Source: Candidatus Micrarchaeota archaeon (GTDB lineage Archaea; Micrarchaeota; Micrarchaeia; Norongarragalinales; SBBD01). Taken from it: a DNA stretch of 59,563 nt. The position numbers and the translations under genes are program-made. The notes under the pieces are model-generated. The model did no database searches, was not told where the DNA came from, and was given only the letters and a program-made list of their open reading frames with translations. The first letter of the stretch is position 1, and the number at the start of each line of letters is the position of its first letter. This document shows positions 1 to 59,563 of this stretch, one piece after another. The stretch spans positions 1-59,563 of the forward strand of contig JAZDGU010000050.1 in assembly GCA_043806595.1 (NCBI GenBank), read 5' to 3'.

Positions 1-882
1 CGAACGCGCGTGCGGCGCGTAGTCGCAGAGTATCCAGCAGGCAACCATGGCGCTGTAGGAATCCCAGAGGCGCAGCACGTCGGAGGCCAATGCATACTTT
101 TCCCCGGACGACATGCCGCTCGAATAAACCTTGATGAAACCGGTTGCGGCAGGGTCCGGGACGAAGAAGGGCTTCTTCCACGAGGTCACGAACGGCGAGA
201 GCGCGCAGCAGAGGTCGATTGCGGGCGAGGAATGCATCGCCCACCCCCAGTCGACGAACGCCGCCCTGCGCGCGGCAATGACGACGTTGCCGGCCACGAG
301 GTCGTTGTGCACGAGGCACGGCCTGCAGGACTGCCTGCCGACCAGCGGGCCGTAGGCGGAATTGGCGGCCTTGCGCAGGATTTTGCGCGCCGCCGCGGGG
401 ACCTTGGAATACTGCCTTTCGCCGTAGTAGTCCAGCTGGCGGGCGATCCAATCGAGGGCGTCGCCCGTGGAGTGCAGCCCCCTGCCCGTTCCGGCCGTGC
501 CTTCGTGCAGCCGCCGGAGCGAACCGGCCAGCAAGCGAAGGTCTCTGGACTGGTCGAGCGGCCTGCCTGCGACGAACTCCTGGACCGAATAGGGGAAAAC
601 CTTCCCTGCAATAGACACCCGCCCGGCCTTGAATACGCGAGGGGAAATCTTGAGCGCCGCGACCCTCCCCCATACCTTCTTCTCGTAGTCGTACTGCACG
701 AAAACCGTCTTCTTGAGCGCCGGCGACTTCGAGAAGCGCACCGCATAGTCCTTGCCGCGCGAGCGCACCCTGAATACGGCGTTGTGGTAGCCCTCGGAAT
801 GGAACGACACGTCGGGGTACGAGAAGAATTGCATCCTGCGGATTTGCGCGGCGAACGCCTCACGCAGCCTTGCGGGGAGCAT
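1..882 (-). CDS. Phosphotransferase (aminoglycoside/choline-kinase-like, APH family) protein; C-terminus cut by window edge
   Basis: Not in the supplied ORF track because it has no stop in the window. My minus-strand translation from ATG 882 is open to nt 1 (294 codons). It reads MLPARLREAF...CLVHNDLVAGNVVIAARRAAFVDWGWAMHSSPAIDL..., which contains the HxDLxxxN catalytic loop followed by D-W-G, as in APH/ChoK-type kinases. Confidence 0.6.
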   Translation of the reverse strand, partial: MLPARLREAFAAQIRRMQFFSYPDVSFHSEGYHNAVFRVRSRGKDYAVRFSKSPALKKTVFVQYDYEKKVWGRVAALKISPRVFKAGRVSIAGKVFPYSVQEFVAGRPLDQSRDLRLLAGSLRRLHEGTAGTGRGLHSTGDALDWIARQLDYYGERQYSKVPAAARKILRKAANSAYGPLVGRQSCRPCLVHNDLVAGNVVIAARRAAFVDWGWAMHSSPAIDLCCALSPFVTSWKKPFFVPDPAATGFIKVYSSGMSSGEKYALASDVLRLWDSYSAMVACWILCDYAPHARS

Positions 883-925
883 GAGAAGAAGTTGCTGCGG
901 ATGGCATTAAAAGCCCAACGGCCGG

Positions 926-1489
926 CTACTGCTTCTGCAGCATCTCGCTCCTAGCGTGCTCCACCTGCGAGCGCACCATGTCCTGCTTGTGCTTCAGCGC
1001 GCCCACGAGCGAGCCGGAGTATTTCAGGACCATCAGGTTGTCGTATATGCGGTTCATCTGCGCGAAGTAGTATTCGGCGTCCTCCTTCCTTCCGTCGCGG
1101 AGGGAGAGCTGCAGCGCGCGGCGGAGTTCCCCGACGGCGTCCGCAAGCCCGGACAGCCAGGCGCGGAATTCAACGCCCAATTCCTCGAACGCGGGTATTT
1201 CCTTCCTTTTGAAGAGCGCGTCCAGAACCTTGATTTCCACCACTTCCTGGTACGCCTGCTGGGAGATGTGCTCGAAGCCCTCGTCGACCTTCTTCAAAGA
1301 AACGACCTGGAGGTCGATTTCTGGAAGCAGCGCCTCGCAGCCCGCGATGTCGCCGACGTGCAGGAACCGTATAGCCTTGGCGCAGTTGCGCACGAGCTCG
1401 CGCTGCAGCTGCAGGACCGCGTCCTGCCGCCTCTCCTTCTCCGCAAGCATGGCGTCGATGCCCGCTATGGATTTCTCGAAATCGGCCAT
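926..1489 (-). CDS. Translin-family protein
   Basis: ORF 926..1498. The helical protein has ...YQEVVEIKVL... and GLADAVGELRR motifs typical of the translin family. ATG at 1489 is preferred over GTG at 1498. A TATA-like TTTTTAATTC lies upstream. Confidence 0.6.
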   Translation of the reverse strand: MADFEKSIAGIDAMLAEKERRQDAVLQLQRELVRNCAKAIRFLHVGDIAGCEALLPEIDLQVVSLKKVDEGFEHISQQAYQEVVEIKVLDALFKRKEIPAFEELGVEFRAWLSGLADAVGELRRALQLSLRDGRKEDAEYYFAQMNRIYDNLMVLKYSGSLVGALKHKQDMVRSQVEHARSEMLQKQ

Positions 1490-1587
1490 ATGTTTCACCG
1501 CAGAAAGAGGCTAACCGCCGGGTGGTAAGAATTAAAAACCCGATTGAAATAAAGCCTTCCTGCATTTAAAAAGAGGGGGGTTGCCGC

Positions 1588-2277
1588 ATGCGCACGGTAG
1601 TGGTCTCTCTCGGGGGCTCGATGCTTTTCGCCAAGGCGGGCGTTGACACCGACTACCTGAAGAGGATAACCGCACTGTTCAAGAAGCTCCACAAGGACAC
1701 GCGCCTCGCCGTGGTGACCGGCGGGGGATTGTTCGCGCGCGAATACTCGAATTCAATCCGCGAGGCCGGAGGCAGCGAGTTCCTCGCCGACCGCGCCGCG
1801 ATCCTGGCGACGAAGGCGAATGCGACTATGCTCATCGCGGCGCTAGGGGACGCGGCATACCCGAAGATAATCCAGGACCCGGACGACGCTGCCGTGGCGA
1901 TCGCCTCGGGGAAGATACCCGTCGGCTGCGGCATACTCGAGGGCGTGACCACGGACTTCGACTCGATGCTCATCGCGGAACGCCTTGGCGCGGACGCGCT
2001 CGTCAACCTGAGCAACACGGAAGCCGTCTACACCGCGGACCCGAAGAAGGACAGGTCGGCGAAGAAGCTCGCAAAAATGACGCACCAGCAGCTCGTGGAC
2101 ATGGCCTCGCTTGCCGACCAGCGGCGCGCGGGCACGCACTTCGTGTTCGACGTGGTGGCGTGCAAGGTCGCGGCGCGCGCGGGCATCGAGCTGCACTTCG
2201 TCAACGGCAGGGACCTCAAGCAGGTCGAGCACGCCATCCTCGGAAAGCCCCACCAGGGAACCATTGTGAAGGACTAG
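1588..2277 (+). CDS. pyrH: UMP kinase (archaeal type)
   Basis: 229 aa. It has VVSLGGS...VVTGGG...GVTTD motifs of the amino-acid-kinase fold UMP kinase. TATA (CATTTAAAAAG) lies about 20 nt upstream, so the gene looks leaderless. Confidence 0.9.
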   Translation: MRTVVVSLGGSMLFAKAGVDTDYLKRITALFKKLHKDTRLAVVTGGGLFAREYSNSIREAGGSEFLADRAAILATKANATMLIAALGDAAYPKIIQDPDDAAVAIASGKIPVGCGILEGVTTDFDSMLIAERLGADALVNLSNTEAVYTADPKKDRSAKKLAKMTHQQLVDMASLADQRRAGTHFVFDVVACKVAARAGIELHFVNGRDLKQVEHAILGKPHQGTIVKD

Positions 2278-2711
2278 CCGCCTATGCACGCCTCGAGGAT
2301 TGCGGTCCTGCCCTCCAGCAGTGCGGGCCTCCGCACGCACAACCCCTTGACGGATTTGGCCTGCAGTAAAACATCGCCATCCAAAGCGAATACTTTCACT
2401 GAAGCATTCAACCTGATTCCCAGAATGGCTGCCGCCTTCTGCAGCGTAGTCTCATTGAACGCTTCCAGCGCCCCGGGGGAGAGCTCGTTCGAGAACGCGG
2501 CTCTTCCTTCACAGCGCAGAAGGCCGCCGTCCTCCGGGCAGCGCTTGAGAATGAAATCGGCGAGCAGCATCGCCTCCGCTTGCCTTGACTCAAGCGAGCG
2601 CTGGAACGCGACGCGGGAGGACTGGATGGAGAATGCAGAGACGAGGATTGCGGCCATGGCAGTGACGGCAACCGCGGCGAAGAGCACATCCCACGAGAAG
2701 AACGCGCGCAT
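2274..2711 (-). CDS. Hypothetical N-terminally membrane-anchored protein
   Basis: Internal ATG (M59) of ORF 2274..2885 gives MRAFFSWDVLFAAVAVTAMAAILVSAF..., a short charged N-terminus followed by a hydrophobic helix. The upstream extension runs into the AT-rich divergent promoter region. Confidence 0.4.
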   Translation of the reverse strand: MRAFFSWDVLFAAVAVTAMAAILVSAFSIQSSRVAFQRSLESRQAEAMLLADFILKRCPEDGGLLRCEGRAAFSNELSPGALEAFNETTLQKAAAILGIRLNASVKVFALDGDVLLQAKSVKGLCVRRPALLEGRTAILEACIGG

Positions 2712-2849
2712 GGAGGACCGAAACACCCTCTGGAGCCTCCACGGAGTGCATAGAGGGGAATAGGCTTTTAAACCATCAGATAGCCTTAAATAGTCTAAAC
2801 TGTATCCTGAAAGCAGGCACACGTTTTCGAGAAACTTGGTGATAAAAGT

Positions 2850-3671
2850 ATGTACGGAGCCGCACCTGGAGGGAAGACGCAGCACCTGGAGAGCTCTGTC
2901 CCGCTGATACTGATAATCATCCTAGCGATATTCATCGCGGGCAACTTCGGTTTCATCAACTTCTCCGACGTGCCCATCCTGGGCAACATCTTCGGAGGAA
3001 AGGTCATCAAGGTCGGGGTAGTCGGCAGGATTTCCCCGGACATGAAGACGATGCTGACCACGGAAGAGTTCCGCACGAACGGAATATATTACGGAACCGG
3101 CGACGGGCTGAGGCCCGACCAGCTCTTCGGCAACGTGCTCAAGCCCTTCGACGTGATCATACTGCAGGGCCAGCAGACGTGCGACCGCAGCGCCCGCAAG
3201 ACGATAACCGACTGGGTCAAGAGCGGCGGCAAGCTCATCGTGATAGGCGACGCGTGCACGCGCGTGACCGAGGACCTGGCGGCGGTCGGCTGGAGCGTCG
3301 GCATCGGCCTGCTTGGCGACGTCATGCCCGCTACCATCGGCGGAGTGACCCCCGAGAAGGAGCCGATCACCACCGGATGCTCGAGCGGCAAGCTCAAGTT
3401 CCTCAACCCCGAGCACCCCATCCTGAGCGGCATAAAGAACTTCCAGTTCTCCGGGCGCACGGTCAACGTGTTCCCGAACGCCAACTCGAACCTCATCGCG
3501 ACCATCGACTGCAGCGACACCGGCAAGGTCAACGCGCCCGCGACTTTCGCGATACTCGAGAGCTCAGGAATCCTGACGGGCAAGGTCGTATACTTCGCGT
3601 TCGACCCCGGCACGACCTCGAGGAACATGTTCCTCAACACGCTCAAGTACCTCAAGAGCCAGCGCGGCTAA
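2850..3671 (+). CDS. Hypothetical membrane-anchored protein (flavodoxin/GATase1-like fold suspected)
   Basis: 273 aa with one N-terminal TM helix (LILIIILAIFIAGNFGF). Coding-like composition. No recognisable catalytic motif. Confidence 0.5.
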   Translation: MYGAAPGGKTQHLESSVPLILIIILAIFIAGNFGFINFSDVPILGNIFGGKVIKVGVVGRISPDMKTMLTTEEFRTNGIYYGTGDGLRPDQLFGNVLKPFDVIILQGQQTCDRSARKTITDWVKSGGKLIVIGDACTRVTEDLAAVGWSVGIGLLGDVMPATIGGVTPEKEPITTGCSSGKLKFLNPEHPILSGIKNFQFSGRTVNVFPNANSNLIATIDCSDTGKVNAPATFAILESSGILTGKVVYFAFDPGTTSRNMFLNTLKYLKSQRG

Positions 3672-3781
3672 ACCCCACGCCGGCCCCGTTTTCTTTTTAT
3701 TTCGGAAGCGCTAACACCTAGTGGGGTGCGTTTGCCATCATCATCGGGATAGACGCGGGGGCGACTGTCGCGTTTGCAGCC

Positions 3782-4150
3782 GTGGACTTCGACGGCCGCG
3801 TGGTCGCGAAGGCGAGCAGGCGCAACATCGGCAGGGAAAGGCTCATCGAGATGCTTGCGCCCTTCTCGCCCGTCATCGTCGCGAGCGACACCAACCCGCC
3901 GAGCAAATTGTCGAAGGCAATCGCGGCCGCATTCAATGCGAGGCTCTCGTTCCCCCGGCACTCGCTGACCTACGCCGAAAAGTCGCGCATGACGAGGGAC
4001 TGCGGCTACAACAACGCGCACGAGAAGGACGCGATTGCGGCGGCGCTCAAGGCCTACCACGGCATTGAGAACAAGATGCGGCAGGCGGGCAGGCACGGCG
4101 CGAGCAAGGAAAAGGTGGCTGCGGGAAGAAGAATCAGGGACGCGGTCTGA
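3782..4150 (+). CDS. RNase H-fold (DUF460-like) protein; true N-terminus uncertain
   Basis: The ORF starts at GTG 3782. The 20 in-frame codons upstream (3722-3781) read WGAFAIIIGIDAGATVAFAA, a classic IGIDxG first strand, but lack any start codon. See findings. Confidence 0.4.
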   Translation: MDFDGRVVAKASRRNIGRERLIEMLAPFSPVIVASDTNPPSKLSKAIAAAFNARLSFPRHSLTYAEKSRMTRDCGYNNAHEKDAIAAALKAYHGIENKMRQAGRHGASKEKVAAGRRIRDAV

Positions 4151-4227
4151 CGGACGGCAGGGAAAGGGAACCCCCGATGCGCAAAGTTATTTAACGCTCG
4201 CGGTGACGGCAATATCGTGGTGTCTGC

Positions 4228-5052
4228 ATGAGGAATATTCTGGTAGTGCTGGCCGTTCTGCTTGTCACATCCGCCAGGGCGGACGTGATTCTGCCGGGAG
4301 AACACTCCATCGAATACTGCGCAATAATCGGCAACCTTGGCGACTACCCAGATTACGTGTTCTTCCACTGGGGCGCGCCGGGAGCCGACCGCGTTCCGGA
4401 ATCCGCGCTCTCATCGCTAGTGCCCGTGCAAGAAGGAGAGTGCATGAGATTCTACAAGTTCAACCGCGAGAGGGTATACGCCGTCCACGAGAGCAAATAC
4501 TACGGCGGCAACTACGGTCCGGGGGACTTGCTTGTTTCCGAGGGGTATATGACGGCCGTCGCCGTGCTTCCCGATTCCGACCCCCGGACCAAGGTCACCG
4601 ACACGTACTTTGTCGAGCTCGACGCCCAAAGGAAGACTCTCTCGCTGGCGGTTGCTGATACGACATCACAGAAGAACACCTGGACGGTGCACCGCATTGC
4701 GCTCTTCGCATTGGCGGCAGCGCTCACGCTGCTGATAGAGCTGGCAATCGCGTTCGGATATTGCAGGTGGAGGGGCGCGGATTGGAATGGCGTCAAGAAC
4801 GCGGTGATTGTAGGGAACATCATCTCACTGCCTGTCGTCTGGCTCCTCGTGCCGTATTTCTTCCTCACGGGCGTGCTGCTGATTCTCGCGAGCGAGGTTC
4901 TGGCGTTTGGCATCGAATACGCGGTGCTTCGGAAATACGCGCCGGGTGTCAGCAACGTCGAAGCGGCCCTGCTCTCTGCGGTGATGAACACCGTTTCCTA
5001 TGCAGCAGGAATGGCCGCGTTCCCCTTGTTTGCGGCAGTGCTGCCGCTATGA
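4228..5052 (+). CDS. Hypothetical secreted/membrane protein
   Basis: 274 aa. Signal peptide MRNILVVLAVLLVTSARA, a soluble domain, then about 4 C-terminal TM helices. Confidence 0.5.
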   Translation: MRNILVVLAVLLVTSARADVILPGEHSIEYCAIIGNLGDYPDYVFFHWGAPGADRVPESALSSLVPVQEGECMRFYKFNRERVYAVHESKYYGGNYGPGDLLVSEGYMTAVAVLPDSDPRTKVTDTYFVELDAQRKTLSLAVADTTSQKNTWTVHRIALFALAAALTLLIELAIAFGYCRWRGADWNGVKNAVIVGNIISLPVVWLLVPYFFLTGVLLILASEVLAFGIEYAVLRKYAPGVSNVEAALLSAVMNTVSYAAGMAAFPLFAAVLPL

Positions 5053-5823
5053 GCGGATGGCCTTCAGCCGCTTCTCGAGGTCGGCCTTCAGCTTGTCGGC
5101 GATGAAGTGCTGCGTGAAGAAGTCTGCCTTGGCGGCGATAGAGAGTTTTGTTGACAACGCCCTTGCGATTTTTCCACGTTGTTTCAGCGGGGCGCCGCGG
5201 ATGAGGTTGCTCTGGAAGATGATGCCGTGCTTGGGCGGCCTGCTGCCCGTGCGCAGGTGCTTGAAGAGCGCCTTCTCCGCGCCCATTACCTGGAGCGTGC
5301 TTGCGGGCATCGAGGCAAGCCGCGCGAGCGAGCCCGCGGTCTGCAGCAGGCGCGCCGCGAGCAGCGGGTCGGTGAGGTAGGAAACGTTCTTCAGCAGCGC
5401 CTCGGACTCCTTGGAGATATAGGATTCCAGCGCGGCCCTAGTCTCTATTAGGGAAAGCACGCCCTTAGCGAGAGACGCGACGGCGTTGCGGTCCGCGATG
5501 TCGAAGGAGGCGCCGTAGCTCGCCTCGGCCTTCTGGAGCAGCTCTGTGGCGCGCTTCTCGCCGACGACCTCCTCGAGCTTCGTGTACTCGAAGTATTCCT
5601 TTGCCCCGAATTCGGCCACGATGCGGCAGAGGCTCTCCTCGTTCTGCAGGTCGACGTCCGGGAAATTGGACTTGAACCACTCCAGCAGCCGCTCGTAGAG
5701 CAGCGCCTTTGCCTCGTCCAAATCGTCGACGGTCCTCACGGCCTGGATGATGTGCAGGTCCTTGCGCGAGAGCTCCTTCTGGACAGTCTTCTTTGCACGC
5801 TTGATATAGTCCTCGCGCTTCAT
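5047..5823 (-). CDS. nop5: Nop5 (Nop56/58) C/D-box sRNP protein, lacking the N-terminal domain
   Basis: Starts at the internal ATG of ORF 5047..6225. The 258-aa product carries the coiled-coil plus Nop domain (...LTDPLLAARLLQTAGSLARLASMPASTLQVMGAEKALFKH...KHGIIFQ...). The ATG overlaps the RPA stop as ATGA. The 134-aa upstream extension of the track ORF is Arg-rich nonsense overlapping RPA. Confidence 0.8.
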   Translation of the reverse strand: MKREDYIKRAKKTVQKELSRKDLHIIQAVRTVDDLDEAKALLYERLLEWFKSNFPDVDLQNEESLCRIVAEFGAKEYFEYTKLEEVVGEKRATELLQKAEASYGASFDIADRNAVASLAKGVLSLIETRAALESYISKESEALLKNVSYLTDPLLAARLLQTAGSLARLASMPASTLQVMGAEKALFKHLRTGSRPPKHGIIFQSNLIRGAPLKQRGKIARALSTKLSIAAKADFFTQHFIADKLKADLEKRLKAIRS

Positions 5824-7040
5824 TCGATTCCGCCCTCGAGAACCTCCACGGCCTCGTATTTGACGACGTTGGCCTTGGAGTGCTTCTGGACAATAAGTCG
5901 GAGCTTCGAGCCTTTTAAATGCACTTCCTTGAGCGCCAAAACGGTCCCGGCGTCGAAGCGCGGCGCGCGGCGGAGTTGCAGCAGCGCGAGCGCCGGTCTC
6001 CCCGAGAAAGAGACCACGACGGAGCCGCTCGAGTCGTAGAGTTCCGCATCCGCGGAAACCGCGCCGTTTGCGGATGAGGAGACGGATAGTACGCGCCTGA
6101 CCTGCGCGAGGACGACTCCCCTGCCGGCGGACTTGAGCATGGAGATTGACACCGAGGGCTCGGAGGGGCCGGTCCTGCGGCCGAAGGGGTGCGACGGCGG
6201 GTCGAAGACCGCGTGCGTCTGCCACGTATTCTGGAGCTCCGGGCCGGACTGGCCCCTGCGCACCATGGCTGCCTCGAGCTTGAACACGTCGCCGGACCGG
6301 ATATGGCGGGAGCCCCGCTCGGCATAGTAATCCCAGAGCACGACGTGCACCTGCCTGCCTTCGGCGTCCTCGGCCTGCACGTTGAGCACCCTGCCTTTCC
6401 GGCCGGAGCGCTCGAATTCACGCAAGTCGGACACTGCTGTTGCCTTGAGGCAGATGTCGACCGTCCCGCCTTCACGCAACGCCGCTGCATCGGCAAGCGG
6501 CACCTGCGGTTCAGGAAGGCCGGCCACCTCAGCGGTCGACAGCCCCCGGCCGCGCTTGAAGAGCCGGACCTCGGTGAGCAGGCCCGAGTGCAGCTCGAGA
6601 GGGTTGAAATTCTTCACCGCTAGGCCTATGAGCTCCAAAACGTCGCCGCGCTCGAGGCCCCGGCGCTCCATCCAGCGCACGTCCTCCTCCCAGAACACCA
6701 GCACCGCCTTGCTTGTGGAATCCGCGACATCTATGTTGCACACGCGGCCCTGGCGGCCGTCGGCCTCGAAGGCGCGGGGCGAGTTTATCTGCATGACGCG
6801 CACGAGGGCGTCGGGCTCCGCGATTTTTTCCGCGGCGATCCGCGACAATGGCTGATGGACGCGCGCCGGCGCGTCTTCGGGAACGACGGTTCCAAGGTCC
6901 CGGAGCACTAGCCTTGCGGCTGAGTCGCCGTCGATGAGGCCACTGTATTCCCTCTCCTTGGCCTCGATGTTGTGCCTGACCTCCTCCTCGGAAAGCCTGC
7001 TCTTCTGGACCGCAAGGCGGACCAGACCGTCAAAGTCCAT
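5820..7040 (-). CDS. Replication protein A-like ssDNA-binding protein (multiple OB folds)
   Basis: ORF 5820..7058, with ATG at 7040 (MDFDGLV...) preferred over GTG 7058. Three repeated units of the type G(R)V.N..V.D..G...(VV)LW... are typical of archaeal RPA OB folds. Confidence 0.7.
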   Translation of the reverse strand: MDFDGLVRLAVQKSRLSEEEVRHNIEAKEREYSGLIDGDSAARLVLRDLGTVVPEDAPARVHQPLSRIAAEKIAEPDALVRVMQINSPRAFEADGRQGRVCNIDVADSTSKAVLVFWEEDVRWMERRGLERGDVLELIGLAVKNFNPLELHSGLLTEVRLFKRGRGLSTAEVAGLPEPQVPLADAAALREGGTVDICLKATAVSDLREFERSGRKGRVLNVQAEDAEGRQVHVVLWDYYAERGSRHIRSGDVFKLEAAMVRRGQSGPELQNTWQTHAVFDPPSHPFGRRTGPSEPSVSISMLKSAGRGVVLAQVRRVLSVSSSANGAVSADAELYDSSGSVVVSFSGRPALALLQLRRAPRFDAGTVLALKEVHLKGSKLRLIVQKHSKANVVKYEAVEVLEGGIE

Positions 7041-7090
7041 GTGAAAAACCGGCAACACCGGAAACCGAATACCGATGGCTTAATGCTGAA

Positions 7091-7409
7091 AACCGTGATG
7101 GGAAGGCGGATGGGGCCGTAGTCCGTCTTTTGTTGTCTGCGGCATTGGTCTGAGCGGGCAGCAAAGGCCCTTGCGCCCCGGCGCGTTTGACGCGCCTGCC
7201 GGCGGGGCCGTTTCACCCGCGCTCCCCCTTCGACGCTCGCGACGCTCATTGCTCGGAGGGATGCGGTGTCGTTTCTGTTCCCACGCCGTCTGCCTTAGGC
7301 AGGCCGTATTGCAGGCCGTGCAAGACATCGTGTCCCGGGCGGACGGAACTTCCTCCCCCGAATCCTTGCGGAAACGAGGGTCGGCCGCACACCCCCCCGC
7401 CTTCCCGTC
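7091..7409 (-). ncRNA. rnpB: RNase P RNA (type A-like)
   Basis: Minus-strand RNA of about 320 nt. P1 pairs GGGAAGGCGG (7397-7406) with CCGCCUUCCC (7100-7109). The CR-I-like GGGAGGAAGUUCCGUCC has its AGU-U-CCGUC paired with GACGGACU near the 3' end, giving P4 with the conserved bulged U. There is a 3' ACAAAAGACGGACUAC, as well as GGGUGAAA and AACAGAAAC elements. A TATA box lies 20-25 nt upstream and an oligo-U (GGUUUUC) at the 3' end. The region has no credible CDS. Confidence 0.75.
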
Positions 7410-7428
7410 AATATTATGCCGGCGGAGG

Positions 7429-7436
7429 TATTTAAG
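7429..7436 (-). promoter_or_regulatory. TATA box for RNase P RNA
   Basis: The minus strand reads CTTAAATA, centred about 26 nt upstream of the first P1 nucleotide. Confidence 0.55.
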
Positions 7437-7446
7437 ACATCGCAAT

Positions 7447-8145
7447 TCAGGCGGCGGCGATTGTTACGCCGAGCAGCTCCCCTTCCTTGAGCCTGTACCT
7501 GCCGCGCAGGTTTTCGCCTGCCACGAGCTCGACGATGTTCTCGCCGTGGTGGGTCCTGTCCGGGATAACCACCGCGCACGCGATTTTCCTGCCGCGGGAA
7601 TGCAGCTCGCACGGGAAGAGCCTCGCGCCGCCGAAGTTCCTGCCCTCGCGGTCGAAGCCAGCCACGCGGAGGCCGGGCATCGAAAGCAGCCGGCGCTTCG
7701 ACTCGACGGAAGCGGCGTCGGAGAGCACGATGTTGAGGGTGCCCGGGAATGGACGGTAGCCCAGCAGGTCGGAGAACTGTTTTGCGTATCCCGGCTGCTT
7801 GAGGTAGTAGCCACCCTCGCCGAGGCCCCGCGAAAGCCTGCCTTTGAGATACAGGCGGCCTGCAGGCTTGAGCGACTGGGAAAGCGAGGAGGAAAGTGAG
7901 GACAGCGCTTCCGCGGCCCTGGGGGTGAGGCGCACGAAGCCGAAGCCGCGCTCTACGAAACCCTCGGCGGCGAGCTCGGCCAGCCAGCGGGAAACCGTCT
8001 GCTGCGAGACGCCCATCCCGGAGGCGATGGATGACGTGCTCGCCCTGACCCCGGGGCCGACGGCCCCCATGGAAGCCAGGCGGACCAGCATGCCCAGCCG
8101 GTTTTGCAGGACTCCGGCAACGCCAATTACGCGATTACGGGTCAT
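7447..8145 (-). CDS. rbkR: CTP-dependent riboflavin kinase fused to an N-terminal wHTH (RbkR-type regulator/kinase)
   Basis: Internal ATG 8145 of ORF 7447..8334. N-terminal HTH (GMGVSQQTVSRWLAELAAEGFVER) plus a C-terminal archaeal riboflavin kinase domain (...GYRPFPGTLNI...GARLFPC...VVIPDRTHHG...). The TATA is 26 nt upstream (leaderless). Confidence 0.8.
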   Translation of the reverse strand: MTRNRVIGVAGVLQNRLGMLVRLASMGAVGPGVRASTSSIASGMGVSQQTVSRWLAELAAEGFVERGFGFVRLTPRAAEALSSLSSSLSQSLKPAGRLYLKGRLSRGLGEGGYYLKQPGYAKQFSDLLGYRPFPGTLNIVLSDAASVESKRRLLSMPGLRVAGFDREGRNFGGARLFPCELHSRGRKIACAVVIPDRTHHGENIVELVAGENLRGRYRLKEGELLGVTIAAA

Positions 8146-8170
8146 TTGCTGAATCCGGTGGCACTGCTGG

Positions 8171-8178
8171 TTTAAATA
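8171..8178. promoter_or_regulatory. Shared TATA box (TTTAAATA) between divergent rbkR and flavodoxin-like genes
   Basis: It lies 26 nt from the rbkR ATG (8145) and 35 nt from the flavodoxin ATG (8213). The TTTAAA core is palindromic. Confidence 0.5.
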
Positions 8179-8212
8179 CGTTGGGTAATTATTGGCTTGG
8201 GGGTTTTGCATC

Positions 8213-8749
8213 ATGCGCGCGCTCGTCGTATACTCGTCGCCAGAGGGTTGGGCCAAGAAGATATCTGAAAACGTTGCCCGCGGGTGCGCCAAGGCGGGCG
8301 TCGCCGCCGAGGTCCAGGACCTCGAGGAGCGCAAGGGCGTCGAGAACTACCCGCCGTTCCGCTCCCTTCACAGGAAGCAGAAGATCGAGGCGCCGCTGAG
8401 GCAGTACGGCATCGTCTTCATAGGCTTCGAGATCGGCGCATTCTCCGAGAGCCGCAAGATTTTCGACTTCATCGAGAGCAACGACTTTGCGGGCCGCAGG
8501 GTGGCGCTGTTCTGCAGCTACGAGGGCAAGAAGAGCGCCATGGAGCGCGCCGCGGAGATGCTTGCCGCACGGAACGCCGTCGTGGTCAACACCATCAGCC
8601 TGCGTTTGAGGGGAATGGTGCGCCAGCACATTGACGAAAACGACATCGTGCGCGCCGACGCGTTCGGGGAGAGGTGCTGCAACACCGCGCTGGACCGTAG
8701 GATCGTGAAGGAGAACAGGAAGGCCGGCATCGAGGGCTACAGGAAATAG
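8213..8749 (+). CDS. Flavodoxin-like protein
   Basis: Internal ATG of ORF 8192..8749. MRALVVYSSPEGWAKKISENVA... has the flavodoxin-type beta-alpha N-terminus. It is divergent from the FMN-related regulator rbkR. Confidence 0.55.
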   Translation: MRALVVYSSPEGWAKKISENVARGCAKAGVAAEVQDLEERKGVENYPPFRSLHRKQKIEAPLRQYGIVFIGFEIGAFSESRKIFDFIESNDFAGRRVALFCSYEGKKSAMERAAEMLAARNAVVVNTISLRLRGMVRQHIDENDIVRADAFGERCCNTALDRRIVKENRKAGIEGYRK

Positions 8750-8813
8750 GCCGGGCGCGGGGGCGGGCAAAAGGTTAAATACGGCGGCAGGGTAATGCAC
8801 GCGGTTGAGCGCA

Positions 8814-9566
8814 ATGGACCGGACTATAAGCGGCATTTACGGGATGGACGAGCTGATGGGAGGCGGCTTTCTCAAGCGCCGCTCGGTGCTGGTCTCGGGC
8901 GCATGCGGTACCGGCAAGACCATATTCAGCATGCAGTTCCTCTACCGCGGGATAGTCGAGGCCGAGGAACCGGGAGTGTTCGTCACGTTCGACGAGATGC
9001 CCGAGAAGATCAGGCAGGACATGCTCAACTTCAAGTGGAACCTCAAGGAGCTCGAGGACAACGACCTGCTGGCGATAATTGACGCCACTTCCGCGCGCGC
9101 AGGCATCCCGAGCGAGGAGGAGCACGCGATTCTGCCCGGCAATCTCGACCTGGACAAGCTGCTCATCGAAATTCTGGGGGTCGCCCGCAACATCGGCGCA
9201 AAAAGGCTCGTAATCGACAGCATCCCGGCGATGGCCGTGCAGCTGGAGACCGAGGTGGCGGTCCGAAAGGCCATCCTCAAGCTTGCCTACATCTTCTCGC
9301 GCTCGGGCCTCACGACGATCATGACGTCCGAAATCCCCGAGCAGACGCTCGGCAGCGGAACGTCCATGCAGTTCTCCAAGTACGACGTCGAGGAATACAT
9401 CGCCGACGGGGTTATTCTCCTGAACTTCCTCGGCATCGGCAGCGGCGCGACACGCACGCTCTACATCCGCAAGATGCGCGGCACGGCGCACTCCATGGAA
9501 ATCCACCCGATGGAGATAACCGAGAAGGGCATCGTCGTCAAGAAGATTGAGGAAGTCTTCAGGTAG
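8814..9566 (+). CDS. KaiC-like / RecA-superfamily ATPase (single domain)
   Basis: SGIYGMDELMGGGFLKRRSVLVSGACGTGKT (Walker A), LVIDSI (Walker B), ...YIRKMRGTAHS... ATG 8814 lies 33 nt downstream of TTAAATA (8775-8781). Confidence 0.8.
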   Translation: MDRTISGIYGMDELMGGGFLKRRSVLVSGACGTGKTIFSMQFLYRGIVEAEEPGVFVTFDEMPEKIRQDMLNFKWNLKELEDNDLLAIIDATSARAGIPSEEEHAILPGNLDLDKLLIEILGVARNIGAKRLVIDSIPAMAVQLETEVAVRKAILKLAYIFSRSGLTTIMTSEIPEQTLGSGTSMQFSKYDVEEYIADGVILLNFLGIGSGATRTLYIRKMRGTAHSMEIHPMEITEKGIVVKKIEEVFR

Positions 9567-9688
9567 GCGCGGCCGGCTTCGTCGATTGCCTAAACCGGGT
9601 TCGCTTTTTGGAAAGGTTTTAATATTCCGCCGGCGTAAGCACCAAAAACCCACGCGAACTCCTTTGCAAGGAAAGTGAGGCATTCACT

Positions 9689-10240
9689 ATGATGGAAGTG
9701 CGCTTTCATGGAAGGGCAGGCCAAGGCATAGTCACCGCGGCGGAGCTGCTCGCCGTCGCCGCTGGGTTCGAGGGCAAGCACTCGCAGGCATTCCCGTTCT
9801 TCGGGAGCGAGAAGCGGGGCCCGCCGGTGGCCGGCTTCTGCAGGATATCCGACCAGCCGATAGAAATCCACGAGCAGATATACCGGCCGGACATTGTCAT
9901 CGTCGCCGACGAGACCATCATGGACGCGGTCGACGTCGCGGCCGGGCTCAAACCGGAAGGCATCGTATTGATCAACACGTCCAAGAAGCCGGCGGAGATG
10001 GCGCTCAAGCTCGCGGCCGGCCAGAGGCTGTGGACGGTCGACGGCACGGACATTGCAATCAAGTACTTCAAGAAGCCCATAACGAACACGGTCATGCTCG
10101 GCGCGCTCTCCAAGGCGACGGGAATCATCGGCCTGGAGGCGCTCAAGAAGGCAATACTGCAGAGGTTCGGCGGCGAGGCGGCGAAGCACAACATCGACGC
10201 GGTGACCGAATGCTACAACGATTTGGTGGTCAGCCAATGA
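9689..10240 (+). CDS. porG: Pyruvate (2-oxoacid):ferredoxin oxidoreductase gamma subunit
   Basis: RFHGRAGQGIVTAAELLA... is characteristic of the gamma subunit. First gene of the G-D-A-B order. Confidence 0.9.
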   Translation: MMEVRFHGRAGQGIVTAAELLAVAAGFEGKHSQAFPFFGSEKRGPPVAGFCRISDQPIEIHEQIYRPDIVIVADETIMDAVDVAAGLKPEGIVLINTSKKPAEMALKLAAGQRLWTVDGTDIAIKYFKKPITNTVMLGALSKATGIIGLEALKKAILQRFGGEAAKHNIDAVTECYNDLVVSQ

Positions 10241-10485
10241 TCCTGCCAGTCGCACAGCCGGGTTCCGTCGAGGCGGTGAAGACCGGGGAATGGAGGGCGT
10301 TCAAGCCCATGCTCAACAAGAGCAAGTGCGTCAAGTGCGGCATATGCCAGAACTTCTGCCCCGAGGGCATCATGGGCGTTCCCGGAGAATTCCCCGACAT
10401 AGACTACGACTACTGCAAGGGCTGCTCGATGTGCGCGATAGAGTGCCCGTTCAAGGCGATTGACATGGCGCGCGACAGGAAGTGA
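10237..10485 (+). CDS. porD: Pyruvate:ferredoxin oxidoreductase delta subunit (2x[4Fe-4S])
   Basis: The ATG overlaps the porG stop (ATGA). Two ferredoxin-type Cys clusters are present: CVKCGICQNFCP and CKGCSMCAIECP. Confidence 0.9.
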   Translation: MILPVAQPGSVEAVKTGEWRAFKPMLNKSKCVKCGICQNFCPEGIMGVPGEFPDIDYDYCKGCSMCAIECPFKAIDMARDRK

Positions 10486-10492
10486 TATCGGA

Positions 10493-11638
10493 ATGGCATT
10501 GAAGACGATGGAGGGCTCGAGGGCGGTCGCTGAAGCCGTCAGGAACTGCGAGCCCGACGTCGTCGCATGCTACCCCATAACGCCGTCTACGCACGTCGCC
10601 GAGCAGCTGGCGAAATACTACGCCGACGGCGAGCTCAAGAGCTACATCGCGCCCGAGGCGGAGTTCTCGGTCATGTCGATACTCGTCGGCGCCTCGGCGA
10701 CGGGCGCGCGCACGTTCACCACCACCAGCGGCCAGGGGCTCCTGTACATGCACGAGGTGCTGTTCAACGCGAGCGGGAACCGCCTGCCCATCGTGGCGCT
10801 CGTGGCGAACCGCGCGGTGAGCGCGCCGCTGAGCATCTGGAACGACCAGCAGGACTCGATTTCGCAGAGGGACACCGGCTGGATCCAGATCTACTGCGAG
10901 AGCAACCAGGAGGCGGTCGACGCCATGCCGCAGGCGTACAAGGTGGCGGAGAAGCTCATGCTGCCGGCGATGGTCTGCATAGACGGCCACTACCTCACGC
11001 ACGCAGTCGAACAGCTCGAAATCCCGGACAAGGAAAAAATCCAGAAATACCTGCCGAAGTTCCGGCCAGCTGCGAAACTCGACCCCCAGAACCCGCTGAC
11101 CATGGGGGCGTACGCCAACCCGAGCTACTACCAGGAGTTCCGCGAGGACCTCATGAAGGACATCGACTCGGGCAAGGACGAGCTCGCCAAGGCCGGCGAG
11201 GAGTACGGCAGGATGTTCGGCCGGAGCTACGGGCTGACCGAATCCTACATGTGCGGGGACGCCGAGTTCGTAATCCTGTCCATGGGAAGCGTCGTGGGCA
11301 ACGTGAAGGCGGTCGTGGACGAACTGCGCGGCAAGGGAGAGAAGGCCGGCTGCCTGAAAATCCGCGTGTTCAGGCCGTTCCCGAAGGCGGAGGTCCGCAA
11401 GGCCCTCGCCGGAAAAGTCATCGGCGTGTTCGAGAAGGACATCAGCCCCGGCGGGCCCGCCCCGGTCTACGCGGAGGTGCTCGACGCAGTGCACAAGGCC
11501 AACTGCACGGTCAGCAGCTTCATCGGAGGCCTCGGCGGCCGCGACATCACGCGCGAGGACGTCAGGAAGATGTTCGAAACCATAAAGACGCGCGAGCCCA
11601 CGAGGCAGTGGGTGCACCGCAACAACTGGACACCGTGA
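10493..11638 (+). CDS. porA: Pyruvate:ferredoxin oxidoreductase alpha subunit
   Basis: Internal ATG (MALKTMEGSRAVAEAV...CYPITPSTH...) lies 8 nt after the porD stop. Confidence 0.9.
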   Translation: MALKTMEGSRAVAEAVRNCEPDVVACYPITPSTHVAEQLAKYYADGELKSYIAPEAEFSVMSILVGASATGARTFTTTSGQGLLYMHEVLFNASGNRLPIVALVANRAVSAPLSIWNDQQDSISQRDTGWIQIYCESNQEAVDAMPQAYKVAEKLMLPAMVCIDGHYLTHAVEQLEIPDKEKIQKYLPKFRPAAKLDPQNPLTMGAYANPSYYQEFREDLMKDIDSGKDELAKAGEEYGRMFGRSYGLTESYMCGDAEFVILSMGSVVGNVKAVVDELRGKGEKAGCLKIRVFRPFPKAEVRKALAGKVIGVFEKDISPGGPAPVYAEVLDAVHKANCTVSSFIGGLGGRDITREDVRKMFETIKTREPTRQWVHRNNWTP

Positions 11639-11643
11639 GAATT

Positions 11644-12534
11644 ATGACCAACAGCTCCAAGATGCACCTTTTCTCGCCCGGGCACGGCGGCTGCCCCGGC
11701 TGCGCGCCCTCCAACACGCTCATTACCGTAACCGACACCCTCGGCAAGGACATCATAATCGTCAACGCCACAGGATGCATGGAGATAACGAGCTCGCAAT
11801 ACCCCCAGTCGGCGTGGCGCGTGCCCTATTTCCACTCGTTGTTCCAGAACTCGGCCTCGGTCGCCACCGGCGTCTCGCGAGCGCTCAAGGCGCAGGGCAA
11901 CGACCACACGCGCGTCGTCGTCATCGCCGGGGACGGCGCGACGTACGATATCGGCTTCGGCGCGATTTCCGGCATGCTGGACCGGAGGGAGGACGTCATT
12001 TACGTCTGCTATGACAACGAGCTCTACGCGAACACGGGCGTCCAGAAGAGCAGCGCGACGCCGTACGGCGCCGCGACCACGACGACTCTCGAAGGCAAGG
12101 TCCACCACGGCAACGAGGACGAGAAGAAGCCCGTCGTGGAAGTCGCCGCGGCGCACGGCATCCCCTACGCCGCGAACGCCAGCATAGCATTCCTCGCCGA
12201 CCTCAAGCTCAAGCTCCGCAAGGCGCAGAAAATCCGCGGGCCCTCGTTCATCGTGGTCAACACGCCGTGCGCGCTCGGCGCGGGCTTCGACGGCGGAATC
12301 TCGATGCAGGTCGCGCGCCTGACCGTGCAGAGCAGGCTGTGGAACCTCTTCGAAATCGAGGGCGGAAAGTACAAGCTCAACTACAACCCCAAGCCCCCCA
12401 AGCCCGTGCAGGACGCGCTCTTCCTGCAGAAGCGGTTCAAGCACCTGCACCAGCAGCAGGGCATCGTCGCGCACATCCAGAAGCGCGCGGACGAGAACTT
12501 CGAGAGGCTCCTGAAGAAGTGCTCGCAGCCTTAA
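11644..12534 (+). CDS. porB: Pyruvate:ferredoxin oxidoreductase beta subunit (TPP-binding)
   Basis: Real start is MTNSSKMHLFSPGHGGCPGCAP...GDGATYDIGF (TPP motif). The 359 codons upstream in track ORF 10567..12534 are a shadow frame over porA. Confidence 0.9.
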   Translation: MTNSSKMHLFSPGHGGCPGCAPSNTLITVTDTLGKDIIIVNATGCMEITSSQYPQSAWRVPYFHSLFQNSASVATGVSRALKAQGNDHTRVVVIAGDGATYDIGFGAISGMLDRREDVIYVCYDNELYANTGVQKSSATPYGAATTTTLEGKVHHGNEDEKKPVVEVAAAHGIPYAANASIAFLADLKLKLRKAQKIRGPSFIVVNTPCALGAGFDGGISMQVARLTVQSRLWNLFEIEGGKYKLNYNPKPPKPVQDALFLQKRFKHLHQQQGIVAHIQKRADENFERLLKKCSQP

Positions 12535-12597
12535 ACGCAATCTTTTTCAAGCCAAACAGCGCTTCAACATGCGTAATTCGGATAGAAGGTGGTTTGC

Positions 12598-13107
12598 GTG
12601 ATACAAGTTGGCTCCCCGGCGCCGGACTTCGGGCTCGAGGGCACGGACGGCGCAGTGAAGCTGTCGCAGAACAAGGGCAAGTGGACGGTGTTCTTCTTCT
12701 ACCCGCTCGACTTCACGTTCGTGTGCCCGACTGAGGTGACCGAATTCAGCAAGCGCATCGATGAATTCAAAAAGCAGAACACGGTAGTGTGGGGCGCAAG
12801 CGTGGACTCGGTGCACTCGCACAAGGCGTGGGCCAAGAGCCTCGGCGGGCTTCAGTACCCCCTGCTCTCGGACTTCAACAAGGAGGTCGGCAGGCAGTAC
12901 GGCGTGCTGCTCGAGGACAAGGGCCACACCCTCCGAGCGACATTCATCATAGACCCCGAGGGAATCCTCAGGTTCATGCAGGTCAACGACAACAACGTCG
13001 GCAGGAACGTCGGCGAGATACTGCGCGTGCTCCAGGCGCTCAAGACCGGCGAGCTCTGCCAGGTCGAGTGGAAGCCGGGGGAGAAGACGCTGGGCAAGGC
13101 CAAGTGA
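12598..13107 (+). CDS. Peroxiredoxin (AhpC/2-Cys Prx type)
   Basis: FFFYPLDFTFVCPTE peroxidatic-Cys motif. GTG 12598 lies 5 nt after an AGGTGG SD-like element. The track start is GTG 12589. Confidence 0.9.
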   Translation: MIQVGSPAPDFGLEGTDGAVKLSQNKGKWTVFFFYPLDFTFVCPTEVTEFSKRIDEFKKQNTVVWGASVDSVHSHKAWAKSLGGLQYPLLSDFNKEVGRQYGVLLEDKGHTLRATFIIDPEGILRFMQVNDNNVGRNVGEILRVLQALKTGELCQVEWKPGEKTLGKAK

Positions 13108-13146
13108 GGCCTCCCTCCAGTTCCCCGCGTTCTTTGCTTCAGGAGG

Positions 13147-13881
13147 CTAGCCGTCGCAGACCGACATCAGGCGCTTAGTCGCGTTGACGATCGGGTTGTG
13201 GTCGCCTTGCTCCTCGCGGACGTCCACCAAGTTCCTGGCCATGAACAGGAACACCGCATACTTGTCCTTGCAGAGGAAAGCCGAGGTGTTGGACGTCGGG
13301 AAGTTGGAGGTGTAGCGCGAGTCCAGCGTGAGGTAGTAGGTGCGGTTACCGTTTTCGTGGTGCGTGCCGTAGAAGTCCCCGGGGTCCTGCGAGTAGTAGC
13401 GTGTCTGGATGCCGAACGAGCCGGTCTTGTACATGCGGATGCCGTTCAGCGTGAACGGCGCCTGGAACACGACTTCCCCGTAAAAGCCAGTAGGCGAGTT
13501 GTCCCTATCATAATCCGAGGGGGTCAGTATGAACTCCCCGTGGCCGCCGCCACTCCACTCGCTGAGGAACTCGGTTGCAACCGAATCGATTTTGGGCTGC
13601 AATTCATACAACTCCATGGAAGCGTTGAACTTGGGTGCGGCGGTTGGAGTGGTCGTGATGAAGGCCGGAGGAGTCGCTTCTTCCGTGGGCTCGGGGGTCA
13701 CATCGGCCGTCGGCTCCACCGTCGGAGCCTCTGTCGGCGCCACGGTCGGCTCCGGCGTGGGCGTCGCGGCCTGCGTAGGAGCGGCGGTGGGCTGCGGCAT
13801 CGCAGCGGGCGGCGCCTGCGTGCACCCGAAGGAAAGCAAGGCGAACAGCACGAGGGCTGCGGCAATCAAACGTACATCCAT
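13147..13881 (-). CDS. Hypothetical lipoprotein with Pro/Thr-rich linker
   Basis: Internal ATG 13881 gives MDVRLIAAALVLFALLSFGC (lipobox-like), then a (A/E)PT-rich linker and a globular domain. A TATA (CTTAAATA on minus) lies upstream. Confidence 0.5.
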   Translation of the reverse strand: MDVRLIAAALVLFALLSFGCTQAPPAAMPQPTAAPTQAATPTPEPTVAPTEAPTVEPTADVTPEPTEEATPPAFITTTPTAAPKFNASMELYELQPKIDSVATEFLSEWSGGGHGEFILTPSDYDRDNSPTGFYGEVVFQAPFTLNGIRMYKTGSFGIQTRYYSQDPGDFYGTHHENGNRTYYLTLDSRYTSNFPTSNTSAFLCKDKYAVFLFMARNLVDVREEQGDHNPIVNATKRLMSVCDG

Positions 13882-13938
13882 AGTTAATCCCCCCTCAAAT
13901 CTTTCGCGAAAAGGGTATTTAAGCAGTTCGGAGAGCAT

Positions 13939-14000
13939 GGGAGCGAGAGTTGAACTCGCCTCTGCTGCTCCCTGCCTCCGCCGTCCGGAGGTCTGCAGGC
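13939..14000 (-). repeat. Partial tRNA-Cys copy (anticodon loop, intron, T-arm and start of 3' acceptor)
   Basis: Matches 14999..15061 of the complete tRNA-Cys. The first 39 nt have 1 mismatch and the last 12 nt are identical, but the central 11-12 nt of the intron are completely different. It lacks the 5' acceptor and D-arm. Confidence 0.8.
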
Positions 14001-14003
14001 GGC

Positions 14004-14017
14004 GTGCCCCCTAAAAT
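14004..14017. repeat. Inverted-repeat arm GTGCCCCCTAAAAT at the left end of the Fic cassette
   Basis: Reverse complement of the AATTAGGGGGCAC pair at 14911-14945 (11 nt shared). A weaker second copy, GGACCCTAAAAC, is at 14024-14035. Confidence 0.6.
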
Positions 14018-14041
14018 CGCGGTGGACCCTAAAACTGCCGG

Positions 14042-14905
14042 CTATAGGAATTCCGTGCACTGGCCGGCGTAAACCGTGAAGAGGTATTCCACGAACGGCT
14101 TCTCTCTTTTCGAGTAATCCACTTTCCTGAGAACAAGGTAATAAAGCACTTTTTCCGCGTCAAAAATGTTCAGAAGGGGGTAGCCGTTCTTGAGCAGGAC
14201 GAAATTCATGAGCAACCTTGAAATCCTGCCGTTGCCGTCCCTGAACGGGTGCACCCTGACGAACTTCAGGTGGACGAGGGCGGCGAGCTCAAACGGGTGG
14301 AGGACCTTTTTGGCGGATTCATGCCATTTGAAAAAATCGGCCATCCTTCCCGGCACTTCCCCGTGAACCGGTGGAAAATAACTGCCGACACGGACGTTCA
14401 CATCCCGGTATCGCCCCGCATCCGGCATGACGCCCTTCAGCTCTATTTCATGAAGCCTCAGAACCAGTCTCTCGTCCAATTCGCCGCCATAGCCGAAGAG
14501 GAAGTCGATGCACGCCTTCATGTTGACTGCTTCGACGACGTCCCTCTTCCTTGCCTTCGGCGGAGTCCTCCCCTTGAGGACGGAATCGGTCTCGTCGTAG
14601 GTCAGCGTATTCCCCTCAATCGCGTTGGTATTGAAAATGAAGCTGACGAGGCGCTCGCGCTCCTCCCGCCAAAGCGACCGTCCAATCTCGAATTTCTTGG
14701 CGTAACCGGATTTTATGGCGTCGACAACCCGGACTTGCTGGCCACTGAGGAACGACCGCAGTCGCTTTCTTTCCCCCCCGCCAGCGCGCGGTTTCGTGCC
14801 GAGGTATTTCCTGACCTTCTTCCACTTGCCCCTGCCGGCCCGCTTTGATTCGGTCAGATAATAATAGTCATGCCCCGAGATGACCTTCTTCTCGATGTAC
14901 GCCAT
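14042..14905 (-). CDS. Fic/DOC family protein (AMPylase-type, with internal inhibitory-helix motif)
   Basis: Internal ATG 14905 (MAYIEKKVISGHDYYYL...). Fic motif HPFRDGNGRISR. An upstream TNAIEGN matches the (S/T)xxxE(G/N) autoinhibition motif. A spot-counted 60-nt line gives about 40% GC, well below the neighbours. The track ORF extension to 15139 runs through the tRNA-Cys gene. Confidence 0.85.
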   Translation of the reverse strand: MAYIEKKVISGHDYYYLTESKRAGRGKWKKVRKYLGTKPRAGGGERKRLRSFLSGQQVRVVDAIKSGYAKKFEIGRSLWREERERLVSFIFNTNAIEGNTLTYDETDSVLKGRTPPKARKRDVVEAVNMKACIDFLFGYGGELDERLVLRLHEIELKGVMPDAGRYRDVNVRVGSYFPPVHGEVPGRMADFFKWHESAKKVLHPFELAALVHLKFVRVHPFRDGNGRISRLLMNFVLLKNGYPLLNIFDAEKVLYYLVLRKVDYSKREKPFVEYLFTVYAGQCTEFL

Positions 14906-14910
14906 GGAAC

Positions 14911-14945
14911 AATTAGGGGGCACACAGTTAATAATTAGGGGGCAC
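14911..14945. repeat. Two direct copies of AATTAGGGGGCAC (14911-14923, 14933-14945) between the Fic start and tRNA-Cys
   Basis: Exact 13-mers 22 nt apart, inverted relative to 14004-14017. They overlap the likely Fic TATA (TAATTATTAA on minus). Confidence 0.6.
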
Positions 14946-14994
14946 GCAAAAATCCGGCCCGAATGCAAATCCTGCAAGCCGATGGACGACGGAG

Positions 14995-15089
14995 AGCGGG
15001 GAGCGAGAGTTGAACTCGCCTCTGCTGCTCTCTGCCTGCGCAGTTGCACAGGTCTGCAGGCAGCCGCATAGCCGATCTGCCATCCCCGC
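14995..15089 (-). tRNA. tRNA-Cys(GCA) with 24-nt intron at the canonical 37/38 position
   Basis: GCGGGGA-UG-GCAG-AUCGGCU-AUGC-G-GCUGC-CUGCAG[ACCUGUGCAACUGCGCAGGCAGAG]A-GCAGC-AGAG-GCGAG-UUCAACU-CUCGC-UCCCCGC-U. It has the U73 discriminator typical of tRNA-Cys. Confidence 0.8.
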
Positions 15090-15142
15090 AAGGAATGCGT
15101 GCGAAAAATGGTTTGGGCGGCGAAGAATTTAATATGCATGTG

Positions 15143-15976
15143 CTAGCGGCCGCGGCGTTTCTTCCGCCCCGCCAGCCTCGACGGCAGGCTTCGCAGGAGG
15201 TCGCCTAGCCCGATGAACTCCTCCTTCGAGTCCATCATGTCCCTCCGCCGGAACAGGAATACGTAAAGCACGCCTGCTACGACGCCGTAGAAGTGGACGA
15301 GCAGGTCCGTGGGAACCGCCTCCTCGCGGGCAGCGCCGGATTTCGTCTGCGCGATCTTCTTCTCCGTCTTCGCGAGGCTCTGGTTCAATGCGGAAATCTT
15401 CTGCTGCAGCGCGGCGCTGTTGTTGAACCGGCTCTCGTTCACGGCCTGCACGAGGGACGTCTGGAGGGATTGCCTCTCATTGCTGAGGATGGAATCGTAG
15501 TACGACGATGCGGCGGCGATGCCCGGCATGACGGCGAGCGGGACCACCAGAGGGAGGGCGAGAAGCAGCACGAGCGACTGCTTCGGCCGCAGAATCATGG
15601 CGGCACCCATCATGCCCGAAATGCCGGCGGAGGCGCCGATGAGGGTGATGAAGGGATTCGTCAAGGCGAAGGCAATCCCCGCCGCGGCGCCCGAGAACAG
15701 GAAAAGCAGGACGACGTGGCGCGAAGGAAGGACGGACTCCAATACGAGGGCGCAGAGCGCGAGGGGTCTGAGTTTGCCGGCAAGATGGTAGATGCCCACG
15801 TGGACGAAGACGTAGGAAAGGAGGGTCAAGGGGTTGCCAAGCGACGTGGAAAGCGTGTAGAGCTGGTCCGACGGTATGTATGGCGTCTCCCCGGAGAGCA
15901 GCAGATACACGGCGAGCAGCGCGGCGGCAAGCAGTACCGCGGCCCACGGGAAGCCGCGCAGGCGGAGCAATTCCAT
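15143..15976 (-). CDS. Rhomboid-family intramembrane serine protease (with coiled-coil insertion)
   Basis: Multi-TM protein with FVHVGIYHLAGK (H..H motif), GASAGISG (GxSxG catalytic Ser) and a C-terminal TM carrying LVHFYG (His). TATA is about 26 nt upstream. Confidence 0.8.
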   Translation of the reverse strand: MELLRLRGFPWAAVLLAAALLAVYLLLSGETPYIPSDQLYTLSTSLGNPLTLLSYVFVHVGIYHLAGKLRPLALCALVLESVLPSRHVVLLFLFSGAAAGIAFALTNPFITLIGASAGISGMMGAAMILRPKQSLVLLLALPLVVPLAVMPGIAAASSYYDSILSNERQSLQTSLVQAVNESRFNNSAALQQKISALNQSLAKTEKKIAQTKSGAAREEAVPTDLLVHFYGVVAGVLYVFLFRRRDMMDSKEEFIGLGDLLRSLPSRLAGRKKRRGR

Positions 15977-16192
15977 GGCATACGGTAGGGTAATAACGAA
16001 TTTAAACGCGTCGAGCGGTGCCGGATACGCGCGTACGGTTTATGCGGCGATTTATATTCGTCAGGCTACAGGCGTAGTGTCCGGCAGGTAGAGGGCAATA
16101 CGAATGGCCGGTTTTCCTGCGGAAGATTTTAATATGAAAGCATGCTTGCAGATGACAACGGGGGTCGCCGCCAGCGGTCGAAGGGTGAAAAC

Positions 16193-17668
16193 ATGGAAAC
16201 AAGCTTGCAGCTCACGATGGGCAGAAGAAACCAGATTGCCGAGGAAGTGCTCGCCATGGCGCGCGAGAAGGGCGTCCAAGCGGTCGACTTCAAGTTCACC
16301 GACCTCATCGGAATCTGGCAGCACAAGAGCGTGCAGCTCAGCCACGTGAGCACGGAAATCTTCAGCGACGGCACGGGCTTCGACGGCAGCAGCATCCGCG
16401 GCTTCCAGACCATAGACGAGAGCGACATGGTCCTCGTAGCGGACGCCGGCACCGCGTTCATCGACCCGTTTCCGATGCAGCCCACGCTCAGCGTAACCTG
16501 CGACGTCGTGGATCCGTCGGGCAAGAACCGCTACTCCAAGGACCCGAGGCACACCGCGCAGAAGGCCGAGGAGTACCTCGTGCAGAGCGGCATAGCGGAC
16601 TCGAGCGGCTGGGGGCCGGAAATCGAGTTCTTCGTCTTCGACGGCGTCGGCTTCTCCGAGAGCAAGAGCCACGCGGAGTACAGGCTTCACGTCGAGGAGG
16701 ACGCGGTGGTTACCGGCTCGCACGGGCCGGCGGGCCACAACCTCGGCCACAAGCTGAGGAACAAGTCCGGCTACTTCAGGGTCCCGCCCTCGGATTCCCT
16801 GCAGGACGTGAGGGCCGAGATGTCCTCCACCATGGAACAGCTGGGCATCGACGTCGAGGCGCACACTCACGAGGTCGCGGCCGCGCAATGCGAGATCTCG
16901 GTGCGCTACGACACGCTTACGAAGATGGCCGACAAGTCCATGCTCTACAAGTACATAGTGAAGAACGTCGCCAAGAGGCACGGGAAGACGGCGACGTTCA
17001 TGCCCAAGCCCGTGTTCGGCGACAACGGCAGCGGCATGCACGTCCACCAGAGCCTCTCCAAGTCGGGCAGGCCGCTCTTCTATGACGGCGAAGGCTACGC
17101 GGAATTCAGCAGGCTCGGCCTCAACTACATCGGCGGGCTGCTGGCGCACGCGCCGGCGCTCATGGCGTTCTGCGCGCCCTCGACGAACTCCTACAAGCGG
17201 CTCGTCCCCGGCTACGAGGCGCCCGTGAACATCGCGTTCGGCTCGCGCAACCGCTCCGCCGCGGTGCGCATACCCATGTACGTGAGCGGCCAGCAGAACG
17301 CGAAGAGCAAGCGCCTCGAGTTCCGGCCGCCGGACCCCACGTGCAACCCGTACCTCGCGTTCGCGGCGATGCTCATGGCGGGCGTGGACGGAATCAAGCG
17401 CAAGATAGACCCGATCGCGGAAGGATTCGGGCCGATAGACAAGAACATCTATGCGCTTCCGCCAGAGGAAAGGGCGAAGGTCAGGTCGGTGCCGGGCTCG
17501 CTCAGGGAGTCCCTCGACGCGCTCGCTGCGGACAACTCGTTCCTCCAGGAGGGCGGGGTGTTCAGCAAGGCGCTGATCGACTCCTACATCGAGATCAAGA
17601 GGGAGGAGGCCGACGCCGTGCGCATCAGGCCGCACCCGTACGAGTTCTACCTCTACTACGACGCGTGA
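16193..17668 (+). CDS. glnA: Glutamine synthetase (type I)
   Basis: ORF 16142..17668. METSLQ... at 16193 is chosen because ATG 16142 is only about 6 nt from the TATA (16127-16135). Typical GS motifs are present: FDGSSIRGF, KPVFGDNGSGMHVHQS, NSYKRLVPGYEAP, SRNRSAAVRIP. Confidence 0.9.
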   Translation: METSLQLTMGRRNQIAEEVLAMAREKGVQAVDFKFTDLIGIWQHKSVQLSHVSTEIFSDGTGFDGSSIRGFQTIDESDMVLVADAGTAFIDPFPMQPTLSVTCDVVDPSGKNRYSKDPRHTAQKAEEYLVQSGIADSSGWGPEIEFFVFDGVGFSESKSHAEYRLHVEEDAVVTGSHGPAGHNLGHKLRNKSGYFRVPPSDSLQDVRAEMSSTMEQLGIDVEAHTHEVAAAQCEISVRYDTLTKMADKSMLYKYIVKNVAKRHGKTATFMPKPVFGDNGSGMHVHQSLSKSGRPLFYDGEGYAEFSRLGLNYIGGLLAHAPALMAFCAPSTNSYKRLVPGYEAPVNIAFGSRNRSAAVRIPMYVSGQQNAKSKRLEFRPPDPTCNPYLAFAAMLMAGVDGIKRKIDPIAEGFGPIDKNIYALPPEERAKVRSVPGSLRESLDALAADNSFLQEGGVFSKALIDSYIEIKREEADAVRIRPHPYEFYLYYDA

Positions 17669-17731
17669 GGGAAGCGACCCCCCGCGTTGCAGCCGGCCGG
17701 ATATTTATAGGCTTCGGCCCCAAAGGACTCC

Positions 17732-18139
17732 ATGGCCGAACGGAAAATCCGCGTCCATATCGGCTGCTGGGACTACGGCGCCAGGTCGTACAATAACAAA
17801 CTTACGTTCGAGGGGATGGTCCGGAGACTGGGCCTCGGTGAAAGATTCGAATTCACAAACAGCCATACGCGGGGCTATACGGGGCCTTTCGAAGGCGATC
17901 ACAACGAGGCAGACTACCTCGTTGGCATGGACAGGGGATGCGCCGCTTACTTGAACAAGGCGCGGATCAAACCATTGGACGAATCGAGGATCTTTGCGTT
18001 GGACGAGTGGCGGAACAAATGGCTTGAACCAAAAAGGCTTGATGAGATGAAACGGCGCGTGCAACAACGGCGCGTGGAAATCATCAGAGCCATACTGAAG
18101 GCTGAGGGCATTAGGCTGAAACGCGGCCGGAAGGCATGA
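17732..18139 (+). CDS. Low-molecular-weight phosphatase-like protein (CX5R(S) motif)
   Basis: 135 aa. N-terminal IRVHIGCWDYGARSY fits the C-X5-R-S P-loop of LMW-PTP/ArsC-type phosphatases, and LVGMD resembles the conserved (I/L)xxMD. Leaderless behind ATATTTATAG. Confidence 0.4.
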   Translation: MAERKIRVHIGCWDYGARSYNNKLTFEGMVRRLGLGERFEFTNSHTRGYTGPFEGDHNEADYLVGMDRGCAAYLNKARIKPLDESRIFALDEWRNKWLEPKRLDEMKRRVQQRRVEIIRAILKAEGIRLKRGRKA

Positions 18140-18264
18140 CAAGCGCTTCGTCAACTGCCAGAACGGGGTTCGTTGGCTGGAAAGGTTTTTAAAAAGAAAC
18201 CGCGTCTCTTGCACCGCATACGCCATCGAAGCCCTCCGGCAATCGGAGGGCGAGCTGATACCCT

Positions 18265-19374
18265 ATGCGGTTCGACATCAAGTCGCTTAAGCCGGAGACC
18301 GTCGTTCAGACGTACGACCACGCCACCAGGACGGAAGGCATAATGGTCATCGACAATACCGCGCTCGGCCCCGGAAAAGGCGGAATACGCATGGTCCCCG
18401 ACATCTCCGTGCAGGAGGTCGAAAGGCTGGCGAAGGCGATGACGTTCAAGAACGCCCTAGCGAAGCTACCCTTCGGCGGCGCGAAGAGCGGCATCCGCAT
18501 GCAGCACGGCATGGACAAGGACAAGGCGATGAGGGCGTTCGCCCGCGGGATCCGGAAATTCATCCACGACGAGTACGTCGCCGGCCCCGACATGAACACC
18601 ACGGAGAACGAGATGCGGTCGTTCGCGGAAGAGCTCAACGACACGAAGGCGTGCACCGGCAAGCCCGACGACATGGGCGGACTGCCCCACGAGCTCGGCA
18701 GCACGGGCTTCGGCGTCGCGCATTCCGCGATGACGGCGATGGGACTGCTCGGCATGGACGTCGGAAAGGCGCGCGTGGCAATCGAGGGCTTCGGCAACGT
18801 CGGCACGTTCACCGCGAGGTTCCTGCACGAGAAGGGGGCGAAGATCGTGGCCATTTCCGACCTCAGCGGCTGCCTCTACGACGCCAAGGGCCTCGACGTC
18901 CCCTCGCTCCTGAAACACCGCGACTCGAACCAATACATCTCCAACTTCCCGCACGACCACTTCAAGCTGCTGCCGAAGGAGGAGCTCTTCAAGCTTGAGG
19001 CCGACGTCCTCATCCCCGGGGCGAGGCCGGACGCCATCAACGACGGCAACAAGGCCGCGGTCAAGGCCAGGCTCGTCGTCGAGGCCGCGAACATCCCCGC
19101 GAGCAATGCAGTTGAACGCGAGCTCGAGGCCCGCGGCATCGCCATTGTGCCGGACATCGTGGCCAACGCCGGCGGAGTAATCAGCTCATACGTCGAGTTC
19201 ATCGACGGCACCGAGGCGCAGATGTTCTCGCTCGTCAAGAAGACCGTTACGGAGAACACCCAAACGGTAATCAAGAAACACCTCGAGACCAAGCGCGACA
19301 GCAGGGAGATTTCCCTCGAGATGGCGGGAGAGCGAATCTGCGCCGCCATGGAGAAGCGCATGAACGCAGGCTGA
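18265..19374 (+). CDS. Glu/Leu/Phe/Val dehydrogenase family enzyme (short form; glutamate dehydrogenase-like)
   Basis: GPGKGGIRM, KLPFGGAKSGI (catalytic Lys), GFGNVG (NAD(P) Rossmann), EAANIP. Confidence 0.85.
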   Translation: MRFDIKSLKPETVVQTYDHATRTEGIMVIDNTALGPGKGGIRMVPDISVQEVERLAKAMTFKNALAKLPFGGAKSGIRMQHGMDKDKAMRAFARGIRKFIHDEYVAGPDMNTTENEMRSFAEELNDTKACTGKPDDMGGLPHELGSTGFGVAHSAMTAMGLLGMDVGKARVAIEGFGNVGTFTARFLHEKGAKIVAISDLSGCLYDAKGLDVPSLLKHRDSNQYISNFPHDHFKLLPKEELFKLEADVLIPGARPDAINDGNKAAVKARLVVEAANIPASNAVERELEARGIAIVPDIVANAGGVISSYVEFIDGTEAQMFSLVKKTVTENTQTVIKKHLETKRDSREISLEMAGERICAAMEKRMNAG

Positions 19375-19455
19375 AACCCGCCTGCCGCCGTAAGCATACC
19401 CCCACATCCTCCGAAACGCTTTTTATCCTCCGCAGGCACAACCTTTTTCACGGAT

Positions 19456-19561
19456 GGCGTGGGTCGTCTAGCTTGGTCCAGGATTGGGGACTGTGGCCCG
19501 CATTTGCACGCGCAAGGCGGACGGAAATCCCCCGACGCGAGTTCAAATCTCGCCCCATGCC
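19456..19561 (+). tRNA. tRNA-His(GUG) with encoded G-1 and a 30-nt intron (19497-19526)
   Basis: G(-1)-GCGUGGG-UC-GUCU-AGCUUGGUCCA-GGAU-U-GGGGA-CUGUGG[30 nt]A-UCCCC-CGAC-GCGAG-UUCAAAU-CUCGC-CCCAUGC-C. G-1 can pair with C73, as expected for tRNA-His. Confidence 0.85.
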
Positions 19562-19564
19562 CTC

Positions 19565-19612
19565 GACACCTCAGGGGGGCTCTGCCCCCCTACGCGTGTC
19601 GCCTCTCCCCCC
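19565..19612 (+). repeat. 'X' hairpin element copy 1 (GACACCTCAGGGGGG-CTCTG-CCCCCCTACGCGTGTCGCCTCTCCCCCC)
   Basis: About 90% identical to 57116..57162. Nested inverted repeats GACAC/GTGTC and G6/C6 flank a variable 5-nt loop. TTTAAAA follows within 11 nt. Confidence 0.7.
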
Positions 19613-19716
19613 GTGGAGAGAAGTTTAAAACAAGAAGGGATTGATGGTAACGGACATCAGGGGTATCAGAAAGTGGAGAAAATGAAGGGGGCGGAGCCCC
19701 ATGCGTTTTTCCGTTC

Positions 19717-19736
19717 CAAATCTCGCCCCATGCCCT
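19717..19736 (+). repeat. Exact 20-nt copy of the tRNA-His 3' end (CAAATCTCGCCCCATGCCCT)
   Basis: Identical to 19544..19563 (T-loop through discriminator plus 2 nt). It is followed by a degenerate, expanded X-like segment ending ...CCCTACGCGGGCGGCCTCTCCCCTCCC, and then the hisS TATA. Confidence 0.8.
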
Positions 19737-19919
19737 TCGCCCCTCAGGGAACCTACGGTTCACTCGGAGACCGCGAGTCTCCGGCGCCCCCGAGACGAAA
19801 AGTCTCGACGGCCCTACGCGGGCGGCCTCTCCCCTCCCTTATTACTGGCCGGCTACGCCGTCCGGGGGAAAGGAACTGTTAAAAAGAACGCCAACCGCAC
19901 GATAACAAAGGCGAACGAA

Positions 19920-21251
19920 ATGGAAGAGAAAAAGGATGCCGAAGTGCTCTCACCCGCGAGGGGGATGCGCGACTTCATGCCGGACGAGAAGAGGCTCCGG
20001 GACGGGGTAGTGGAAACCCTCAAGCGGAAATTTGAGGCCTACGCGTTCCAGCCCCTCGAGACCCCCGCGGTCGAAAGGCTCGAAGTGCTGGCAAGCAAGT
20101 ACGCCGGCGGCGAGGAAATACTGAAGGAAGTGTTCAAGCTCAAGGACCAGGGCGGACGCGAGCTCGGCCTGCGCTACGACCTCACCGTGCCCTTGTGCAG
20201 GCTGGTCGCGGCAAACCCGCGCATGCCAATGCCTTTCAAGCGCTACCAGATCGCCCCGGTCTGGCGCGACGGCCCGTTGAAACAGGGCAGGTACCGCGAG
20301 TTCGTGCAGTGCGACGTCGACACCGTCGGCAGCGAGAGCATGCTCGCGGACGCGGAAATCCTCGCGCTCGCAGCAGACGCGCTCGCCGGCATCTTCGGGG
20401 AAGGCAAATTCGGGATAAAGGTAAGCAACCGGAAGCTGCTGGCAGGCATGCTGGAGGAGGCGGGAATCTCTGAAGGCAGGGAAGCCGGGGTCATGCTTTC
20501 CCTCGACAAGCTGGCAAAGGTCGGCAGGCAGGGCGTGCTGGATGAAATGAAATCGAAGGGCATTCCGATGGAGCAGGCGGAACAGGCTCTTGCGTTTGCG
20601 GCAGCGAAGAAACTCGAAGACCTCGAGGCACTTCTTTCGAACCCGAAGGCAAAAGCGGGAATATCGGAACTGCGGGACGTGTTCTCATACTGCGAAAAGA
20701 TGGGGTGCGCCGGATCGCTTGAATTCGACGCGAGCCTCGCGCGCGGCCTGCAGTATTACACGGGCACCATCTTCGAGGCGTACTTGAAGGATTCGGCGAT
20801 CAAGTCGTCCGTCGCCGGCGGCGGAAGGTACGACGACCTCATCGGCGGCTTTGCAGGCAGGGGCGGAAGAATATGCGCCGTCGGCATCTCCTTCGGCCTC
20901 GACGTCATCTGCGAGGCGCTTAAAGGGAAGGGCAGGGAAGCCAGAGGTGGCGACCGAAAACGCGCGTTCATCATCCCCGTCTCCAAGGAAGGCTCGCGTG
21001 AAGTCCTAGAAGCCTGCCTCGCGGCCGCAGCGGCGCTCAGGAAGGCCGGCGTTCCTGTCGGAATCGACTTGATGCAGAGAAGCCTCGCGAAGAACATGGA
21101 ATATGCGTCCAAGAACGGCTTCGGGCAGGTTGTGCTCGCCGGCGAGAGCGAGCTCAGGCAGGGCAAATACAAACTGCGGGACCTTGCCACTGGAAAGGAA
21201 CGGCTGCTCGGCCTGCAGGATCTCGCGAAGGCTACGCGAGCTGTTCCGTAG
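19920..21251 (+). CDS. hisS: Histidyl-tRNA synthetase
   Basis: Internal ATG of ORF 19701..21251 (MEEKKDAEVLSPARGMRDF...). Class II motifs are present: RYDLTVP, FKRYQIAPVWRDGP, REFVQCDVD, GGGRYDDL. TATA (GTTAAAAAG) is about 35 nt upstream. Confidence 0.9.
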   Translation: MEEKKDAEVLSPARGMRDFMPDEKRLRDGVVETLKRKFEAYAFQPLETPAVERLEVLASKYAGGEEILKEVFKLKDQGGRELGLRYDLTVPLCRLVAANPRMPMPFKRYQIAPVWRDGPLKQGRYREFVQCDVDTVGSESMLADAEILALAADALAGIFGEGKFGIKVSNRKLLAGMLEEAGISEGREAGVMLSLDKLAKVGRQGVLDEMKSKGIPMEQAEQALAFAAAKKLEDLEALLSNPKAKAGISELRDVFSYCEKMGCAGSLEFDASLARGLQYYTGTIFEAYLKDSAIKSSVAGGGRYDDLIGGFAGRGGRICAVGISFGLDVICEALKGKGREARGGDRKRAFIIPVSKEGSREVLEACLAAAAALRKAGVPVGIDLMQRSLAKNMEYASKNGFGQVVLAGESELRQGKYKLRDLATGKERLLGLQDLAKATRAVP

Positions 21252-22080
21252 AAGGCCAGAGGCACACGCGGAACGCCATGTTCTTCTTCATGAAGCCCTC
21301 CCTCAAGCTCGACCCTGTCTTGGCGACGAGCACCGTGAAGGGGCTCCGCATGGACATCAGCTGCGCTGAATTGACCTTGCTGCAGTCGAACTGCTCCTGA
21401 AAGATTTTCATTTCGCTGGCGGAAAGGCCGGAGGGGGAGAACTCCTTCGCGAACATCACGTCGCTCGCGTACTTCTTGTCGAAATCAGTGCCCTCTTCCC
21501 GGTATGGCAGGATGGGGGTCTCTCCAGTCGATCCGGCCGGGGCTTCCGTAATCTCGGCGAGGTAGTGGTAGCCGGAGAACGTGAACGGCTTCATGAACTC
21601 CTTCATGGCACAACGGAGCGCGGTCTTGCCGTGCTGGTCCGCGTTGCCGAACTTGTCGTTCAGCATCCGCACGCCCTCGGGGTCGGAGACGTCCTTCTTC
21701 ACGAGGTCCATGACCGTCGTCAGCATGGGGTAGGGCGCGAGTTTGCTGCAGACGAACTCGAATGCGGTTCCGGCGCTGTTCTTGCAATAATATTTTGCAT
21801 TATCCCCGCCGGAAAGGTCGTGGCAGTAGTCCTTGACCGGCACGCCGCCGCCCTGGCTGTTGGAAACGCCGGGCTTGAGGGCCATCGAGGCCACGTCCAC
21901 GTAATACAGCGCCTTCGTGACGCTCTGCTGGTAGTTCATTACGTACGCGCTGCTGAGCGTGCGGTCCTGCGAGTTCGTGTAGGCGTTGAGCGCCACGAAG
22001 ACCATGGATATGGAGAATATCACGACGAGCAGGAAGAGTATGCCGTCGAAGAACACCGCCTGCGAGCGAAGCCGGGCCAT
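21232..22080 (-). CDS. Hypothetical protein with pilin-like (class III signal-like) N-terminus
   Basis: MARLRSQ/AVFFDGILFLLVVIFSISMVFVAL: a short basic leader followed by a hydrophobic helix. Third gene of a tight 3-gene operon. Confidence 0.45.
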   Translation of the reverse strand: MARLRSQAVFFDGILFLLVVIFSISMVFVALNAYTNSQDRTLSSAYVMNYQQSVTKALYYVDVASMALKPGVSNSQGGGVPVKDYCHDLSGGDNAKYYCKNSAGTAFEFVCSKLAPYPMLTTVMDLVKKDVSDPEGVRMLNDKFGNADQHGKTALRCAMKEFMKPFTFSGYHYLAEITEAPAGSTGETPILPYREEGTDFDKKYASDVMFAKEFSPSGLSASEMKIFQEQFDCSKVNSAQLMSMRSPFTVLVAKTGSSLREGFMKKNMAFRVCLWPSTEQLA

Positions 22081-22081
22081 G

Positions 22082-22630
22082 TCACACCCACCCCGCGATG
22101 CTGAGCAGTCCGAGGCCGCGCAGGCCCTGCGCGCAGTCGACGGCCATCGGGTAGCTCAGGATGAACGCGTTCTCGGAAGGAAGCACGACTGCAGCCGGGG
22201 GATTGGCCGCAACAGGAGTCGATTCGGGCTCGAAGTCTTCGGCGGTGGCGCACAACAGGTCCTTGCCGAACCAATAGAGAGAGGCACCCGTATCGTGGTC
22301 TGCGAGCGTCAGCGCCTCGTTGACGTCGATTTTTCCGCAGTACTTCTTGAGCACCATGGCGAACCGTATGCCGTTCTTCTTCGCGGTCTCCTTGAGCACC
22401 CCGCACTTGTCTTCGAACTCCGTCTGCGGCATGTAGCCCTTCTCGGTCGCGAGGTAGGAGAGGTCGAGAGTCGCCTGCTTGAGGTTGAGGTATCCGTTGC
22501 GGACGGCGAGCTGCTGCTGGAGGTAAACGAGCGAGAGGATGAATATGAGGATGCCCGTGACTATGGGGAAGATGCTCGGGATGTCGTCGCCGAGCGGACC
22601 AATGAAACCCTTCTTTTTCACGATTATCAC
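22082..22630 (-). CDS. Hypothetical protein with pilin-like N-terminus
   Basis: GTG 22630 overlaps the upstream stop (GTGA); GTG 22621 is an alternative. (VII)VKKKGFIGPLGDDIPSIFPIVTGILIFILSLVYL. Confidence 0.4.
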   Translation of the reverse strand: MIIVKKKGFIGPLGDDIPSIFPIVTGILIFILSLVYLQQQLAVRNGYLNLKQATLDLSYLATEKGYMPQTEFEDKCGVLKETAKKNGIRFAMVLKKYCGKIDVNEALTLADHDTGASLYWFGKDLLCATAEDFEPESTPVAANPPAAVVLPSENAFILSYPMAVDCAQGLRGLGLLSIAGWV

Positions 22631-23310
22631 GTCTCGTACTTGAATCCGCAGATGTTTTCGGCAACCGGTGAATTCCCGGCGATGTTGTCGTCGGTCAGCT
22701 GCATGCACTGCCCGATTTCAGGGTGTGCGCAATCCTGGATATAAAGGTGGCGGACGTAGCGTTCATCGCCCGGGGGCGCGAGCTTGTAGCCGCACTTTAT
22801 CGTCACGAGGTAGAAGGACTTCTTCGCCGGGTCGATGTCCGACGGGCTGAAGCGCAGGATTTCGCCGAAACCGTATGGGTCGGCGATCACGCCCCGCGAA
22901 TCAACCGAGGGGGTCAGATGCAAAAAGAGCCTCGAATAAGGCACGCTCGCGGATCCAGTGCAGCTCTTCTCGGAAGCGGGCGCGACGTCGATGACTAGCC
23001 TGCCGTCGCACATGCCGGTGCACCCGGAAACCAGCTTGTGGTCGGTGATGTTCACGTAGTAGCGCACGTTGTCGGCCCTGCCGAGGGAAAGCCCGGGAGG
23101 GAAAGGGTAGACGCGCTGCTCGTCTTCCGCGGGGGATTCGATGACCTGCGCGAGCCTGCCGGCGATGGCGGACGCGATGGCCTGGGACTGGTCGTCGCAG
23201 ATCTTTTCCCTCGCGGAAATCTCGAAGGAGAATATGATGGCCGCGAGCGCGATGATGAAGAATACCATCCCGAACTTCGTGAGCATCCAGAGCGAGATTT
23301 CGCCGCGCAT
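22627..23310 (-). CDS. Hypothetical protein with pilin-like N-terminus, Cys-containing ectodomain
   Basis: MRGEISLWMLTKFGMVFFIIALAAIIFSF... The TATA is 25 nt upstream (leaderless). First gene of the operon. Confidence 0.45.
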   Translation of the reverse strand: MRGEISLWMLTKFGMVFFIIALAAIIFSFEISAREKICDDQSQAIASAIAGRLAQVIESPAEDEQRVYPFPPGLSLGRADNVRYYVNITDHKLVSGCTGMCDGRLVIDVAPASEKSCTGSASVPYSRLFLHLTPSVDSRGVIADPYGFGEILRFSPSDIDPAKKSFYLVTIKCGYKLAPPGDERYVRHLYIQDCAHPEIGQCMQLTDDNIAGNSPVAENICGFKYET

Positions 23311-23334
23311 GATGGATACGAACGGGGGCGCGCT

Positions 23335-23342
23335 TTAAATAC
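23335..23342. promoter_or_regulatory. Shared TATA box (TTTAAATA) for the divergent pilin-like operon and marC-family gene
   Basis: 25 nt from ATG 23310 (minus strand) and 36 nt from ATG 23378 (plus strand). Confidence 0.5.
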
Positions 23343-23377
23343 TTGGCGCGAGTAGGGGCATGCGGTGCAATCGGAGA

Positions 23378-23959
23378 ATGGAGGACGTGTTCGCTTCGTT
23401 CGTCAAGGCGTTCGTGCTTTTGTTCGCAATCATGGACCCTTTCTCGAGCGTGCCCATACTAGTCGCGCTGACGAAGGGCTTCAAGGAACGAGACCGGAAC
23501 AGGGCCGTCGACGAGGCCATATTCGTGGCGCTCGTGATAGTCCTGGTCTTCGCGTTCTTCGGCACGGGCCTCCTCGACGTCCTGACCATCAAGCTCGACG
23601 ACTTCATGGTCGCCGGCGGCATCGTCATCGGCCTGCTCGGCATCCAATTGATGTTCGTAGGCGAGGACCGCATGAAGAAGGCCGCCAACTACCAGCTTGC
23701 CGCAGTTGTAATCGCGACGCCCATGCTCACCGGGCCCGGGGTGATCAGCACCGTGATAGTCCTGCACGCCTCCGAGGGCCTCGTGGTGACGCTTGCCGCG
23801 GCTGCGGTGTCGCTGGGGCTGGCATGGATTATACTGCGGAATTCCGCGCGCCTTTTCAAGGCGATGGGCCACCAGTTCCTCGGCGTGTTCAGCAGGATAA
23901 TGGGCCTGCTCCTGATAGCGCTTGCCGTGGGGTTCGTCAGGCGCGGCCTCGGGATGTGA
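23378..23959 (+). CDS. MarC-family (UPF0056) integral membrane protein
   Basis: FVKAFVLLFAIMDPFSSVPI... is the MarC signature, with 6 predicted TM helices. ATG 23378 is preferred because ATG 23360 is only 18 nt from the TATA. Confidence 0.75.
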   Translation: MEDVFASFVKAFVLLFAIMDPFSSVPILVALTKGFKERDRNRAVDEAIFVALVIVLVFAFFGTGLLDVLTIKLDDFMVAGGIVIGLLGIQLMFVGEDRMKKAANYQLAAVVIATPMLTGPGVISTVIVLHASEGLVVTLAAAAVSLGLAWIILRNSARLFKAMGHQFLGVFSRIMGLLLIALAVGFVRRGLGM

Positions 23960-24418
23960 ATGAGGATAATTGAACCGCTTCCATTCATCGAAGGCTATAT
24001 ACTAAAACGGGTGGTCCAAGCCTTCTCGGGGTGGGTAGGAAACCCGATAAATGCGGGCATTGCCGTCGTGTGGGGGTTCACTGCAGCGCTGCAGGTACTC
24101 GACCCGCGTTTTTGGGCGTATTTTTGGGCGTTCGCCGGGTGTGCCGGGTTGCACAGCTTGCTAATGGCTTTTTATAAAAATTTGGCACGGAATCGAGCGC
24201 TTGAAAAATTCGCCGAGACCACAAAATCGGTTCTGATGCTGGTCATGCTTCCGCTTTTTGCAATTTTTTCGGGGGTGAACGCGTATTTTATTGCAATTGG
24301 TGCGATTGCTGCAGCGGGAGGGAAGGCGCCGGATGGCCAACGGATTGCGTTTCTTGCAGCCCAGGCGGCGTTTATCGTGATTGGAATTTGGAAATTGCCT
24401 GGAAAGTCAAAGATATGA
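23960..24418 (+). CDS. Hypothetical small membrane protein
   Basis: 152 aa with 4 hydrophobic helices. The ATG immediately follows the marC stop codon (TGAATG, no gap). GC is locally lower. Confidence 0.45.
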   Translation: MRIIEPLPFIEGYILKRVVQAFSGWVGNPINAGIAVVWGFTAALQVLDPRFWAYFWAFAGCAGLHSLLMAFYKNLARNRALEKFAETTKSVLMLVMLPLFAIFSGVNAYFIAIGAIAAAGGKAPDGQRIAFLAAQAAFIVIGIWKLPGKSKI

Positions 24419-24432
24419 ATCCTGCGGCATAA

Positions 24433-27288
24433 CTAGGGCAGGAAGTCCTTGCCGTTGATCTTCTCGGGCAGGTATGTGTTGCTGATGTATTGGAGGTTCT
24501 TCGAGCTGAGCGACTGGATTTCCGCCTTTATCTTCTTGTCCAGGAACTTGTCGATTTCCTTCTGCCACGGCTTGTTATTGAACCACTCGTAGGCCTTCAT
24601 CTCCTGCGCGCGCTTTATGTCCACGTCCTTGGCCTTGATGGTGACGCCGCGCAGGTCGTAGTGCTCGATGTCCGAGATGCTCATGCCGAGGAACTTCATC
24701 TCCTTGCAGCCGAGCCGGTCGCTCTCGTGCGCGAGCGCCATGCTGCCGTACTTCATGGTCGAATAAATGTACCAGCCGTACGGGTCGGCATCGGTGTTTG
24801 ACACCAGCAGCCCGCCCAAGCCGGTGACGAAGGAGTGGCTTGGCGCCACCTCGATGTCATAAACAAAGCCCGAAGAAGGCGTCACTTCAATAGTACGGCG
24901 GTGCTTGAGCAGGACCAGCCCGGATTCGACGATGTTCTTGAGCACGAAAATCCGCCGGATTTGCTCTGCGTCGAGGGTCGCTGCCGGTAAGACGGAAGTT
25001 TTTCTCCACGACCTCACGCCGTTTTCAACGGCGCTTGCGGCCAACCCCTTCCTTTCCATGCGCTTGAGCGCCTTGAACGCCGTAACGTACTTGACGCCAG
25101 CGATTTGTGAAATATGGCGGGTGGAGAGCACGGGAGCGCCGAACGCGGGAACGGCGTCGGAGATTTTGTCCCGCAATAGGAGGCTTTCGGGGGATTGCGG
25201 GACTCGGAGAATGAACGCGAGTTTTTCGAAGGCGATTCGCTTTTGGTTGTTGACCAGCGGGCTCGTGCCCTTGCGCGTCAAGGCGTAGATTGCCGGTTGG
25301 AGTCGCTTCACCAATTCCGATGGAACGGTCTTGCGGACGGATAGCTTCACAGTCGGCTTTTGAAGGTATTCCCAGACGCGCTCGCGGTAGCCCCTGGACA
25401 GGTCTAATACCGTATCGCGGGCGTTCCAGAGCGTCTCATGGTCGGAGACGACGACATGGTATTTGTCTTGTTCCGCCGGCTTTTTGGACTCGATTCTTCT
25501 GGCGTTCGCCCAGCCGCCCAGCTGGTGGAAAAGGAATACAAGGTCGGAGGCAAGGCCGCGGCTGACCGTCGAGGCCTGCAAGCGGCATCCGGTTGAAGAA
25601 AAGCGCAGGTGGCCGTCCCCGCGGAAGTATCCGCGCAAGAACTCAAGTTTTGCTTGGGCAGGGGCGTTGAAGATAGGCCATGGGACGCGCTTGTTCTCTG
25701 CCCCTTTGCCGGCTTTCAGGACGCTATCGAAAGCCGCCTCTACCAGTTTTCCGCCGAAGCCAACGCGGATGGAGTGCGGAAGGACGTCGATGCTTGCTTG
25801 AACGCCGAAAGCCTCCTTTGCGCATTGCTTGGCGTCCTCGGCGTACCCCATTTCATGCGGACCGAAAGTCATAAACACGCCGTCATGCAAGTGCCCTTCT
25901 GAAGCGTAATACCCGAGTAGGCGACAGAATTCCGGCGAAAGCTGCCAAGTTGGCTTGACATGCAATTCCGATTTCCCCCAGCGTAGTTCAAGAGGCTCCC
26001 CGGCATCTGCAAGGGCGACAAACTCAGCCTCGCCCGAATATTTCGCAGCAATGTGAGGTTTGAGGTATTTTTGTTCTGCGAACAGAGCTGCAGCATTGAC
26101 TTCCTTCAATTCCTCTGAATTCGGCACTTTTGTCGGGCAGACCAGGTAGTCCGACGGCTTCAAATCAGCCGGCCGGCGCGAGACTATTTCGTAAGACTCG
26201 GAATCGAAAACCTTGAGGCTGTGCGAGCGCGTGACGCGCACGGAATATCCGCCTTCCGCCTCGACCTCCAAAAGCGGCTCGCGAAGCTCGTGGCGAACGG
26301 CGTTCAGTATCAAGCCGGTGGAAGATTTGCCATCCTCGCGAACATGCAACGCTTCGCCTAGAGCGAAGGATTTCTGGTAGTATCCCATGTCGGCCACGCC
26401 GTAGGCTGTCATGGCAGAGTCGACGAAACTGCCGATTGAGGGCCGCCGAATCAAGCCGTCCTCGCCGATTACCATCAAGGGTTCGCCTGCATCGACGCTC
26501 AGGCAGTAAATCGGGAGCTTGAGCTCCTCGCTGATGCGCTGCAGCAGCCTGCGGGTGCCGCGCGCGGCCTGCCCTGCCGTCGTCACGAGGAGGCACTTCT
26601 GCTTGCGCCAGTACTCGTCCTCGTTGAGCCTGTCGAAGATTGCGTTCTTCTCCGCCACGAGCACGTATTCGATGCCGGAGTCGACGAACTCTACCTGCTC
26701 GACGATCGAGGGGATTGCGAGTCCGCCGCTGCCGAGCTTGCTGAGGTCTATCAGCGAAGCCTTCTCCTTGACGAAGTCGCGGATTCGGAGGTCGCCGGCC
26801 ATGCGGCCCTTGGGTTCCGCCCGGAGGTGCAGGCGCTCGCGGAAGGTGTCCAGCGACACCTCGAAGTCGACGATGGCGAGGTCGCTCTCCTTCTGCTCGT
26901 CGATCGTGTCCTCCTTGGTGCCCGCAATCGTGCGCTTCTTGGCGTAATAGAGGTCACGGAGGGTGGCGGTGAGGTTGTTCTCGAGGAGGTCCTTCTTCAC
27001 GTAGGATGCGACGAGCATGGTCTGCATGAAGCGCCTGGCGTGCGACACGTTGAACAGGTAGCGCTTCGCCACCTTCGCCCCGAGGACTATCTTCTTGTTC
27101 TTCTCGTCGAAGGCTACGTTGCTCGAGCCGCGCACCGGAATGTCGATGTGCGGGTTCTCGTCCTTGTCAATCTGGGCAATCAAGCCGGCGGCAAAACCGT
27201 CGATCTTTCCAAGTATCTCTCCGCGGTTTTTCTGCCGCTTCTCCATCGTCCGCGCCCCGGCGGCCTCGTCTTCGGTCTGCGTTGCCAT
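24433..27288 (-). CDS. top6A: DNA topoisomerase VI subunit A (Spo11 homologue) interrupted by an intein
   Basis: The N-extein (261 aa) ends ...EELKLPIY. The C-extein begins TDADPYGWYIYSTMKYGS... (Toprim DxD). A 570-aa insertion lies between them. Confidence 0.9.
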   Translation of the reverse strand: MATQTEDEAAGARTMEKRQKNRGEILGKIDGFAAGLIAQIDKDENPHIDIPVRGSSNVAFDEKNKKIVLGAKVAKRYLFNVSHARRFMQTMLVASYVKKDLLENNLTATLRDLYYAKKRTIAGTKEDTIDEQKESDLAIVDFEVSLDTFRERLHLRAEPKGRMAGDLRIRDFVKEKASLIDLSKLGSGGLAIPSIVEQVEFVDSGIEYVLVAEKNAIFDRLNEDEYWRKQKCLLVTTAGQAARGTRRLLQRISEELKLPIYCLSVDAGEPLMVIGEDGLIRRPSIGSFVDSAMTAYGVADMGYYQKSFALGEALHVREDGKSSTGLILNAVRHELREPLLEVEAEGGYSVRVTRSHSLKVFDSESYEIVSRRPADLKPSDYLVCPTKVPNSEELKEVNAAALFAEQKYLKPHIAAKYSGEAEFVALADAGEPLELRWGKSELHVKPTWQLSPEFCRLLGYYASEGHLHDGVFMTFGPHEMGYAEDAKQCAKEAFGVQASIDVLPHSIRVGFGGKLVEAAFDSVLKAGKGAENKRVPWPIFNAPAQAKLEFLRGYFRGDGHLRFSSTGCRLQASTVSRGLASDLVFLFHQLGGWANARRIESKKPAEQDKYHVVVSDHETLWNARDTVLDLSRGYRERVWEYLQKPTVKLSVRKTVPSELVKRLQPAIYALTRKGTSPLVNNQKRIAFEKLAFILRVPQSPESLLLRDKISDAVPAFGAPVLSTRHISQIAGVKYVTAFKALKRMERKGLAASAVENGVRSWRKTSVLPAATLDAEQIRRIFVLKNIVESGLVLLKHRRTIEVTPSSGFVYDIEVAPSHSFVTGLGGLLVSNTDADPYGWYIYSTMKYGSMALAHESDRLGCKEMKFLGMSISDIEHYDLRGVTIKAKDVDIKRAQEMKAYEWFNNKPWQKEIDKFLDKKIKAEIQSLSSKNLQYISNTYLPEKINGKDFLP
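24796..26505 (-). mobile_element. Intein with LAGLIDADG homing-endonuclease domain in Top6A
   Basis: Starts with Cys262 (CLSVDAGEPLMV). Block B is VTRSH. Two LAGLIDADG motifs are present (LLGYYASEGH, FLRGYFRGDGH). Block F is FVYDIEVAPSHSF. It ends LLVSN with Thr at +1. 1710 nt = 570 codons. GC is lower than in the exteins. Confidence 0.85.
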
Positions 27289-27301
27289 GTGAACCCTCGG
27301 G

Positions 27302-29257
27302 TTATTTGCCTTCCTCCTCTATCTCCTTCTCGGCGGCCTTCTCCATCTCCTCGAGACCGGCCTCCTCCTCTTCCAGCTTCTCCGCGATTGTCGTGCGCAC
27401 CTCGGCGATCTTGCGGAGCTTGGTCTCCAGAAGCTTGCGGTCCTTGCCCGTCAGCTCGTTGAGCGCCTGCGAGACTTCGCCGACGTAGCGGAAGAATATC
27501 TGCCTGCGGTGCTCCTGGTCCTCTATGCGCTGCATCGAGTGAAGGTATATGCCTATGTCCCTGGCGCACTCCATGAGCGCCTGGCGGATCTCCGTCACGA
27601 TCTCGTCCTCCTGCGAGATGGAGAGCTTGCCTGCGCCGGTGTAGGGCACGTGGACGGAGATGAAGTTGACCAGTATCGAGACGGGCATGGCGTCCCAGTT
27701 CTTGAGGTCGTAGCGGCCCCAGTCGATGGTCTTGACCGCCTCCGTGATCGCGCACGAGCCGCTGTCGAAGAGGAGGGGCACGCGGTTTGAAAACCGGAGA
27801 ACCTCGCCGACGCGGGAGTGCTCCGAGTCGCCTTCGGCGCCGGACTTGCCGCCGTAGGCGATTGCGGCCTCGACGACGAACGGGATGCCCCCGCGGAACA
27901 CGCGGGGCTTGCGCTCGACTACCTTCATGGTCTCCGGCGAAAGCAGGTTCTTGAGGCTCTTCTCGAGCTGGACCGCACCGACGGGGATGACGGAGGACAT
28001 CTCTGGCGCAATCCACCTGATCTTCTGGATGTTCTGCACGATGCGCTCGCCCTCGGGCCACTGCAGCGAGCGGGGCGAGCGGTTGAAGTCGACGAAACCC
28101 TGCTGGCCGGGCTTGTGGCCGGCGTTGACCAGCGACTCGAGCTCCTTGACCTTGTCCCCGGAGATGCGCGTGAAGTCCGACTGGAGGAAGGAGGACAGCT
28201 TCCTAGACTCGCTCGCGGCGGCCATGTCCATCAGGTCGCTCGTGGTCACGCCGAGAGGGTGGGGCTGGACCGCCGGCGGCTTTTCTGGGATTTCCTTGGT
28301 CGCGCGCGGGAAGACGATGAGCTCGTTCGACGGCTCGAGCAGCGTAATCTGCACGTGCGGGTTCGCGAGCGCGGTGCGGCGCAGGTACTCGTAGACCCCG
28401 TACTCGGAGCGGTTGTACGTGACTTCGGAGAACTCGGCCTCGACGCGCACGCCGCGGAAGTTCTGGCTGTACTCCTTCTCGTTGGCGGCGGTGGGCTTGT
28501 TGGTCTTGGCGTCGATGCTCACGTCAGCTTCGTATGCCTTGTAGTTGCCGATGCCGGTCTTGATGCGTATGGGCTTGCCCGTGGTAATCTGCGAGAAAAG
28601 CGTCGCGTAGGACGCGCCTATCCCCTGCTGGCCCCTCTTCTGGCGGCGCTGGTGGAACTTGGTCCCGCTGAGGAGCTGGCCGAACGCCTGCGCCGCCTTC
28701 GAGCGCGGTATGCCCATGCCGTTGTCCTGCACCACCACGCGGAGGTGGCCGTAGGCCCACTTGTACTCGAGCCTCGAGCCCTTCGCAAGCGGCGACTTGA
28801 GAGCAACGACCTTCACGGTGTCGCGGCCGCGCTTCTCGTTCTTCAGGTTGTAATCCTTCTTCAGCTGGAGCTCCGCGCCGTCCACCAGGACGACGAGGAC
28901 GTCCGCGTCGGCTATGTGCGCGGGGATGTCGAAGCGCGCGGCGACGCCGTCGCCGACGGCAATCTGCTCCCGCTGGACCTTCGCGGAGATTGCGTGGACC
29001 TCGACGAGGATGTCGGGCAGGACCTTCGCGTCCTCCGCGGAATCGATGGCGTTCGTGACGTATTCATGGACGATGGTGGTCAAAGAGCGGACCTTTCCGC
29101 TGTAGCCGAGCATCTGCCTGTTCTTCTTGAAGAACTCGGCGACGCTGTACTCCTTGAAATCCTGCGCCAGCCTGCGCTCCTCCTCGTCCGCCGCGGCCTT
29201 CGCTGCGGCTGCTGCCTTTGCGTCGGGCGCGGACTTTTCCGGGTTTTCTTCTGGCAA
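27302..29257 (-). CDS. top6B: DNA topoisomerase VI subunit B (GHKL ATPase)
   Basis: SVAEFFKKNRQMLGY, EYVTNAIDS (N-box), VQDNGMGIP (G1), GQQGIGAS (G2). TTG 29257 is the first start the supplied ORF track calls and lies upstream of the conserved N-terminus; no in-frame ATG occurs before the conserved SVAEFF segment. It sits 14 nt upstream of top6A. Confidence 0.9.
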   Translation of the reverse strand: MPEENPEKSAPDAKAAAAAKAAADEEERRLAQDFKEYSVAEFFKKNRQMLGYSGKVRSLTTIVHEYVTNAIDSAEDAKVLPDILVEVHAISAKVQREQIAVGDGVAARFDIPAHIADADVLVVLVDGAELQLKKDYNLKNEKRGRDTVKVVALKSPLAKGSRLEYKWAYGHLRVVVQDNGMGIPRSKAAQAFGQLLSGTKFHQRRQKRGQQGIGASYATLFSQITTGKPIRIKTGIGNYKAYEADVSIDAKTNKPTAANEKEYSQNFRGVRVEAEFSEVTYNRSEYGVYEYLRRTALANPHVQITLLEPSNELIVFPRATKEIPEKPPAVQPHPLGVTTSDLMDMAAASESRKLSSFLQSDFTRISGDKVKELESLVNAGHKPGQQGFVDFNRSPRSLQWPEGERIVQNIQKIRWIAPEMSSVIPVGAVQLEKSLKNLLSPETMKVVERKPRVFRGGIPFVVEAAIAYGGKSGAEGDSEHSRVGEVLRFSNRVPLLFDSGSCAITEAVKTIDWGRYDLKNWDAMPVSILVNFISVHVPYTGAGKLSISQEDEIVTEIRQALMECARDIGIYLHSMQRIEDQEHRRQIFFRYVGEVSQALNELTGKDRKLLETKLRKIAEVRTTIAEKLEEEEAGLEEMEKAAEKEIEEEGK

Positions 29258-29263
29258 GCGATT

Positions 29264-29773
29264 TCACCGCATCGAATATTTCCTCAGCTTGTTCTGGCGC
29301 TCAAGGAAGGCGAACACCGTCGAGTGCATCCTGCCCTCGAGGAGCCTGAGCACCGCCTCCTTGGCGAGCTGCAGGTCGTCGAACTGGCCCAGTATGAACA
29401 CCTTGCCGCCCGAGACGGAAAGATACGCCCCGCTGAGCTCCTCGATGGTCTTCTTGGCCCTGCCGCCCTCGCCGATGATCCTCCCCTTGAAGCGCTTCAC
29501 CGACTTCGGATTCCGGACGGCAAGCTCGAGGTCGACGACCTCCAAAAAAAAGTTATCGTTGAAAAGCTTAAAAGCCTTCTGAAGCGGGAAGCCCACGTCG
29601 AGCGCGGAGACCACCTGCCGCGCGATCCACTCGTCGCCGCCCTCGCCGTCGAGCTCCAACCCTCCCTCCGCCCGCGACACCGCGACCTTGCCGAGGCGGG
29701 CCAGCTGCGCGGCTATCGAGGGGTCGGCGTCGAGCACGGAAAGGGTCTTGGAAGACAACGGCACGTAGTCCAT
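29264..29773 (-). CDS. KH-domain RNA-binding protein (Dim2/Pno1-like)
   Basis: GRIIGEGGRAKKTIEELSG (GxxG KH motif). Two KH-like halves. ATG 29773 (track start is GTG 29782). Confidence 0.7.
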   Translation of the reverse strand: MDYVPLSSKTLSVLDADPSIAAQLARLGKVAVSRAEGGLELDGEGGDEWIARQVVSALDVGFPLQKAFKLFNDNFFLEVVDLELAVRNPKSVKRFKGRIIGEGGRAKKTIEELSGAYLSVSGGKVFILGQFDDLQLAKEAVLRLLEGRMHSTVFAFLERQNKLRKYSMR

Positions 29774-29898
29774 TCTAAACACTTTAAAGCATCAAGATTC
29801 ATCGGAAACAGGAGGCGGACCCCTGCACATTATTGAGGAAAAACACGTTTAAATAGGCTTTGCCGGCGGCCCCCGCGCAGAGTGAAAAAGGGAGGAAC

Positions 29899-31143
29899 AT
29901 GGGATTCGAGCCCGAGGAGTTCGTCGTCGAGGAAATCGCACCCGACGGCACCGTCCTCGAGATCGGGAAGGAGCTGCAGAGGGAGGACGAGGAGGGCGCC
30001 ACCGCCTCCCAGTACTTCGCGAGGTTCGTGCTGCAGAAGAGGCTCTGGACGACGCCCGAGGCGATGAGGGCGGTCGCGGCGAGGCTCGGGGTTTCGCAGA
30101 AGAGGCTGGGAGCGGCGGGCAACAAGGACAGGAACGCGGTGACCACGCAGATGTGCAGCGCCTTCGCGGTCGAGCCCGAGCGGGTAAGGCAGCTGAGGAT
30201 CAAGGACATCTCGATAAACGGCGCGTGGAGGTCCGGGAAAAAGGTGGGACTCGGCGACCTCGCGGGCAACAGGTTCACGGTCACGCTCAACGAAAAAAGC
30301 TGCGGGAAACGGATATCCGCGGCCGAAATCCTCGCCGATGCGGAAAAAAACGGCTACGCGGTCCCGAATTACTTCGGAAGCCAGAGGTTCGGAAGCACGC
30401 GCAGGAACACGCACCTCGTCGGCCGGCTGCTCCTCGAGGGAAGGCACGAGGACGCGGTGATGGCCTACCTCTGCGCGCCCGGCGACACCAACCTCGCGGC
30501 TGCCCGGGCGAGGCGGGACCTCTCGGAAAGCCGGGACTTCCGGCAGGCGCTCGCGGGATTCCCGAGGCACCTGAAGTTCGAGCGCCGGATGATCGCGCAC
30601 CTCGCGCTCCACCCCGGTGATTTCCTCGGCGCGTTCCGGCGCCTTCACAGGAGCTCGCAGCTGCTTTTCGTGCACGCCGTGCAGAGCTGGCTCTTCAACA
30701 GGAAGGCGAGGATGCGCGCCGACGACGGCACCCTCCTCACGCCCCGGGACGGGGACCGTCTCTGCATGCTCGACGGCATGGGCTTCCCCGACGCGGATTC
30801 CGCAAAAAAAATCCCCGAAGACGCGACCGCGGAGGAGGCGGGGAGGCTGGTCTCCGAAGGCCGGGCGGTGCTCGCGGCCAACATCATAGGATACGCGAGC
30901 GAGCTCACCGCCGACGAAAACGCACTCCTCGCCGCGGAGGGCATCTCCAAGGAGTTCTTCAGGCCGAGGAGCATGCCGGAGCTTTCCTCGAAGGGCGCGT
31001 TGAGGCCGCTGTTCGTGTTCCTGCGGGGATTTGAGGCGCGCGACTCGGAAGACGGGGTGGTCGCCAGGTTCTCGCTGCCCTCGGGGAGCTACGCGACCGT
31101 AGCGCTCGACGAGCTGCTCGGGAACCAGCACGACGTTTTTTAA
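29899..31143 (+). CDS. truD: tRNA pseudouridine synthase D (TruD/Pus7 family)
   Basis: MGFEPEEFVVEEI... and the AGNKDRNAVTTQ catalytic-Asp motif. GGGAGG lies 5 nt upstream of ATG 29899. The track start 29860 is TTG. Confidence 0.85.
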   Translation: MGFEPEEFVVEEIAPDGTVLEIGKELQREDEEGATASQYFARFVLQKRLWTTPEAMRAVAARLGVSQKRLGAAGNKDRNAVTTQMCSAFAVEPERVRQLRIKDISINGAWRSGKKVGLGDLAGNRFTVTLNEKSCGKRISAAEILADAEKNGYAVPNYFGSQRFGSTRRNTHLVGRLLLEGRHEDAVMAYLCAPGDTNLAAARARRDLSESRDFRQALAGFPRHLKFERRMIAHLALHPGDFLGAFRRLHRSSQLLFVHAVQSWLFNRKARMRADDGTLLTPRDGDRLCMLDGMGFPDADSAKKIPEDATAEEAGRLVSEGRAVLAANIIGYASELTADENALLAAEGISKEFFRPRSMPELSSKGALRPLFVFLRGFEARDSEDGVVARFSLPSGSYATVALDELLGNQHDVF

Positions 31144-31176
31144 ATCGCGGCAGGCATAGTTATTCCGCTTTTTTAC

Positions 31177-31250
31177 GGGCTCGTAGCTCAGCTTGGCAGA
31201 GCGTTCGGCTCTTAACCGAAATGTCGAGGGTTCGAATCCCTCCGGGCCCG
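31177..31250 (+). tRNA. tRNA-Lys(CUU), no intron
   Basis: GGGCUCG-UA-GCUC-AGCUUGGCA-GAGC-G-UUCGG-CUCUUAA-CCGAA-AUGUC-GAGGG-UUCGAAU-CCCUC-CGGGCCC-G. Confidence 0.9.
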
Positions 31251-31258
31251 CTCCCCCC

Positions 31259-33007
31259 TCATGAGCGTCCTGAGTCGGAATCCTTCCTCTTTTTCGCCAG
31301 ATACTCGTTGATGCGGGCGTTGACCTCGGTTATCTCCCTCTGGTTGCGGATCATCTCACGCTTGAAGTCGCCCTCGGACATCCTGCCCTTCATGTAGGCG
31401 GCCTTGAGCGCCTCCGCCTCCTCCCTCAAATGCTGCCGCTGCTGCGCGAGAGTCGTCCCCTTCCTGCGCTCCCTCTCAAAAACCGAATACAGGTGGTGCA
31501 GCCCGTAGAGCAGGAAACAGAAAGCGACGAACACGCTCGCGTAGAAAAGGAACTCGCCGTACCTGCTCGCTACGACGACCTTGAGAAGCAAAGCCCTGCG
31601 CCCGGGGAAGAGCTGCGCGATAAAAACCCCTGTCTCGTTTACCGAGTTCGAGAGGGCGATGTCGTACGTTCCGTTGACCTGCGGGTACATCTCGCACACG
31701 AAGTTCGAGGACGAGCCGTTGAACGGCGGACGGCAGATGCACTTCGACGGCCCCTCGCACGGGATGTCGCGGGAGAGCGTGGAGGCGCTGTCGGTGAACA
31801 CGAAGACGCGGACCTTGACTCCCGCGGAAATCACGGCGGGCTCGAAATAGTAGCCCACGACGTTGATCTTCCCCGGCACCCCGAAAACCACCGGGACCGC
31901 GGTGACGGCGACCGCGCGCTCGATTGCTGTTTGGGAGGGAAGGGGGGTCGCGCCGAATCCCTCAATGCCCGGAATCGCGGGGACATATTGCGGATAGCCC
32001 GGCCGGGCCGTGGCCTGGTAGGTGGCGCCCGCCTCGGGCGGAACTGTGGCCTGCACCTCGCATTTCAGGCGGTTGGCTGACCAGACGAACCCTCCGCCCT
32101 CGCCGGTGCAGTAGTAGGCTTCCTGCCCGCATGACTCCCGGCTGCACAGGTTGTCGGGGCCGCAGCCAAGGGAAGAATATGCGCAGGTGCCGGCGGCCCC
32201 CGGCGAAGAGCAGCCGGCACACTGGCCCGAAACCTTCAAGGAAGAAGGCGTGCAAACGTCGGGGCACGGCCCCGCGGTCCCCCCGCACGAACCGCCGTTG
32301 CATGACGGCGCGCAGCAGCCGGAAGAGGGGCATGCCGCGGTCCGGGGCACGCACGACAAATTCGAAAGCGCGTAGGTCGCGAGCGCGGGGGTACCGTTCA
32401 ACGTCGTGCAGAGAGGCGGCGGGCAGGACGGAAATTCCGTGCAGGAAGAATTCCCGGCGGTCCACTGGAATTGGGCGGCCGACGAGTTCCAGCCGCAGTC
32501 GTAAAGTGCGCCGCCGCAGGACTGCCTGACGCAGTAGTTCGAAAAGGAACAGGTCAGAGGCGCGGCCTGCGCGCAAGACCCGCCGGAACACCTGCCCGCT
32601 GGCTGGAGCAGGGAGGGGGTACAGCTCGGCGGGGAGCATGCGGTGCCGTCCTGGCCTGCGCCGCACGAGACGTTGACGCCAGTGGAATTGCATGGAACGT
32701 CCAGTCCGCGCGCGAGCGCGAGGCTGGCGAACACGGCATACGCCCCGGAGTACTGGTAGGTGCACTGGAAGGGAACCAGCTGCACGCAGTCGTTTGTGGC
32801 GGCGACGGAAAGCGTCTGGGAGGGCACGCCGGATGCATTGCCCTCGCAGTAATAGTTCACGACGAAGGCGTCGCAGGAATCGACGACGAGCATGAGGGAG
32901 GCGGGCAGGCCGACAGCGGCCGCGTACTGCGTCGCATTGAAGCCGCAGGAGGCGGCATGGGCGGGCAGCACGAAAAGCGCAAGGAGCGCGCAAAAGAGTC
33001 GGCGCAT
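31259..33007 (-). CDS. Cys-rich secreted surface protein with C-terminal TM anchor and charged tail
   Basis: Signal peptide MRRLFCALLALFVLPAHA. More than 50 Cys residues. Two homologous Cys-rich modules. Many N-x-S/T sequons. TM helix FLFYASVFVAFCFLLYGL followed by a Lys/Arg/Glu-rich tail. Confidence 0.6.
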   Translation of the reverse strand: MRRLFCALLALFVLPAHAASCGFNATQYAAAVGLPASLMLVVDSCDAFVVNYYCEGNASGVPSQTLSVAATNDCVQLVPFQCTYQYSGAYAVFASLALARGLDVPCNSTGVNVSCGAGQDGTACSPPSCTPSLLQPAGRCSGGSCAQAAPLTCSFSNYCVRQSCGGALYDCGWNSSAAQFQWTAGNSSCTEFPSCPPPLCTTLNGTPALATYALSNLSCVPRTAACPSSGCCAPSCNGGSCGGTAGPCPDVCTPSSLKVSGQCAGCSSPGAAGTCAYSSLGCGPDNLCSRESCGQEAYYCTGEGGGFVWSANRLKCEVQATVPPEAGATYQATARPGYPQYVPAIPGIEGFGATPLPSQTAIERAVAVTAVPVVFGVPGKINVVGYYFEPAVISAGVKVRVFVFTDSASTLSRDIPCEGPSKCICRPPFNGSSSNFVCEMYPQVNGTYDIALSNSVNETGVFIAQLFPGRRALLLKVVVASRYGEFLFYASVFVAFCFLLYGLHHLYSVFERERRKGTTLAQQRQHLREEAEALKAAYMKGRMSEGDFKREMIRNQREITEVNARINEYLAKKRKDSDSGRS

Positions 33008-33059
33008 GGATGGTTATGGGTTTCCAGGCGAATAAAAAGGTACCTCCCCCGCGCGGAGT

Positions 33060-33347
33060 TCAGCTCTTGAGGATTCCCTTCTGCCTCAGCTGCTCGACCT
33101 GCGGGCGCGTGTAGCGGTAGGCGATGTCGCCCTTGGCGTCGCTCTCCACGCTCCAGGGAAGGATGAGGACGATGTCGCCCTCGCGCACCCAGATCATGCG
33201 CTTAATCTTGCCGGGAATCCTGCAGAGGCGCTCCTTTCCGTCGGCGCACTCTATGAGCATGCGCGAGCCGCCGTACATCTGCCTCACCACGCCGAAGATC
33301 TCGCCCCGTCGGGGCATCCTCAGGCGGTAAACGGGTTGGTCGTTCAT
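33060..33347 (-). CDS. eif1a: Translation initiation factor aIF1A
   Basis: ...GEIFGVVRQMYGGSRMLIECADGKERLCRIPGKIKRMIWVREGDIVLI... is the S1-like OB fold of a/eIF1A. Confidence 0.9.
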   Translation of the reverse strand: MNDQPVYRLRMPRRGEIFGVVRQMYGGSRMLIECADGKERLCRIPGKIKRMIWVREGDIVLILPWSVESDAKGDIAYRYTRPQVEQLRQKGILKS

Positions 33348-33354
33348 GGGGAAA

Positions 33355-33759
33355 TCACGCCCTCACCGGGGAACGCGCCCCGCACGCCTCGCACACCAGC
33401 ACCTTCGCTCCGCGGCCGTGCGGCTCGATATAGGTGTCCGGCTTCCCGCACTCGTGGCATATGACGTTCGTCGAAATGTAGAGTGAGAGCTTCTCGTTTA
33501 CGAGCCGTTCGGAAAGCTTGCCGTAAAGCATCAGCTTGCCCTCCTGCATCAGCCCCGGAATCGCCAGCTCCTTGAACAGGAACTTGGAGACCTCCTCGGG
33601 CTTGCGGCGGAGCTTCGAGCACACGACGTCGAAGTTCTTGATGAAAGTCTTGTTCCCCTGCAGGAACGTCTCCGCGGCCGGGGCCTCGAAGCGCTCGCCC
33701 GTCCCCTTCCTTTCCGGAAGGCTGGCGAAGACATCGTCCAGAAGTTCCGCGTAACCCAT
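33355..33759 (-). CDS. eif2b: Translation initiation factor aIF2 beta subunit
   Basis: ...FEAPAAETFLQGNKTFIKNF...CHECGKPDT...CEACGA (C4 zinc ribbon). ATG 33759 (track start is TTG 33765). Confidence 0.9.
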   Translation of the reverse strand: MGYAELLDDVFASLPERKGTGERFEAPAAETFLQGNKTFIKNFDVVCSKLRRKPEEVSKFLFKELAIPGLMQEGKLMLYGKLSERLVNEKLSLYISTNVICHECGKPDTYIEPHGRGAKVLVCEACGARSPVRA

Positions 33760-33848
33760 TGCCAAGCAAACACCAGCCCACTAGCCGACCAACGAACAGC
33801 CAAACAAAGGCCGTCCAACATGTTTGACTCGTGCTCTATAAAAACCCT

Positions 33849-33859
33849 ATGCAGGGGGA
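33849..33859 (+). repeat. tRNA-Leu 3'-end core copy L4 (ATGCAGGGGGA, 11 nt)
   Basis: Same orientation as 56612..56623. It lies in the intergenic region between aIF2-beta and the MFS gene. Confidence 0.5.
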
Positions 33860-33933
33860 ACGGGGAGTATTAAAACGATTGTTTAAATACGCCCCCGGTC
33901 AAAAAAAGTGAAACGCCTCATTCAGTGGTAGCC

Positions 33934-35121
33934 ATGGCATTCAAGGAGATACTGTCGACGCCGGGGATAAAGCCCGTGCTCTTCACGCTGTTCATGGCGG
34001 CTTTCGGCTTCGGCGTCATACTGCCCCTGCTGCCGTTCTACGCGACGTCGCTCGGAGCAAAACCGTTCGAGCTGGGCATGCTTACCGCAACGTTCGCCAC
34101 CATGAGCCTCATCTTCGGCCCGCTATTCGGCAGGCTGAGCGACCGGATAGGACGCAAGAAGGTGCTCATGATCGGCACGGCGGGATTCACCTTTTCCTAC
34201 CTGCTGTTCGCCGTCGCGGACTCCCTGCCCATGCTTTTCGTCGCGCGCGGACTCGAAGGGCTGTTCGCCGCGGGCATATTCCCCGCTAGCATATCCCTCC
34301 TCTCCGACCTGACCAGCGACGCCAACCGCGGAAGGGCGATGGGCCTCGTAGGCATGAGCTTCTCCCTCGGATTCATCGTCGGCCCTGCGTTCGGAGGGCT
34401 GGCGAGCGGCATCTCGGTGCATGCGGCGTTCCTGCTTTCCGCGGCGCTCGCGGCGCTCAACTTCGCGTCCGTGTGGCTGCAGGTAAGCGAGCCTAAGGCG
34501 AAGGAGAAAATCGGGGACATCGTGGCAAAGGAAATCAGCCTGCTCGAGCACGTAAAGTCCCCCCTCCTGTTCGCGTTCCTGTCCACGTTCGTCATCGCCT
34601 TCATGCTCGGGGGCCTCGACGCGACCCTCGCGATTTACACGGGCGAAGAGCTGGGGTTCAGCTCGCCGCAGGTCGGCCTCGTGTTCACATACATAGGGCT
34701 GCTCATCATGGCGATGCAGTTCATCGGCGGCGCGCTCATCAGCAAATACGGGGAACTGCGGATGATACCCGCCGGCTTCGCCCTCAGCGGCCTCGGGTTC
34801 ATGTCCCTCATCTTCGCCCACTCGTGGCCGATGCTCATGCTTTCGCTCACGATTTTCGTCAGCGGCAACGCGCTCGTGTTCCCCTCGGTCAACTCGCTGG
34901 TCACCAAGCGCGTGGCGGCCAACCGCGGCGCAGTGCTCGGGCTCGTGACGTCCTTCCAGTCCATGGGGCAGATGGCCGGCCCCCTCCTCGGCGGTTTCCT
35001 CTACGGCTACAACCACGACTTCCCGTTCATCGGCATGGCGCTGGTCATCTGGGCGTACGCCCTGATATTCGTGCTCGTCGGCAGGCCGAAGCTCGGGGCC
35101 GCGCCGCCGAGGCCCGCCTAA
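33934..35121 (+). CDS. MFS transporter
   Basis: 12 TM helices. GRLSDRIGRKKV loop motif between TM2 and TM3. Confidence 0.8.
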   Translation: MAFKEILSTPGIKPVLFTLFMAAFGFGVILPLLPFYATSLGAKPFELGMLTATFATMSLIFGPLFGRLSDRIGRKKVLMIGTAGFTFSYLLFAVADSLPMLFVARGLEGLFAAGIFPASISLLSDLTSDANRGRAMGLVGMSFSLGFIVGPAFGGLASGISVHAAFLLSAALAALNFASVWLQVSEPKAKEKIGDIVAKEISLLEHVKSPLLFAFLSTFVIAFMLGGLDATLAIYTGEELGFSSPQVGLVFTYIGLLIMAMQFIGGALISKYGELRMIPAGFALSGLGFMSLIFAHSWPMLMLSLTIFVSGNALVFPSVNSLVTKRVAANRGAVLGLVTSFQSMGQMAGPLLGGFLYGYNHDFPFIGMALVIWAYALIFVLVGRPKLGAAPPRPA

Positions 35122-35166
35122 TAAAACACTCATTTTAAAAATGGGGAAAAGCCAGATATCTGCCGT

Positions 35167-36342
35167 ATGGACGTACAAGCGCTATTCCAGAGGCCGAAGG
35201 GAATCGCATACCTCGACTCCGCGGCGACGTCGCTCACCGCGAACGCCGTCATCGCGAAGATGGATGAGTACTACCGCGACTACCGAGCGAACATCCACCG
35301 CGGGGAGCACAGGCTGACGCGCAGGGCAAGCGGGGAATACGAGGCCGTCTATGCGAAGCTGGCGAAGTTCTTCCGCGCAGGCGAGCAGGAATTCATCGCG
35401 ACAAGGAACGCCACGGAGGCAGTCAACGGAGTGGCGCTCGGATTGGAATGGAGGGAAGGCGACGAGGTCGTCACCACTGAAGTCGAGCACCACTCGAATT
35501 TACTGCCATGGCTGAGGCTCAGGAGCAAAGGCGTCAAGGTCAGCGTGGTCAAAGCCGACGCGCAGGGAAGGTTCACCGCTGACGATTTCGCGCCTTTGCT
35601 GACCAAGAAGGCCCGTCTGGCGGCATTCACCGCTTGCAGCAACGTGCTTGCCGCGAAGGTCCCCGTGAAGGAGATCGCAAAGGCGGCCAAGGAAAACGGC
35701 GCGCTCGTGCTCGTTGATGCTGCACAGCACGTCGGGCACCACGCCATTGACCTGCGCGAGTGGCATGACGTGGACTACCTCGCGTTCTCGGGGCACAAGT
35801 GCTTCGGGCCGACGGGAATCGGCGCGCTCTTCCACCGCGAAGGGGCGCCGCTTGAGCCGTGGTTCGCCGGCGGAGGAACGATTCAGGAGGCGAGCCTCGA
35901 AGGGTACAAACTGCTCGGCCACCGGGAGAGGTTCGAGGCGGGCACGCCGCCAATCGCGGAATGGATCGGGCTAGGCGCGGCGCTGGACGTCATCGGAGAA
36001 ATCGGGCTGCGGAACATCGAGGAGCACGAGGACAGGCTCATAAAGGAGATGCTCAAGGCGTTCGACGGCGCGGCGAACGCCGCCCTCTACGGGCCGAAGG
36101 CCGCCGCGGAGAAGTCGGCGGCGCTCTTCGCATTCAACGTGAGGGGAGTGGCGCACCACGAGGCGGCGGTGATGTTCGACCGGCTCGGGTTCGCGCTGCG
36201 AAGCGGCCACCACTGCGCCCAGCCGCTGACCCGCAAGCTGGGGGTGGAGGGCACGGTCCGCGCGTCGCTGCACGCCTACAACACGGAAGAGGAGGCGCGC
36301 GGGTTCGGAGAGGCGCTCGCGAAGGTCGCGGCGCTGGGTTGA
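35167..36342 (+). CDS. sufS: Cysteine desulfurase (class V aminotransferase, SufS/CsdA-like)
   Basis: YLDSAATS, ...FSGHKCFGPTGIGAL (PLP Lys), RSGHHCAQP (catalytic-Cys loop). Confidence 0.85.
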   Translation: MDVQALFQRPKGIAYLDSAATSLTANAVIAKMDEYYRDYRANIHRGEHRLTRRASGEYEAVYAKLAKFFRAGEQEFIATRNATEAVNGVALGLEWREGDEVVTTEVEHHSNLLPWLRLRSKGVKVSVVKADAQGRFTADDFAPLLTKKARLAAFTACSNVLAAKVPVKEIAKAAKENGALVLVDAAQHVGHHAIDLREWHDVDYLAFSGHKCFGPTGIGALFHREGAPLEPWFAGGGTIQEASLEGYKLLGHRERFEAGTPPIAEWIGLGAALDVIGEIGLRNIEEHEDRLIKEMLKAFDGAANAALYGPKAAAEKSAALFAFNVRGVAHHEAAVMFDRLGFALRSGHHCAQPLTRKLGVEGTVRASLHAYNTEEEARGFGEALAKVAALG

Positions 36343-36351
36343 TTGCGGCAC

Positions 36352-37260
36352 ATGGTACTATGCTTCATCGCATTGTTCGTCTTCGCGGTCATGGGCATAT
36401 TCTCCGCGAGATACCGCTCGCTTGCGAGGGAGGCGCTCGACTGCACGCTTCGCACAGCGACGCTGAGGCCGTGCCAGGGCAACCTCGACGAGAGGATCAA
36501 GGCAACCGTTCTTGCCAAGCTGCTCAACCATTCCCCGGCCGCGGCACGCTTCCTGAACAGGAACTTCCAGGCATTCTCGACGCTCATGGTGATACTCTTC
36601 TTCGCGAGCCTCGCGTATTCCGCGGTGTCGGTCTACAACTACGCGGCCTACGGCAACTGCAACGGCCCGCAGGGGGGGTTCTGCCCGCTGGACGTGCTGA
36701 CCGGCGGCAACAAGATGCCCCTCACGCAGATCCCGCCCGGCATTGGCCCCACTCTCGGCAACGGCACTGTCGCGCTCGTGGAGGTCGGCTGCTTCACTTG
36801 CCCGTACACCCGCGGCGCGGAGCCGGCGCTCAAGGAATTCCTGCAGGGACACCCCGAGGTCAGTCTCGAGTTCAGGGTGCTGCCGCTGCCTAGCCACGAG
36901 AACTCGTTCATCTCCGCGCAGGCGGCTTTCTGCGCCGAAGGACAGGGCAAGTTCTGGGAGATGCACGACCAGCTGTTCAAGGAAGCCGACCATTCGCGCG
37001 AAAACCTTGTGAGGATGGCCGGGGCCATCGGCCTCGACGCGGACGAATTCGGTTACTGCCTCGATTCGCAGGCCTCGAAGGACCGCGTAATGCAGGACGA
37101 GGATGCCGCCAAGGCGCACGGCATCTACGGCACTCCGACGTTCTTCCTCAACGGCAGCATCCTCGTCGGCCCGCAGACGCTCCAGAAGTTCGAGGACGCG
37201 CTCGCGGGGAAGAACGTGACCGCGGGAGGAGGAGGCAACGCCTGCCCGCCGCCGGTGTGA
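36352..37260 (+). CDS. Membrane-anchored DsbA-family thiol:disulfide oxidoreductase
   Basis: N-terminal TM segments, then a thioredoxin-like domain with VGCFTCPY (CxxC) and ...GIYGTPTFFLNG (cis-Pro loop). Confidence 0.7.
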   Translation: MVLCFIALFVFAVMGIFSARYRSLAREALDCTLRTATLRPCQGNLDERIKATVLAKLLNHSPAAARFLNRNFQAFSTLMVILFFASLAYSAVSVYNYAAYGNCNGPQGGFCPLDVLTGGNKMPLTQIPPGIGPTLGNGTVALVEVGCFTCPYTRGAEPALKEFLQGHPEVSLEFRVLPLPSHENSFISAQAAFCAEGQGKFWEMHDQLFKEADHSRENLVRMAGAIGLDADEFGYCLDSQASKDRVMQDEDAAKAHGIYGTPTFFLNGSILVGPQTLQKFEDALAGKNVTAGGGGNACPPPV

Positions 37261-37264
37261 GCCT

Positions 37265-38638
37265 TCAGCGCCCAAGGCGCATGGAAGGCATCTTCGCGAT
37301 CAGCGAGGAGTAAATCCTCGGCAGCAGATCCAGCGAGCGCAGCGTAACGAACTCGCCCTGCGAGTGCCACTGCCCGCCCTCCGAGCCGAGTTCCACCACG
37401 GGAATCCCCCGCGCCGCGAAGCAGCTCGCGTCGGACTGGCCGCGGCCTTCGCGCCGAAACGGCACGGGCCTGCCGAGGACGCCTTCCGCGACCGCTGCGG
37501 CCTCCATCGGCCAGCGGCCGTTCTGCTCGAGGGAATGCTTGAATTCTGCTAGGCGTACGTCCGCGCCGGGGATGCCGCTCTCGCGCGCAAGCCTGCGGAC
37601 CGAGCTGGCCACCTGCTTGCGGTTGTTGTTCATGATGCGCAGGTCCAGCCAGAGCGTGTACCGCCTGCCCTCGCGCTCGAGGCGGTTGGGGCAGATGCTT
37701 ATCCCGTAGTGCGAGAAATCGCTGTGGAACGGCGGGAAGAAAAGCTTCTGGACGAACAGCATGAGCTTGTGCGTGCCCTCCTCCGGCAGCATGGAAGGCC
37801 GGTAGTACGCCACTCCCTTCGACGGCACCACGTTGTCGGCAGAGGCGTCCACTCCCGCCTTAGTTCCGCCCAGCCGCACCTCCTGCAGTCCCATCAGCCT
37901 GCCGAAGAAATACGACTGGCTGAGCTCGAAAAGCGGGTGGTCCTGCTTGCCGTACCTGAAGCTGCTTATCGAGGTGTGCGCGCTGTGGATGGAGTTGCCC
38001 AGCTCCACGGCGCGCCTCATGCCGCTCACGCTCTCAAGCGCCCGCTCCCTCGGTATTTCGACGCGGAACAGGTAGCGCGCGCGCCGCCGGGTGACGACGT
38101 CGAACTGCGTCGGCTCGCCGACTACGGCGAAGGACTTCTCGGGCGCGACAATCCCCTCCTTGACGCACCTGCGGAGCGCAGCCTGCGTGCCGTAGCGCGC
38201 GCCAGTCTCCTCGTCGGGGACCATCAAGGCGACGACGCGGGTGCGAGACTTTGCCGCCTCCGGCTCCGACAGGGCGGCGAGGAAGCAAGCGATGCCCGCC
38301 TTCATGTCCGCGGTGCCCTTGCCGGAAATCACGCGCGCGCCCTTCCTGCGCCCCGCGGCCAGCTTGAACGCGTCCCAAGGCTGGTTGTCCGGCACAGTAT
38401 CATAGTGGCCGTTGAAGACGAGCGTCCTGCCCCGCGCGCGGCCCATGAAGCCGACGACGGACGGCCTCCCGCCGAAGGCGAAGCGCCTCGTCTGCATGCC
38501 TGCAGCCGCGAGCGCCTCCTCGATGTAGTCCGCGCACTCGCGGTGCTCGGAAAAGCCCTCGTCCTCGCCGAGAATGGTGCGGAACGAGACGAGCTTCTTG
38601 AGGTGCCGGAGGGCGGTTGCGCCCGAAGTGGGGGTCAT
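37265..38638 (-). CDS. M20-family metallopeptidase (ArgE/DapE/CPG2-like)
   Basis: Internal ATG 38638. FNGHYDTVP, GKGTADMKAG, PDEETG metal-ligand motifs. Confidence 0.8.
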   Translation of the reverse strand: MTPTSGATALRHLKKLVSFRTILGEDEGFSEHRECADYIEEALAAAGMQTRRFAFGGRPSVVGFMGRARGRTLVFNGHYDTVPDNQPWDAFKLAAGRRKGARVISGKGTADMKAGIACFLAALSEPEAAKSRTRVVALMVPDEETGARYGTQAALRRCVKEGIVAPEKSFAVVGEPTQFDVVTRRRARYLFRVEIPRERALESVSGMRRAVELGNSIHSAHTSISSFRYGKQDHPLFELSQSYFFGRLMGLQEVRLGGTKAGVDASADNVVPSKGVAYYRPSMLPEEGTHKLMLFVQKLFFPPFHSDFSHYGISICPNRLEREGRRYTLWLDLRIMNNNRKQVASSVRRLARESGIPGADVRLAEFKHSLEQNGRWPMEAAAVAEGVLGRPVPFRREGRGQSDASCFAARGIPVVELGSEGGQWHSQGEFVTLRSLDLLPRIYSSLIAKMPSMRLGR

Positions 38639-38736
38639 GGAGGTCACGCGCCGCACAGGCACAACCGAAAAGGGGCTGGCTGCCGGCAAGACATTTATAA
38701 CGGAGGGGGTAATAACTTTTTTGGTCGGGGTATGGT

Positions 38737-40068
38737 ATGAAGAAGCACTCGCTGGGGTTCGAGCTGGAGGCGTTCCTCATCGACGAAAAGGGCGGCCTGA
38801 AGGACGGCGCGACCAGCCTGCTCGCCGGCTTCGGCAGGAAAAAGCCGTTCATCCTAGAGGTCGCGGACTCGATGGTCGAGTTCAATACGACTCCCCACGA
38901 ATGGTCGCTCGGCTCGATAAGCAGCATGTTTTACCGCATCGCCCGCGTGGAAAAAAAATCGCCGTCGGCGCTCCTCCCGCTGGGCTGCTACCCCGGCAGG
39001 ACAGCCCCGAGAAGGCACTCCAAAGGGTGGTACGACCTGCAGAGCGCGGTCCTCGGGCCGGCATTCGACTACTATTCGACGAGGGTATGCGGATTCCACT
39101 TCCACTACGGGCTGCCCAAGGGCGGGCTCATGCCGGGAAACGCGCGGCTGCGAATATTCAAGGACAGCGCGCACCGCAAGAGCATCCTCTCAATGTACGA
39201 CTTCCTCGTCGCCGCGGACCCCGCGCTCTCCTGCCTCATGCAGTCCTCGCCGTTCTTCGAGGGCCAGCTGCTCGGCAAGGACGCCCGCGCCTTCGCGTAC
39301 CGCGACATGAGGCACCCGATGGGCTACGGCTACGGGCTTTACCACGAGCAGAAGGAGCTCGGCGGCCTGCCGAAGTATGCCAACACGCTCACCGACCTAA
39401 ACGACCTCGCGCTTTCCCGGAAGAAAAGCTACATCGCGTCGCTGAGGCAGGCGTCGGCAAAAGTGCCGAAATGGGTGCAGAAGGCGAACCCCCTCAAGTT
39501 CTTCTGGGGGCCCCTGCGGGTCAACAAGATCGGGACGCTGGAACAGCGCGGCATGGACGCGAACCTCCCGCAAAGGCTGATCGCCGCCGCGTCGACGCTG
39601 AACGCGGTGCTCAAGAGGATATTCTACGGGAAGGCGTCCGTCCGCCAGAGCGACTCGGCGGTCGCGCGGCCGTTCAGCTTCGACGGCGAGTACATCCGCA
39701 TCCCGCCCAACTCGTACGTCGCGAACGTGCTGCAGCCCGCGGCGGCGCTCAAGGGCCTCGAGGACGCGCGCGTTCGCAACTATTGCAGCTCCTTCTACAG
39801 GCTGGCGCACTCGTTCCAGAAGGAGGACGGCACCGTGTTCCTCGGGCAGGCGTTCCAGAAGAGCCTCGCCGACGGCAGGACCGTGTCCGACGACATCATC
39901 GCGCTCGCGAAACGGCGGGGCTGGAGGAAGGGCGAGCCGCTTGCGGATGATGCGGCGCAGGACATCGCCCTCGAATACGCGCTCAAGATGAAGATAGAAG
40001 TCTACGAGCTGACCGAGGTGGCAAGGGGCTGGCTTTCGGCGCTCGACGCCGAGAAGACCGCCGCCTGA
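38737..40068 (+). CDS. Glutamate-cysteine ligase family 2 (GCS2 / carboxylate-amine ligase) protein
   Basis: LGFELEAFLID, CGFHFHYG and GTLEQRGMDA resemble GCS2/YbdK-type ligases. Divergent from the M20 gene around ATTTATAA (38693-38700). Confidence 0.65.
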   Translation: MKKHSLGFELEAFLIDEKGGLKDGATSLLAGFGRKKPFILEVADSMVEFNTTPHEWSLGSISSMFYRIARVEKKSPSALLPLGCYPGRTAPRRHSKGWYDLQSAVLGPAFDYYSTRVCGFHFHYGLPKGGLMPGNARLRIFKDSAHRKSILSMYDFLVAADPALSCLMQSSPFFEGQLLGKDARAFAYRDMRHPMGYGYGLYHEQKELGGLPKYANTLTDLNDLALSRKKSYIASLRQASAKVPKWVQKANPLKFFWGPLRVNKIGTLEQRGMDANLPQRLIAAASTLNAVLKRIFYGKASVRQSDSAVARPFSFDGEYIRIPPNSYVANVLQPAAALKGLEDARVRNYCSSFYRLAHSFQKEDGTVFLGQAFQKSLADGRTVSDDIIALAKRRGWRKGEPLADDAAQDIALEYALKMKIEVYELTEVARGWLSALDAEKTAA

Positions 40069-40157
40069 AGGACAGCAGTATGCGGGGCAGGCGGCGAAAG
40101 CGGGTCCGACAGCCGCTAATAAAAAGGCGCGTCATAATTATAACCGGTGAGCAAGAC

Positions 40158-40559
40158 ATGGCCAGGAAGGGATTCGCGGACGATTTGGAGAAGATCACGC
40201 TTGAGAACGCGGACTTCCGGCGGGTGCTCTACACCGCCACGCACAGCCAGCTTGTGCTCATGAGCATCCCGCCCGGCGGCCAAATCGGCGCCGAAACGCA
40301 CGAGGAGCACGACCAGTTCTTCCGATTCGAGCAGGGCGAAGGCCTCGTGACCATTGACGGGAACGCGTATGCGGTCAAGGACGGCAGCGGGGTCATAGTG
40401 CCCGCCGGCGCGCTCCACAACGTGCAGAACACCGGAAAAACAGACTTGAGGCTTTACACCATTTACTCGCCCCCCGAGCACGCGGACGGGACCGTGCACA
40501 AGACGAAGGCGGAGGCGACGGCGCAAGAGGAGCACTTCGACGGCAAGACCACGGAATGA
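40158..40559 (+). CDS. Cupin-domain protein
   Basis: Internal ATG. G(x)5HxH-like ...GGQIGAETHEEHDQFF... and ...VPAGALHNV... cupin motifs. Confidence 0.7.
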   Translation: MARKGFADDLEKITLENADFRRVLYTATHSQLVLMSIPPGGQIGAETHEEHDQFFRFEQGEGLVTIDGNAYAVKDGSGVIVPAGALHNVQNTGKTDLRLYTIYSPPEHADGTVHKTKAEATAQEEHFDGKTTE

Positions 40560-40733
40560 CCGCGCTGCAGCCGCCCAATATAAGTATTTAAAAACTTGGT
40601 TCAAGTAAAGTAAAACGCAAGCGAAGCGGGCAGGATGCCCTCGTGGGAAAAACCGGCTTTTTGGGACGAAAGCGGCCACTGCGCAGGTAATAAAGCTGCA
40701 TGCACCACAAACAATACACCAACAGGTGATAAA

Positions 40734-40925
40734 ATGAAAGGAAAAGTGAAGATGTTTAACGACGCCCGCGGATTCGGGTTCATCACGGGCGACGACGGAA
40801 AGGACGTCTACGTGCACTCCTCCGCCATCGAGGGCGGCGGCGCACTCGCCGTCGGCGACGGAGTCGAATACGAAGTCGAGACGACCGATCGCGGCCTGCG
40901 CGCGAAGGGCGTCAAGAAAGTCTAA
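40734..40925 (+). CDS. csp: Cold-shock protein (CspA family)
   Basis: MKGKVKMFNDARGFGFITGDDGKDVYVHSSAI... contains the RNP1/RNP2 motifs. GGTGA lies 5 nt upstream of the ATG. Confidence 0.9.
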   Translation: MKGKVKMFNDARGFGFITGDDGKDVYVHSSAIEGGGALAVGDGVEYEVETTDRGLRAKGVKKV

Positions 40926-41006
40926 CGATCAAAGTCCACAAGCGGTTTCCGCTCAAACGCGTATAACCGCTTCAAACTTAAACGACTAGCCTTGGCTCGG
41001 GCAGGC

Positions 41007-41019
41007 GGATGCAGGGGGA
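41007..41019 (+). repeat. tRNA-Leu 3'-end core copy L3 (GGATGCAGGGGGA, 13 nt)
   Basis: Same orientation as the tRNA copy. It is bracketed by the 6-bp inverted repeat GGCTCG/CGAGCC and by direct repeats CCTTGGCTCGG (40990-41000) and CCTTTGGCTCGG (41030-41041). Confidence 0.65.
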
Positions 41020-41052
41020 CAGCCGCGAGCCTTTGGCTCGGTGCAGACTCCG

Positions 41053-41411
41053 TTATTTACGCTTATATCCAAAGCGCGTGTCATATTCGCCGTGCGGGCT
41101 GATTTCGAGCACGAAGGCGATGATTTCGATTTCCGTCTCACCCGCGGTTAGCGAATATAGCATCCTCCAGAATTGGGGGAGTTCCACCCAGAACAGGTTG
41201 GTAATGCCATACTTGGCCTTTTGTACTCATTCGGAATCTTGTCCTTGGAAATCGGCTCGCCGTAGTGTATGTTGGCCTTGATCAGCTCGACTTTCTTGTT
41301 GATGGCGTTGAGGATGCTGCGTTCGAGCTTGGATTCCGGCGCCCTGGCGTTCAAGTGCTTGTAGACTTCCTCGGCTTCCGGCGACAATATGACTCGAACG
41401 GCCTTGTTCAC
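41053..41411 (-). pseudogene. RelE/ParE-superfamily toxin, frameshifted
   Basis: GTG 41411 gives MNKAVRVILSPEAEEVYKHL...DKIPNEYK. After the A4 run (plus-strand T-run 41219-41222) the conserved continuation AKYGITNLFWVELPQFWRMLYSLTAGETEIEIIAFVLEISPHGEYDTRFGYKRK* is in another frame. The total is 359 nt, one nt short of a 120-codon ORF. Confidence 0.65.
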
Positions 41412-41680
41412 AGTTCCAGCCCCTTTGCAATTGCCTTCTTCAGGTTGGCGTTGTCATTGGCAATCCACGAAATCCCGCGCAGGGAAACGGCAATCTTGTT
41501 GCTCGCCTCCAGATACTCCAAAATCACGCGCAGCGTGTAGTGGTTGACCTGCTTTGGAAGCATCTTCTTCAGCTCGGCAACCGTGACGACGCTCTTCTTC
41601 ATGCCCGCCAAGACCTGCTCGACCATGATTACCGTCTTCAGGTTGGGTGCGTGCAAGACCCCCATCTTATACATAAACAT
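41408..41680 (-). CDS. Putative antitoxin / small DNA-binding protein
   Basis: 90 aa. Its stop overlaps the toxin start (GTGA). Leaderless behind AATATTTATG. The fold looks wHTH-like. The assignment rests on position. Confidence 0.4.
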   Translation of the reverse strand: MFMYKMGVLHAPNLKTVIMVEQVLAGMKKSVVTVAELKKMLPKQVNHYTLRVILEYLEASNKIAVSLRGISWIANDNANLKKAIAKGLEL

Positions 41681-41808
41681 CCCTTTTTATTACAATTTCA
41701 TAAATATTGGTTACAAACTAATATATTAAGGTTTCGTTCCGGCAAAATGCTGCGTTCATGCCCGCATGGGCACAATAACGCACAGGCCTGCGCCTAGACC
41801 ATGTCTGA

Positions 41809-41820
41809 ATGCAGGGGGAG
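41809..41820 (+). repeat. tRNA-Leu 3'-end core copy L2 (ATGCAGGGGGAG, 12 nt)
   Basis: Exact 12-mer in the same orientation. It is flanked by the inverted repeat AGACCAT (41796-41802) / ATGGTCT (41832-41838). Confidence 0.7.
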
Positions 41821-41858
41821 AGCGCCAGTCTATGGTCTGCAATCAGACCAGCCCTGTG

Positions 41859-41879
41859 CGTTTTTGCGTCCAATTGGGC
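41859..41879 (+). repeat. CGTTTTTGCGTCCAATTGGGC, left member of a 21-nt direct repeat flanking the aro operon
   Basis: 17/21 identical to 51491..51511. It contains the palindrome CCAATTGG. Confidence 0.5.
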
Positions 41880-41908
41880 ATTAAACTATTTATTATCTCA
41901 GGGCGGGG

Positions 41909-43186
41909 CTATCGCAAGGATTCGAGAACCTTCCAGAACCCCGGAAAGCTCTTGTCTACGCAATTCGCGTCGTCGATAACCACGCCACCGGTTTTAAATC
42001 CCGCAACTGCGAAAGCCATGGCAATCCTGTGGTCCGAGTGAGACCGGATAAGCCCGCCATGCAGGGCCTTGTTCCCGAATATTTCAATTGTCTCACCATC
42101 TTGAACAATGTGCGCCTTTCCCCCGAGGTCTCGGATTCCTTCCGCAATGGCCTGCAGGCGGTCGCTTTCCTTGAACCGAAGGTGGCCGATGCCCGATAGC
42201 GTGCTTTTTCCTTCCGCGAAGGCGCACGCTACAGCGATTGCCGGCACGGCGTCCGGGCAGTCGTGCATGTCCGCTTCGACTGCCTGCAACGAATGAGGCC
42301 CGTCAACAGCCACCGCATTCTCAGACTCTCTTATTGTACACCCCATCTTCCGCAGGATAACCAGCGCGCGCTTGTCTGCCTGAATGGATTTGCTTGGAAG
42401 ATTTCGCACCAAGACGCTTCCTCCGCAGACGGCCGCGGCTTCAAAGAAGAACAGCGCCGACGAGAAGTCGCCTTCAATACGCGTTTCGATTCCAGAGTAA
42501 GCGCTGCCGCCTTTTATTTCAATGGAATTGCCGCGGACGATGGGGCGAATGCCGAAATCCTTCATGCATTGCAGCGTGATTTCAAGGTATGGTGCTGACC
42601 TCGGCTTCCCCGTGAGTTCCAATACCGAATCTTTTGGCGCGAGAGGCAGGGCCATGAGCAGCGCAGACGCGTGCTGGGAGCTGTCGCTCGTGCTTACCCT
42701 TGCAGATCCGCCCTTTAGCGATTTGCCGTCTACCGCTACCGGCGGAAACCCGTCTTTCTTAAGGCACTTCGTACGCGCGCCAAGGCTATTCATTGCATCC
42801 AACAGGCTCTCAACCGGCCGCTCCCGCATTCGCCTGCTCCCATCCACTACAATTTTTTCACCCCCGTTCCCGGCCAAGGAAGCGATGGAACATAGCGCGC
42901 GCATGGAGAACCCCGAGTCCCTTGAATCAAGTAACGAGGGGGCAGTCATGCAGCCTCCCGTCCCATCGACAAAAACCGTTTTTCCGTCGACATTGATTTT
43001 AGCGCCGAGTTTCCCGAGGCACGAAATCGCGGTCAACTGGTCGGCTGCCAGTAGTGGATTATGCAGCTCGCTTGTACCTTCGGCTAGCGACGCCAAAAAA
43101 AGCGCCCGCAGCGAATGCGCTTTAGACGGTGGAGCTGCAAGCTCCGCATCCAGTTCACGCTGCAACTTCTCAACTCTTTTCTCCAT
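41909..43186 (-). CDS. aroA: 3-phosphoshikimate 1-carboxyvinyltransferase (EPSP synthase)
   Basis: 425 aa. PPSKAHSLRALFLASLAEG..., ...LRFKESDRL... Last gene of the operon. Confidence 0.9.
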   Translation of the reverse strand: MEKRVEKLQRELDAELAAPPSKAHSLRALFLASLAEGTSELHNPLLAADQLTAISCLGKLGAKINVDGKTVFVDGTGGCMTAPSLLDSRDSGFSMRALCSIASLAGNGGEKIVVDGSRRMRERPVESLLDAMNSLGARTKCLKKDGFPPVAVDGKSLKGGSARVSTSDSSQHASALLMALPLAPKDSVLELTGKPRSAPYLEITLQCMKDFGIRPIVRGNSIEIKGGSAYSGIETRIEGDFSSALFFFEAAAVCGGSVLVRNLPSKSIQADKRALVILRKMGCTIRESENAVAVDGPHSLQAVEADMHDCPDAVPAIAVACAFAEGKSTLSGIGHLRFKESDRLQAIAEGIRDLGGKAHIVQDGETIEIFGNKALHGGLIRSHSDHRIAMAFAVAGFKTGGVVIDDANCVDKSFPGFWKVLESLR

Positions 43187-43898
43187 CCAGCATCACTTCC
43201 ATTTTACCCAATTTGGCCATGAACTTCTGCCGCTCCCTGCGAGCGAAGCGGTTGAGCGTCTCGATGTCCAAGAACAGTTCCGCGGAGTCCCCTCGAACCA
43301 AGTCTGCGGCTGCTGATAATTTGTCAAAGCTTTCCACACGGAGAAGGGAAGATCGTGCATCGAGTCCTTGGGCGATGAAATGTGCGAGGGCCTGGGTTCG
43401 CGCCATTGTGCGGTCGTGCTCCGTCGGGGTCATCGCCATCACATTCAACCCAAGGGATTTCAACACGGACGTTGTTTTCGCGACCGTAGCCGGATTCGCC
43501 CGCAGGGGGCAAATTACAACCTGCCTCCCCTTGATTCCTTCTCCGGTAGATTTCGGACCGAACAGCGGGTGCGTTCCAATGACTTCGACGCCAGCGGGAG
43601 CCAGCCGAGACAACAACTTGCAGGGAACCTCTTTCACGGAACAGGTATCAAGCAATAACGATCCACTTGTCAGGTGCCGGCCAATCTGGTGCATAAGCGC
43701 TTCGAGCCTTGAGGCTGGAACGCACAAAAGGACTACCTTGCACGCGGAGGCTTCTTCCAAACTTCCCCAAGCCACGCCTATGGCTTCCGCTGAACTGGAT
43801 AAGTCGCGCTCGTCGGACGCGGTTACTTCGAATTTTCTGGCGAGAATCGAGGCCGCAAGGCGCCCGAATGCCCCAAAGCCTATTATCCCTATCCTCAT
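43170..43898 (-). CDS. tyrA: Prephenate dehydrogenase
   Basis: MRIGIIGFGAFGRL (Rossmann), ...GTHPLFGP... motif. Confidence 0.85.
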   Translation of the reverse strand: MRIGIIGFGAFGRLAASILARKFEVTASDERDLSSSAEAIGVAWGSLEEASACKVVLLCVPASRLEALMHQIGRHLTSGSLLLDTCSVKEVPCKLLSRLAPAGVEVIGTHPLFGPKSTGEGIKGRQVVICPLRANPATVAKTTSVLKSLGLNVMAMTPTEHDRTMARTQALAHFIAQGLDARSSLLRVESFDKLSAAADLVRGDSAELFLDIETLNRFARRERQKFMAKLGKMEVMLDGEKS

Positions 43899-44965
43899 CT
43901 TGCTTCACCTGCGATTTTTTCCAGGCTTTTTTCCAGCGCATCCTCTTTCTGGGTCAGGGAAATGCGGATGAATTCCCTGGAACCGAAAGCGCTGCCTGGA
44001 GCTACGCCCACGCCTTTCTTCAAGAGCCGCATGCACAGCGAATCCCCGTCCAAGCCCTTCCTTGTAGCGAAGATGTAAAAGCCGGCGTCCGGCTGCGCAA
44101 AATCCATGCTGCGCCCGAGAATATCGGAGGCAAGTCTTGTATTTCGCCTGCACTTATGGGCATTCCTTCTGGCTATTCGTGGCATTGACAGGGCCTTGAT
44201 TGCCGCCGCCTGCACGAATTCCGGGACGCAGGAAAAACTGGCTTGCGCTAGGGAGACTGCCTTCTCCACGACGGACGTTTCTGCGGCCAAGTATCCGCAT
44301 CGGAATCCGGTCATTGAGAACTCCTTTGAAAAACTTCCCGCAATCATCTCGCCATCTCTCAATCGGCGGGGTCTTGTTTCATTGAATGACAAGCCGCGGT
44401 ATGCCTCGTCGAAAAGCACCATCGCCCCGTTGTCCTTGGCTACTCCGGCAAGCTCGCCGGCCAGCTTTGCGGGCAGTTGTGTGCTCGTCGGATTGTTTGG
44501 CGTGCAGAGAATCACCAGCTTGGTCGTGCGGTCCATCGCTTCGGATAGCCTCTCCGGTGACGGCAGCCACTTGTCTTCCATGCTTGTCTCTACCCGTTTA
44601 ATGGAGATGCCTAGCTGCGCGCACGCGGAGTCGTATCCGGGCCAGTGCGGAGTCGGGACGCAGACGCTGCCTCCTTCGGTTACGGCCTTGATTGCCGCGA
44701 ATACCGCGAACTTCCCGCCGGGAGTGATGGCAACGTTTTCCGACGCGGCAGAATGCCTTGCAGCAATCTTTTCCCTCAATTCAGGCAAGCCTGCAGCACT
44801 CGAGTACCTGCAGTTGCCTTCCATCAAGGCTTTAGCCGCTGCCTTGCGGATGGCTTGCGCTGGTGGTTCTTCCGGCTCGCCGACGAAAAGCCGCGCTATC
44901 CTCTCGCCCTTCGCCTCGCGCGCAAACACCTGCTCCATGAACTCATAAAACAACATTCTTTCCAC
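43895..44965 (-). CDS. Class I/II aminotransferase (aspartate/aromatic)
   Basis: 356 aa. NPTS..., ...SFSKEFSMTGFRCGY (PLP Lys). Its position in the Phe/Tyr operon supports the call. Confidence 0.8.
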   Translation of the reverse strand: MERMLFYEFMEQVFAREAKGERIARLFVGEPEEPPAQAIRKAAAKALMEGNCRYSSAAGLPELREKIAARHSAASENVAITPGGKFAVFAAIKAVTEGGSVCVPTPHWPGYDSACAQLGISIKRVETSMEDKWLPSPERLSEAMDRTTKLVILCTPNNPTSTQLPAKLAGELAGVAKDNGAMVLFDEAYRGLSFNETRPRRLRDGEMIAGSFSKEFSMTGFRCGYLAAETSVVEKAVSLAQASFSCVPEFVQAAAIKALSMPRIARRNAHKCRRNTRLASDILGRSMDFAQPDAGFYIFATRKGLDGDSLCMRLLKKGVGVAPGSAFGSREFIRISLTQKEDALEKSLEKIAGEAR

Positions 44966-46040
44966 CTGCCTTGCGGTACGACCCGAGGACCTTCACCTTT
45001 GCGCCGGACTCCTCCAATGCAGTCACGGCCTTCCTTCCCTTTCCCTTGCGGGCATCACCCTCGAAGTCCGCGAAGAACGTGTACTCCCAAGCTCCCCCTT
45101 TGACCGGCCTAGACTCTAGCCTCGTCAGGTTCACTCCAGCATCTGCGAAACCTGCCAGTGCGGAATGAAGCGCCCCCGGCCGGTTTTTCAAAGTGAAGAC
45201 TAGCGACGTTTTTTCCGCAGGCCCAGTGAAGCGTTTTTTTGAGAATGCAAGGAACCGCGTAAAGTTGTTCTTTGAATTCCCGATATCGCTCGCCGTGATT
45301 TCCAGGCCATGGAACGCCGCGGCCAGCCTTCCGGCTATCGCAGCGGCTCCCTCGCGCCTCTGTTCCGCTATCGCCTTTGCCGCTCCCGCAGTATCGTAGA
45401 AAGGGAGCTGGCGCGCATTGGGCAAGCTTGCTTCCAAGAACATCCTACATTGGCCTAGTGCTTGGGGATGGGACCACACTTCCCGAATCTCGCCCAAGGA
45501 ATGGCCAGGCAGGGCTAGGAGGCAGTGCCCCACAGGGTGAAGGACCTCGCCCACCGCATGCAAACGGGTTTCAATGAGCAGGTCCATGGCACCGCCGACC
45601 CCGCCCTCGAGCGAGTTCTCCACCGGGATAAGGGCCAAGTCCGCTTCCGAGTCTTCAACCGCCTTCATCGTTTCCGAGAAAGTCCGGCAGGGCAATGTAG
45701 CGCATCCGCGAACCGATTGCAGCGCTGCCTCTTCGCTGTACGCTCCGACTTCGCCTTGAAACGCAACTATCCGTCTCGGCTCCTGCTGCACCCTAGTGCT
45801 CTCGCGGATGATTTCCTTGAAGAGGCGAATGGCTGTTGCCTTGCTAACGCCCAGAGAACTTGCAAGTGAGACTGCATTGCCCAAGACCGTTTTTTCCCTA
45901 TTCCGGTCAACGACATTCTTTCCTGCATGCCTCTTTGCTGCTCCTGCCTGGCGGGAAAGCCGCATGCGGCCCGCCAGAAGCCTGACAACCGCCGCATCCA
46001 AGGCGTCGATTTCCTTCCTCAACTCCCCTAATTTTGCCAT
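44943..46040 (-). CDS. pheA: Bifunctional chorismate mutase / prephenate dehydratase (P-protein)
   Basis: Internal ATG 46040. CM domain (LRKEIDALDAAVVRLLAGRMRLS), PDT domain (VAFQGEVGAYSEEAA..., NFTRFL) and ACT domain (TSLVFTLKNRPGALH). Confidence 0.9.
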   Translation of the reverse strand: MAKLGELRKEIDALDAAVVRLLAGRMRLSRQAGAAKRHAGKNVVDRNREKTVLGNAVSLASSLGVSKATAIRLFKEIIRESTRVQQEPRRIVAFQGEVGAYSEEAALQSVRGCATLPCRTFSETMKAVEDSEADLALIPVENSLEGGVGGAMDLLIETRLHAVGEVLHPVGHCLLALPGHSLGEIREVWSHPQALGQCRMFLEASLPNARQLPFYDTAGAAKAIAEQRREGAAAIAGRLAAAFHGLEITASDIGNSKNNFTRFLAFSKKRFTGPAEKTSLVFTLKNRPGALHSALAGFADAGVNLTRLESRPVKGGAWEYTFFADFEGDARKGKGRKAVTALEESGAKVKVLGSYRKAGGKNVVL

Positions 46041-46047
46041 ACTTGAT

Positions 46048-47115
46048 TCACCTTGATGAAACAATGTCTGCGATGACCATTGCGGCAATCGCTTCGACGA
46101 CTGGCACGGCCCGTATTGCAATGCAGGGGTCGTGCCTTCCCGCAATCCTTAGCCTGGCCTTCCTGCCAGTAGCCAAGTCCAGCGTTTTTTGCTCCCGCGC
46201 GATGCTGGAAGTTGGCTTGAACGCCGCCCGGAACACGATTGGCATTCCGGTTGCCAGCCCTCCGAGGATTCCACCGCAGTTGTTCGTCTTCGTGACGACT
46301 TTTCCGCCCTCAAGCGCGAAAGCATCGTTGTTGCGGGAACCCCGCCAGGTGGCTCCCTCAAAGCCGCTTCCGAATTCGATTCCCTTTACTGCAGGAATGG
46401 CAAAGGCCGCCGCAGAAATCCTGCTTTCGATTGAGCCGAACATCGGATCCCCAAGCCCGGGTTTAAGCCCCCGGATGCGGCATTCGACTAATCCGCCGAC
46501 CGAGTCGCCGTCGCGCCTGGCTCCATCTATCTCCGCAGCCAGTTCACCCGCGGATTCAGCCGCGGCGGTATGCACGTCATTGCTCCAAGGGACCTCCGCC
46601 AATTCCTTGTCGGATACTTGCCTGCGTATTCGCACCTTGCCGGCCTGGCACAAATGCGCGTTGACCCGGATGCCCTGCCTTCTGATGAGCGCCTTTGCGA
46701 CCGCCCCGGCCATCACGAATGCCGCGGTCATCCGGCCTGAGAATACGCCTCCTCCGGGGAACGTTTTTCCGAATTTTTCAACGGATGTCATATCCGCATG
46801 ACCCGGTCGTGGAATTGAAGCGAATTGCGAGTAGTCTTTCATCCGGACATCCTTGTTTTCAATCTTCATCCTCAGCACACCTCCAGTTGTTCTTCCATCA
46901 TTCAAGCCCGATAGCACCACCAGCCTGTCCTCTTCCCGCCGTTGGGTGGTCAAGCTGTTCTGGCCGGGTTTCCTCTTGTCGAGCTCGCGCTGGATTTCCT
47001 CTTCAGATACCTCAAGGCCCGCCGGCACTCCGCGGACTTCAACGCCGACAAACGGCCCGTGGCTGCTGCCCAGCACCTTGACCTGAAACGAACTGCCAAA
47101 CGTGAATGGATTCAT
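46048..47115 (-). CDS. aroC: Chorismate synthase
   Basis: Internal ATG 47115 (MNPFTFGSSFQVKVLGSSHGP...). ...RPGHAD..., ...GRHDPC... motifs. Confidence 0.9.
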   Translation of the reverse strand: MNPFTFGSSFQVKVLGSSHGPFVGVEVRGVPAGLEVSEEEIQRELDKRKPGQNSLTTQRREEDRLVVLSGLNDGRTTGGVLRMKIENKDVRMKDYSQFASIPRPGHADMTSVEKFGKTFPGGGVFSGRMTAAFVMAGAVAKALIRRQGIRVNAHLCQAGKVRIRRQVSDKELAEVPWSNDVHTAAAESAGELAAEIDGARRDGDSVGGLVECRIRGLKPGLGDPMFGSIESRISAAAFAIPAVKGIEFGSGFEGATWRGSRNNDAFALEGGKVVTKTNNCGGILGGLATGMPIVFRAAFKPTSSIAREQKTLDLATGRKARLRIAGRHDPCIAIRAVPVVEAIAAMVIADIVSSR

Positions 47116-47942
47116 TTTTTCCCACCAAACAACGCACTCCTCATGACGCCAATGGGCGCTTTTTTCCCGGTAAAAAGCCGGAACGATTCCGCAGCCTGCC
47201 ACAACAGCATTTCCCTGCCATCGGCTGCCGCGCAACCTTCCTGCAATGCCTCCCGAACCAGCCTCGTGCCATCTTTCGAGTAGGCCAGGTCAAAAACAGC
47301 CATGCCCTTGTGAAATAATCCGGCCGATACCGGAGTGCTTTTCCCGTCTAAGCCAACTGGCGTTGCATTCACCAGCAAGTCGGCACCGGCGACGGCATCG
47401 CAGACGTTTTTTTGAGTAGCTTTGCGCGCCGTGACTTTCGAACGCGTTACCCGTGAAGCCAGCTTCCTTGCCTTGCCGAAATCCAAGTCCAAAAGGGTTA
47501 CCCTGCAGCCGCTCAGCGAGTGCAGGACCGCCCGGGCCCCGCCGCCTGCGCCCAATACTACGGCGTGCATCCCTTCGGTCGAACCAACCAGTTTCGCAAG
47601 CGCCTTGCTAAAGCCCGCGACGTCGGTGTTGAAGCCCTCCAAACGCCCATTCGTGTTAACTACCGTGTTCACTGCCCCTATTTCCATCGCCTCTTCATCG
47701 ATTGAATCAAGCCGAGGCAGCACCGTTTCCTTGTGCGGCAAAGTGACGTTGAACCCTACAGCGCCCACCGACTTTAGACCCGCAACCGCATCCTGCAGTG
47801 CCTCCGCTCGGACTTCCAGTGCAAGGTAGGCCGCGCCGACGCCTCTCGAGTGAAGCGCCGCGTTGAAAATCCGCGGGCTTAGGGAATGCCGTATGGGCGA
47901 GCCTATTACCGCCATCAATTTTGTCGTTGAATTCATTTCCAT
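47112..47942 (-). CDS. aroE: Shikimate 5-dehydrogenase
   Basis: GSPIRHSLSPRIFNAA..., NVTLPHK, NTDVAGF, GAGGGARA. Confidence 0.9.
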   Translation of the reverse strand: MEMNSTTKLMAVIGSPIRHSLSPRIFNAALHSRGVGAAYLALEVRAEALQDAVAGLKSVGAVGFNVTLPHKETVLPRLDSIDEEAMEIGAVNTVVNTNGRLEGFNTDVAGFSKALAKLVGSTEGMHAVVLGAGGGARAVLHSLSGCRVTLLDLDFGKARKLASRVTRSKVTARKATQKNVCDAVAGADLLVNATPVGLDGKSTPVSAGLFHKGMAVFDLAYSKDGTRLVREALQEGCAAADGREMLLWQAAESFRLFTGKKAPIGVMRSALFGGKK

Positions 47943-49111
47943 GCCCTTCCCCTCAAAGTGTTGATGGCGTCGGAAAATTCGGAAATGCTGGGCTGGCCCG
48001 CGGCAGTCGGTATGCCCGCGTGCGCGAAATTGAGCGCAGACCCTCTAAGCGCGGCCGCAATCCTCAAAGGCAGGCTCTCCTTGCCCATGGGAGAGAGCAC
48101 ACAGGACACCCCCAACGCCTCGGCATCGTCAAGGAGGCCTAGGAACTCCACGCCGTTTTCCGGCGAAACGCTGGCGGCAATCTTTGCCATGCCGCCAATA
48201 GACGAAATTTTTCGAAGGACACTGCGCAAACTATCGAGCTTAATCGTTCCTTCCGTGTCGTGAACAGAGACAATGAGCCTGCAGCCGCTTTTTTCAGCGG
48301 TCTGGCGGATGCTTTCAATCAGGCGAATGTGCCTTAGCTCGACGTCAACGACTGACGCGCCGGACTCAATCGCCCGTTCCAGAATCAAACGTTTTTCTGA
48401 CTCGGAGCCGGCGAACATTCCTCCCTCCCTGCGGTCGCGGAGGGTAGCCACGCATTTGAGCTTGTTCTTCCGGCACGCCTTGATTGCCTCATCGATGCTG
48501 CGCCAATCCGAAGGCATGAGGTCGAGCCGAAGCTCCGCAGCCCGCGCACCGGCCCTCGAAACCGAGGAAATCTGCGCCACCGCATCCTCGCCTGCCACCA
48601 CTCCGCATAGCACGACCTCCCTCTCCAAAGCCGCGCGCACGTTGGAAAGAGTCTCCTCCGGAGTCCCGTTGGCGTCAACCTGCAAATGGGCTTTCGAGTA
48701 ATGCGTCTTCCTCTCGTTCCACAACTCCTCGACCCTTGCCGGCGGATTTCCTTCAAGCAAAGGACGGCCTTCTGCATTCCCAATCCTGGAGGCAGCTTTT
48801 TCCGGGGACGCGCAGAGGTGCACGGTAATGCAGTTCGACAGCAACAGCCGCCGGTTGGCCTCGCTTACAATGCCCCCGCCGCCGCAGGAAACCACGGCCT
48901 TGTCCATGGCGCATGCCCTACGGATTGCTGATGATTCCAGCCGCCTGAATTCCGCCTCCCCCTTTCCGGAAAAAACCTCGCGGACGCTGCAGCCTGTCTC
49001 TTCCTCAACCAAATCATCGGTATCCACGAACGCCAACCCGAGCGTTTCGGCAAGCGCCTTGCCTGCGGTAGACTTGCCCGCCCCAGGTAGCCCTACCAGA
49101 GCGATGTTCAT
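47933..49111 (-). CDS. Fusion of AroK-type (P-loop) shikimate kinase and type I 3-dehydroquinate dehydratase
   Basis: N-terminal part: MNIALVGLPGAGKSTAGKALA...DTD...GGG (AroK/L family). C-terminal part: ELRLDL, SVHD, GMAKIA (Schiff-base Lys), AAGQ (AroD type I). Confidence 0.85.
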   Translation of the reverse strand: MNIALVGLPGAGKSTAGKALAETLGLAFVDTDDLVEEETGCSVREVFSGKGEAEFRRLESSAIRRACAMDKAVVSCGGGGIVSEANRRLLLSNCITVHLCASPEKAASRIGNAEGRPLLEGNPPARVEELWNERKTHYSKAHLQVDANGTPEETLSNVRAALEREVVLCGVVAGEDAVAQISSVSRAGARAAELRLDLMPSDWRSIDEAIKACRKNKLKCVATLRDRREGGMFAGSESEKRLILERAIESGASVVDVELRHIRLIESIRQTAEKSGCRLIVSVHDTEGTIKLDSLRSVLRKISSIGGMAKIAASVSPENGVEFLGLLDDAEALGVSCVLSPMGKESLPLRIAAALRGSALNFAHAGIPTAAGQPSISEFSDAINTLRGRAWK

Positions 49112-50206
49112 TCAGCACACCCTCTCGAGTTCCCGGCGCGCGAGCGCATCCGGGACATCCGCTACAACCTTGGCTTTCCCAATTTCCTCCAAGAGCGCCA
49201 TGGAGAGCTTCCCTCCGCGGTTTTTCTTGTCTGACTTGAGCGCCATCCATGCCGACTCCGCATCCACCCCCGTCTTGCCAATAGGCAGGCCCAGCCCTGC
49301 AAGCAATCCCGCGATTTTCTCCGACGCTTCCGGCGAAAGCCCGGTCATTACCGCGCTAATCCGGCATTCTGCAACCATGCCCACGGAAACCGCGTCGCCG
49401 TGCCTCAACGTCATTTTGGAAGACGCTTCCAATGCGTGGCCAACGGAATGCCCGAAATTAAGGAGCATCCGCGAAACTCCAGCGCGAGACAACTCCGTCT
49501 CGTCCTCCTCCACGATGCGGGCCTTTATGCTAACCGCTGAGGAAACCGCATCCTCCAGGGCTGCACTATCGCGAGCAACCAGCCTTGCGGCATCCCTTTC
49601 AAGCGATTCCACGAGCCTGCGGCTGGAAACGCAGCCTGCCTTCGCTATTTCGGCAAACCCCTGCCGGTACTCGGAGTCGGGAAGCGATTCGAGCGTCGAA
49701 AAATCAATGACGACCGCCTCCGGCTGATGGAATGCCCCCGCAAGGTTCTTGACGCCGAGGTTGACCCCGTTCTTCCCTCCGATGGAGCTGTCCACCATGG
49801 AAAGGAGCGTGGTGGGCACATGAATCAAGGGAATGCCCCGCATGTAAAGCGACGCCGCCAGCCCCGAAACATCGCCCACCACCCCGCCCCCGCACGCGAC
49901 CACGCACGAAGAGCGGTCCAAGCCAGCGGAATGCATTCGCACCAGCAGCGATTCTACGGTGGCGAGGCTCTTGTCCTTTTCCCCGTCGGGCATGGACAAT
50001 AGAGTGCAACGCACGCCGGCGTCGGGCATCGCTTGCACTATCCTGCCGGCTATTCCGGCCGTGTTGCGCGAGTGCACGACTACCGCCTTTTCCGCGCCCA
50101 GCCTTGCGGCTATCCCCGCGGCATCCTCTGCCCTGCCACCGACCACAATGGTGCATTCCCTCGCCTTTCCGCGAGTCCTCAGCTTCAGTCTTTTCATGGC
50201 AACCAC
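49112..50206 (-). CDS. aroB: 3-dehydroquinate synthase
   Basis: GGGVVGD..., ...DSSIGGKNGVN..., ...FGHSVGHALE... GTG 50206, or ATG 50197. Confidence 0.9.
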   Translation of the reverse strand: MVAMKRLKLRTRGKARECTIVVGGRAEDAAGIAARLGAEKAVVVHSRNTAGIAGRIVQAMPDAGVRCTLLSMPDGEKDKSLATVESLLVRMHSAGLDRSSCVVACGGGVVGDVSGLAASLYMRGIPLIHVPTTLLSMVDSSIGGKNGVNLGVKNLAGAFHQPEAVVIDFSTLESLPDSEYRQGFAEIAKAGCVSSRRLVESLERDAARLVARDSAALEDAVSSAVSIKARIVEEDETELSRAGVSRMLLNFGHSVGHALEASSKMTLRHGDAVSVGMVAECRISAVMTGLSPEASEKIAGLLAGLGLPIGKTGVDAESAWMALKSDKKNRGGKLSMALLEEIGKAKVVADVPDALARRELERVC

Positions 50207-50207
50207 C

Positions 50208-51086
50208 TCAGAGGCTCCTGCCGACGGCGCGCGCCACCGGGCCGACTTCGTCCATCAGCCTGCCGAACTCGCTAATCGTCAGCTGCTGCGCAGCGTCGCT
50301 GAGCGCCTCGTGCGGCCGGGGATGCACTTCCACCATCAGCCCGTCCGCGCCGGAGGCGATTCCCGCCTTGCTCATGGGAACGACCAGCTCCCGAACCCCT
50401 GTTCCGTGGGAAGGATCCACGACGATGGGCAGGTGGCTCAATGCCTTGACCAGCGGCACGGCGTTCAAGTCGAGGGTGTTCCTCGTCTCGGGCACGAACG
50501 TGCGGATGCCGCGCTCACACAGCACCACGTTAGGGTTGCCTTCGTTGAGGATGTACTCTGCGGCAAGAAGGAACTCCGAAATGGTTGCGGAAAAGCCGCG
50601 CTTGAGCAGCACCGGCTTCTCGCTTTTCCCAACCTCCTTGAGCAGGTCGAAATTCTGCATGTTGCGCGAGCCCACGCGCAGCATGTCGACCGAATCTTCG
50701 ACCAACTCGACGTGCGAAGGATGCATCACCTCCGTTTCCACCGCAATCCCGGCTTCCCTGCTCACATCCGCGAGAATATCTGTCGCCTTGATGCCGAGCC
50801 CCTGGAAATCGTACGGCGAAGTACGCGGCTTGAAGATGCTCCCGCGGAGCACGACCGCGCCCGCCCGTTTTACCCCGATTGCGGCCTCGAGCAGCTGCTC
50901 GCGGCTTTCAACTCCGCATGGGCCGGCGATAATCGCGAGCCGGTTTCCGCCTATTTCGACGCCCCCTTTAAGGCGCACGACGGTATTTCCTTCGCGCGTC
51001 TCCCTTGATGCAAGCCGCCAGAGCGCTTTTTTCGCGGCCGCCTCCTTTTTTTCACTCATTGCAAGCACCTTTTTTGGACTGGACAC
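50208..51086 (-). CDS. DAHP synthase (class I-beta, KDO8PS-like)
   Basis: [38 protein letters not shown]. The track start is GTG 51086; ATG 51059 is an alternative. First gene of the operon. Confidence 0.9.
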
Positions 51087-51490
51087 TGGGGAAAAAAGAA
51101 AAAACTAGTCAGGCTTCAAGGCCAGCGCTCGCTGGACAAAAAACCCGCTCCATTCGCCTTCCCGAGCTGCAAACCCGGAAAAAGGACAGGCCACTTTTCG
51201 ACTGAAAAAGGCCAGTTACTTAAAATAGAAATAGCCAAAGCGCAAGCTGGACGAACTCCTCAATAGATTCCAACCGCGAACTTCAGACATAGAGACACTT
51301 TTCCCTATCACGCTTAATTAATGTTTCGCCAAAGTCTCACGCGCCGACGATAACCAATTCGTTACTCTCCAAACTTAGCAGTCTTTTTATAGCCCAAAGC
51401 CAGCTTGTCCCAGCGGGTACGGGCATTAGAATCAGGGATGGTGCATCGAACTTCGTTTCGGTGCACTCGACCTGCATTTAAGCGGTGGGA

Positions 51491-51511
51491 CGTTTTTATG
51501 CCCAATTGGAC
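51491..51511 (+). repeat. CGTTTTTATGCCCAATTGGAC, right member of the 21-nt direct repeat flanking the aro operon
   Basis: 17/21 identical to 41859..41879. It lies 22 nt from core copy L1. Confidence 0.5.
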
Positions 51512-51533
51512 ACTAAGGAATAAATGTAAGGGC

Positions 51534-51545
51534 ATGCAGGGGGAG
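51534..51545 (+). repeat. tRNA-Leu 3'-end core copy L1 (ATGCAGGGGGAG, 12 nt)
   Basis: Exact 12-mer in the same orientation, in the 486-nt AT-rich spacer between the aro operon and the subtilase gene. Confidence 0.7.
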
Positions 51546-51572
51546 CACGGCAAGGAAGATGCTAGAGTCTTG

Positions 51573-54500
51573 CTAGTGCCGCCGCCTGCCGGCTATCTTG
51601 CGGACCTTTTTCATGTTTCTGTTGCGGTCGTAAAAGAACCACACAGTTACAATAACGACAGCGCTGACCATGAACGCTGCAGATTGCTCTACGGCCATGT
51701 TGGCGAAAGCCGAAAAACCGGCGGCTTCTACTTTCAGACTTCCTCCGCTGACCTCGCGGTCCATTGCGACAATGGGCTTGACGGTCGCGACCAGCAGCGG
51801 GCTGCCGCCTGGTACGGAAGTGCGCTTACATTGCCCATTTACCCAGACCCCCTGGATTTTCGATTCCACAGCAAGGTTGCTTCCGTCGGAGCGGACCCGC
51901 GCATCCAAGCAAATGTTGTTCCCGCCAAGGGTGCCTTGCTCCTTCCAGACGAACCGGTGGACTCCGGGGGCGCAAGAGACGGGGTACATGAAAGAAAGCT
52001 GGGTAAGGTCGGAGCCATCGCAGAAGACTCCGAACATGGCGCCTTTCACCGGAATTCCGAGGTAAAATGACAGCCAGGAGAGACCGCTGTAACTCGGGTT
52101 GGCGTACTCGTATTCCCCCGTGGAACCGAATTCGAACACCGTGCCATTGGGGGCGGTATAGGCCAAGGAGGAATTACCGTTAGACATTTCAAAGTAGTTG
52201 AAGCCATCAGCGTCGATTATCCTCGCATACAGGCGTTGTGGCTTGAAGAGGCCATCCATGGGATCCGAGTTCGAGATGTCCATCGAAAAAGGGCCTTTTG
52301 CGAAAGTCCAAGATGGCCGCGCGGAACGCGCCGGGTGCAAGGACTCAGTAACCATTGCGTAAGGAAGGTTGAAATAAATTCCGGTAAAAAACGCGTCGTA
52401 ACCGTAGAAGTACGCGTGTGCACTGCTTGGGACTGAATAAATGTTGTGCCGTTCGAAAGGGCCGGTGAACAGATATGACTTGGTGCCCCAGCCGGGCATG
52501 AACGATGTATCGATGTGGGGGATAGTTGCCGAAAAGGTGATGTCCTTCTCCGATACGTTGTCAATGTCAAACCCGGGGTCCAGTTGGGTAAAGGGATACC
52601 GGAAGACGGCCTTTATAGTACTGATTTTCCTCCCACATGCGCCGTCGAAGCAGTCGTTTTCCGAAAGCGGCCAGACCTCGGCGTAATAACCGTCCAGCAA
52701 TGTGTCGGACGCCGCATGCACCCCGAACCGGTAGTCCTCAATCCTGCTCGACGGAGAAACGTCGCCGAATATCAATCCGTCATAGCCTTCCCTATCGTGT
52801 TCTGTAGCGTTGCTTTTAAGGAACGAGTAGACGACGCGGAACGTGCGCAGCCCTTCCTCCGAATTGAACTTGGTTATGGAATCCAGATCGGCATCACGGG
52901 CGAGGTTCTCGTCGAAAACGTATGATTGGCTCAAGCTTGTCCCGAAATCCATCGAGCCCAGCAGGTGGAATACCTTGATGCGAGCGGGGCTTGGAGTGAA
53001 ATGGTAGGAAGTATCGGTCACTTCCATATTGCTGTCATAGGCAATCAAGCCGCTTATGTGAGTAATATTGTTATCCCTGTCCGGTATCATCAGGAATGGA
53101 GCGGTTGAAAAATAACTCAAGTCCCAGGTACTGGCATATTCATCGATGGAAAAGACCGGCGGGGCTGCCACGAAATCCATGGCAATTTCCTTCCACACTC
53201 CGAAGCTTGCCGGGAAATAGTGTGTCGACGGCGGTGCAAGGAAATCGCAGCCGGGAAATTCTTCGGCTTCCAGGAAGCCCATGCCAGTCGTGGTCGAGGA
53301 ACCGTTCGCGGAAACGCTGAAATTGACTAGCGCCGTATCTTCCGGGGCAAGGCACCACCGGTTCGGCTCGGAGAATCCGCCGGAAATCGGAGAGGCAGTT
53401 TTTCGGAAGAAGTCGAATGGCTTGACGAACCTGAATGACACGCCCATGGGCTGGCTCCCGAAGTTGCGTGCCGAGAACTGCTTCCAAGACCGGCTCCCCT
53501 GCGTCAGGACAATCGGGTCCATGCTGAAGCCGTCGGATACAATCTCTAAGCTCTGGACCAACGAGGCGGTGGCGTTGACGAGTCCTGCGCCTTGCTCAAA
53601 GGCCTCGAGCCCGAGGTCGCGCGAACCCTGTAAAATCATGCTCCTGATTTCCGACGACGTGGAGTTGCCCGCCTTGGCTTGGAACAGCAGCGCCGCCAGG
53701 CCGCTTACGTGCGGCGTCGCCATCGAAGTTCCGCTCAATGCGAAATAGTTGTCGTTCCCACAAATCCGGTTTTCGGACGGCAATTCCTGGTCGATATAGC
53801 TGCCCGGGGCGCGTGCGGCACAAATCAACACCCCCGGCGCAAGGACATCGGGCTTTGCGCGAAATATCTCTGCGCCGAGGCCCGGGCCCCTGCTGCTGAA
53901 CCATGCCAGTCCTCCGGACTTGTCCGTTGCGCCGACTGCGATTGAATAGGGGGCGCTTGCAGGACTCATCACAGTCAATTCGCCTGGACCGGAATTGCCT
54001 GCCGCGGCCACGACTACTGCGCCTGCAAGCGTGGCCTGATGGACAACCTCGTCGATGACGGGAGACCAGCCCGGCTGCCCCAAGCTGAGGCTGATGACGT
54101 TGGCACCCTGGTCTGCCGCCCATTCTATCCCCTGAGCAACCGAGGATTCGCTCCCGGAGCCGTCGTCCCCGAGGACCTTGACGTTGAGAAGCCACGCCTG
54201 GGGGGCGACGCCGACGAATTTGTAATCCGAGGCTATACCCGTGCCTGCAGCAATGCTGGCAACGTGCGTCCCATGGCCGAACATGTCGTCCGAGCCGGAC
54301 GGGCTGCCAGAGAAATCTATCGCGCCAACGATTTTGGGGTCACTCGTAATTGGGTCGTCATCCAAGTCATCCAAATCCGGGTGCGAAGAGCGGATGCCGG
54401 TATCGAGGATGGCGATAATCACCCCGCTGCCGTTCAGCCCAAGCCCCGGAGTGGAATACCATTCCTGACGGGTAACCCCGAGGACGATTGGCGCGCTGTC

Positions 54501-54992
54501 GTTGAGCATCGCCCGTAATTTGGAGTCCACCTTCACCAGCGCGCCCTCCCTCTTCAGATTGGAAGCCACTGAAATCAGGCGGTCCTTCGGCACCCTGACG
54601 GAAAATGCAAGGACCGACTTTAGTTCGACGCCCAATACGCCGGCCGACGATGCGATGGCCTTTAACGAAGCGGTTTTTGTGGCATCCTTCCAAAAGACGA
54701 CCAAAGGAATTGACGTTTCCTTCGCATAATCCTGCAAATCTTGCTGTGAATAAATTACACCAGCCTGCTCCAACGACTTGTCGATTGTCAAGCCCGCACC
54801 GGGACTTCCCGGAATAACCTGCAGTTTGTCCTGGGAATTCAGCGCGCCGACCGTCGGTACGGCCTTACCTCCAATGAGAATGGAACCCGGCCAGGCATTC
54901 AGCTCCAGTCCTCTCGCGTCTAAGAAAGCGGCGGATTGAACTGAAAATAGGAAAACAAGAAAAACCACGAAATGCTTGGGCTCCAAGACCAT
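51573..54992 (-). CDS. Subtilisin-like (S8) serine protease, very large, with C-terminal TM anchor
   Basis: ATG 54992 gives the signal peptide MVLEPKHFVVFLVFLFSVQSAAF. Catalytic triad: ILDTGI (Asp), HGTHVASIAAG (His), GTSMATPHVSG (Ser). An extension of about 650 aa follows, then the TM helix AAFMVSAVVIVTVWFF and a basic tail. Spot GC is about 53%. Confidence 0.85.
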   Translation of the reverse strand: MVLEPKHFVVFLVFLFSVQSAAFLDARGLELNAWPGSILIGGKAVPTVGALNSQDKLQVIPGSPGAGLTIDKSLEQAGVIYSQQDLQDYAKETSIPLVVFWKDATKTASLKAIASSAGVLGVELKSVLAFSVRVPKDRLISVASNLKREGALVKVDSKLRAMLNDSAPIVLGVTRQEWYSTPGLGLNGSGVIIAILDTGIRSSHPDLDDLDDDPITSDPKIVGAIDFSGSPSGSDDMFGHGTHVASIAAGTGIASDYKFVGVAPQAWLLNVKVLGDDGSGSESSVAQGIEWAADQGANVISLSLGQPGWSPVIDEVVHQATLAGAVVVAAAGNSGPGELTVMSPASAPYSIAVGATDKSGGLAWFSSRGPGLGAEIFRAKPDVLAPGVLICAARAPGSYIDQELPSENRICGNDNYFALSGTSMATPHVSGLAALLFQAKAGNSTSSEIRSMILQGSRDLGLEAFEQGAGLVNATASLVQSLEIVSDGFSMDPIVLTQGSRSWKQFSARNFGSQPMGVSFRFVKPFDFFRKTASPISGGFSEPNRWCLAPEDTALVNFSVSANGSSTTTGMGFLEAEEFPGCDFLAPPSTHYFPASFGVWKEIAMDFVAAPPVFSIDEYASTWDLSYFSTAPFLMIPDRDNNITHISGLIAYDSNMEVTDTSYHFTPSPARIKVFHLLGSMDFGTSLSQSYVFDENLARDADLDSITKFNSEEGLRTFRVVYSFLKSNATEHDREGYDGLIFGDVSPSSRIEDYRFGVHAASDTLLDGYYAEVWPLSENDCFDGACGRKISTIKAVFRYPFTQLDPGFDIDNVSEKDITFSATIPHIDTSFMPGWGTKSYLFTGPFERHNIYSVPSSAHAYFYGYDAFFTGIYFNLPYAMVTESLHPARSARPSWTFAKGPFSMDISNSDPMDGLFKPQRLYARIIDADGFNYFEMSNGNSSLAYTAPNGTVFEFGSTGEYEYANPSYSGLSWLSFYLGIPVKGAMFGVFCDGSDLTQLSFMYPVSCAPGVHRFVWKEQGTLGGNNICLDARVRSDGSNLAVESKIQGVWVNGQCKRTSVPGGSPLLVATVKPIVAMDREVSGGSLKVEAAGFSAFANMAVEQSAAFMVSAVVIVTVWFFYDRNRNMKKVRKIAGRRRH

Positions 54993-55236
54993 CACCTGGA
55001 CAATATGCGCTACTATTAATGGATTAAACAAATCCAGGTTTATTAATTTACGTAAATGGCGAAACTGACCTTAAATTTAGCCGTTAAATTTAACGGGAGA
55101 AGTTCTCCGCCCGTTCAACCCCTTGAATTTTCTCGCGCAAACGGCGTTTTTCATATCTGAAACTCGGCCGATTTTTCTCCGCCTGTTGCGCTCCATAGCT
55201 TATCCCGTATAGATCGGATTCATGCAGCGTTTAATT

Positions 55237-55258
55237 GGATGTAAACAAATGTCAACAC
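55237..55258 (+). repeat. GGATGTAAACAAATGTCAACAC, left member of a 22-nt direct repeat flanking the ATPase gene
   Basis: 20/22 identical to 56452..56473. It is followed by the inverted half-site TGTTTAC. Confidence 0.65.
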
Positions 55259-55278
55259 TTCCGTGTTTACCTTTGTCC

Positions 55279-56463
55279 TCATTCGTTCCGTAAAAGGTAT
55301 TCCCTGAAAAGCGGTATTGAAAACGAGTATTTACCTCGGCTGGCGCGGTAGACGAGCCCTTTTTCCGATAGGCGCTTCAATAGTTCCATTAACGTGGGGT
55401 GGGAGACTCGTGCGGTTGACCGGATTGCCAGTGCTGGAACGGGTTGGTTCCCGGCCTTGGCCATGGCGGATAAAACCTTCTTTTCCTTGTCGGATGCAAG
55501 GTTGAAGCGGTCGTCGAAGAATCGCATGTCAAGCTCTTTGACAAGTGCAGGGCGCAGTCTTTCAAGATCTTCAAGCGATAGCCTGGTTTTATTCGAGTAT
55601 TCTATGAGGAAATAGCCGTAAAACTGGAGGAAGAATGGATATCCCTTGGTTTCTTCAACTATGGCCGCCACAAGGTCTTCATCGAACTGGAATGCGGAAT
55701 CTTTGAGTGTACCTAGAACGGCGTTTTTAGCCGCTTGGGCCGGCAAGTTGTTCACTTCCTTGAAAGAAAACATTCGTTCGGTATAGGTCTTGGCTTCCTT
55801 GAGGTTCGCTTTCAACGGCGGGAGGCCGGACAAGACGAGATAGTATCTGCAGCCGTTTCTTTGGGCGTACGCCATGGCGCCCAAGAGACTGGCAAGCGGA
55901 AATGACTTCGACTCTGCTTTGTCGCGGATGGAATGGAACTCGTCGTACAGCAGTAAAACCCCGGTTTTACCAGAATTTTGGAATACTGGCCAGTTGGATA
56001 CGAGCATTTCCTTCAAGTAGTCTTCAAGCAAGTCCCGATTTTCCTTATAAAACGGCTTGTACTTGAACCCAAACGCGGAAATCTCCTCTGGTTTTAAAAA
56101 ATCAATGACTTTTTTTCCTGTTTCGGTTATCCGCTTTTGGACTGAAGCCTCGCTTGCAGCCGAAAGCAAGTCCTTGACTACCGCGTCCGCGAATACCGTG
56201 TCGTCGCTGAAGCGGTCGTTGAACTCGCGTTCTATACACAGCCATTTCTTGCTTTCCCCGATGCTTTGAAACCGCCGTAACAATACCGTTTTGCCTGTGC
56301 CACGAAATCCAAACAGCACGAGGTTGTGCGGCAAGCCTTGGCTGTAGCTGTCAAGCGTTTTGGAGAAAAAGGAGAGGATTTCTTCCCTTCCGGCAAGGTA
56401 CTTGGGTTCGATGCCGTTTCCAGGCATGAACGGGTTGTTTTTCGCATTCGCGGATGTAAACAT
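55279..56463 (-). CDS. Arch_ATPase/STAND-like AAA+ ATPase with C-terminal wHTH
   Basis: ATG 56463 (MFTSANAKNNPF...). Walker A FGFRGTGKT, Walker B LLLYDEFH, C-terminal ...HPTLMELLKRLSEKGLVYR. Spot GC is about 50%. Confidence 0.75.
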   Translation of the reverse strand: MFTSANAKNNPFMPGNGIEPKYLAGREEILSFFSKTLDSYSQGLPHNLVLFGFRGTGKTVLLRRFQSIGESKKWLCIEREFNDRFSDDTVFADAVVKDLLSAASEASVQKRITETGKKVIDFLKPEEISAFGFKYKPFYKENRDLLEDYLKEMLVSNWPVFQNSGKTGVLLLYDEFHSIRDKAESKSFPLASLLGAMAYAQRNGCRYYLVLSGLPPLKANLKEAKTYTERMFSFKEVNNLPAQAAKNAVLGTLKDSAFQFDEDLVAAIVEETKGYPFFLQFYGYFLIEYSNKTRLSLEDLERLRPALVKELDMRFFDDRFNLASDKEKKVLSAMAKAGNQPVPALAIRSTARVSHPTLMELLKRLSEKGLVYRASRGKYSFSIPLFREYLLRNE

Positions 56464-56473
56464 ATGTAAACAC
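56452..56473 (+). repeat. GGATGTAAACATATGTAAACAC, right member of the 22-nt direct repeat flanking the ATPase gene
   Basis: It overlaps the ATPase start codon and forms the palindrome GTAAACA-N6-TGTTTAC with downstream sequence. Confidence 0.65.
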
Positions 56474-56612
56474 AATTTTGTTTACATTTAATAAACGCGT
56501 TCCAACCTCGTTTCCGCTGAACAATCTTCCCAAAAGTCGTTTGACGATAAAGAATTAGGCACGCGCCGAGAGTCATAGAGGAGAAAAGTGAAGACTATAG
56601 TATTATACCGGA

Positions 56613-56732
56613 TGCAGGGGGAGGGATTCGAACCCTCGAAGCCCTACGGCACAGGATTTCACAGCCCGGCGCGCCGCATGCGCACCCCGGCGTTTAAGTC
56701 CCGCCCCTTTGACCCAGCTCGGGTACCCCTGC
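56613..56732 (-). tRNA. tRNA-Leu(UAA) with 35-nt intron at 37/38 and long variable arm
   Basis: GCAGGGG-UA-CCCGAGCUGGGUCAAAGGG-G-CGGGA-CUUAAA[35 nt]A-UCCUG-UGCCGUAGGGCUUC-GAGGG-UUCGAAU-CCCUC-CCCCUGC-A. Confidence 0.8.
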
Positions 56733-56790
56733 TCGACGCTAGCTTGAATGGATTGCCTGCCTTAAGAAAGTTGCCCCTCGGGGGGCGGAG

Positions 56791-56952
56791 CTACTTGCCG
56801 CCCTTGGCCTCCTTGCGGCGCTGGCGCTTCGGGCGTAAGTGCGGGTACGCGCACTTGCGGCAGCGGTCGGCGCCCTTGGGATTGCGCGCCTTGCACTTGC
56901 GGCACACGGACACGTTCATCAGAGCCCTGTCCGCTATAGGAAACTTGCCCAT
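56791..56952 (-). CDS. rpl40e: 50S ribosomal protein L40e
   Basis: Internal ATG of ORF 56791..57135. MGKFPIADRALMNVSVCRKCKARNPKGADRCRKCAYPHLRPKRQRRKEAKGGK has the C4 zinc ribbon of L40e. GC is high, like the core genome. Confidence 0.85.
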   Translation of the reverse strand: MGKFPIADRALMNVSVCRKCKARNPKGADRCRKCAYPHLRPKRQRRKEAKGGK

Positions 56953-57087
56953 GAGATTCACCGGATGCGCAATAGAACCGTCAGAGACAAAGCTATGCCT
57001 GAGAGTGTTTAAAACCCTTTTGAGGGGAAAGGGAGGACAAACCATTAAAACGGCGGCATGCAAAACAAGTACGCTGCTAGTTACGAT

Positions 57088-57105
57088 GCCTCCGTAGCTC
57101 AGGAG
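57088..57105 (+). repeat. Copy 1 of the tRNA-Thr 5' end (GCCTCCGTAGCTCAGGAG, 18 nt)
   Basis: Identical to 57277..57294. It is followed by X element copy 2, not by tRNA sequence. Confidence 0.75.
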
Positions 57106-57115
57106 CAGCCAGCGT

Positions 57116-57162
57116 GACACCTCCGGGGGGCGCATCCCCCCACGCGTGTCGCCCCTCCCCCC
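57116..57162 (+). repeat. 'X' hairpin element copy 2 (GACACCTCCGGGGGG-CGCAT-CCCCCCACGCGTGTCGCCCCTCCCCCC)
   Basis: Homologous to 19565..19612, with the same nested stems and a different 5-nt loop. It is followed directly by TTTAAAAG. Confidence 0.7.
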
Positions 57163-57196
57163 TTTAAAAGAATTGGCGAATAAGTATTTTCCACAA

Positions 57197-57217
57197 GCCT
57201 CCGTAGCTCAGGAGTAG
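57197..57217 (+). repeat. Copy 2 of the tRNA-Thr 5' end (GCCTCCGTAGCTCAGGAGTAG, 21 nt)
   Basis: Identical to 57277..57297. It is followed by AT-rich sequence with an 8-bp palindromic hairpin (CTTTTCTT/AAGAAAAG). Confidence 0.75.
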
Positions 57218-57276
57218 CAAGCGCCGACCTTTTCTTTATTAAGAAAAGCTCGACCAAAAGAAATGAGCAAAAACAT

Positions 57277-57348
57277 GCCTCCGTAGCTCAGGAGTAGAGC
57301 GTTTCCTTGGTAAGGAAAAGGTCACGGGTGCGATTCCCGTCGGGGGCT
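57277..57348 (+). tRNA. tRNA-Thr(GGU), no intron
   Basis: GCCUCCG-UA-GCUC-AGGAGUA-GAGC-G-UUUCC-UUGGUAA-GGAAA-AGGUC-ACGGG-UGCGAUU-CCCGU-CGGGGGC-U. Confidence 0.9.
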
Positions 57349-58667
57349 TGACTCCGATGCAGCAAAGCCCCATCGAATTGGTGAAGCTGCCTGTCAATGT
57401 CTTCCAACTGCGGTGTCGGCAGGGCATCGAGTTCCATTTCTAGGTTAGGAATGGCCGCGAACGCCTTGAGCAAACTCAAAACGCCAGCGTCAGGAAGCGG
57501 GACATCGCTGACCTTCGTGCCCAATCTGAAGGCACAGGCCCCGCAATAAACATCTCCAGGCATGTTTTCGTGCTTGCAGCGGTCACAGGGGTGGCTGACG
57601 AACTCCGGCTCGCGAAATCTTGTAGTGGAAATCTTATATGCTTCCAAGAGGGCGTTGTCGACATCGTCACTGCTCAAATGCTCGTACACTGCCGCCATGT
57701 TGCTACTTGAACTCCACCCGTACTGCAGGTTCTGCAGGGAACGCGTCATGAACTTGGCGGTCTCGCTAGCCCGAGTGTGCCTGAATAAGTGCGGCCTGCA
57801 TTTGTCTAGCGAAACATTCGCGGCCTTGAAAATGGTTCTCATGGTCTTCTTTAGGCCGCCGTAGCCGAGAGGGTTTAAACTTTTCGCGTGACTGTTGCCC
57901 TTGTGGGCGTACCACAACGGTGCATCTTCATCCTTGCTAAAGGGGTGGTTATTCAGGTATTCAGCCAGAAGACTGGAGCTGGTGATGATGCGGACTTTGC
58001 GCTTGCCCGTCTTGCCGTTCACGGATAACATTGCGCCATGCTGGTCGAACTGGACATCTCGGATTCTCATGGTCAGCAACTCAGCAATCCTACACCCCGA
58101 CTCATACAGCACGCCAATGATGGCCTTGTTGCGAACCGTTTCAGCTGCTCGAAGAATCCGGGAGAGCTCGTCTGGCGTAATAAGGTCAGAGGGATTCAAC
58201 ATCGTCTTGCATTTCATGGGCTTTAGGTCTTTCGTGACCGGCGGGTTCTCGCCCTCCCCAAGCTCGTATACGAAACGGAACAGCATTTTGACGTGGATAA
58301 CGTAGTCCCGCATTGTATCCTGTGAATACGGCTTTCCTGTTCTCGGGTTCCTCGCCGATGTTCCGACAAAGTAATCAAGCATCTCATCAACGTCCTTTTT
58401 GTCCATTTCCTTGAAAGGAAGCTTCGCCTTGCGAGCCAGTTGCATCATCATTCGCATGGACTTTTCCTGCCGCATAAGCTTCACGTTGCGACGCCGCTTA
58501 TATTCCACATACTCCCGAATAGTTTGACGGTTCTCGGGAAGAATATCCGCAGCGCAGTCAAGCTGATGCCAGGCAGCATTCAAGCGCTCTTCAGTGTGAT
58601 ACAAGGCTTCCGACGGCGTCAATGTCTTCGAAGGAAAATATCCGTCAGTGTTTCCATTCATGTTCAT
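57288..58667 (-). CDS. Tyrosine recombinase/integrase with C-terminal zinc-ribbon extension
   Basis: 459 aa. Catalytic signature: ESGCRIAELL (Arg), HLFRHTRA (H-x-x-R), AAVYEHL (Tyr). It continues with HPCDRCKHENMPGDVYCGACAF (CxxC...CxxC). The last 20 codons plus the stop (57288-57348) are antisense to tRNA-Thr. Confidence 0.85.
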   Translation of the reverse strand: MNMNGNTDGYFPSKTLTPSEALYHTEERLNAAWHQLDCAADILPENRQTIREYVEYKRRRNVKLMRQEKSMRMMMQLARKAKLPFKEMDKKDVDEMLDYFVGTSARNPRTGKPYSQDTMRDYVIHVKMLFRFVYELGEGENPPVTKDLKPMKCKTMLNPSDLITPDELSRILRAAETVRNKAIIGVLYESGCRIAELLTMRIRDVQFDQHGAMLSVNGKTGKRKVRIITSSSLLAEYLNNHPFSKDEDAPLWYAHKGNSHAKSLNPLGYGGLKKTMRTIFKAANVSLDKCRPHLFRHTRASETAKFMTRSLQNLQYGWSSSSNMAAVYEHLSSDDVDNALLEAYKISTTRFREPEFVSHPCDRCKHENMPGDVYCGACAFRLGTKVSDVPLPDAGVLSLLKAFAAIPNLEMELDALPTPQLEDIDRQLHQFDGALLHRSQAPDGNRTRDLFLTKETLYS

Positions 58668-58765
58668 TGCAATCCCCCTGTTTTTCCGGTAATCATTGCT
58701 TCACGGTCCTGAGTGAAGAGGTTTAAAACGGCCCTCACGGCATGATTTTTAGCTCTGAAAACGGT

Positions 58766-59056
58766 CTACGCATGAATTTCTTCCACCATAATCGCCAAGG
58801 CCTCGAACGCCTTCTCCGACTGCTTCAACGACTCGAAAGCAGCGACAATCCTCTGGGAAAGTTCCAGGTCGTCGAAGTGACCCACAAGCCAACGGATGAC
58901 TGTGGCCCTCTCCGCGAAACCCAACTTTTTACCGATTTCGTCCAACTCGAAAAGCTCCGGCGAGCTCATCCGAATTTTCACGATTTTGTTCCGGGATAGC
59001 TTGCTCCCGCCCTCGATTGTGGCCCTGCCTTCCTTCCCCGCGGTCCCCATTTCCAT
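58766..59056 (-). CDS. Ribbon-helix-helix (CopG-like) DNA-binding protein
   Basis: ...KIVKIRMSSPELFELDEIGKKLGFAERATVIRWLV... fits the beta-alpha-alpha RHH pattern. It lies upstream of the integrase on the same strand. Confidence 0.5.
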   Translation of the reverse strand: MEMGTAGKEGRATIEGGSKLSRNKIVKIRMSSPELFELDEIGKKLGFAERATVIRWLVGHFDDLELSQRIVAAFESLKQSEKAFEALAIMVEEIHA

Positions 59057-59108
59057 TCTGTTCGCCTCAAGATTTCACTTGCTCCCGCCCGAGCCCCAAA
59101 ACTACGTT

Positions 59109-59315
59109 TTACCACTCTCCACAGCAAGGGCAAACAAAATCCTCCGGCCACTCGCCCTTCATCTCGTCGTGAGTCAAGTGCATGACAAAGCCGCACACAC
59201 TGCACTCGAAGAAAACACGGTTTTCAGTTACACCAACGCAGTCCACTGCTGTCTCACTCTCATCAAGGAGCGCCTGGCCCATGTTCGAGCGTTTCGTCAG
59301 GAGCTTCTTCGTCAT
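59109..59315 (-). CDS. Small zinc-ribbon protein
   Basis: CSVCGFVMH...CPCCGEW (two CxxC pairs). The start is uncertain: ATG 59315 or 59282; the track start is TTG 59336. Confidence 0.4.
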   Translation of the reverse strand: MTKKLLTKRSNMGQALLDESETAVDCVGVTENRVFFECSVCGFVMHLTHDEMKGEWPEDFVCPCCGEW

Positions 59316-59563
59316 TCTTGAGCGGCTGGTCGGCAAGTCCTAAGTCGGATGCCTCTTTGAACAGGCGGCGCAAAAGTCGATAGGTTTTTTCCAATTCGGC
59401 GCGGCGCGGTGGCAAGTAGAACCAACGTCGCGTCACCAATTCTTTGGTTTTGTCGCTTCTTCGCGCGTTCTCTAGCACGATTTTAGCAGGCGACCCCTCC
59501 CATATGACTAGCTTACCGACGACCGCGAATTTTTTTCCGACATCAAAAGATGTCTTAAATATT

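Follow-up and report, generated by a model that had tools for sequence, protein, structure and literature searches.

A Fic gene cassette at an intron-containing archaeal tRNA-Cys gene: probable insertion and self-repression

How does a gene for a Fic protein come to lie, alone, between a complete tRNA-Cys gene and a fragment of that same tRNA gene? The arrangement is found in a contig of a Candidatus Micrarchaeota archaeon (the window is the whole stretch of 59,563 nucleotides that was analysed). The answer that we hold, with modest confidence, to be the probable one is that the gene is the cargo of a cassette, probably repressed by its own product, that was integrated at the anticodon loop of the tRNA gene by a recombinase supplied in trans. 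The parts of the locus are these:

15089..14995, minus strand: functional tRNA-Cys(GCA) (exon 1, 15089..15054; intron, 15053..15030; exon 2, 15029..14995)
15063..14989, minus strand: proximal (attL-like) repeat copy, found by self-BLAST; extends from the anticodon arm through intron and 3' exon into 8 nt of trailer
14988..14946, minus strand: 43-nt spacer that separates the tRNA trailer from the outer upstream site, from comparison of upstream flanks
14935..14945, minus strand: distal upstream site GTGCCCCCTAA, flanking the TATA box on its BRE side; here the conserved cassette has its left end
14924..14934, minus strand: TATA-like box TTATTAACTGT, with an upstream site on either side; the ATG follows after ~29 nt
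14913..14923, minus strand: proximal upstream site GTGCCCCCTAA, between TATA box and start, 7 nt before the ATG
14905..14042, minus strand: Fic gene, 287 aa, PF02661 match at E 2.8e-21
14022..14032, plus strand: inner downstream site GTGGACCCTAA, inverted with respect to the upstream pair
14004..14014, plus strand: outer downstream site GTGCCCCCTAA; right end of the conserved cassette
14003..13929, minus strand: distal (attR-like) partial tRNA-Cys copy; anticodon loop, 23-nt intron variant, 3' exon and 8-nt trailer
13881..13147, minus strand: lipoprotein-like gene

The complete tRNA gene and its 24-nt intron, located at 37/38, had been recognized by a prior sequence-only reading, with which ARAGORN (introns allowed) agrees: the spliced form is a 71-nt tRNA-Cys, its GCA anticodon cloverleaf and U73 discriminator are those expected of an archaeal intron-containing tRNA, and cloverleaf plus intron hairpin fold with an MFE of -47.2 kcal/mol (z -2.5). 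(A technical note: default ARAGORN labels this locus "tRNA-???", and Rfam at its gathering threshold misses it.) The partial copy noted at the same time is also there, but the 62 nt assigned to it (13939-14000) fall short of a 75-nt imperfect direct repeat (15063..14989 and 14003..13929), the strongest repeat of the 59.5-kb window by self-BLAST, which runs from the start of the 3' strand of the anticodon stem, through intron and 3' exon, to 8 nt beyond the tRNA. Its 39-nt core is 97% identical between the copies (E 3e-12). Direct repeats that are part of a tRNA gene, with the intact tRNA at one end, are what attL and attR would look like, and a repeat extending from the anticodon loop to the 3' end is, judged by its sequence, the classical tRNA sublocation; the anticodon-loop sublocation is reportedly (the statement is attributed to Williams, 2002) classical for tRNA-integrating elements. 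The distal copy adjoins the outer downstream site and is not a functional tRNA, because it has no 5' half and its damaged acceptor strand reads TCCCATGC; ARAGORN makes just a spurious chimera of it. A third tRNA-Cys remnant was looked for beside the peroxiredoxin stop codon and none was found.

The two copies differ in an instructive way. Their exon portions are identical across 32 nt and 12 nt; their intron stems differ by compensated changes, and their intron centres are unlike (GUGCAACUGCGC vs CCGGACGGCGG). Each centre nevertheless forms a hairpin, as had been claimed: folding, together with reading of the sequence, retains in both variants the hairpin and, as for a bulge-helix-bulge, the central helix CUGC:GCAG; in the complete tRNA gene, AG^A bulges can be read on either side of that helix. 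Identical exons combined with intron stems that differ by compensated changes argue for recombination between two lineages rather than for drift. The earlier suggestion that the intron variants came from two lineages fits this and fits, too, a comparison with the nearest available relative (L091): the six outer stem pairs of the partial copy (CCUCCG/CGGAGG) are those of the L091 intron, those of the functional copy (whose intron has CCUGUGC/GCGCAGG) differ, and the apparent likeness comes down to three base pairs.

L091 is of a different species (identity: rhomboid 62%, peroxiredoxin 83%, GS 73%), and it has the order GS, rhomboid, tRNA-Cys, peroxiredoxin, with neither Fic gene nor partial copy and with tRNA-Cys exons identical to those of the window. 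L092 and L093, again different species, have rhomboid and then tRNA-Cys without Fic. Relatives with an unoccupied tRNA-Cys, which had been proposed as a check, thus exist, all in other species, and the tRNA-Cys of L091 looks like an empty site on this comparison of sequences. The inserted block cannot be delimited from L091 alone, because that genome also lacks the lipoprotein-like gene at the syntenic site. The Fic segment itself looks like an insertion into tRNA-Cys, with a duplicated att region that would span the intron. (Public reads contain the locus in three runs, as Logan contigs of only 2-4x that break at the repeat; neither empty nor circular joints appear in them, at a depth too shallow to be informative.)

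What might have catalyzed such an insertion? The sole ORF between the repeats is Fic, and no integrase or recombinase recurs among the neighbours of 65 homologous loci, so that fuller elements carrying an integrase, the other check that had been proposed, did not come to light there. Since the cassette does not encode its recombinase, that enzyme must act in trans. Only one cassette end adjoins a repeat copy; on the other side lies the 43-nt spacer, neither duplicated nor conserved when set against the cassettes of six close Fic homologs (L001, L002, L003, L006, L010, L011) and presumed to be element-borne DNA carried beside the att copy. A simple target-site duplication was rejected on account of this spacer, which is not duplicated, and of the intron, which differs between the copies as a block.

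The following course of events is proposed instead. The cassette would have arrived as a circle that carried a tRNA-Cys-like segment of another lineage, and crossover with the resident tRNA-Cys would most likely have taken place in a 12-base stretch of identity (GCCTGCAGACCT) located at the anticodon loop and the beginning of the intron. The inserted DNA would then comprise 14004-14945, the 43-nt spacer and one repeat copy. In the functional tRNA gene, the 5' half would now be the resident one, and the intron and 3' half would be those that came in; the resident intron and 3' half would have been pushed beyond Fic, where decay would have set in. The recombinase, outside the cassette, would be a site-specific enzyme of the host or of another element; homologous recombination is less likely.

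The gene between the copies is, as had been recognized, a single Fic gene with HPFRDGNGR and TNAIEGN motifs, and no other ORF accompanies it. The first of these motifs, at aa 219-227 (full active-site stretch HPFRDGNGRISR, aa 219-230), conforms to HxFx(D/E)GNGRxxR and is invariant across 35 homologs; the second, the inhibitory helix motif, lies in the same chain, N-terminal to the core, at aa 93-99, and its E97 and G98 are invariant in the same comparison. With both motifs intact, an AlphaFold model at pLDDT 90.9, FICD retrieved at E 7e-45 by a PDB profile search, and a Foldseek match of the model to 4u04 (TM 0.73, 32% identity, E 7e-15), the protein has the motif, the inhibitory helix and the fold of the class II, FICD-like group, and it is predicted to be an AMPylase/deAMPylase of that kind. 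It also matches the PADLOC SoFic model (E 2.1e-28), over profile positions 64-265 of 361 only: the C-terminal winged-helix part of SoFic is absent and the protein stops after the Fic core. The "low-GC" label once given to the gene holds only in a mild sense (55.1% GC vs 62% in the flanks, the 14th percentile of window tiles). A look-up of the exact protein returned no record, and the family has more than 1,300 homologs in Micrarchaeota, Diapherotrites and other DPANN lineages. There is no second ORF within the unit that could be a separate antitoxin gene; enzyme and antitoxin-like parts form a single chain, which begins with a 38-aa N-domain (a three-stranded beta domain at aa 2-36, predicted as a confident sheet) followed by a disordered linker (aa 39-46).

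Inverted arms had been seen to bracket the gene, and so they do, as three exact copies of GTGCCCCCTAA and the variant GTGGACCCTAA. Their possible random occurrence elsewhere, named beforehand as a ground for doubt, was looked at: the three exact copies are the only ones in the window (0 in 100 shuffles), and in all archaeal loci examined the exact 11-mer is confined to Fic flanks. The outer sites are part of a 13-nt perfect inverted repeat (14002-14014 with 14935-14947). The GTGGACCCTAA variant is itself kept in all close homologs; the distal upstream site is at the same position in every homolog of at least 52% identity; and homologs have A/T-rich TATA-like boxes (TTTATATA, TTTAAATA and similar) in the same place. 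A TATA box ~29 nt before the ATG implies a leaderless mRNA. A scan of GTDB species genomes for the double site returned three Micrarchaeota Fic loci, together with chance or unrelated matches, without Fic, in Actinomadura and a Verrucomicrobia MAG. Other subfamilies have the site-TATA-site layout with other sequences (TGTAGTCCCTAA, TGTGCCCATAC, TGTAGACATA, ATGTGGTAACA, TGTAATTGTA; in AT-rich loci the site families were read by eye from flank comparisons), and in some distant ones an inverted copy of the site also follows the stop codon.

Of the two functions once suggested for the arms, recombinase or regulator binding, it is the second that is favoured: two of them bracket the TATA box, and all travel with Fic. 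A place in the tRNA att site was rejected, because the four sites follow the Fic gene into every context, including places where there is no tRNA. On sequence, the arms are best read as putative operators for the N-terminal domain of the Fic protein. That beta domain would bind the 11-bp GTGCCCCCTAA-type sites; occupancy of the two direct sites that bracket the TATA box would block loading of TFB/TBP and RNA polymerase and so bring about autorepression, and the two inverted sites past the stop codon might strengthen repression by looping or serve as a roadblock. As modelled, the order of DNA-binding domain, inhibitory helix and Fic core would make the protein a single-chain toxin-antitoxin-like or defence module.

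Where does the N-terminal domain come from? It matches no Pfam family and, modelled alone, no PDB fold significantly by Foldseek (best E 0.77; PC4/Sub1-like matches at E >2), and the idea of an integrase arm-binding fold was dropped. A search of IMG/VR for viral carriers found only relatives of the Fic domain, all without the N-domain. The same domain does head a transposase, P0262 (profile E 1.5e-4), a bona fide member of the IS1634 family (NF033559, 289.6 bits). The 38-aa N-domain is all that the two proteins share, and the P0262 gene has a comparable promoter, with GCGGTGCCTAA, TATA and GTGGTGCCTAT/ATAGGCACCAC immediately upstream of its ATG, site-TATA-site as in the Fic gene.

The cassette proper (14004-14945), a one-gene unit of ~960 bp to ~1 kb, recurs. 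The window and the same six loci have Fic proteins of 69-75% amino acid identity among different neighbours, and they share the order GTGCCCCCTAA, TATA, GTGCCCCCTAA, Fic, TTAGGGTCCAC, 6-7 nt, TTAGGGGGCAC, their similarity ending at the outer sites. In the wider family, flanking direct repeats (score >=14) are found around 19 of 65 Fic cassettes and 4 of 248 shifted control segments (Fisher p = 4.7e-11), an enrichment of ~18-fold in which ~4 of the 19 cases are duplicated promoter sites, not target repeats. These repeats, of variable length (14-88 nt), copy local sequence in DPANN Fic cassettes; among the targets are a tRNA-Glu 3' end at L054, a tRNA-Trp 5' end at L010, a shared ATCAGNCCG.C core, and an ORF 3' end (L075, L089). 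For the repeat of the L001 type, Rfam gave only a sub-threshold sR2 C/D-box match, to a third copy. That close homologs sit at different targets fits poorly with a single site-specific recombinase. In a tRNA-Glu subgroup the cassettes form arrays at the tRNA-Glu 3' end; at L054, L048, L051 and L042, every single-gene cassette has an att-like copy as its boundary. The array repeats were also considered as terminators, a notion that was rejected: repeat orientation is constant in arrays, and gene orientation varies.

(A side observation on these sequences: repeats of the tRNA-Glu type contain ATCCAAC and GTTGGAT-like strings, and candidate recombination sites can be named that contain AATCCCGACAGGAGCA, or else GCCTGCAGACCT or ATCAGTCCGTCC.)

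Across DPANN archaea, relatives of the cassette have the same insertion footprint, which points to a type of mini mobile cassette that has not been described. A broader proposal, which we put forward tentatively, as possible rather than probable, is that DPANN archaea have a hitherto undescribed system of ~1-kb cassettes, each with one gene (for Fic, a PIN/VapBC-like module, or a small membrane or unknown protein), that enter the ends of small-RNA genes (tRNA-Cys, tRNA-Glu, tRNA-Trp, C/D-box-like sRNA), sometimes the 3' ends of ORFs, and build same-orientation, integron-like arrays with the recombinase not in the cassette. Fic cassettes would form a separate lineage of this system, in which the enzyme took over the end-binding N-domain of an IS1634-type transposase and retained cognate inverted sites at either end; these sites might then serve both mobility (by end synapsis) and repression.

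Could the unit be, instead, a non-autonomous element of the IS1634 type, in which Fic has replaced the DDE domain, the end-binding N-domain has been kept, and an IS1634 transposase of matching specificity mobilizes the whole in trans, making long variable repeats? We judge this unlikely, even though several observations favour it: conservation stops exactly at the 11-13-bp inverted termini (beyond the 13-nt repeat, flanks are unrelated in seven genomes); the N-domain is homologous to that of an IS1634-family transposase with like sites at its own promoter; and IS1634 and IS1549 are documented to leave direct repeats 8-514 bp long, through a mechanism that is not understood (PMC2266710), and the repeats seen here are likewise variable. 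A target duplication should, however, abut both termini, and 43-180 nt of unduplicated DNA lie between one or both repeats and the termini (the 43-nt upstream spacer in the window; 50-180 nt in L001, L010 and L011). The replacement of an intron stem as a block, between identical exons, is unlike a fresh duplication. The same arrays hold cassettes without Fic-type sites (PIN/VapBC-like and others). Finally, the cassette has no DDE transposase, its protein matching Fic models only, and an IS1634 transposase was not evident in a non-exhaustive look at the window.

Toxin-antitoxin-like modules are known to outlast the elements that brought them, and one may ask whether an integrase-bearing plasmid or provirus at tRNA-Cys has simply lost everything other than an addictive Fic module beside its att site. 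That would account for attL/attR-like repeats without an integrase, and the lipoprotein-like gene past the partial copy is likewise extra in comparison with L091. It is nonetheless quite unlikely: at least 15 independent loci, from different subfamilies, have only Fic between the repeats, and no larger element or recurrent integrase is seen at any of them; the unit's ends are sharp and conserved; and the single-gene cassettes at L054, L048, L051 and L042 are each att-bounded. The earlier description, "remnant or minimal integrative cassette" at a tRNA intron, therefore keeps its second term, with synteny, the empty site and repeat enrichment on its side, and loses the first, because the ~960-bp unit is complete, sharply bounded and recurrent with only Fic inside.

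We consider it very unlikely that nothing moved at all, that is, that the 3' part of tRNA-Cys was duplicated locally in tandem around an ordinary resident Fic gene with the arms as operators only. The arms can indeed be explained without mobility, and the GC content of Fic follows that of the host genome in 59 loci (mean offset just -3%), which indicates long residence rather than frequent long-range transfer. Local duplication does not sit well, however, with syntenic tRNA-Cys genes that have nothing behind them in L091, L092 and L093, with the ~18-fold enrichment over controls, or with intron stems that differ between copies whose exons are identical. Scarcely credible, finally, is a Fic protein that itself takes part in recombination, its N-domain on arm-type sites building a synapse for a host recombinase or catalyzing strand transfer: the unit encodes no other protein, the domain is common to a transposase, and on a circular form the tRNA-like att core would have inverted site pairs to either side, as in lambda attP, but the Fic core is that of an orthodox FICD-like AMPylase with inhibitory glutamate, we know of no Fic enzyme that cuts or joins DNA, other cassettes of the same arrays have neither Fic nor Fic sites, and Foldseek matches the N-domain to no integrase arm-binding domain.

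How does the self-repressed, trans-mobilized cassette that we favour compare with known systems? Its affinity to tRNA-targeting integrative elements (tyrosine-integrase type, e.g. pNOB8-type) lies in an insert with the intact tRNA on one side and a displaced partial copy on the other, in the repeat from anticodon loop to 3' end, in a functional gene that would be rebuilt from resident and incoming parts, and in intron differences between copies that are tied to insertion. In Caldiarchaeum, a 1.8-kb recombinase-encoding insert lies between a tRNA-Thr fragment and the intron-bearing tRNA (PMC3293823). Unlike such elements, the cassette is only ~1 kb long and encodes no recombinase, and its close relatives are at a tRNA-Trp 5' end, an sRNA-like 3' end and an ORF 3' end. 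Like the cassettes of integrons and CALIN arrays (for archaeal integrons, see Ghaly et al. 2022, PMC9668308), these are ~1-kb single-gene units without their own recombinase, with TA-type cargo under its own promoter, and the tRNA-Glu subgroup is arrayed in the same orientation, each cassette ending in a conserved repeat that resembles a recombination site; in contrast to integrons, the repeats copy the 3' end of an RNA gene rather than being demonstrated attC hairpins (R''/R' boxes), the DNA examined yielded no IntI, and the window holds one cassette.

With class II Fic proteins (FICD/HYPE; SoFic, an anti-phage defence system of a single gene), the cassette's enzyme shares HPFxDGNGRxxR, the N-terminal TxxxEGN helix and the FICD-like fold. 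The partner domain is different: a 38-aa beta module here, TPR repeats in FICD, a C-terminal winged helix in SoFic; and only the cassette's Fic gene is bracketed by (putative) cognate DNA sites. The resemblance to Fic/Doc type II toxin-antitoxin systems (Phd-Doc, FicT-FicA, VbhT-VbhA) is in a toxin-type domain held under an inhibitory helix, in putative operator repeats at the promoter that suggest autoregulation, and in residence in variable, TA-rich regions. In contrast to those systems, one chain carries the enzyme together with its antitoxin-like parts (putative DNA-binding domain, inhibitory helix), and there are extra inverted sites downstream.

What would all this mean? If the proposed course of events is true, an integrating element can replace an archaeal tRNA intron as a whole, and the functional tRNA-Cys of this archaeon carries an imported intron; that would provide a route for the fast intron turnover seen between related genomes, whose introns are unrelated although their exons are identical. 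The FICD-like Fic proteins described here make up a large family with a new architecture, in which a putative DNA-binding domain of transposase type goes together with putative cognate sites around the gene; as an archaeal toxin-like or defence module that would regulate itself within a single chain, it is compact enough to be tested. For episymbionts with tiny genomes, the recurrent integrase-less footprint and the tRNA-Glu arrays suggest that genes may be acquired by exchange of cassettes.

The coupling of a Fic gene to a duplicated piece of tRNA-Cys is real and non-random. Its components in the window are:

15089..14995, minus strand: tRNA-Cys(GCA), found by ARAGORN with introns allowed
15063..14989 and 14003..13929, minus strand: 75-nt gapped direct repeat (repeat search, gaps allowed)
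14905..14042, minus strand: Fic ORF, 287 aa (Pfam Fic match 2.8e-21)
14022-14032: GTGGACCCTAA, the fourth of the sites flanking Fic
13147-13881, minus strand: lipoprotein-like gene, its product with a PT-rich linker; neighbours are the partial tRNA-Cys copy on one side and the peroxiredoxin gene on the other

The tRNA is complete and carries, as proposed from sequence alone, a 24-nt intron (ACCUGUGCAACUGCGCAGGCAGAG, position 37/38); splicing leaves a clean 71 nt with U73 (a technical note: this requires ARAGORN with introns allowed; the default search returns only "tRNA-???", and Rfam at its gathering threshold does not detect the gene). The precursor folds as a cloverleaf (-47.2 kcal/mol, z -2.5) in which the anticodon arm is extended and the intron forms a hairpin. 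As read from the sequence, C32-C35 pair with GCAG near the 3' end of the intron and AG^A bulges hold both splice sites, which makes a bulge-helix-bulge-like motif. The repeat spans the anticodon stem, the intron, the 3' exon and 8 nt of trailer; the copies are 97% identical over a 39-nt core (E 3e-12), and the 59.5-kb window has just one further significant repeat. The second copy lies some 1 kb downstream and on the same strand, as had been claimed; its length, put at 62 nt, is 75 nt when gaps are allowed. Lacking the 5' half and damaged in its acceptor strand, it is not a gene. The intron centres of the two copies differ and each forms a hairpin on folding, just as anticipated; the partial copy keeps both its CCUCCG/CGGAGG hairpin and the central helix.

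Introns are common and fast-evolving in the tRNAs of these genomes. Those of tRNA-Cys measure 24, 39 (relative L091, 1665-1776) and about 50 nt (relative L092, 6879-6999) in exons that are identical or nearly so; tRNA-Leu(UAA) of the window (56613-56732, minus strand) has one of 35 nt, and tRNA-Trp of locus L010 (1157-1271) one of 42 nt.

The rhomboid gene beside tRNA-Cys has few relatives, and the collections searched hold no closer relative of the source genome. The gene order in L091 is glutamine synthetase (73% identical to that of the window), rhomboid (62%), tRNA-Cys, peroxiredoxin (83%). The exons of its tRNA-Cys are identical to the window's, its 39-nt intron is different, and its last base abuts the peroxiredoxin stop codon; this syntenic site holds neither Fic nor a partial tRNA copy. 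L092 and L093 (51%) have rhomboid followed by tRNA-Cys with a roughly 50-nt intron and no Fic. Empty sites, for which the sequence-only reading had proposed a search, are thus present in three relatives, beside which the window has an extra 1.9 kb or so: Fic, the partial copy and the lipoprotein-like gene. The last is missing from the corresponding position in L091, has a 26% identical relative two genes away in L092 and L093, and is followed by no third tRNA-Cys remnant; it may have come with a separate, older insertion, or may be a resident gene that moved.

In their exon-derived stretches of 32 and 12 nt the repeat copies match perfectly, yet compensated changes set their intron stems apart. 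Had a pseudo-copy drifted after a local duplication, its exon parts, being under no constraint, would have changed too; it is therefore more likely that the copies come from two lineages, each from a working gene, which agrees with the earlier suggestion of separate sources for the element-borne and host-borne segments. The six outer stem pairs of the L091 intron (CCUCCG/CGGAGG) are common to the partial copy, while the functional copy shares only three, from which we infer that the original resident sequence survives in the partial copy. The cassette would then have brought in the intron and 3' half of the functional tRNA-Cys, the crossover falling within GCCTGCAGACCT, 12 identical bases at the anticodon loop and the start of the intron. 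(A less likely alternative is a crossover in the 3' exon, which would make the intron of the partial copy the imported one.)

Fic is the single ORF between the two copies and encodes the expected TNAIEGN motif together with HPFRDGNGRISR. Its description as low-GC holds in direction, with 55% against 62% in the flanks, a difference that is not extreme. Among 59 loci, Fic GC lies below that of the 4-kb flanks in 48 (mean -3.1%) and tracks host genome GC from 24% to 56%; tracking with a mean offset of about -3% counts against frequent long-range transfer. There are more than 1,300 homologs, the best 60-75% identical; those with a named source are labelled Micrarchaeota or Diapherotrites. The AlphaFold model of the protein (pLDDT 90.9) has four parts in succession:

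aa 2-36: three-stranded antiparallel sheet
aa 39-46: disordered linker
third part: inhibitory helix
fourth part: Fic core

The core is nearest to human FICD/HYPE (PDB profile E 7e-45; Foldseek TM 0.73, 32% identity) and all catalytic and auto-inhibitory residues are present, so that profile and fold comparison assign the protein to the class II Fic enzymes. The match to SoFic, a single-gene defence model of PADLOC, is limited to the core, and IMG/VR holds no Fic family member bearing the N-terminal domain.

That the "arms" bracketing Fic might be chance occurrences is answered by their distribution: the window has three exact copies of GTGCCCCCTAA, all at the Fic flanks, and 100 shuffles of it have none. 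The outer sites pair as a 13-nt perfect inverted repeat. Homolog loci were drawn from assemblies, a motif scan of GTDB genomes and 80 metagenome contigs. Seven loci with proteins 69-75% identical lie in unrelated neighbourhoods (ApbE; AlaRS/tRNA-Val/tRNA-Glu; tRNA-Trp; others) and share one layout: upstream, GTGCCCCCTAA, an A/T-rich TATA-like box, GTGCCCCCTAA, 5-10 nt and the start codon; downstream, the stop codon, TTAGGGTCCAC, 6-7 nt and TTAGGGGGCAC. The "weak" inner downstream site is a variant that is itself conserved in all seven, and sequence similarity among them stops at the outer sites. Distant subfamilies have the same layout with other sites (TGTAGTCCCTAA; TGTAGACATA; ATGTGGTAACA; TGTAATTGTA; and, in one, TGTGCCCATAC with GTATGGGCAC after the stop), and the site sequence of each is matched by its own N-domain sequence type. 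The exact 11-mer was found, in all loci compared, at Fic flanks only, except for three unrelated bacterial matches. By these comparisons the arms go with the Fic gene, not with the tRNA. (Double GTGCCCCCTAA at L005 7926-7956, L007 219-251 and L009 645-677, in Actinomadura, where it is part of a 20-nt tandem repeat, and at two places in a Verrucomicrobia MAG, has no Fic nearby and probably represents unrelated short repeats.)

The TATA-like box of the window is centred about 29 nt upstream of the Fic ATG, which implies a leaderless mRNA. One upstream site lies on the BRE side and the other between TATA and start, which are standard positions for archaeal repressors.

The N-terminal 38-aa domain matches neither a Pfam family nor, significantly, any PDB fold. 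A search with a 42-aa profile built from it gave 222 proteins among 1.8 billion representatives; besides Fic they include proteins with a PEP-utilizer domain, one resembling a class II aaRS and a transposase:

L094 1-2151 (and L095): P0262, 620 aa, starting with the Fic-type 38-aa beta domain

In P0134, P0154, P0225 and P0187 the domain is joined either to proteins of some 550 aa that end in a PEP-utilizer mobile domain or to a class II aminoacyl-tRNA-synthetase-like core. Such fusion to several enzymes marks a portable module. Scoring 289.6 bits to NF033559, whose cutoff is 100, P0262 is a genuine transposase of the IS1634 family; upstream of its gene stand GCGGTGCCTAA, a TATA box and, directly before the ATG, the palindrome GTGGTGCCTAT/ATAGGCACCAC. 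(A 16-nt direct repeat of 81% identity, L094 51-66 and 2041-2056, may mark the ends of this element.) The conserved layout, the co-variation of site and N-domain, the promoter position and the P0262 parallel together make it likely that the N-domain is a sequence-specific DNA-binding module with the arms as its operators. Recombinase or regulator sites had both been offered for the arms; they are better explained as predicted operators of the Fic protein itself.

Did an IS1634-type element then mobilise the cassette? The N-domain is shared with a transposase of that family, for which direct repeats of 8-514 bp are documented (PMC2266710); here, however, the repeats do not abut both termini and their copies differ by block replacement, and we consider this route doubtful.

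Flanking repeats around Fic homologs were sought by aligning the 300 nt upstream of the start with the 300 nt downstream of the stop at 65 non-redundant loci; 248 equally long segments shifted 1.5-3.3 kb within the same loci served as controls. Direct repeats scoring at least 14 flank 19 of the 65 Fic genes, against 4 of the 248 controls (Fisher p = 4.7e-11). In about 4 of the 19 the repeat comes from duplicated promoter sites and not from a target; the remainder are imperfect copies of local sequence, 14-88 nt long. In L054, tRNA-Glu(UUC) is followed by 270 nt, Fic and a copy of the last 17 nt of the tRNA; in L010, the first 14 nt of an opposite-strand intron-containing tRNA-Trp are repeated beyond Fic; in L075 and L089 the repeated sequence is that of the 3' end of a zinc-ribbon ORF lying upstream. 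Cassette boundaries in L001, L002, L006 and L011 have in common an invariant core, ATCAGNCCG.C. The direct copies in L001 (5929-5993, 6998-7062, 7681-7743), each starting with ATCAGTCCGTCCG, are separated by the Fic cassette and a 77-aa ORF unit; the third, on the minus strand, is the 3' end of a C/D-box-like sRNA with readable C, D', C' and D boxes (Rfam sR2 sub-threshold, 26 bits, E 0.06). The start of the window repeat, ..TGCAGACCT.., bears a weak, post hoc resemblance to this core (..ATCAGACCGT.. in L011). All-against-all clustering of the ORFs within 3.5 kb of the 65 cassettes gave no recurrent recombinase; the neighbours include scattered PIN, RelE-like and HicB-like genes.

Elsewhere in the window, 57197-57217 exactly copies the first 21 nt of tRNA-Thr(GGU) (57277-57348), 80 nt upstream, the two copies (57197-57217, 57277-57297) being separated by a 59-nt A/T-rich, partly palindromic spacer. 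By analogy with the L010 tRNA-Trp, this could be the scar of insertion or excision at a tRNA 5' end.

In an AT-rich subgroup the 16-nt 3' end of tRNA-Glu(UUC), AATCCCGACAGGAGCA, has further copies behind the true tRNA, spaced 1.0-2.2 kb apart and all in the same orientation:

L054 3715-7369: array, copies at 3715, 4994, 6017 and 7354
L048 1532-5007: array
L051 1774-5019: array
L042 775-3929: array

Conserved GRGGGATTTATACCYGTGGGTGCYC comes before each non-tRNA copy; the left arm of the repeats is conserved over 25 nt, and the right arm resembles a tRNA trailer. Each interval contains one small unit: Fic, a PIN_2 protein with a small ORF, or ORFs on either strand that are unknown or encode membrane proteins. 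Single-gene cassettes seem to have integrated one after another at a single att site. Integron/CALIN-type arrays with abundant toxin-antitoxin cargo are known from archaea (PMC9668308) and are similar in outline; unlike them, these arrays repeat the end of an RNA gene and have no integrase in the 8-9 kb of sequence covered. Cassettes without Fic are also without its sites, which are therefore unnecessary for the recombination that builds arrays; this again favours reading the sites as operators. Trailers carry CTCCTGTTGGA(A/T) in some copies and the reverse complement, (A/T)TCCAACAGGAG, in others (L054 4994-5040, L063 784-830 and L038 4992-5040, compared with copies in L048 and L035); their ATCCAAC and GTTGGAT strings resemble integron R''/R' boxes.

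Recurring Fic-only units weaken the case for a decayed remnant of a larger element, which we think unlikely: of the original "remnant or minimal integrative cassette" at an intron-containing tRNA, the second half largely stands and the first gives way to a unit better explained as complete and recurrent. Local duplication without mobility is contradicted by both the empty sites and the enrichment of flanking repeats, and is quite improbable. A direct role of Fic in recombination, with no positive support, is very improbable. The best-supported account, on balance a probable one, is of a FICD-like, probably self-repressed Fic cassette integrated in tRNA-Cys: it would have entered the anticodon-loop-to-3' part of the gene in Campbell fashion, through a recombinase supplied in trans, and would be repressed through its own predicted operators.

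The Fic cassette is a new variation on three themes, the tRNA-targeted integrative element, the autoregulated Fic toxin-like module and the cassette array, and it points credibly towards a wider cassette system of DPANN archaea that has not been described.

Follow-up and report, generated by a model that had tools for sequence, protein, structure and literature searches.

A probable site-specific accretion array of integrase-less modules at the 3′ end of an archaeal tRNA-Leu(UAA) gene

In the window (the whole stretch of DNA that was analysed, 59,563 nt of a Candidatus Micrarchaeota contig), the 3′ end of a tRNA-Leu(UAA) gene recurs at the borders of successive gene blocks, which raises the question of whether the tRNA end serves as a site of gene capture. 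A preliminary description had proposed a tandem array of captured segments anchored at the tRNA. The repeats, the composition and the breakpoints at the core in relatives support this proposal, and we consider that the region from 33.85 to 56.6 kb (Table 1) is probably a site-specific accretion array at the tRNA-Leu(UAA) 3′ end, made of integrase-less, att-flanked modules mobilised in trans.

Table 1. Coordinates of cores, modules and neighbouring genes in the window
Feature	Position	Strand	Remarks
aIF2beta	33355..33765	-	Conserved native gene 3′ of variable region; GC3 anomaly, translation, tblastn
Core 1	33849..33859	-	Exact 11-mer; abuts aIF2beta promoter
Block between cores 1 and 2	33860..41008		MFS-csp block; Pfam, GC3, synteny
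Core 2	41006..41020	-	Exact 11-mer; CGAGCC/GGCTCG hairpin precedes
Module A	41021..41808	-	Toxin-antitoxin-like cassette
RelE/ParE-like toxin, frameshifted (module A)	41148-41411	-	C-terminal part in other frame, ends near 41054
wHTH-like protein, 90 aa (module A)	41408-41680	-	
Core 3	41809..41820	-	Exact 12-mer; module B/A border
Module B	41821..51533	-	9-gene bacterial-type aromatic amino-acid operon 41909-51086; Pfam; GC3 0.62-0.77
Core 4	51534..51545	-	Exact 12-mer; module C/B border
Module C	51546..56611	-	ATPase + subtilase; PADLOC subtilase 6e-34 and IetS 1e-7; GC3 0.60-0.68
S8 subtilase, 1152 aa (module C)	51573-55031	-	Pfam
AAA_16 ATPase, C-terminal wHTH (module C)	55279-56475	-	Pfam
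Core 5	56612..56623	-	tRNA-Leu's own 3′ end, CTC + CCCCTGC + A + T
tRNA-Leu(UAA)	56613..56732	-	35-nt intron; array anchor (attB); Rfam 43.1 bits, ARAGORN -i
Ribosomal protein L40e	56791..56955	-	Native, GC3 0.89; conserved frame tRNA-Thr / L40e / tRNA-Leu
tRNA-Thr(GGU)	57277..57348	+	Integration site of separate integrase-bearing element
Tyrosine recombinase, 459 aa, C-terminal zinc ribbon	57288..58667	-	Pfam 7.5e-17; GC3 0.65

The anchor gene was detected by Rfam and by ARAGORN with introns enabled; default ARAGORN misses it. Because the tRNA lies on the minus strand, the motif previously assigned to the + strand is its 3′ end in reverse complement; the earlier dissection of the motif into three nucleotides of the T-stem, the acceptor strand, the discriminator and one flanking nucleotide was correct. 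Motif search recovered the 12-mer ATGCAGGGGGAG exactly at 41809, 51534 and 56612 and with one mismatch at 33849, where an 11-nt match had been reported, and at 41009. At the last of these the match to the tRNA copy plus flank is 14 nt long (CGGATGCAGGGGGA), not 13 nt (41007-41019) as first described. The 11-mer TCCCCCTGCAT (tRNA sense) has five exact copies in the window, all in a single orientation and every one intergenic, as claimed before; a search allowing one mismatch added none, and no core was found in the remaining window or on the opposite strand. Five matches to ATGCAGGGGGAG were observed against 0.38 expected, and none of 100 shuffles reached five. The earlier estimate of fewer than 0.01 expected copies holds for an a priori probe only, and the exact 12-mer triple alone is weak evidence, because ~11 unrelated 12-mer families likewise have three copies in this window. 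What is not due to chance is the set of five same-strand, intergenic 11-mers. Repeats of 11-14 nt would be too short to yield a chimeric assembly.

These counts bear on a reading in which the motif is unrelated to recombination, being either a repeat due to chance or composition or a cis-acting signal for regulation or processing, such as a promoter, a terminator or a binding site for a protein, that resembles a tRNA end. This GC-rich window does have many three-copy 12-mers, core 1 is flanked by a pair of divergent promoters, and the hairpins before several cores could be terminators. Yet the five copies unmatched by shuffling, their confinement to one strand and to the array, and indel breakpoints exactly on the core in two independent clades of relatives (see below) leave this reading an almost negligible probability.

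The inverted repeats and the direct repeat reported around the copies at 41009 and 41809 were confirmed. An imperfect palindrome of ~130 nt (41755-41884, z -3.5 to -3.9) is centred on core 3, and inverted CAATTG-centred palindromes lie close to either end of module B, at 51494-51516 and 41863-41885. Compared with shuffles, the 45 nt upstream of cores fold better (mean z -1.5) but the 45 nt downstream do not (0.08). Against the array reading, the cores agree over a short length (11-14 nt), and the arms at cores 1, 4 and 5 match the consensus weakly (nhmmer E 0.003-0.14).

Modules A-C are compositionally foreign. Their genes (41.0-56.6 kb) have a GC3 of 0.60-0.79, compared with 0.82-0.90 in native genes including L40e, which confirms and sharpens the GC drop reported for the right-hand modules; the tetranucleotide correlation to the native reference falls at 41 kb from ~0.9 to 0.4-0.8. 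All genes of these modules are co-oriented with the tRNA, and the functional blocks previously recognised between the cores were found to have the gene content described. Module B encodes DAHP synthase, DHQ synthase, a SKI-DHQase fusion, shikimate DH, chorismate synthase, CM-PDT, an aminotransferase, prephenate DH and EPSP synthase. In module C an identical 38-nt motif precedes both the ATPase and the subtilase gene, and the distal arm contains AAGACTCTAGCA, which arm comparison also found in cassettes of relatives. The cargo between the cores thus includes a pair of toxin-antitoxin genes, the complete pathway to aromatic amino acids, and a protease with an ATPase. Neither an integrase nor an integrase remnant was detected inside the array, in agreement with the preliminary description.

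By Pfam, the block between cores 1 and 2 encodes an MFS transporter, a class-V aminotransferase, a DsbA-like protein, an M20 peptidase, a 443-aa unknown protein, a cupin and a cold-shock protein (csp). Its GC3 is native-like (0.82-0.90; csp 0.67), as expected from the earlier remark that the segment to the right of 33849 is not compositionally distinct. By synteny, the block is absent from this position in the related loci L147, L125, L122 and L120. The position of core 1, the weakest copy, is where the tRNA ends in L147, directly upstream of the conserved promoter of aIF2beta, and core 1 presumably marks the place where the tRNA-Leu end originally met aIF2beta. The latter matches its counterparts in L122, L120, L147 and L125 at 57-63% (tblastn); a 145-aa ORF at 33344-33781 was rejected as the gene on the basis of the GC3 anomaly and tblastn, being in the wrong frame. 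The MFS-csp block is native in composition, and csp is an ordinary neighbour of tRNA-Leu in relatives further removed; core 1 could therefore delimit native DNA that was rearranged, and not a captured segment.

The relatives compared belong to species other than that of the window (L40e 67-80% at the amino-acid level). Micrarchaeota MAGs and ~24 metagenome loci share a conserved frame, tRNA-Thr(GGU)/L40e/tRNA-Leu. Where aIF2beta-eIF1A follows this frame, tRNA-Leu and aIF2beta are separated by 73 nt in L147, which has no insert, 1.2 kb in L125, 3.7 kb in L122, 6 kb in L120 and 22.8 kb in the window. In L122 the toxin-antitoxin cassette of the window stands directly after tRNA-Leu, with 81-83% amino-acid and 74% DNA identity including the distal core, and native proteins flanking the site are only 51-75% identical to those of the window. 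None of the compared relatives carries module B or C, whose independent mobility is thus putative. L122, L142, L143 and L144 have arrays with 2-4 cores on the same strand. The near-identical strains L142 and L144 are 100% identical on either side of a 3,026-nt, three-cassette difference located exactly at the core; one cassette (Z) occupies position 1 in L144, position 3 in L143 and position 4 in L142, and a Fic cassette is common to L122 and L142 with different neighbours. In a second clade the sites of L192/L196 are empty, while L176, L195 and L186 have inserts of 3,296, 629 and 2,682 nt at the core, the first with an integrase and the other two integrase-less. Relatives therefore include sites that are empty and sites that are filled differently, and the breakpoints fall at the core, as the idea of independently gained modules had predicted, and because blocks are present or absent exactly at core copies, the tRNA-Leu end works as a gene-capture site.

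A single composite island, with modules A-C or the whole 22.8 kb assembled elsewhere and integrated once at tRNA-Leu, would make the internal cores relics of the donor. The co-orientation and broadly similar GC3 of the A-C genes agree with this, as does the fact that the outermost pair of copies (at the tRNA and at 41009) has the longest identity, and whole accreted tandems are known to transfer in bacteria (PMC5704250). We nevertheless regard it as quite improbable: L122 has the toxin-antitoxin cassette alone beside the tRNA, relatives differ stepwise, cassette by cassette, and modules B and C differ in GC (0.58 vs 0.53) and tetranucleotide correlation (~0.75 vs ~0.55).

The arrays of other relatives are made of integrase-less cassettes that are 0.6-1.2 kb long and have the same core at their borders. 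The ~1-kb single-gene units carry toxin-antitoxin, Fic, glycosyltransferase or methyltransferase cargo, with genes in either orientation in L122 and L142, and the stems of the recombination sites vary by compensatory change (AGAC/GTCT vs AGCC/GGCT). Integrase-less cassettes and integrase-bearing inserts have common arms. In the integrase element of L176, the distal arm agrees with that of an integrase-less cassette of L143 (L143_c1) at 33/36 positions and equal distance from the core, and arm alignment revealed the same layout in module B.

Small elements that combine this core and these arms with an integrase exist (L176, 3.3 kb; L118), which also fits a pile-up by decay (the CIME route). Autonomous elements would arrive with their own integrase, deletions would later remove the integrase and replication genes, and the next element would then integrate at the tRNA-proximal att, with no mobilisation in trans. 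There are documented cases, archaeal and bacterial, both of integrase loss once an element has integrated and of accretion in tandem (PMC8371274; PMC5704250), and the frameshifted toxin gene of module A is a sign of decay. However, integrase-less cassettes recur with the same boundaries and different neighbours (L122 shares its toxin-antitoxin cassette with the window and its Fic cassette with L142), cassettes of 0.63-1.2 kb retain both arms intact, and the arms of the L195 and L186 cassettes are 90-97% identical around different cargo. Such regular units are unlikely to result from repeated independent deletions, and the window array has no detected integrase remnant; decay thus appears a rather unlikely route.

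In the accretion that we favour, each segment would arrive as a circular molecule with an att site. The putative site consists of a core, (C)TCCCCCTGCA, a proximal arm with a yTyAGAC..GTCTAr palindrome, and a distal arm with a CAATTG-type palindrome, GTCT/AGAC motifs, a short hairpin and GCGCnCT. A tyrosine recombinase would exchange strands inside the core at the intact tRNA end, and the exchange would regenerate the tRNA and leave a core copy on the far side. Later arrivals would re-use the tRNA-proximal site, so that the predicted order, from newest to oldest, is C (protease/ATPase), B (aro operon), A (toxin-antitoxin) and the MFS-csp block. The enzyme would act in trans and would most likely belong to the zinc-ribbon tyrosine-integrase family.

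One such enzyme is encoded 0.6 kb away and had been suggested to serve the array. It sits at tRNA-Thr, antisense to which run the last 61 nt of its ORF, and is therefore part of a separate element; two 27-nt copies of the tRNA-Thr 5′ end precede this tRNA, at 57088 and 57197. AGAC/GTCT arms are absent from the integrase's own flank, and inspection beside the arrays of L143, L147 and L120 revealed no recombinase. Its homologues (36-40%) nevertheless occur in integrase-bearing inserts at the same tRNA-Leu core: the L176 integrase is 36% identical, and L118 has a 40%-identical one 95 nt downstream of a tRNA-Leu, where the tRNA 3′ end is the same and an AGAC/GTCT palindrome is present. Because homologues sit at the tRNA-Leu core elsewhere, action of the window integrase in trans on the array is plausible on sequence grounds.

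Arrays of ~1-kb single-gene cassettes with such cargo, structured sites and no internal integrase also recall integrons or CALINs, that is, an IntI-type integrase acting on attC sites, and these exist in some Archaea (PMC9668308). We rejected this identity as highly improbable: against the integron-integrase model, which has a cut-off of 265 bits, the window integrase reaches 33, the sites have no R′′/R′ (RYYYAAC/GTTRRRY) cores, the conserved core being the tRNA-Leu 3′ end, the array begins at a tRNA and not at attI beside intI, and relatives' cassette genes lie in either orientation. The archaeal integron paper names neither tRNA nor Micrarchaeota (PMC9668308).

Archaeal tandem integration at tRNA genes ('gene capture') is similar in its tRNA 3′-end target, in the direct repeats of the tRNA end that bound elements, in short att identity (8-26 bp in Thaumarchaeota, PMC6563490) and in arrays formed by re-use of one att site (PMC6563490; PMC8371274). 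In contrast, the units described here lack integrase, replication and virion genes; those of relatives are 0.6-1.2 kb single-gene cassettes with conserved arms, and those of the window include a whole biosynthetic operon. The CIMEs of bacterial site-specific accretion (ICESt1/ICESt3-type; Pavlovic 2004, Bellanger 2011), as covered by a review (PMC5704250), likewise have attL/attR flanks without integration genes, build up in tandem at the 3′ end of a target gene and can be mobilised by the integrase of a related element, as would be the case for this array. The present system, however, is archaeal with no conjugation module anywhere, its cassettes look like regular units and not remnants of random decay, and its integrase family, with a C-terminal zinc ribbon, is different. 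Integron cassettes and CALINs share one-orientation arrays of short cassettes, an integrase outside the array, structured sites with compensatory stem variation and cargo rich in toxin-antitoxin systems and accessory enzymes, but the array here is tRNA-anchored, without IntI, attC consensus, attI or Pc, its gene orientation is not uniform and its cassettes reach 9.7 kb. IMEX elements, which exploit Xer at dif (e.g. CTX/TLC arrays), also have no recombinase of their own, use one chromosomal site and a trans-supplied enzyme, and form tandem arrays; the present array, however, uses a tRNA 3′ end and not dif, and the nearby recombinase scores 80 bits against the NCBIfam XerA threshold of 220. The array is best read as kin of tandem integrative elements and CIMEs, with integron-like features.

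Five copies of the 3′ end of tRNA-Leu(UAA), hereafter referred to as cores, divide the right-hand part of the window into blocks. A search for ATGCAGGGGGAG with at most one mismatch recovered five sites, all on one strand, against an expectation of 0.38, and none of 100 shuffles reached five. They are the five sites of the preliminary description, one of them being the end of the tRNA itself. The 11-mer TCCCCCTGCAT, written in the tRNA sense, is exact at all five; all five exact copies are intergenic and in the same orientation, and no additional one-mismatch match was found on either strand of the window. The tRNA-Leu(UAA) gene with its 35-nt intron was located by Rfam and by ARAGORN with intron search; default ARAGORN misses it. 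The preliminary description was right about the gene and about the extent of the repeat (three T-stem bases, the 3′ strand of the acceptor, the discriminator and one flanking base). Its plus-strand motif, however, does not read in the tRNA sense, the gene being on the minus strand, and the match at 41009 is 14 nt long rather than 13. The rarity claimed for the 12-mer does not hold for the triple alone, as about 11 families of three-copy 12-mers exist in this GC-rich window. We therefore place the weight on the five exact, intergenic, one-orientation 11-mers.

A Shine-Dalgarno-like or promoter element was considered as an explanation of the motif and dropped. A chimeric assembly was likewise dropped as the source of the array, the repeats being too short. 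An Rfam search across 51.0–57.4 kb returned nothing but tRNAs. tRNA-Lys(CUU) and tRNA-Leu(UAA) have a 20-nt stretch of the T-arm in common (TCGAGGGTTCGAATCCCTCC), and the ARAGORN intron search listed three further intron-containing tRNA candidates.

Features of the window, with third-position GC (GC3) of foreign genes
Feature	Position	Strand	GC3	Remark
tRNA-Arg(CCU) candidate	13935-14078			absent from Rfam list at gathering threshold
tRNA-Cys(GCA) candidate	14994-15089			absent from Rfam list at gathering threshold
tRNA-Ser(GGA) candidate	19457-19562			absent from Rfam list at gathering threshold
tRNA-Lys(CUU) T-arm	31224-31243
Core copies	33849, 41009, 41809, 51534, 56612			last is the tRNA's own
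MFS-csp block	33860-41008
Module A, toxin-antitoxin (TA) cassette	41021-41808		0.69-0.79
RelE/ParE-like toxin gene	41054-41411	-
Module B, aro module	41821-51533		0.62-0.77	nine aro genes
aro operon	41909-51086	-
Module C, subtilase/ATPase	51546-56611		0.68 (subtilase), 0.60 (ATPase)
Non-coding stretch, ATPase to subtilase	55073-55197			125 nt
38-nt repeat	55237-55274, 56452-56489			79% identical
tRNA-Leu(UAA)	56613-56732	-
tRNA-Leu(UAA) T-arm	56620-56639
Extra copies of tRNA-Thr(GGU) start	57088-57114, 57197-57223			first 27 nt
Integrase gene	57288-58667	-	0.65	459 aa
Integrase/tRNA-Thr overlap	57288-57348			last 20 codons are tRNA-Thr antisense; stop codon in D-arm

The gene content given earlier for every block was borne out by Pfam. 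Gene classes were separated by GC3, which is 0.60–0.79 in modules A to C compared to 0.82–0.90 in native genes (TruD, eIF1A, MFS, aminotransferase, DsbA-like, M20, a 443-aa protein, cupin and L40e). In sliding GC and tetranucleotide analysis a discontinuity is evident at 41 kb, where the tetranucleotide correlation with a left-hand reference falls from about 0.9 to 0.4–0.8; it is about 0.75 in the aro block versus about 0.55 in the subtilase/ATPase block. A native islet of 0.7 kb, made up of L40e and the two tRNAs, separates two foreign regions. The MFS-csp block, between the 33849 and 41009 copies, is native in composition and GC3, in agreement with the earlier remark that the segment to the right of the 33849 copy is not compositionally distinct. 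It may have been acquired long ago or from within the lineage, or it may be native sequence that was rearranged.

An exact-protein look-up with the window ATPase and EPSP synthase returned no record. Sampling of the lineage is sparse: the M20 peptidase found no relative among species-representative genomes and a single homologue (58% identity) on a 2-kb contig. A scan of genomes with a 22-nt tRNA-Leu 3′ pattern was too generic (117 loci in many phyla, in fixed 8-kb blocks, none close); it exposed short-spaced tRNA-end repeats in other phyla and Micrarchaeota microsynteny, the order tRNA-Leu(−)/L40e(−)/tRNA-Thr(GGU)(+) of the window being exactly reproduced in MAGs L006 and L078. Metagenome contigs were scanned with an L40e alignment; the 80 loci obtained include flanks of at most 10 kb per side. 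tRNA-Leu directly follows L40e in about 24 of them, and four also retain the far side, aIF2β-eIF1A-(582-aa protein)-tRNA-Lys-TruD. Judging by this synteny and by the best matches, the organism is probably a relative of DPANN/Micrarchaeota. The “145-aa ORF” of the window is a wrong-frame reading of aIF2β; csp is a regular neighbour of tRNA-Leu in more distant relatives. Several contigs (L078 at position 4, L103, L043, L081, L079 and the start of L122) have their first or last base at tRNA-Thr or only a few bases from the tRNA-Leu 3′ end, which is what assemblies would be expected to do at strain-variable insertions.

The distance from the tRNA-Leu end to aIF2β is 73 nt in locus L147, 1.2 kb in L125, 3.7 kb in L122, 6 kb in L120 and 22.8 kb in the window. 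L147 is an empty site. The 33849 copy of the window abuts the conserved aIF2β promoter (AGGGGTTTTTTAA type) at the position occupied by the tRNA end in L147. In L122 the TA cassette of the window directly follows the tRNA, with neither an aro nor a subtilase/ATPase module between them. Through the distal core, the cassette is 74% identical to that of the window in DNA and 81–83% in its proteins, compared to 51–75% for native proteins of the same two genomes. Relative to L122, the window has the aro and subtilase/ATPase modules added between tRNA and TA cassette. These two modules were found in no relative compared.

Loci L122, L142, L143 and L144 contain two to four cores 3′ of the tRNA, spaced by 0.73–1.2 kb, all on the same strand with no opposite-strand core in these arrays. 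Between L144 and L142 identity is 100% across L40e and tRNA-Leu, and it is 100% once more where a cassette that we call Z begins; before Z, L142 has 3,026 extra bases, amounting to three cassettes, with breakpoints on the core. In L143 cassette Z is 99.7% identical and two other cassettes occupy the same place. A Fic cassette common to L122 and L142 (75.6% DNA identity) has different neighbours on both sides. The cargo of these relatives comprises Fic, ParE/YoeB-like and RelE-like toxin pairs, family-2 glycosyltransferases, methyltransferases and proteins of unknown function. Co-orientation of cassette genes with the tRNA was considered as a rule and rejected, being true in the window and L143 and false in L122 and L142.

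In a second clade the order is L40e, tRNA-Thr(AGU), tRNA-Leu(UAA), the latter ending in ...CCCACCCCCTGCA. Here the site is empty in L192 and L196. In L176 an insert of 3,296 nt lies precisely at the core; it has a 14-nt duplicated overlap and encodes a tyrosine integrase 36% identical to that of the window. The L195 insert measures 629 nt and lacks an integrase, and that of L186 measures 2,682 nt and holds two or more cassettes. The cassettes of L195 and L186 have arms that are 90–97% identical and different cargo. Alignment of relatives supports the preliminary proposal that segments vary independently with breakpoints at the cores: presence/absence boundaries coincide with repeats in L147, in L122, among L142, L144 and L143, and between L192/L196 and L176/L195/L186.

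More widely, Thermoplasmatota, DHVE2 and Micrarchaeota MAGs (L013, L016, L029, L031, L065, L090 and L091) contain one or two extra copies of the last 13–21 nt of tRNA-Leu 60–280 nt downstream, and therefore tRNA-Leu ends in CCCCCTGCA seem to be integration hot spots across phyla. At L029 and L090, two tRNA-Leu genes of one MAG, the sequence after the second copy is identical.

Thirteen non-tRNA sites can be aligned as GTCTGC, a short hairpin, gcgcACT, CCCCCTGCA and CTyAGAC(n)GTCTAr. The hairpins and the proximal palindrome show compensatory variation (GAGCC/GGCTC, AGAC/GTCT, AGCC/GGCT); the TA cassette, for example, starts with CAGACATGGTCT in the window versus CAGCCCTGGGCTG in L122. The 45 nt before cores fold better than shuffled sequences do (mean z −1.5), a difference not seen for the 45 nt after them. 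With an HMM of the site, all four non-tRNA cores of the window are matched (E 1e-8 to 0.02) and no further window site. Centred on the 41809 copy is a 130-nt palindrome to which one module contributes its end and the following module its start. Inverted CAATTG palindromes lie near both ends of the aro module; were it circularised, they would flank the core as in an attP.

The arms are shared between units with and without integrase. The L176 integrase element and L143_c1, an integrase-less cassette, agree at 33 of 36 positions of their distal arms (CAAGACTAATTATAGATTGAGACACAATTGTGTCTC ... GCGCACA-core in L176), which stand equally far from the core. This layout recurs in the aro module, with a CAATTG-centred palindrome, GGTCTG/CAGACC, AGAC and GCGCTCT-core, and AAGACTCTAGCA, 20–32 nt before the core, is common to the subtilase module, L186, L188 and cassette L143_c2.

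As stated in the preliminary description, no integrase lies inside the window array: Pfam found none there, and tblastn for remnants gave only noise. The window integrase is a tyrosine recombinase encoded 0.6 kb away, with an intact catalytic domain (residues 72–337) followed by a CxxC..CxxC zinc ribbon. Its tRNA-Thr element is separate from the array, the other end being past the contig; L027 has the same layout of tRNA-Leu, tRNA-Thr and integrase. Homologues of this enzyme are found within same-core inserts in L176 and L118, which share arms with integrase-less cassettes. In L118, a Micrarchaeia MAG, 95 nt separate a tRNA-Leu(CAA) that shares this 3′ end from the start of a frameshifted integrase 40% identical to that of the window, and a TAGAAC..GGTCT palindrome lies in the interval. 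The family is made up of archaeal tyrosine recombinases that measure about 400 aa and bear a zinc ribbon at the C terminus; it occurs in many phyla and in four viral contigs. The latter are UViGs recovered with the integrase alignment, which carry family members at contig ends and no att information. Single-protein scans of viral contigs with the integrase and with the ATPase returned nothing, as did a search of viral contigs for an attP-like pattern.

The intact tRNA-Thr(GGU) gene is closely preceded by the two extra copies of its start, 109 and 80 nt apart. An A/T-rich hairpin (ACCTTTTCTTT..AAGAAAAGCTCGACCAAAAGAAA) like the tRNA introns of L118, L122 and L147 comes after each copy, and the units make up the 189-nt excess of the L40e–tRNA-Thr spacer over L006 and L078. 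Repeats of the same kind are present at the start of the L122 contig (1–124).

A frameshift interrupts the RelE/ParE-like toxin gene of the TA cassette, with the conserved C-terminal part (..YGITNLFWVELPQFWRMLYSL..) in another frame; this part is in frame in L122, and the window gene is either a pseudogene or a sequencing error. The aro operon is of bacterial type on an archaeal contig, with DAHP synthase I, an AroB-type DHQ synthase and an SKI-type shikimate kinase fused to type I dehydroquinase. In a word-indexed search for homologues of this fusion only the query was found, with none past E 1e-30. An IetAS-type defence pair would combine an IetA ATPase with an IetS S8 peptidase. The S8 protein of module C matches PADLOC ‘subtilase’ (6e-34) and IetS (1e-7); its ATPase, with a C-terminal wHTH, matches AAA_16 and wHTH models only and not IetA. 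The 38-nt repeat, with GTAAAC/GTTTAC inverted motifs, is found upstream of both genes, suggesting a common operator. The 125-nt stretch between them is 78% identical to L120 12297–12421, which lies 1.9 kb past tRNA-Leu and is oriented the other way with respect to the tRNA. It has no Rfam match and a weak consensus structure, and could be a small RNA or a regulatory region.

The units of the array, then, carry att arms and no integrase. In the scheme we favour, which appears to be the best-supported reading, a tyrosine recombinase would insert modules repeatedly at the tRNA-proximal core; by analogy with standard attP × attB recombination, the newest module would be nearest the tRNA. The window enzyme or another member of its family may serve the array. 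We tentatively propose, as a possibility a little short of probable, a tRNA-anchored gene-cassette system in DPANN-like archaea, analogous yet unrelated to integrons. In it the tRNA-Leu(UAA) 3′ end would serve as attI for integrase-less cassettes, whose structured att would span about 100 bp, comprising the CAATTG palindrome, GTCT/AGAC motifs, a hairpin, the tRNA-derived core and a palindromic proximal arm. Zinc-ribbon tyrosine integrases acting in trans would insert the cassettes and probably exchange them between lineages, and the units would range from one gene to a complete nine-gene aromatic amino-acid pathway or a defence pair.

Should mobilisation of the integrase-less units in trans prove real, these poorly known archaea, which are probably related to DPANN, own a dedicated gene-capture site that works like an integron and evolved separately, from tRNA-targeting integrases. 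It would account for the one-step acquisition of entire functions by organisms with reduced genomes; the functions here are a bacterial-type aromatic amino-acid pathway, a defence-like protease/ATPase pair and toxin-antitoxin genes. The tRNA-Leu 3′ core with its conserved arms is a simple searchable signature for cargo in metagenomes, and the defined pair of att site and integrase is open to in vitro assay. Read conservatively, the locus still documents site-specific accretion in Archaea cleanly and with comparative evidence.

Arrays of the window type resemble integron cassettes in size, cargo and structured sites. They differ in the enzyme: the window integrase scores 33 bits against the TIGR02249 integron-integrase model (cut-off 265) and 29 against NF011946 (cut-off 435). 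The attC motifs GTTRRRY/RYYYAAC are, by inspection, absent from the 13 aligned sites, where the conserved block is gcgcACT-CCCCCTGCA-CTyAGAC. Integrons have attI and Pc beside intI, whereas here the array begins at tRNA-Leu and, in L122 and L142, genes lie on either strand. The paper on archaeal integrons mentions neither tRNA nor Micrarchaeota (PMC9668308). IMEX-type capture by XerA/dif does not fit either, the target here being a tRNA 3′ end and the XerA score 80 bits against a cut-off of 220. Compared with SSV-type (‘suicidal’) integrases, which have att in their own ORF and whose gene is split on integration, the window ORF overlaps tRNA-Thr antisense by its last 61 nt and keeps its catalytic domain intact. 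Archaeal tyrosine-recombinase elements are known to re-use one att site, giving tandem arrays (PMC6563490; PMC8371274), and in Thaumarchaeota att sites are as short as 8–26 bp (PMC6563490). In bacteria, CIMEs are att-flanked units without integrase that accrete with incoming elements (PMC5704250).
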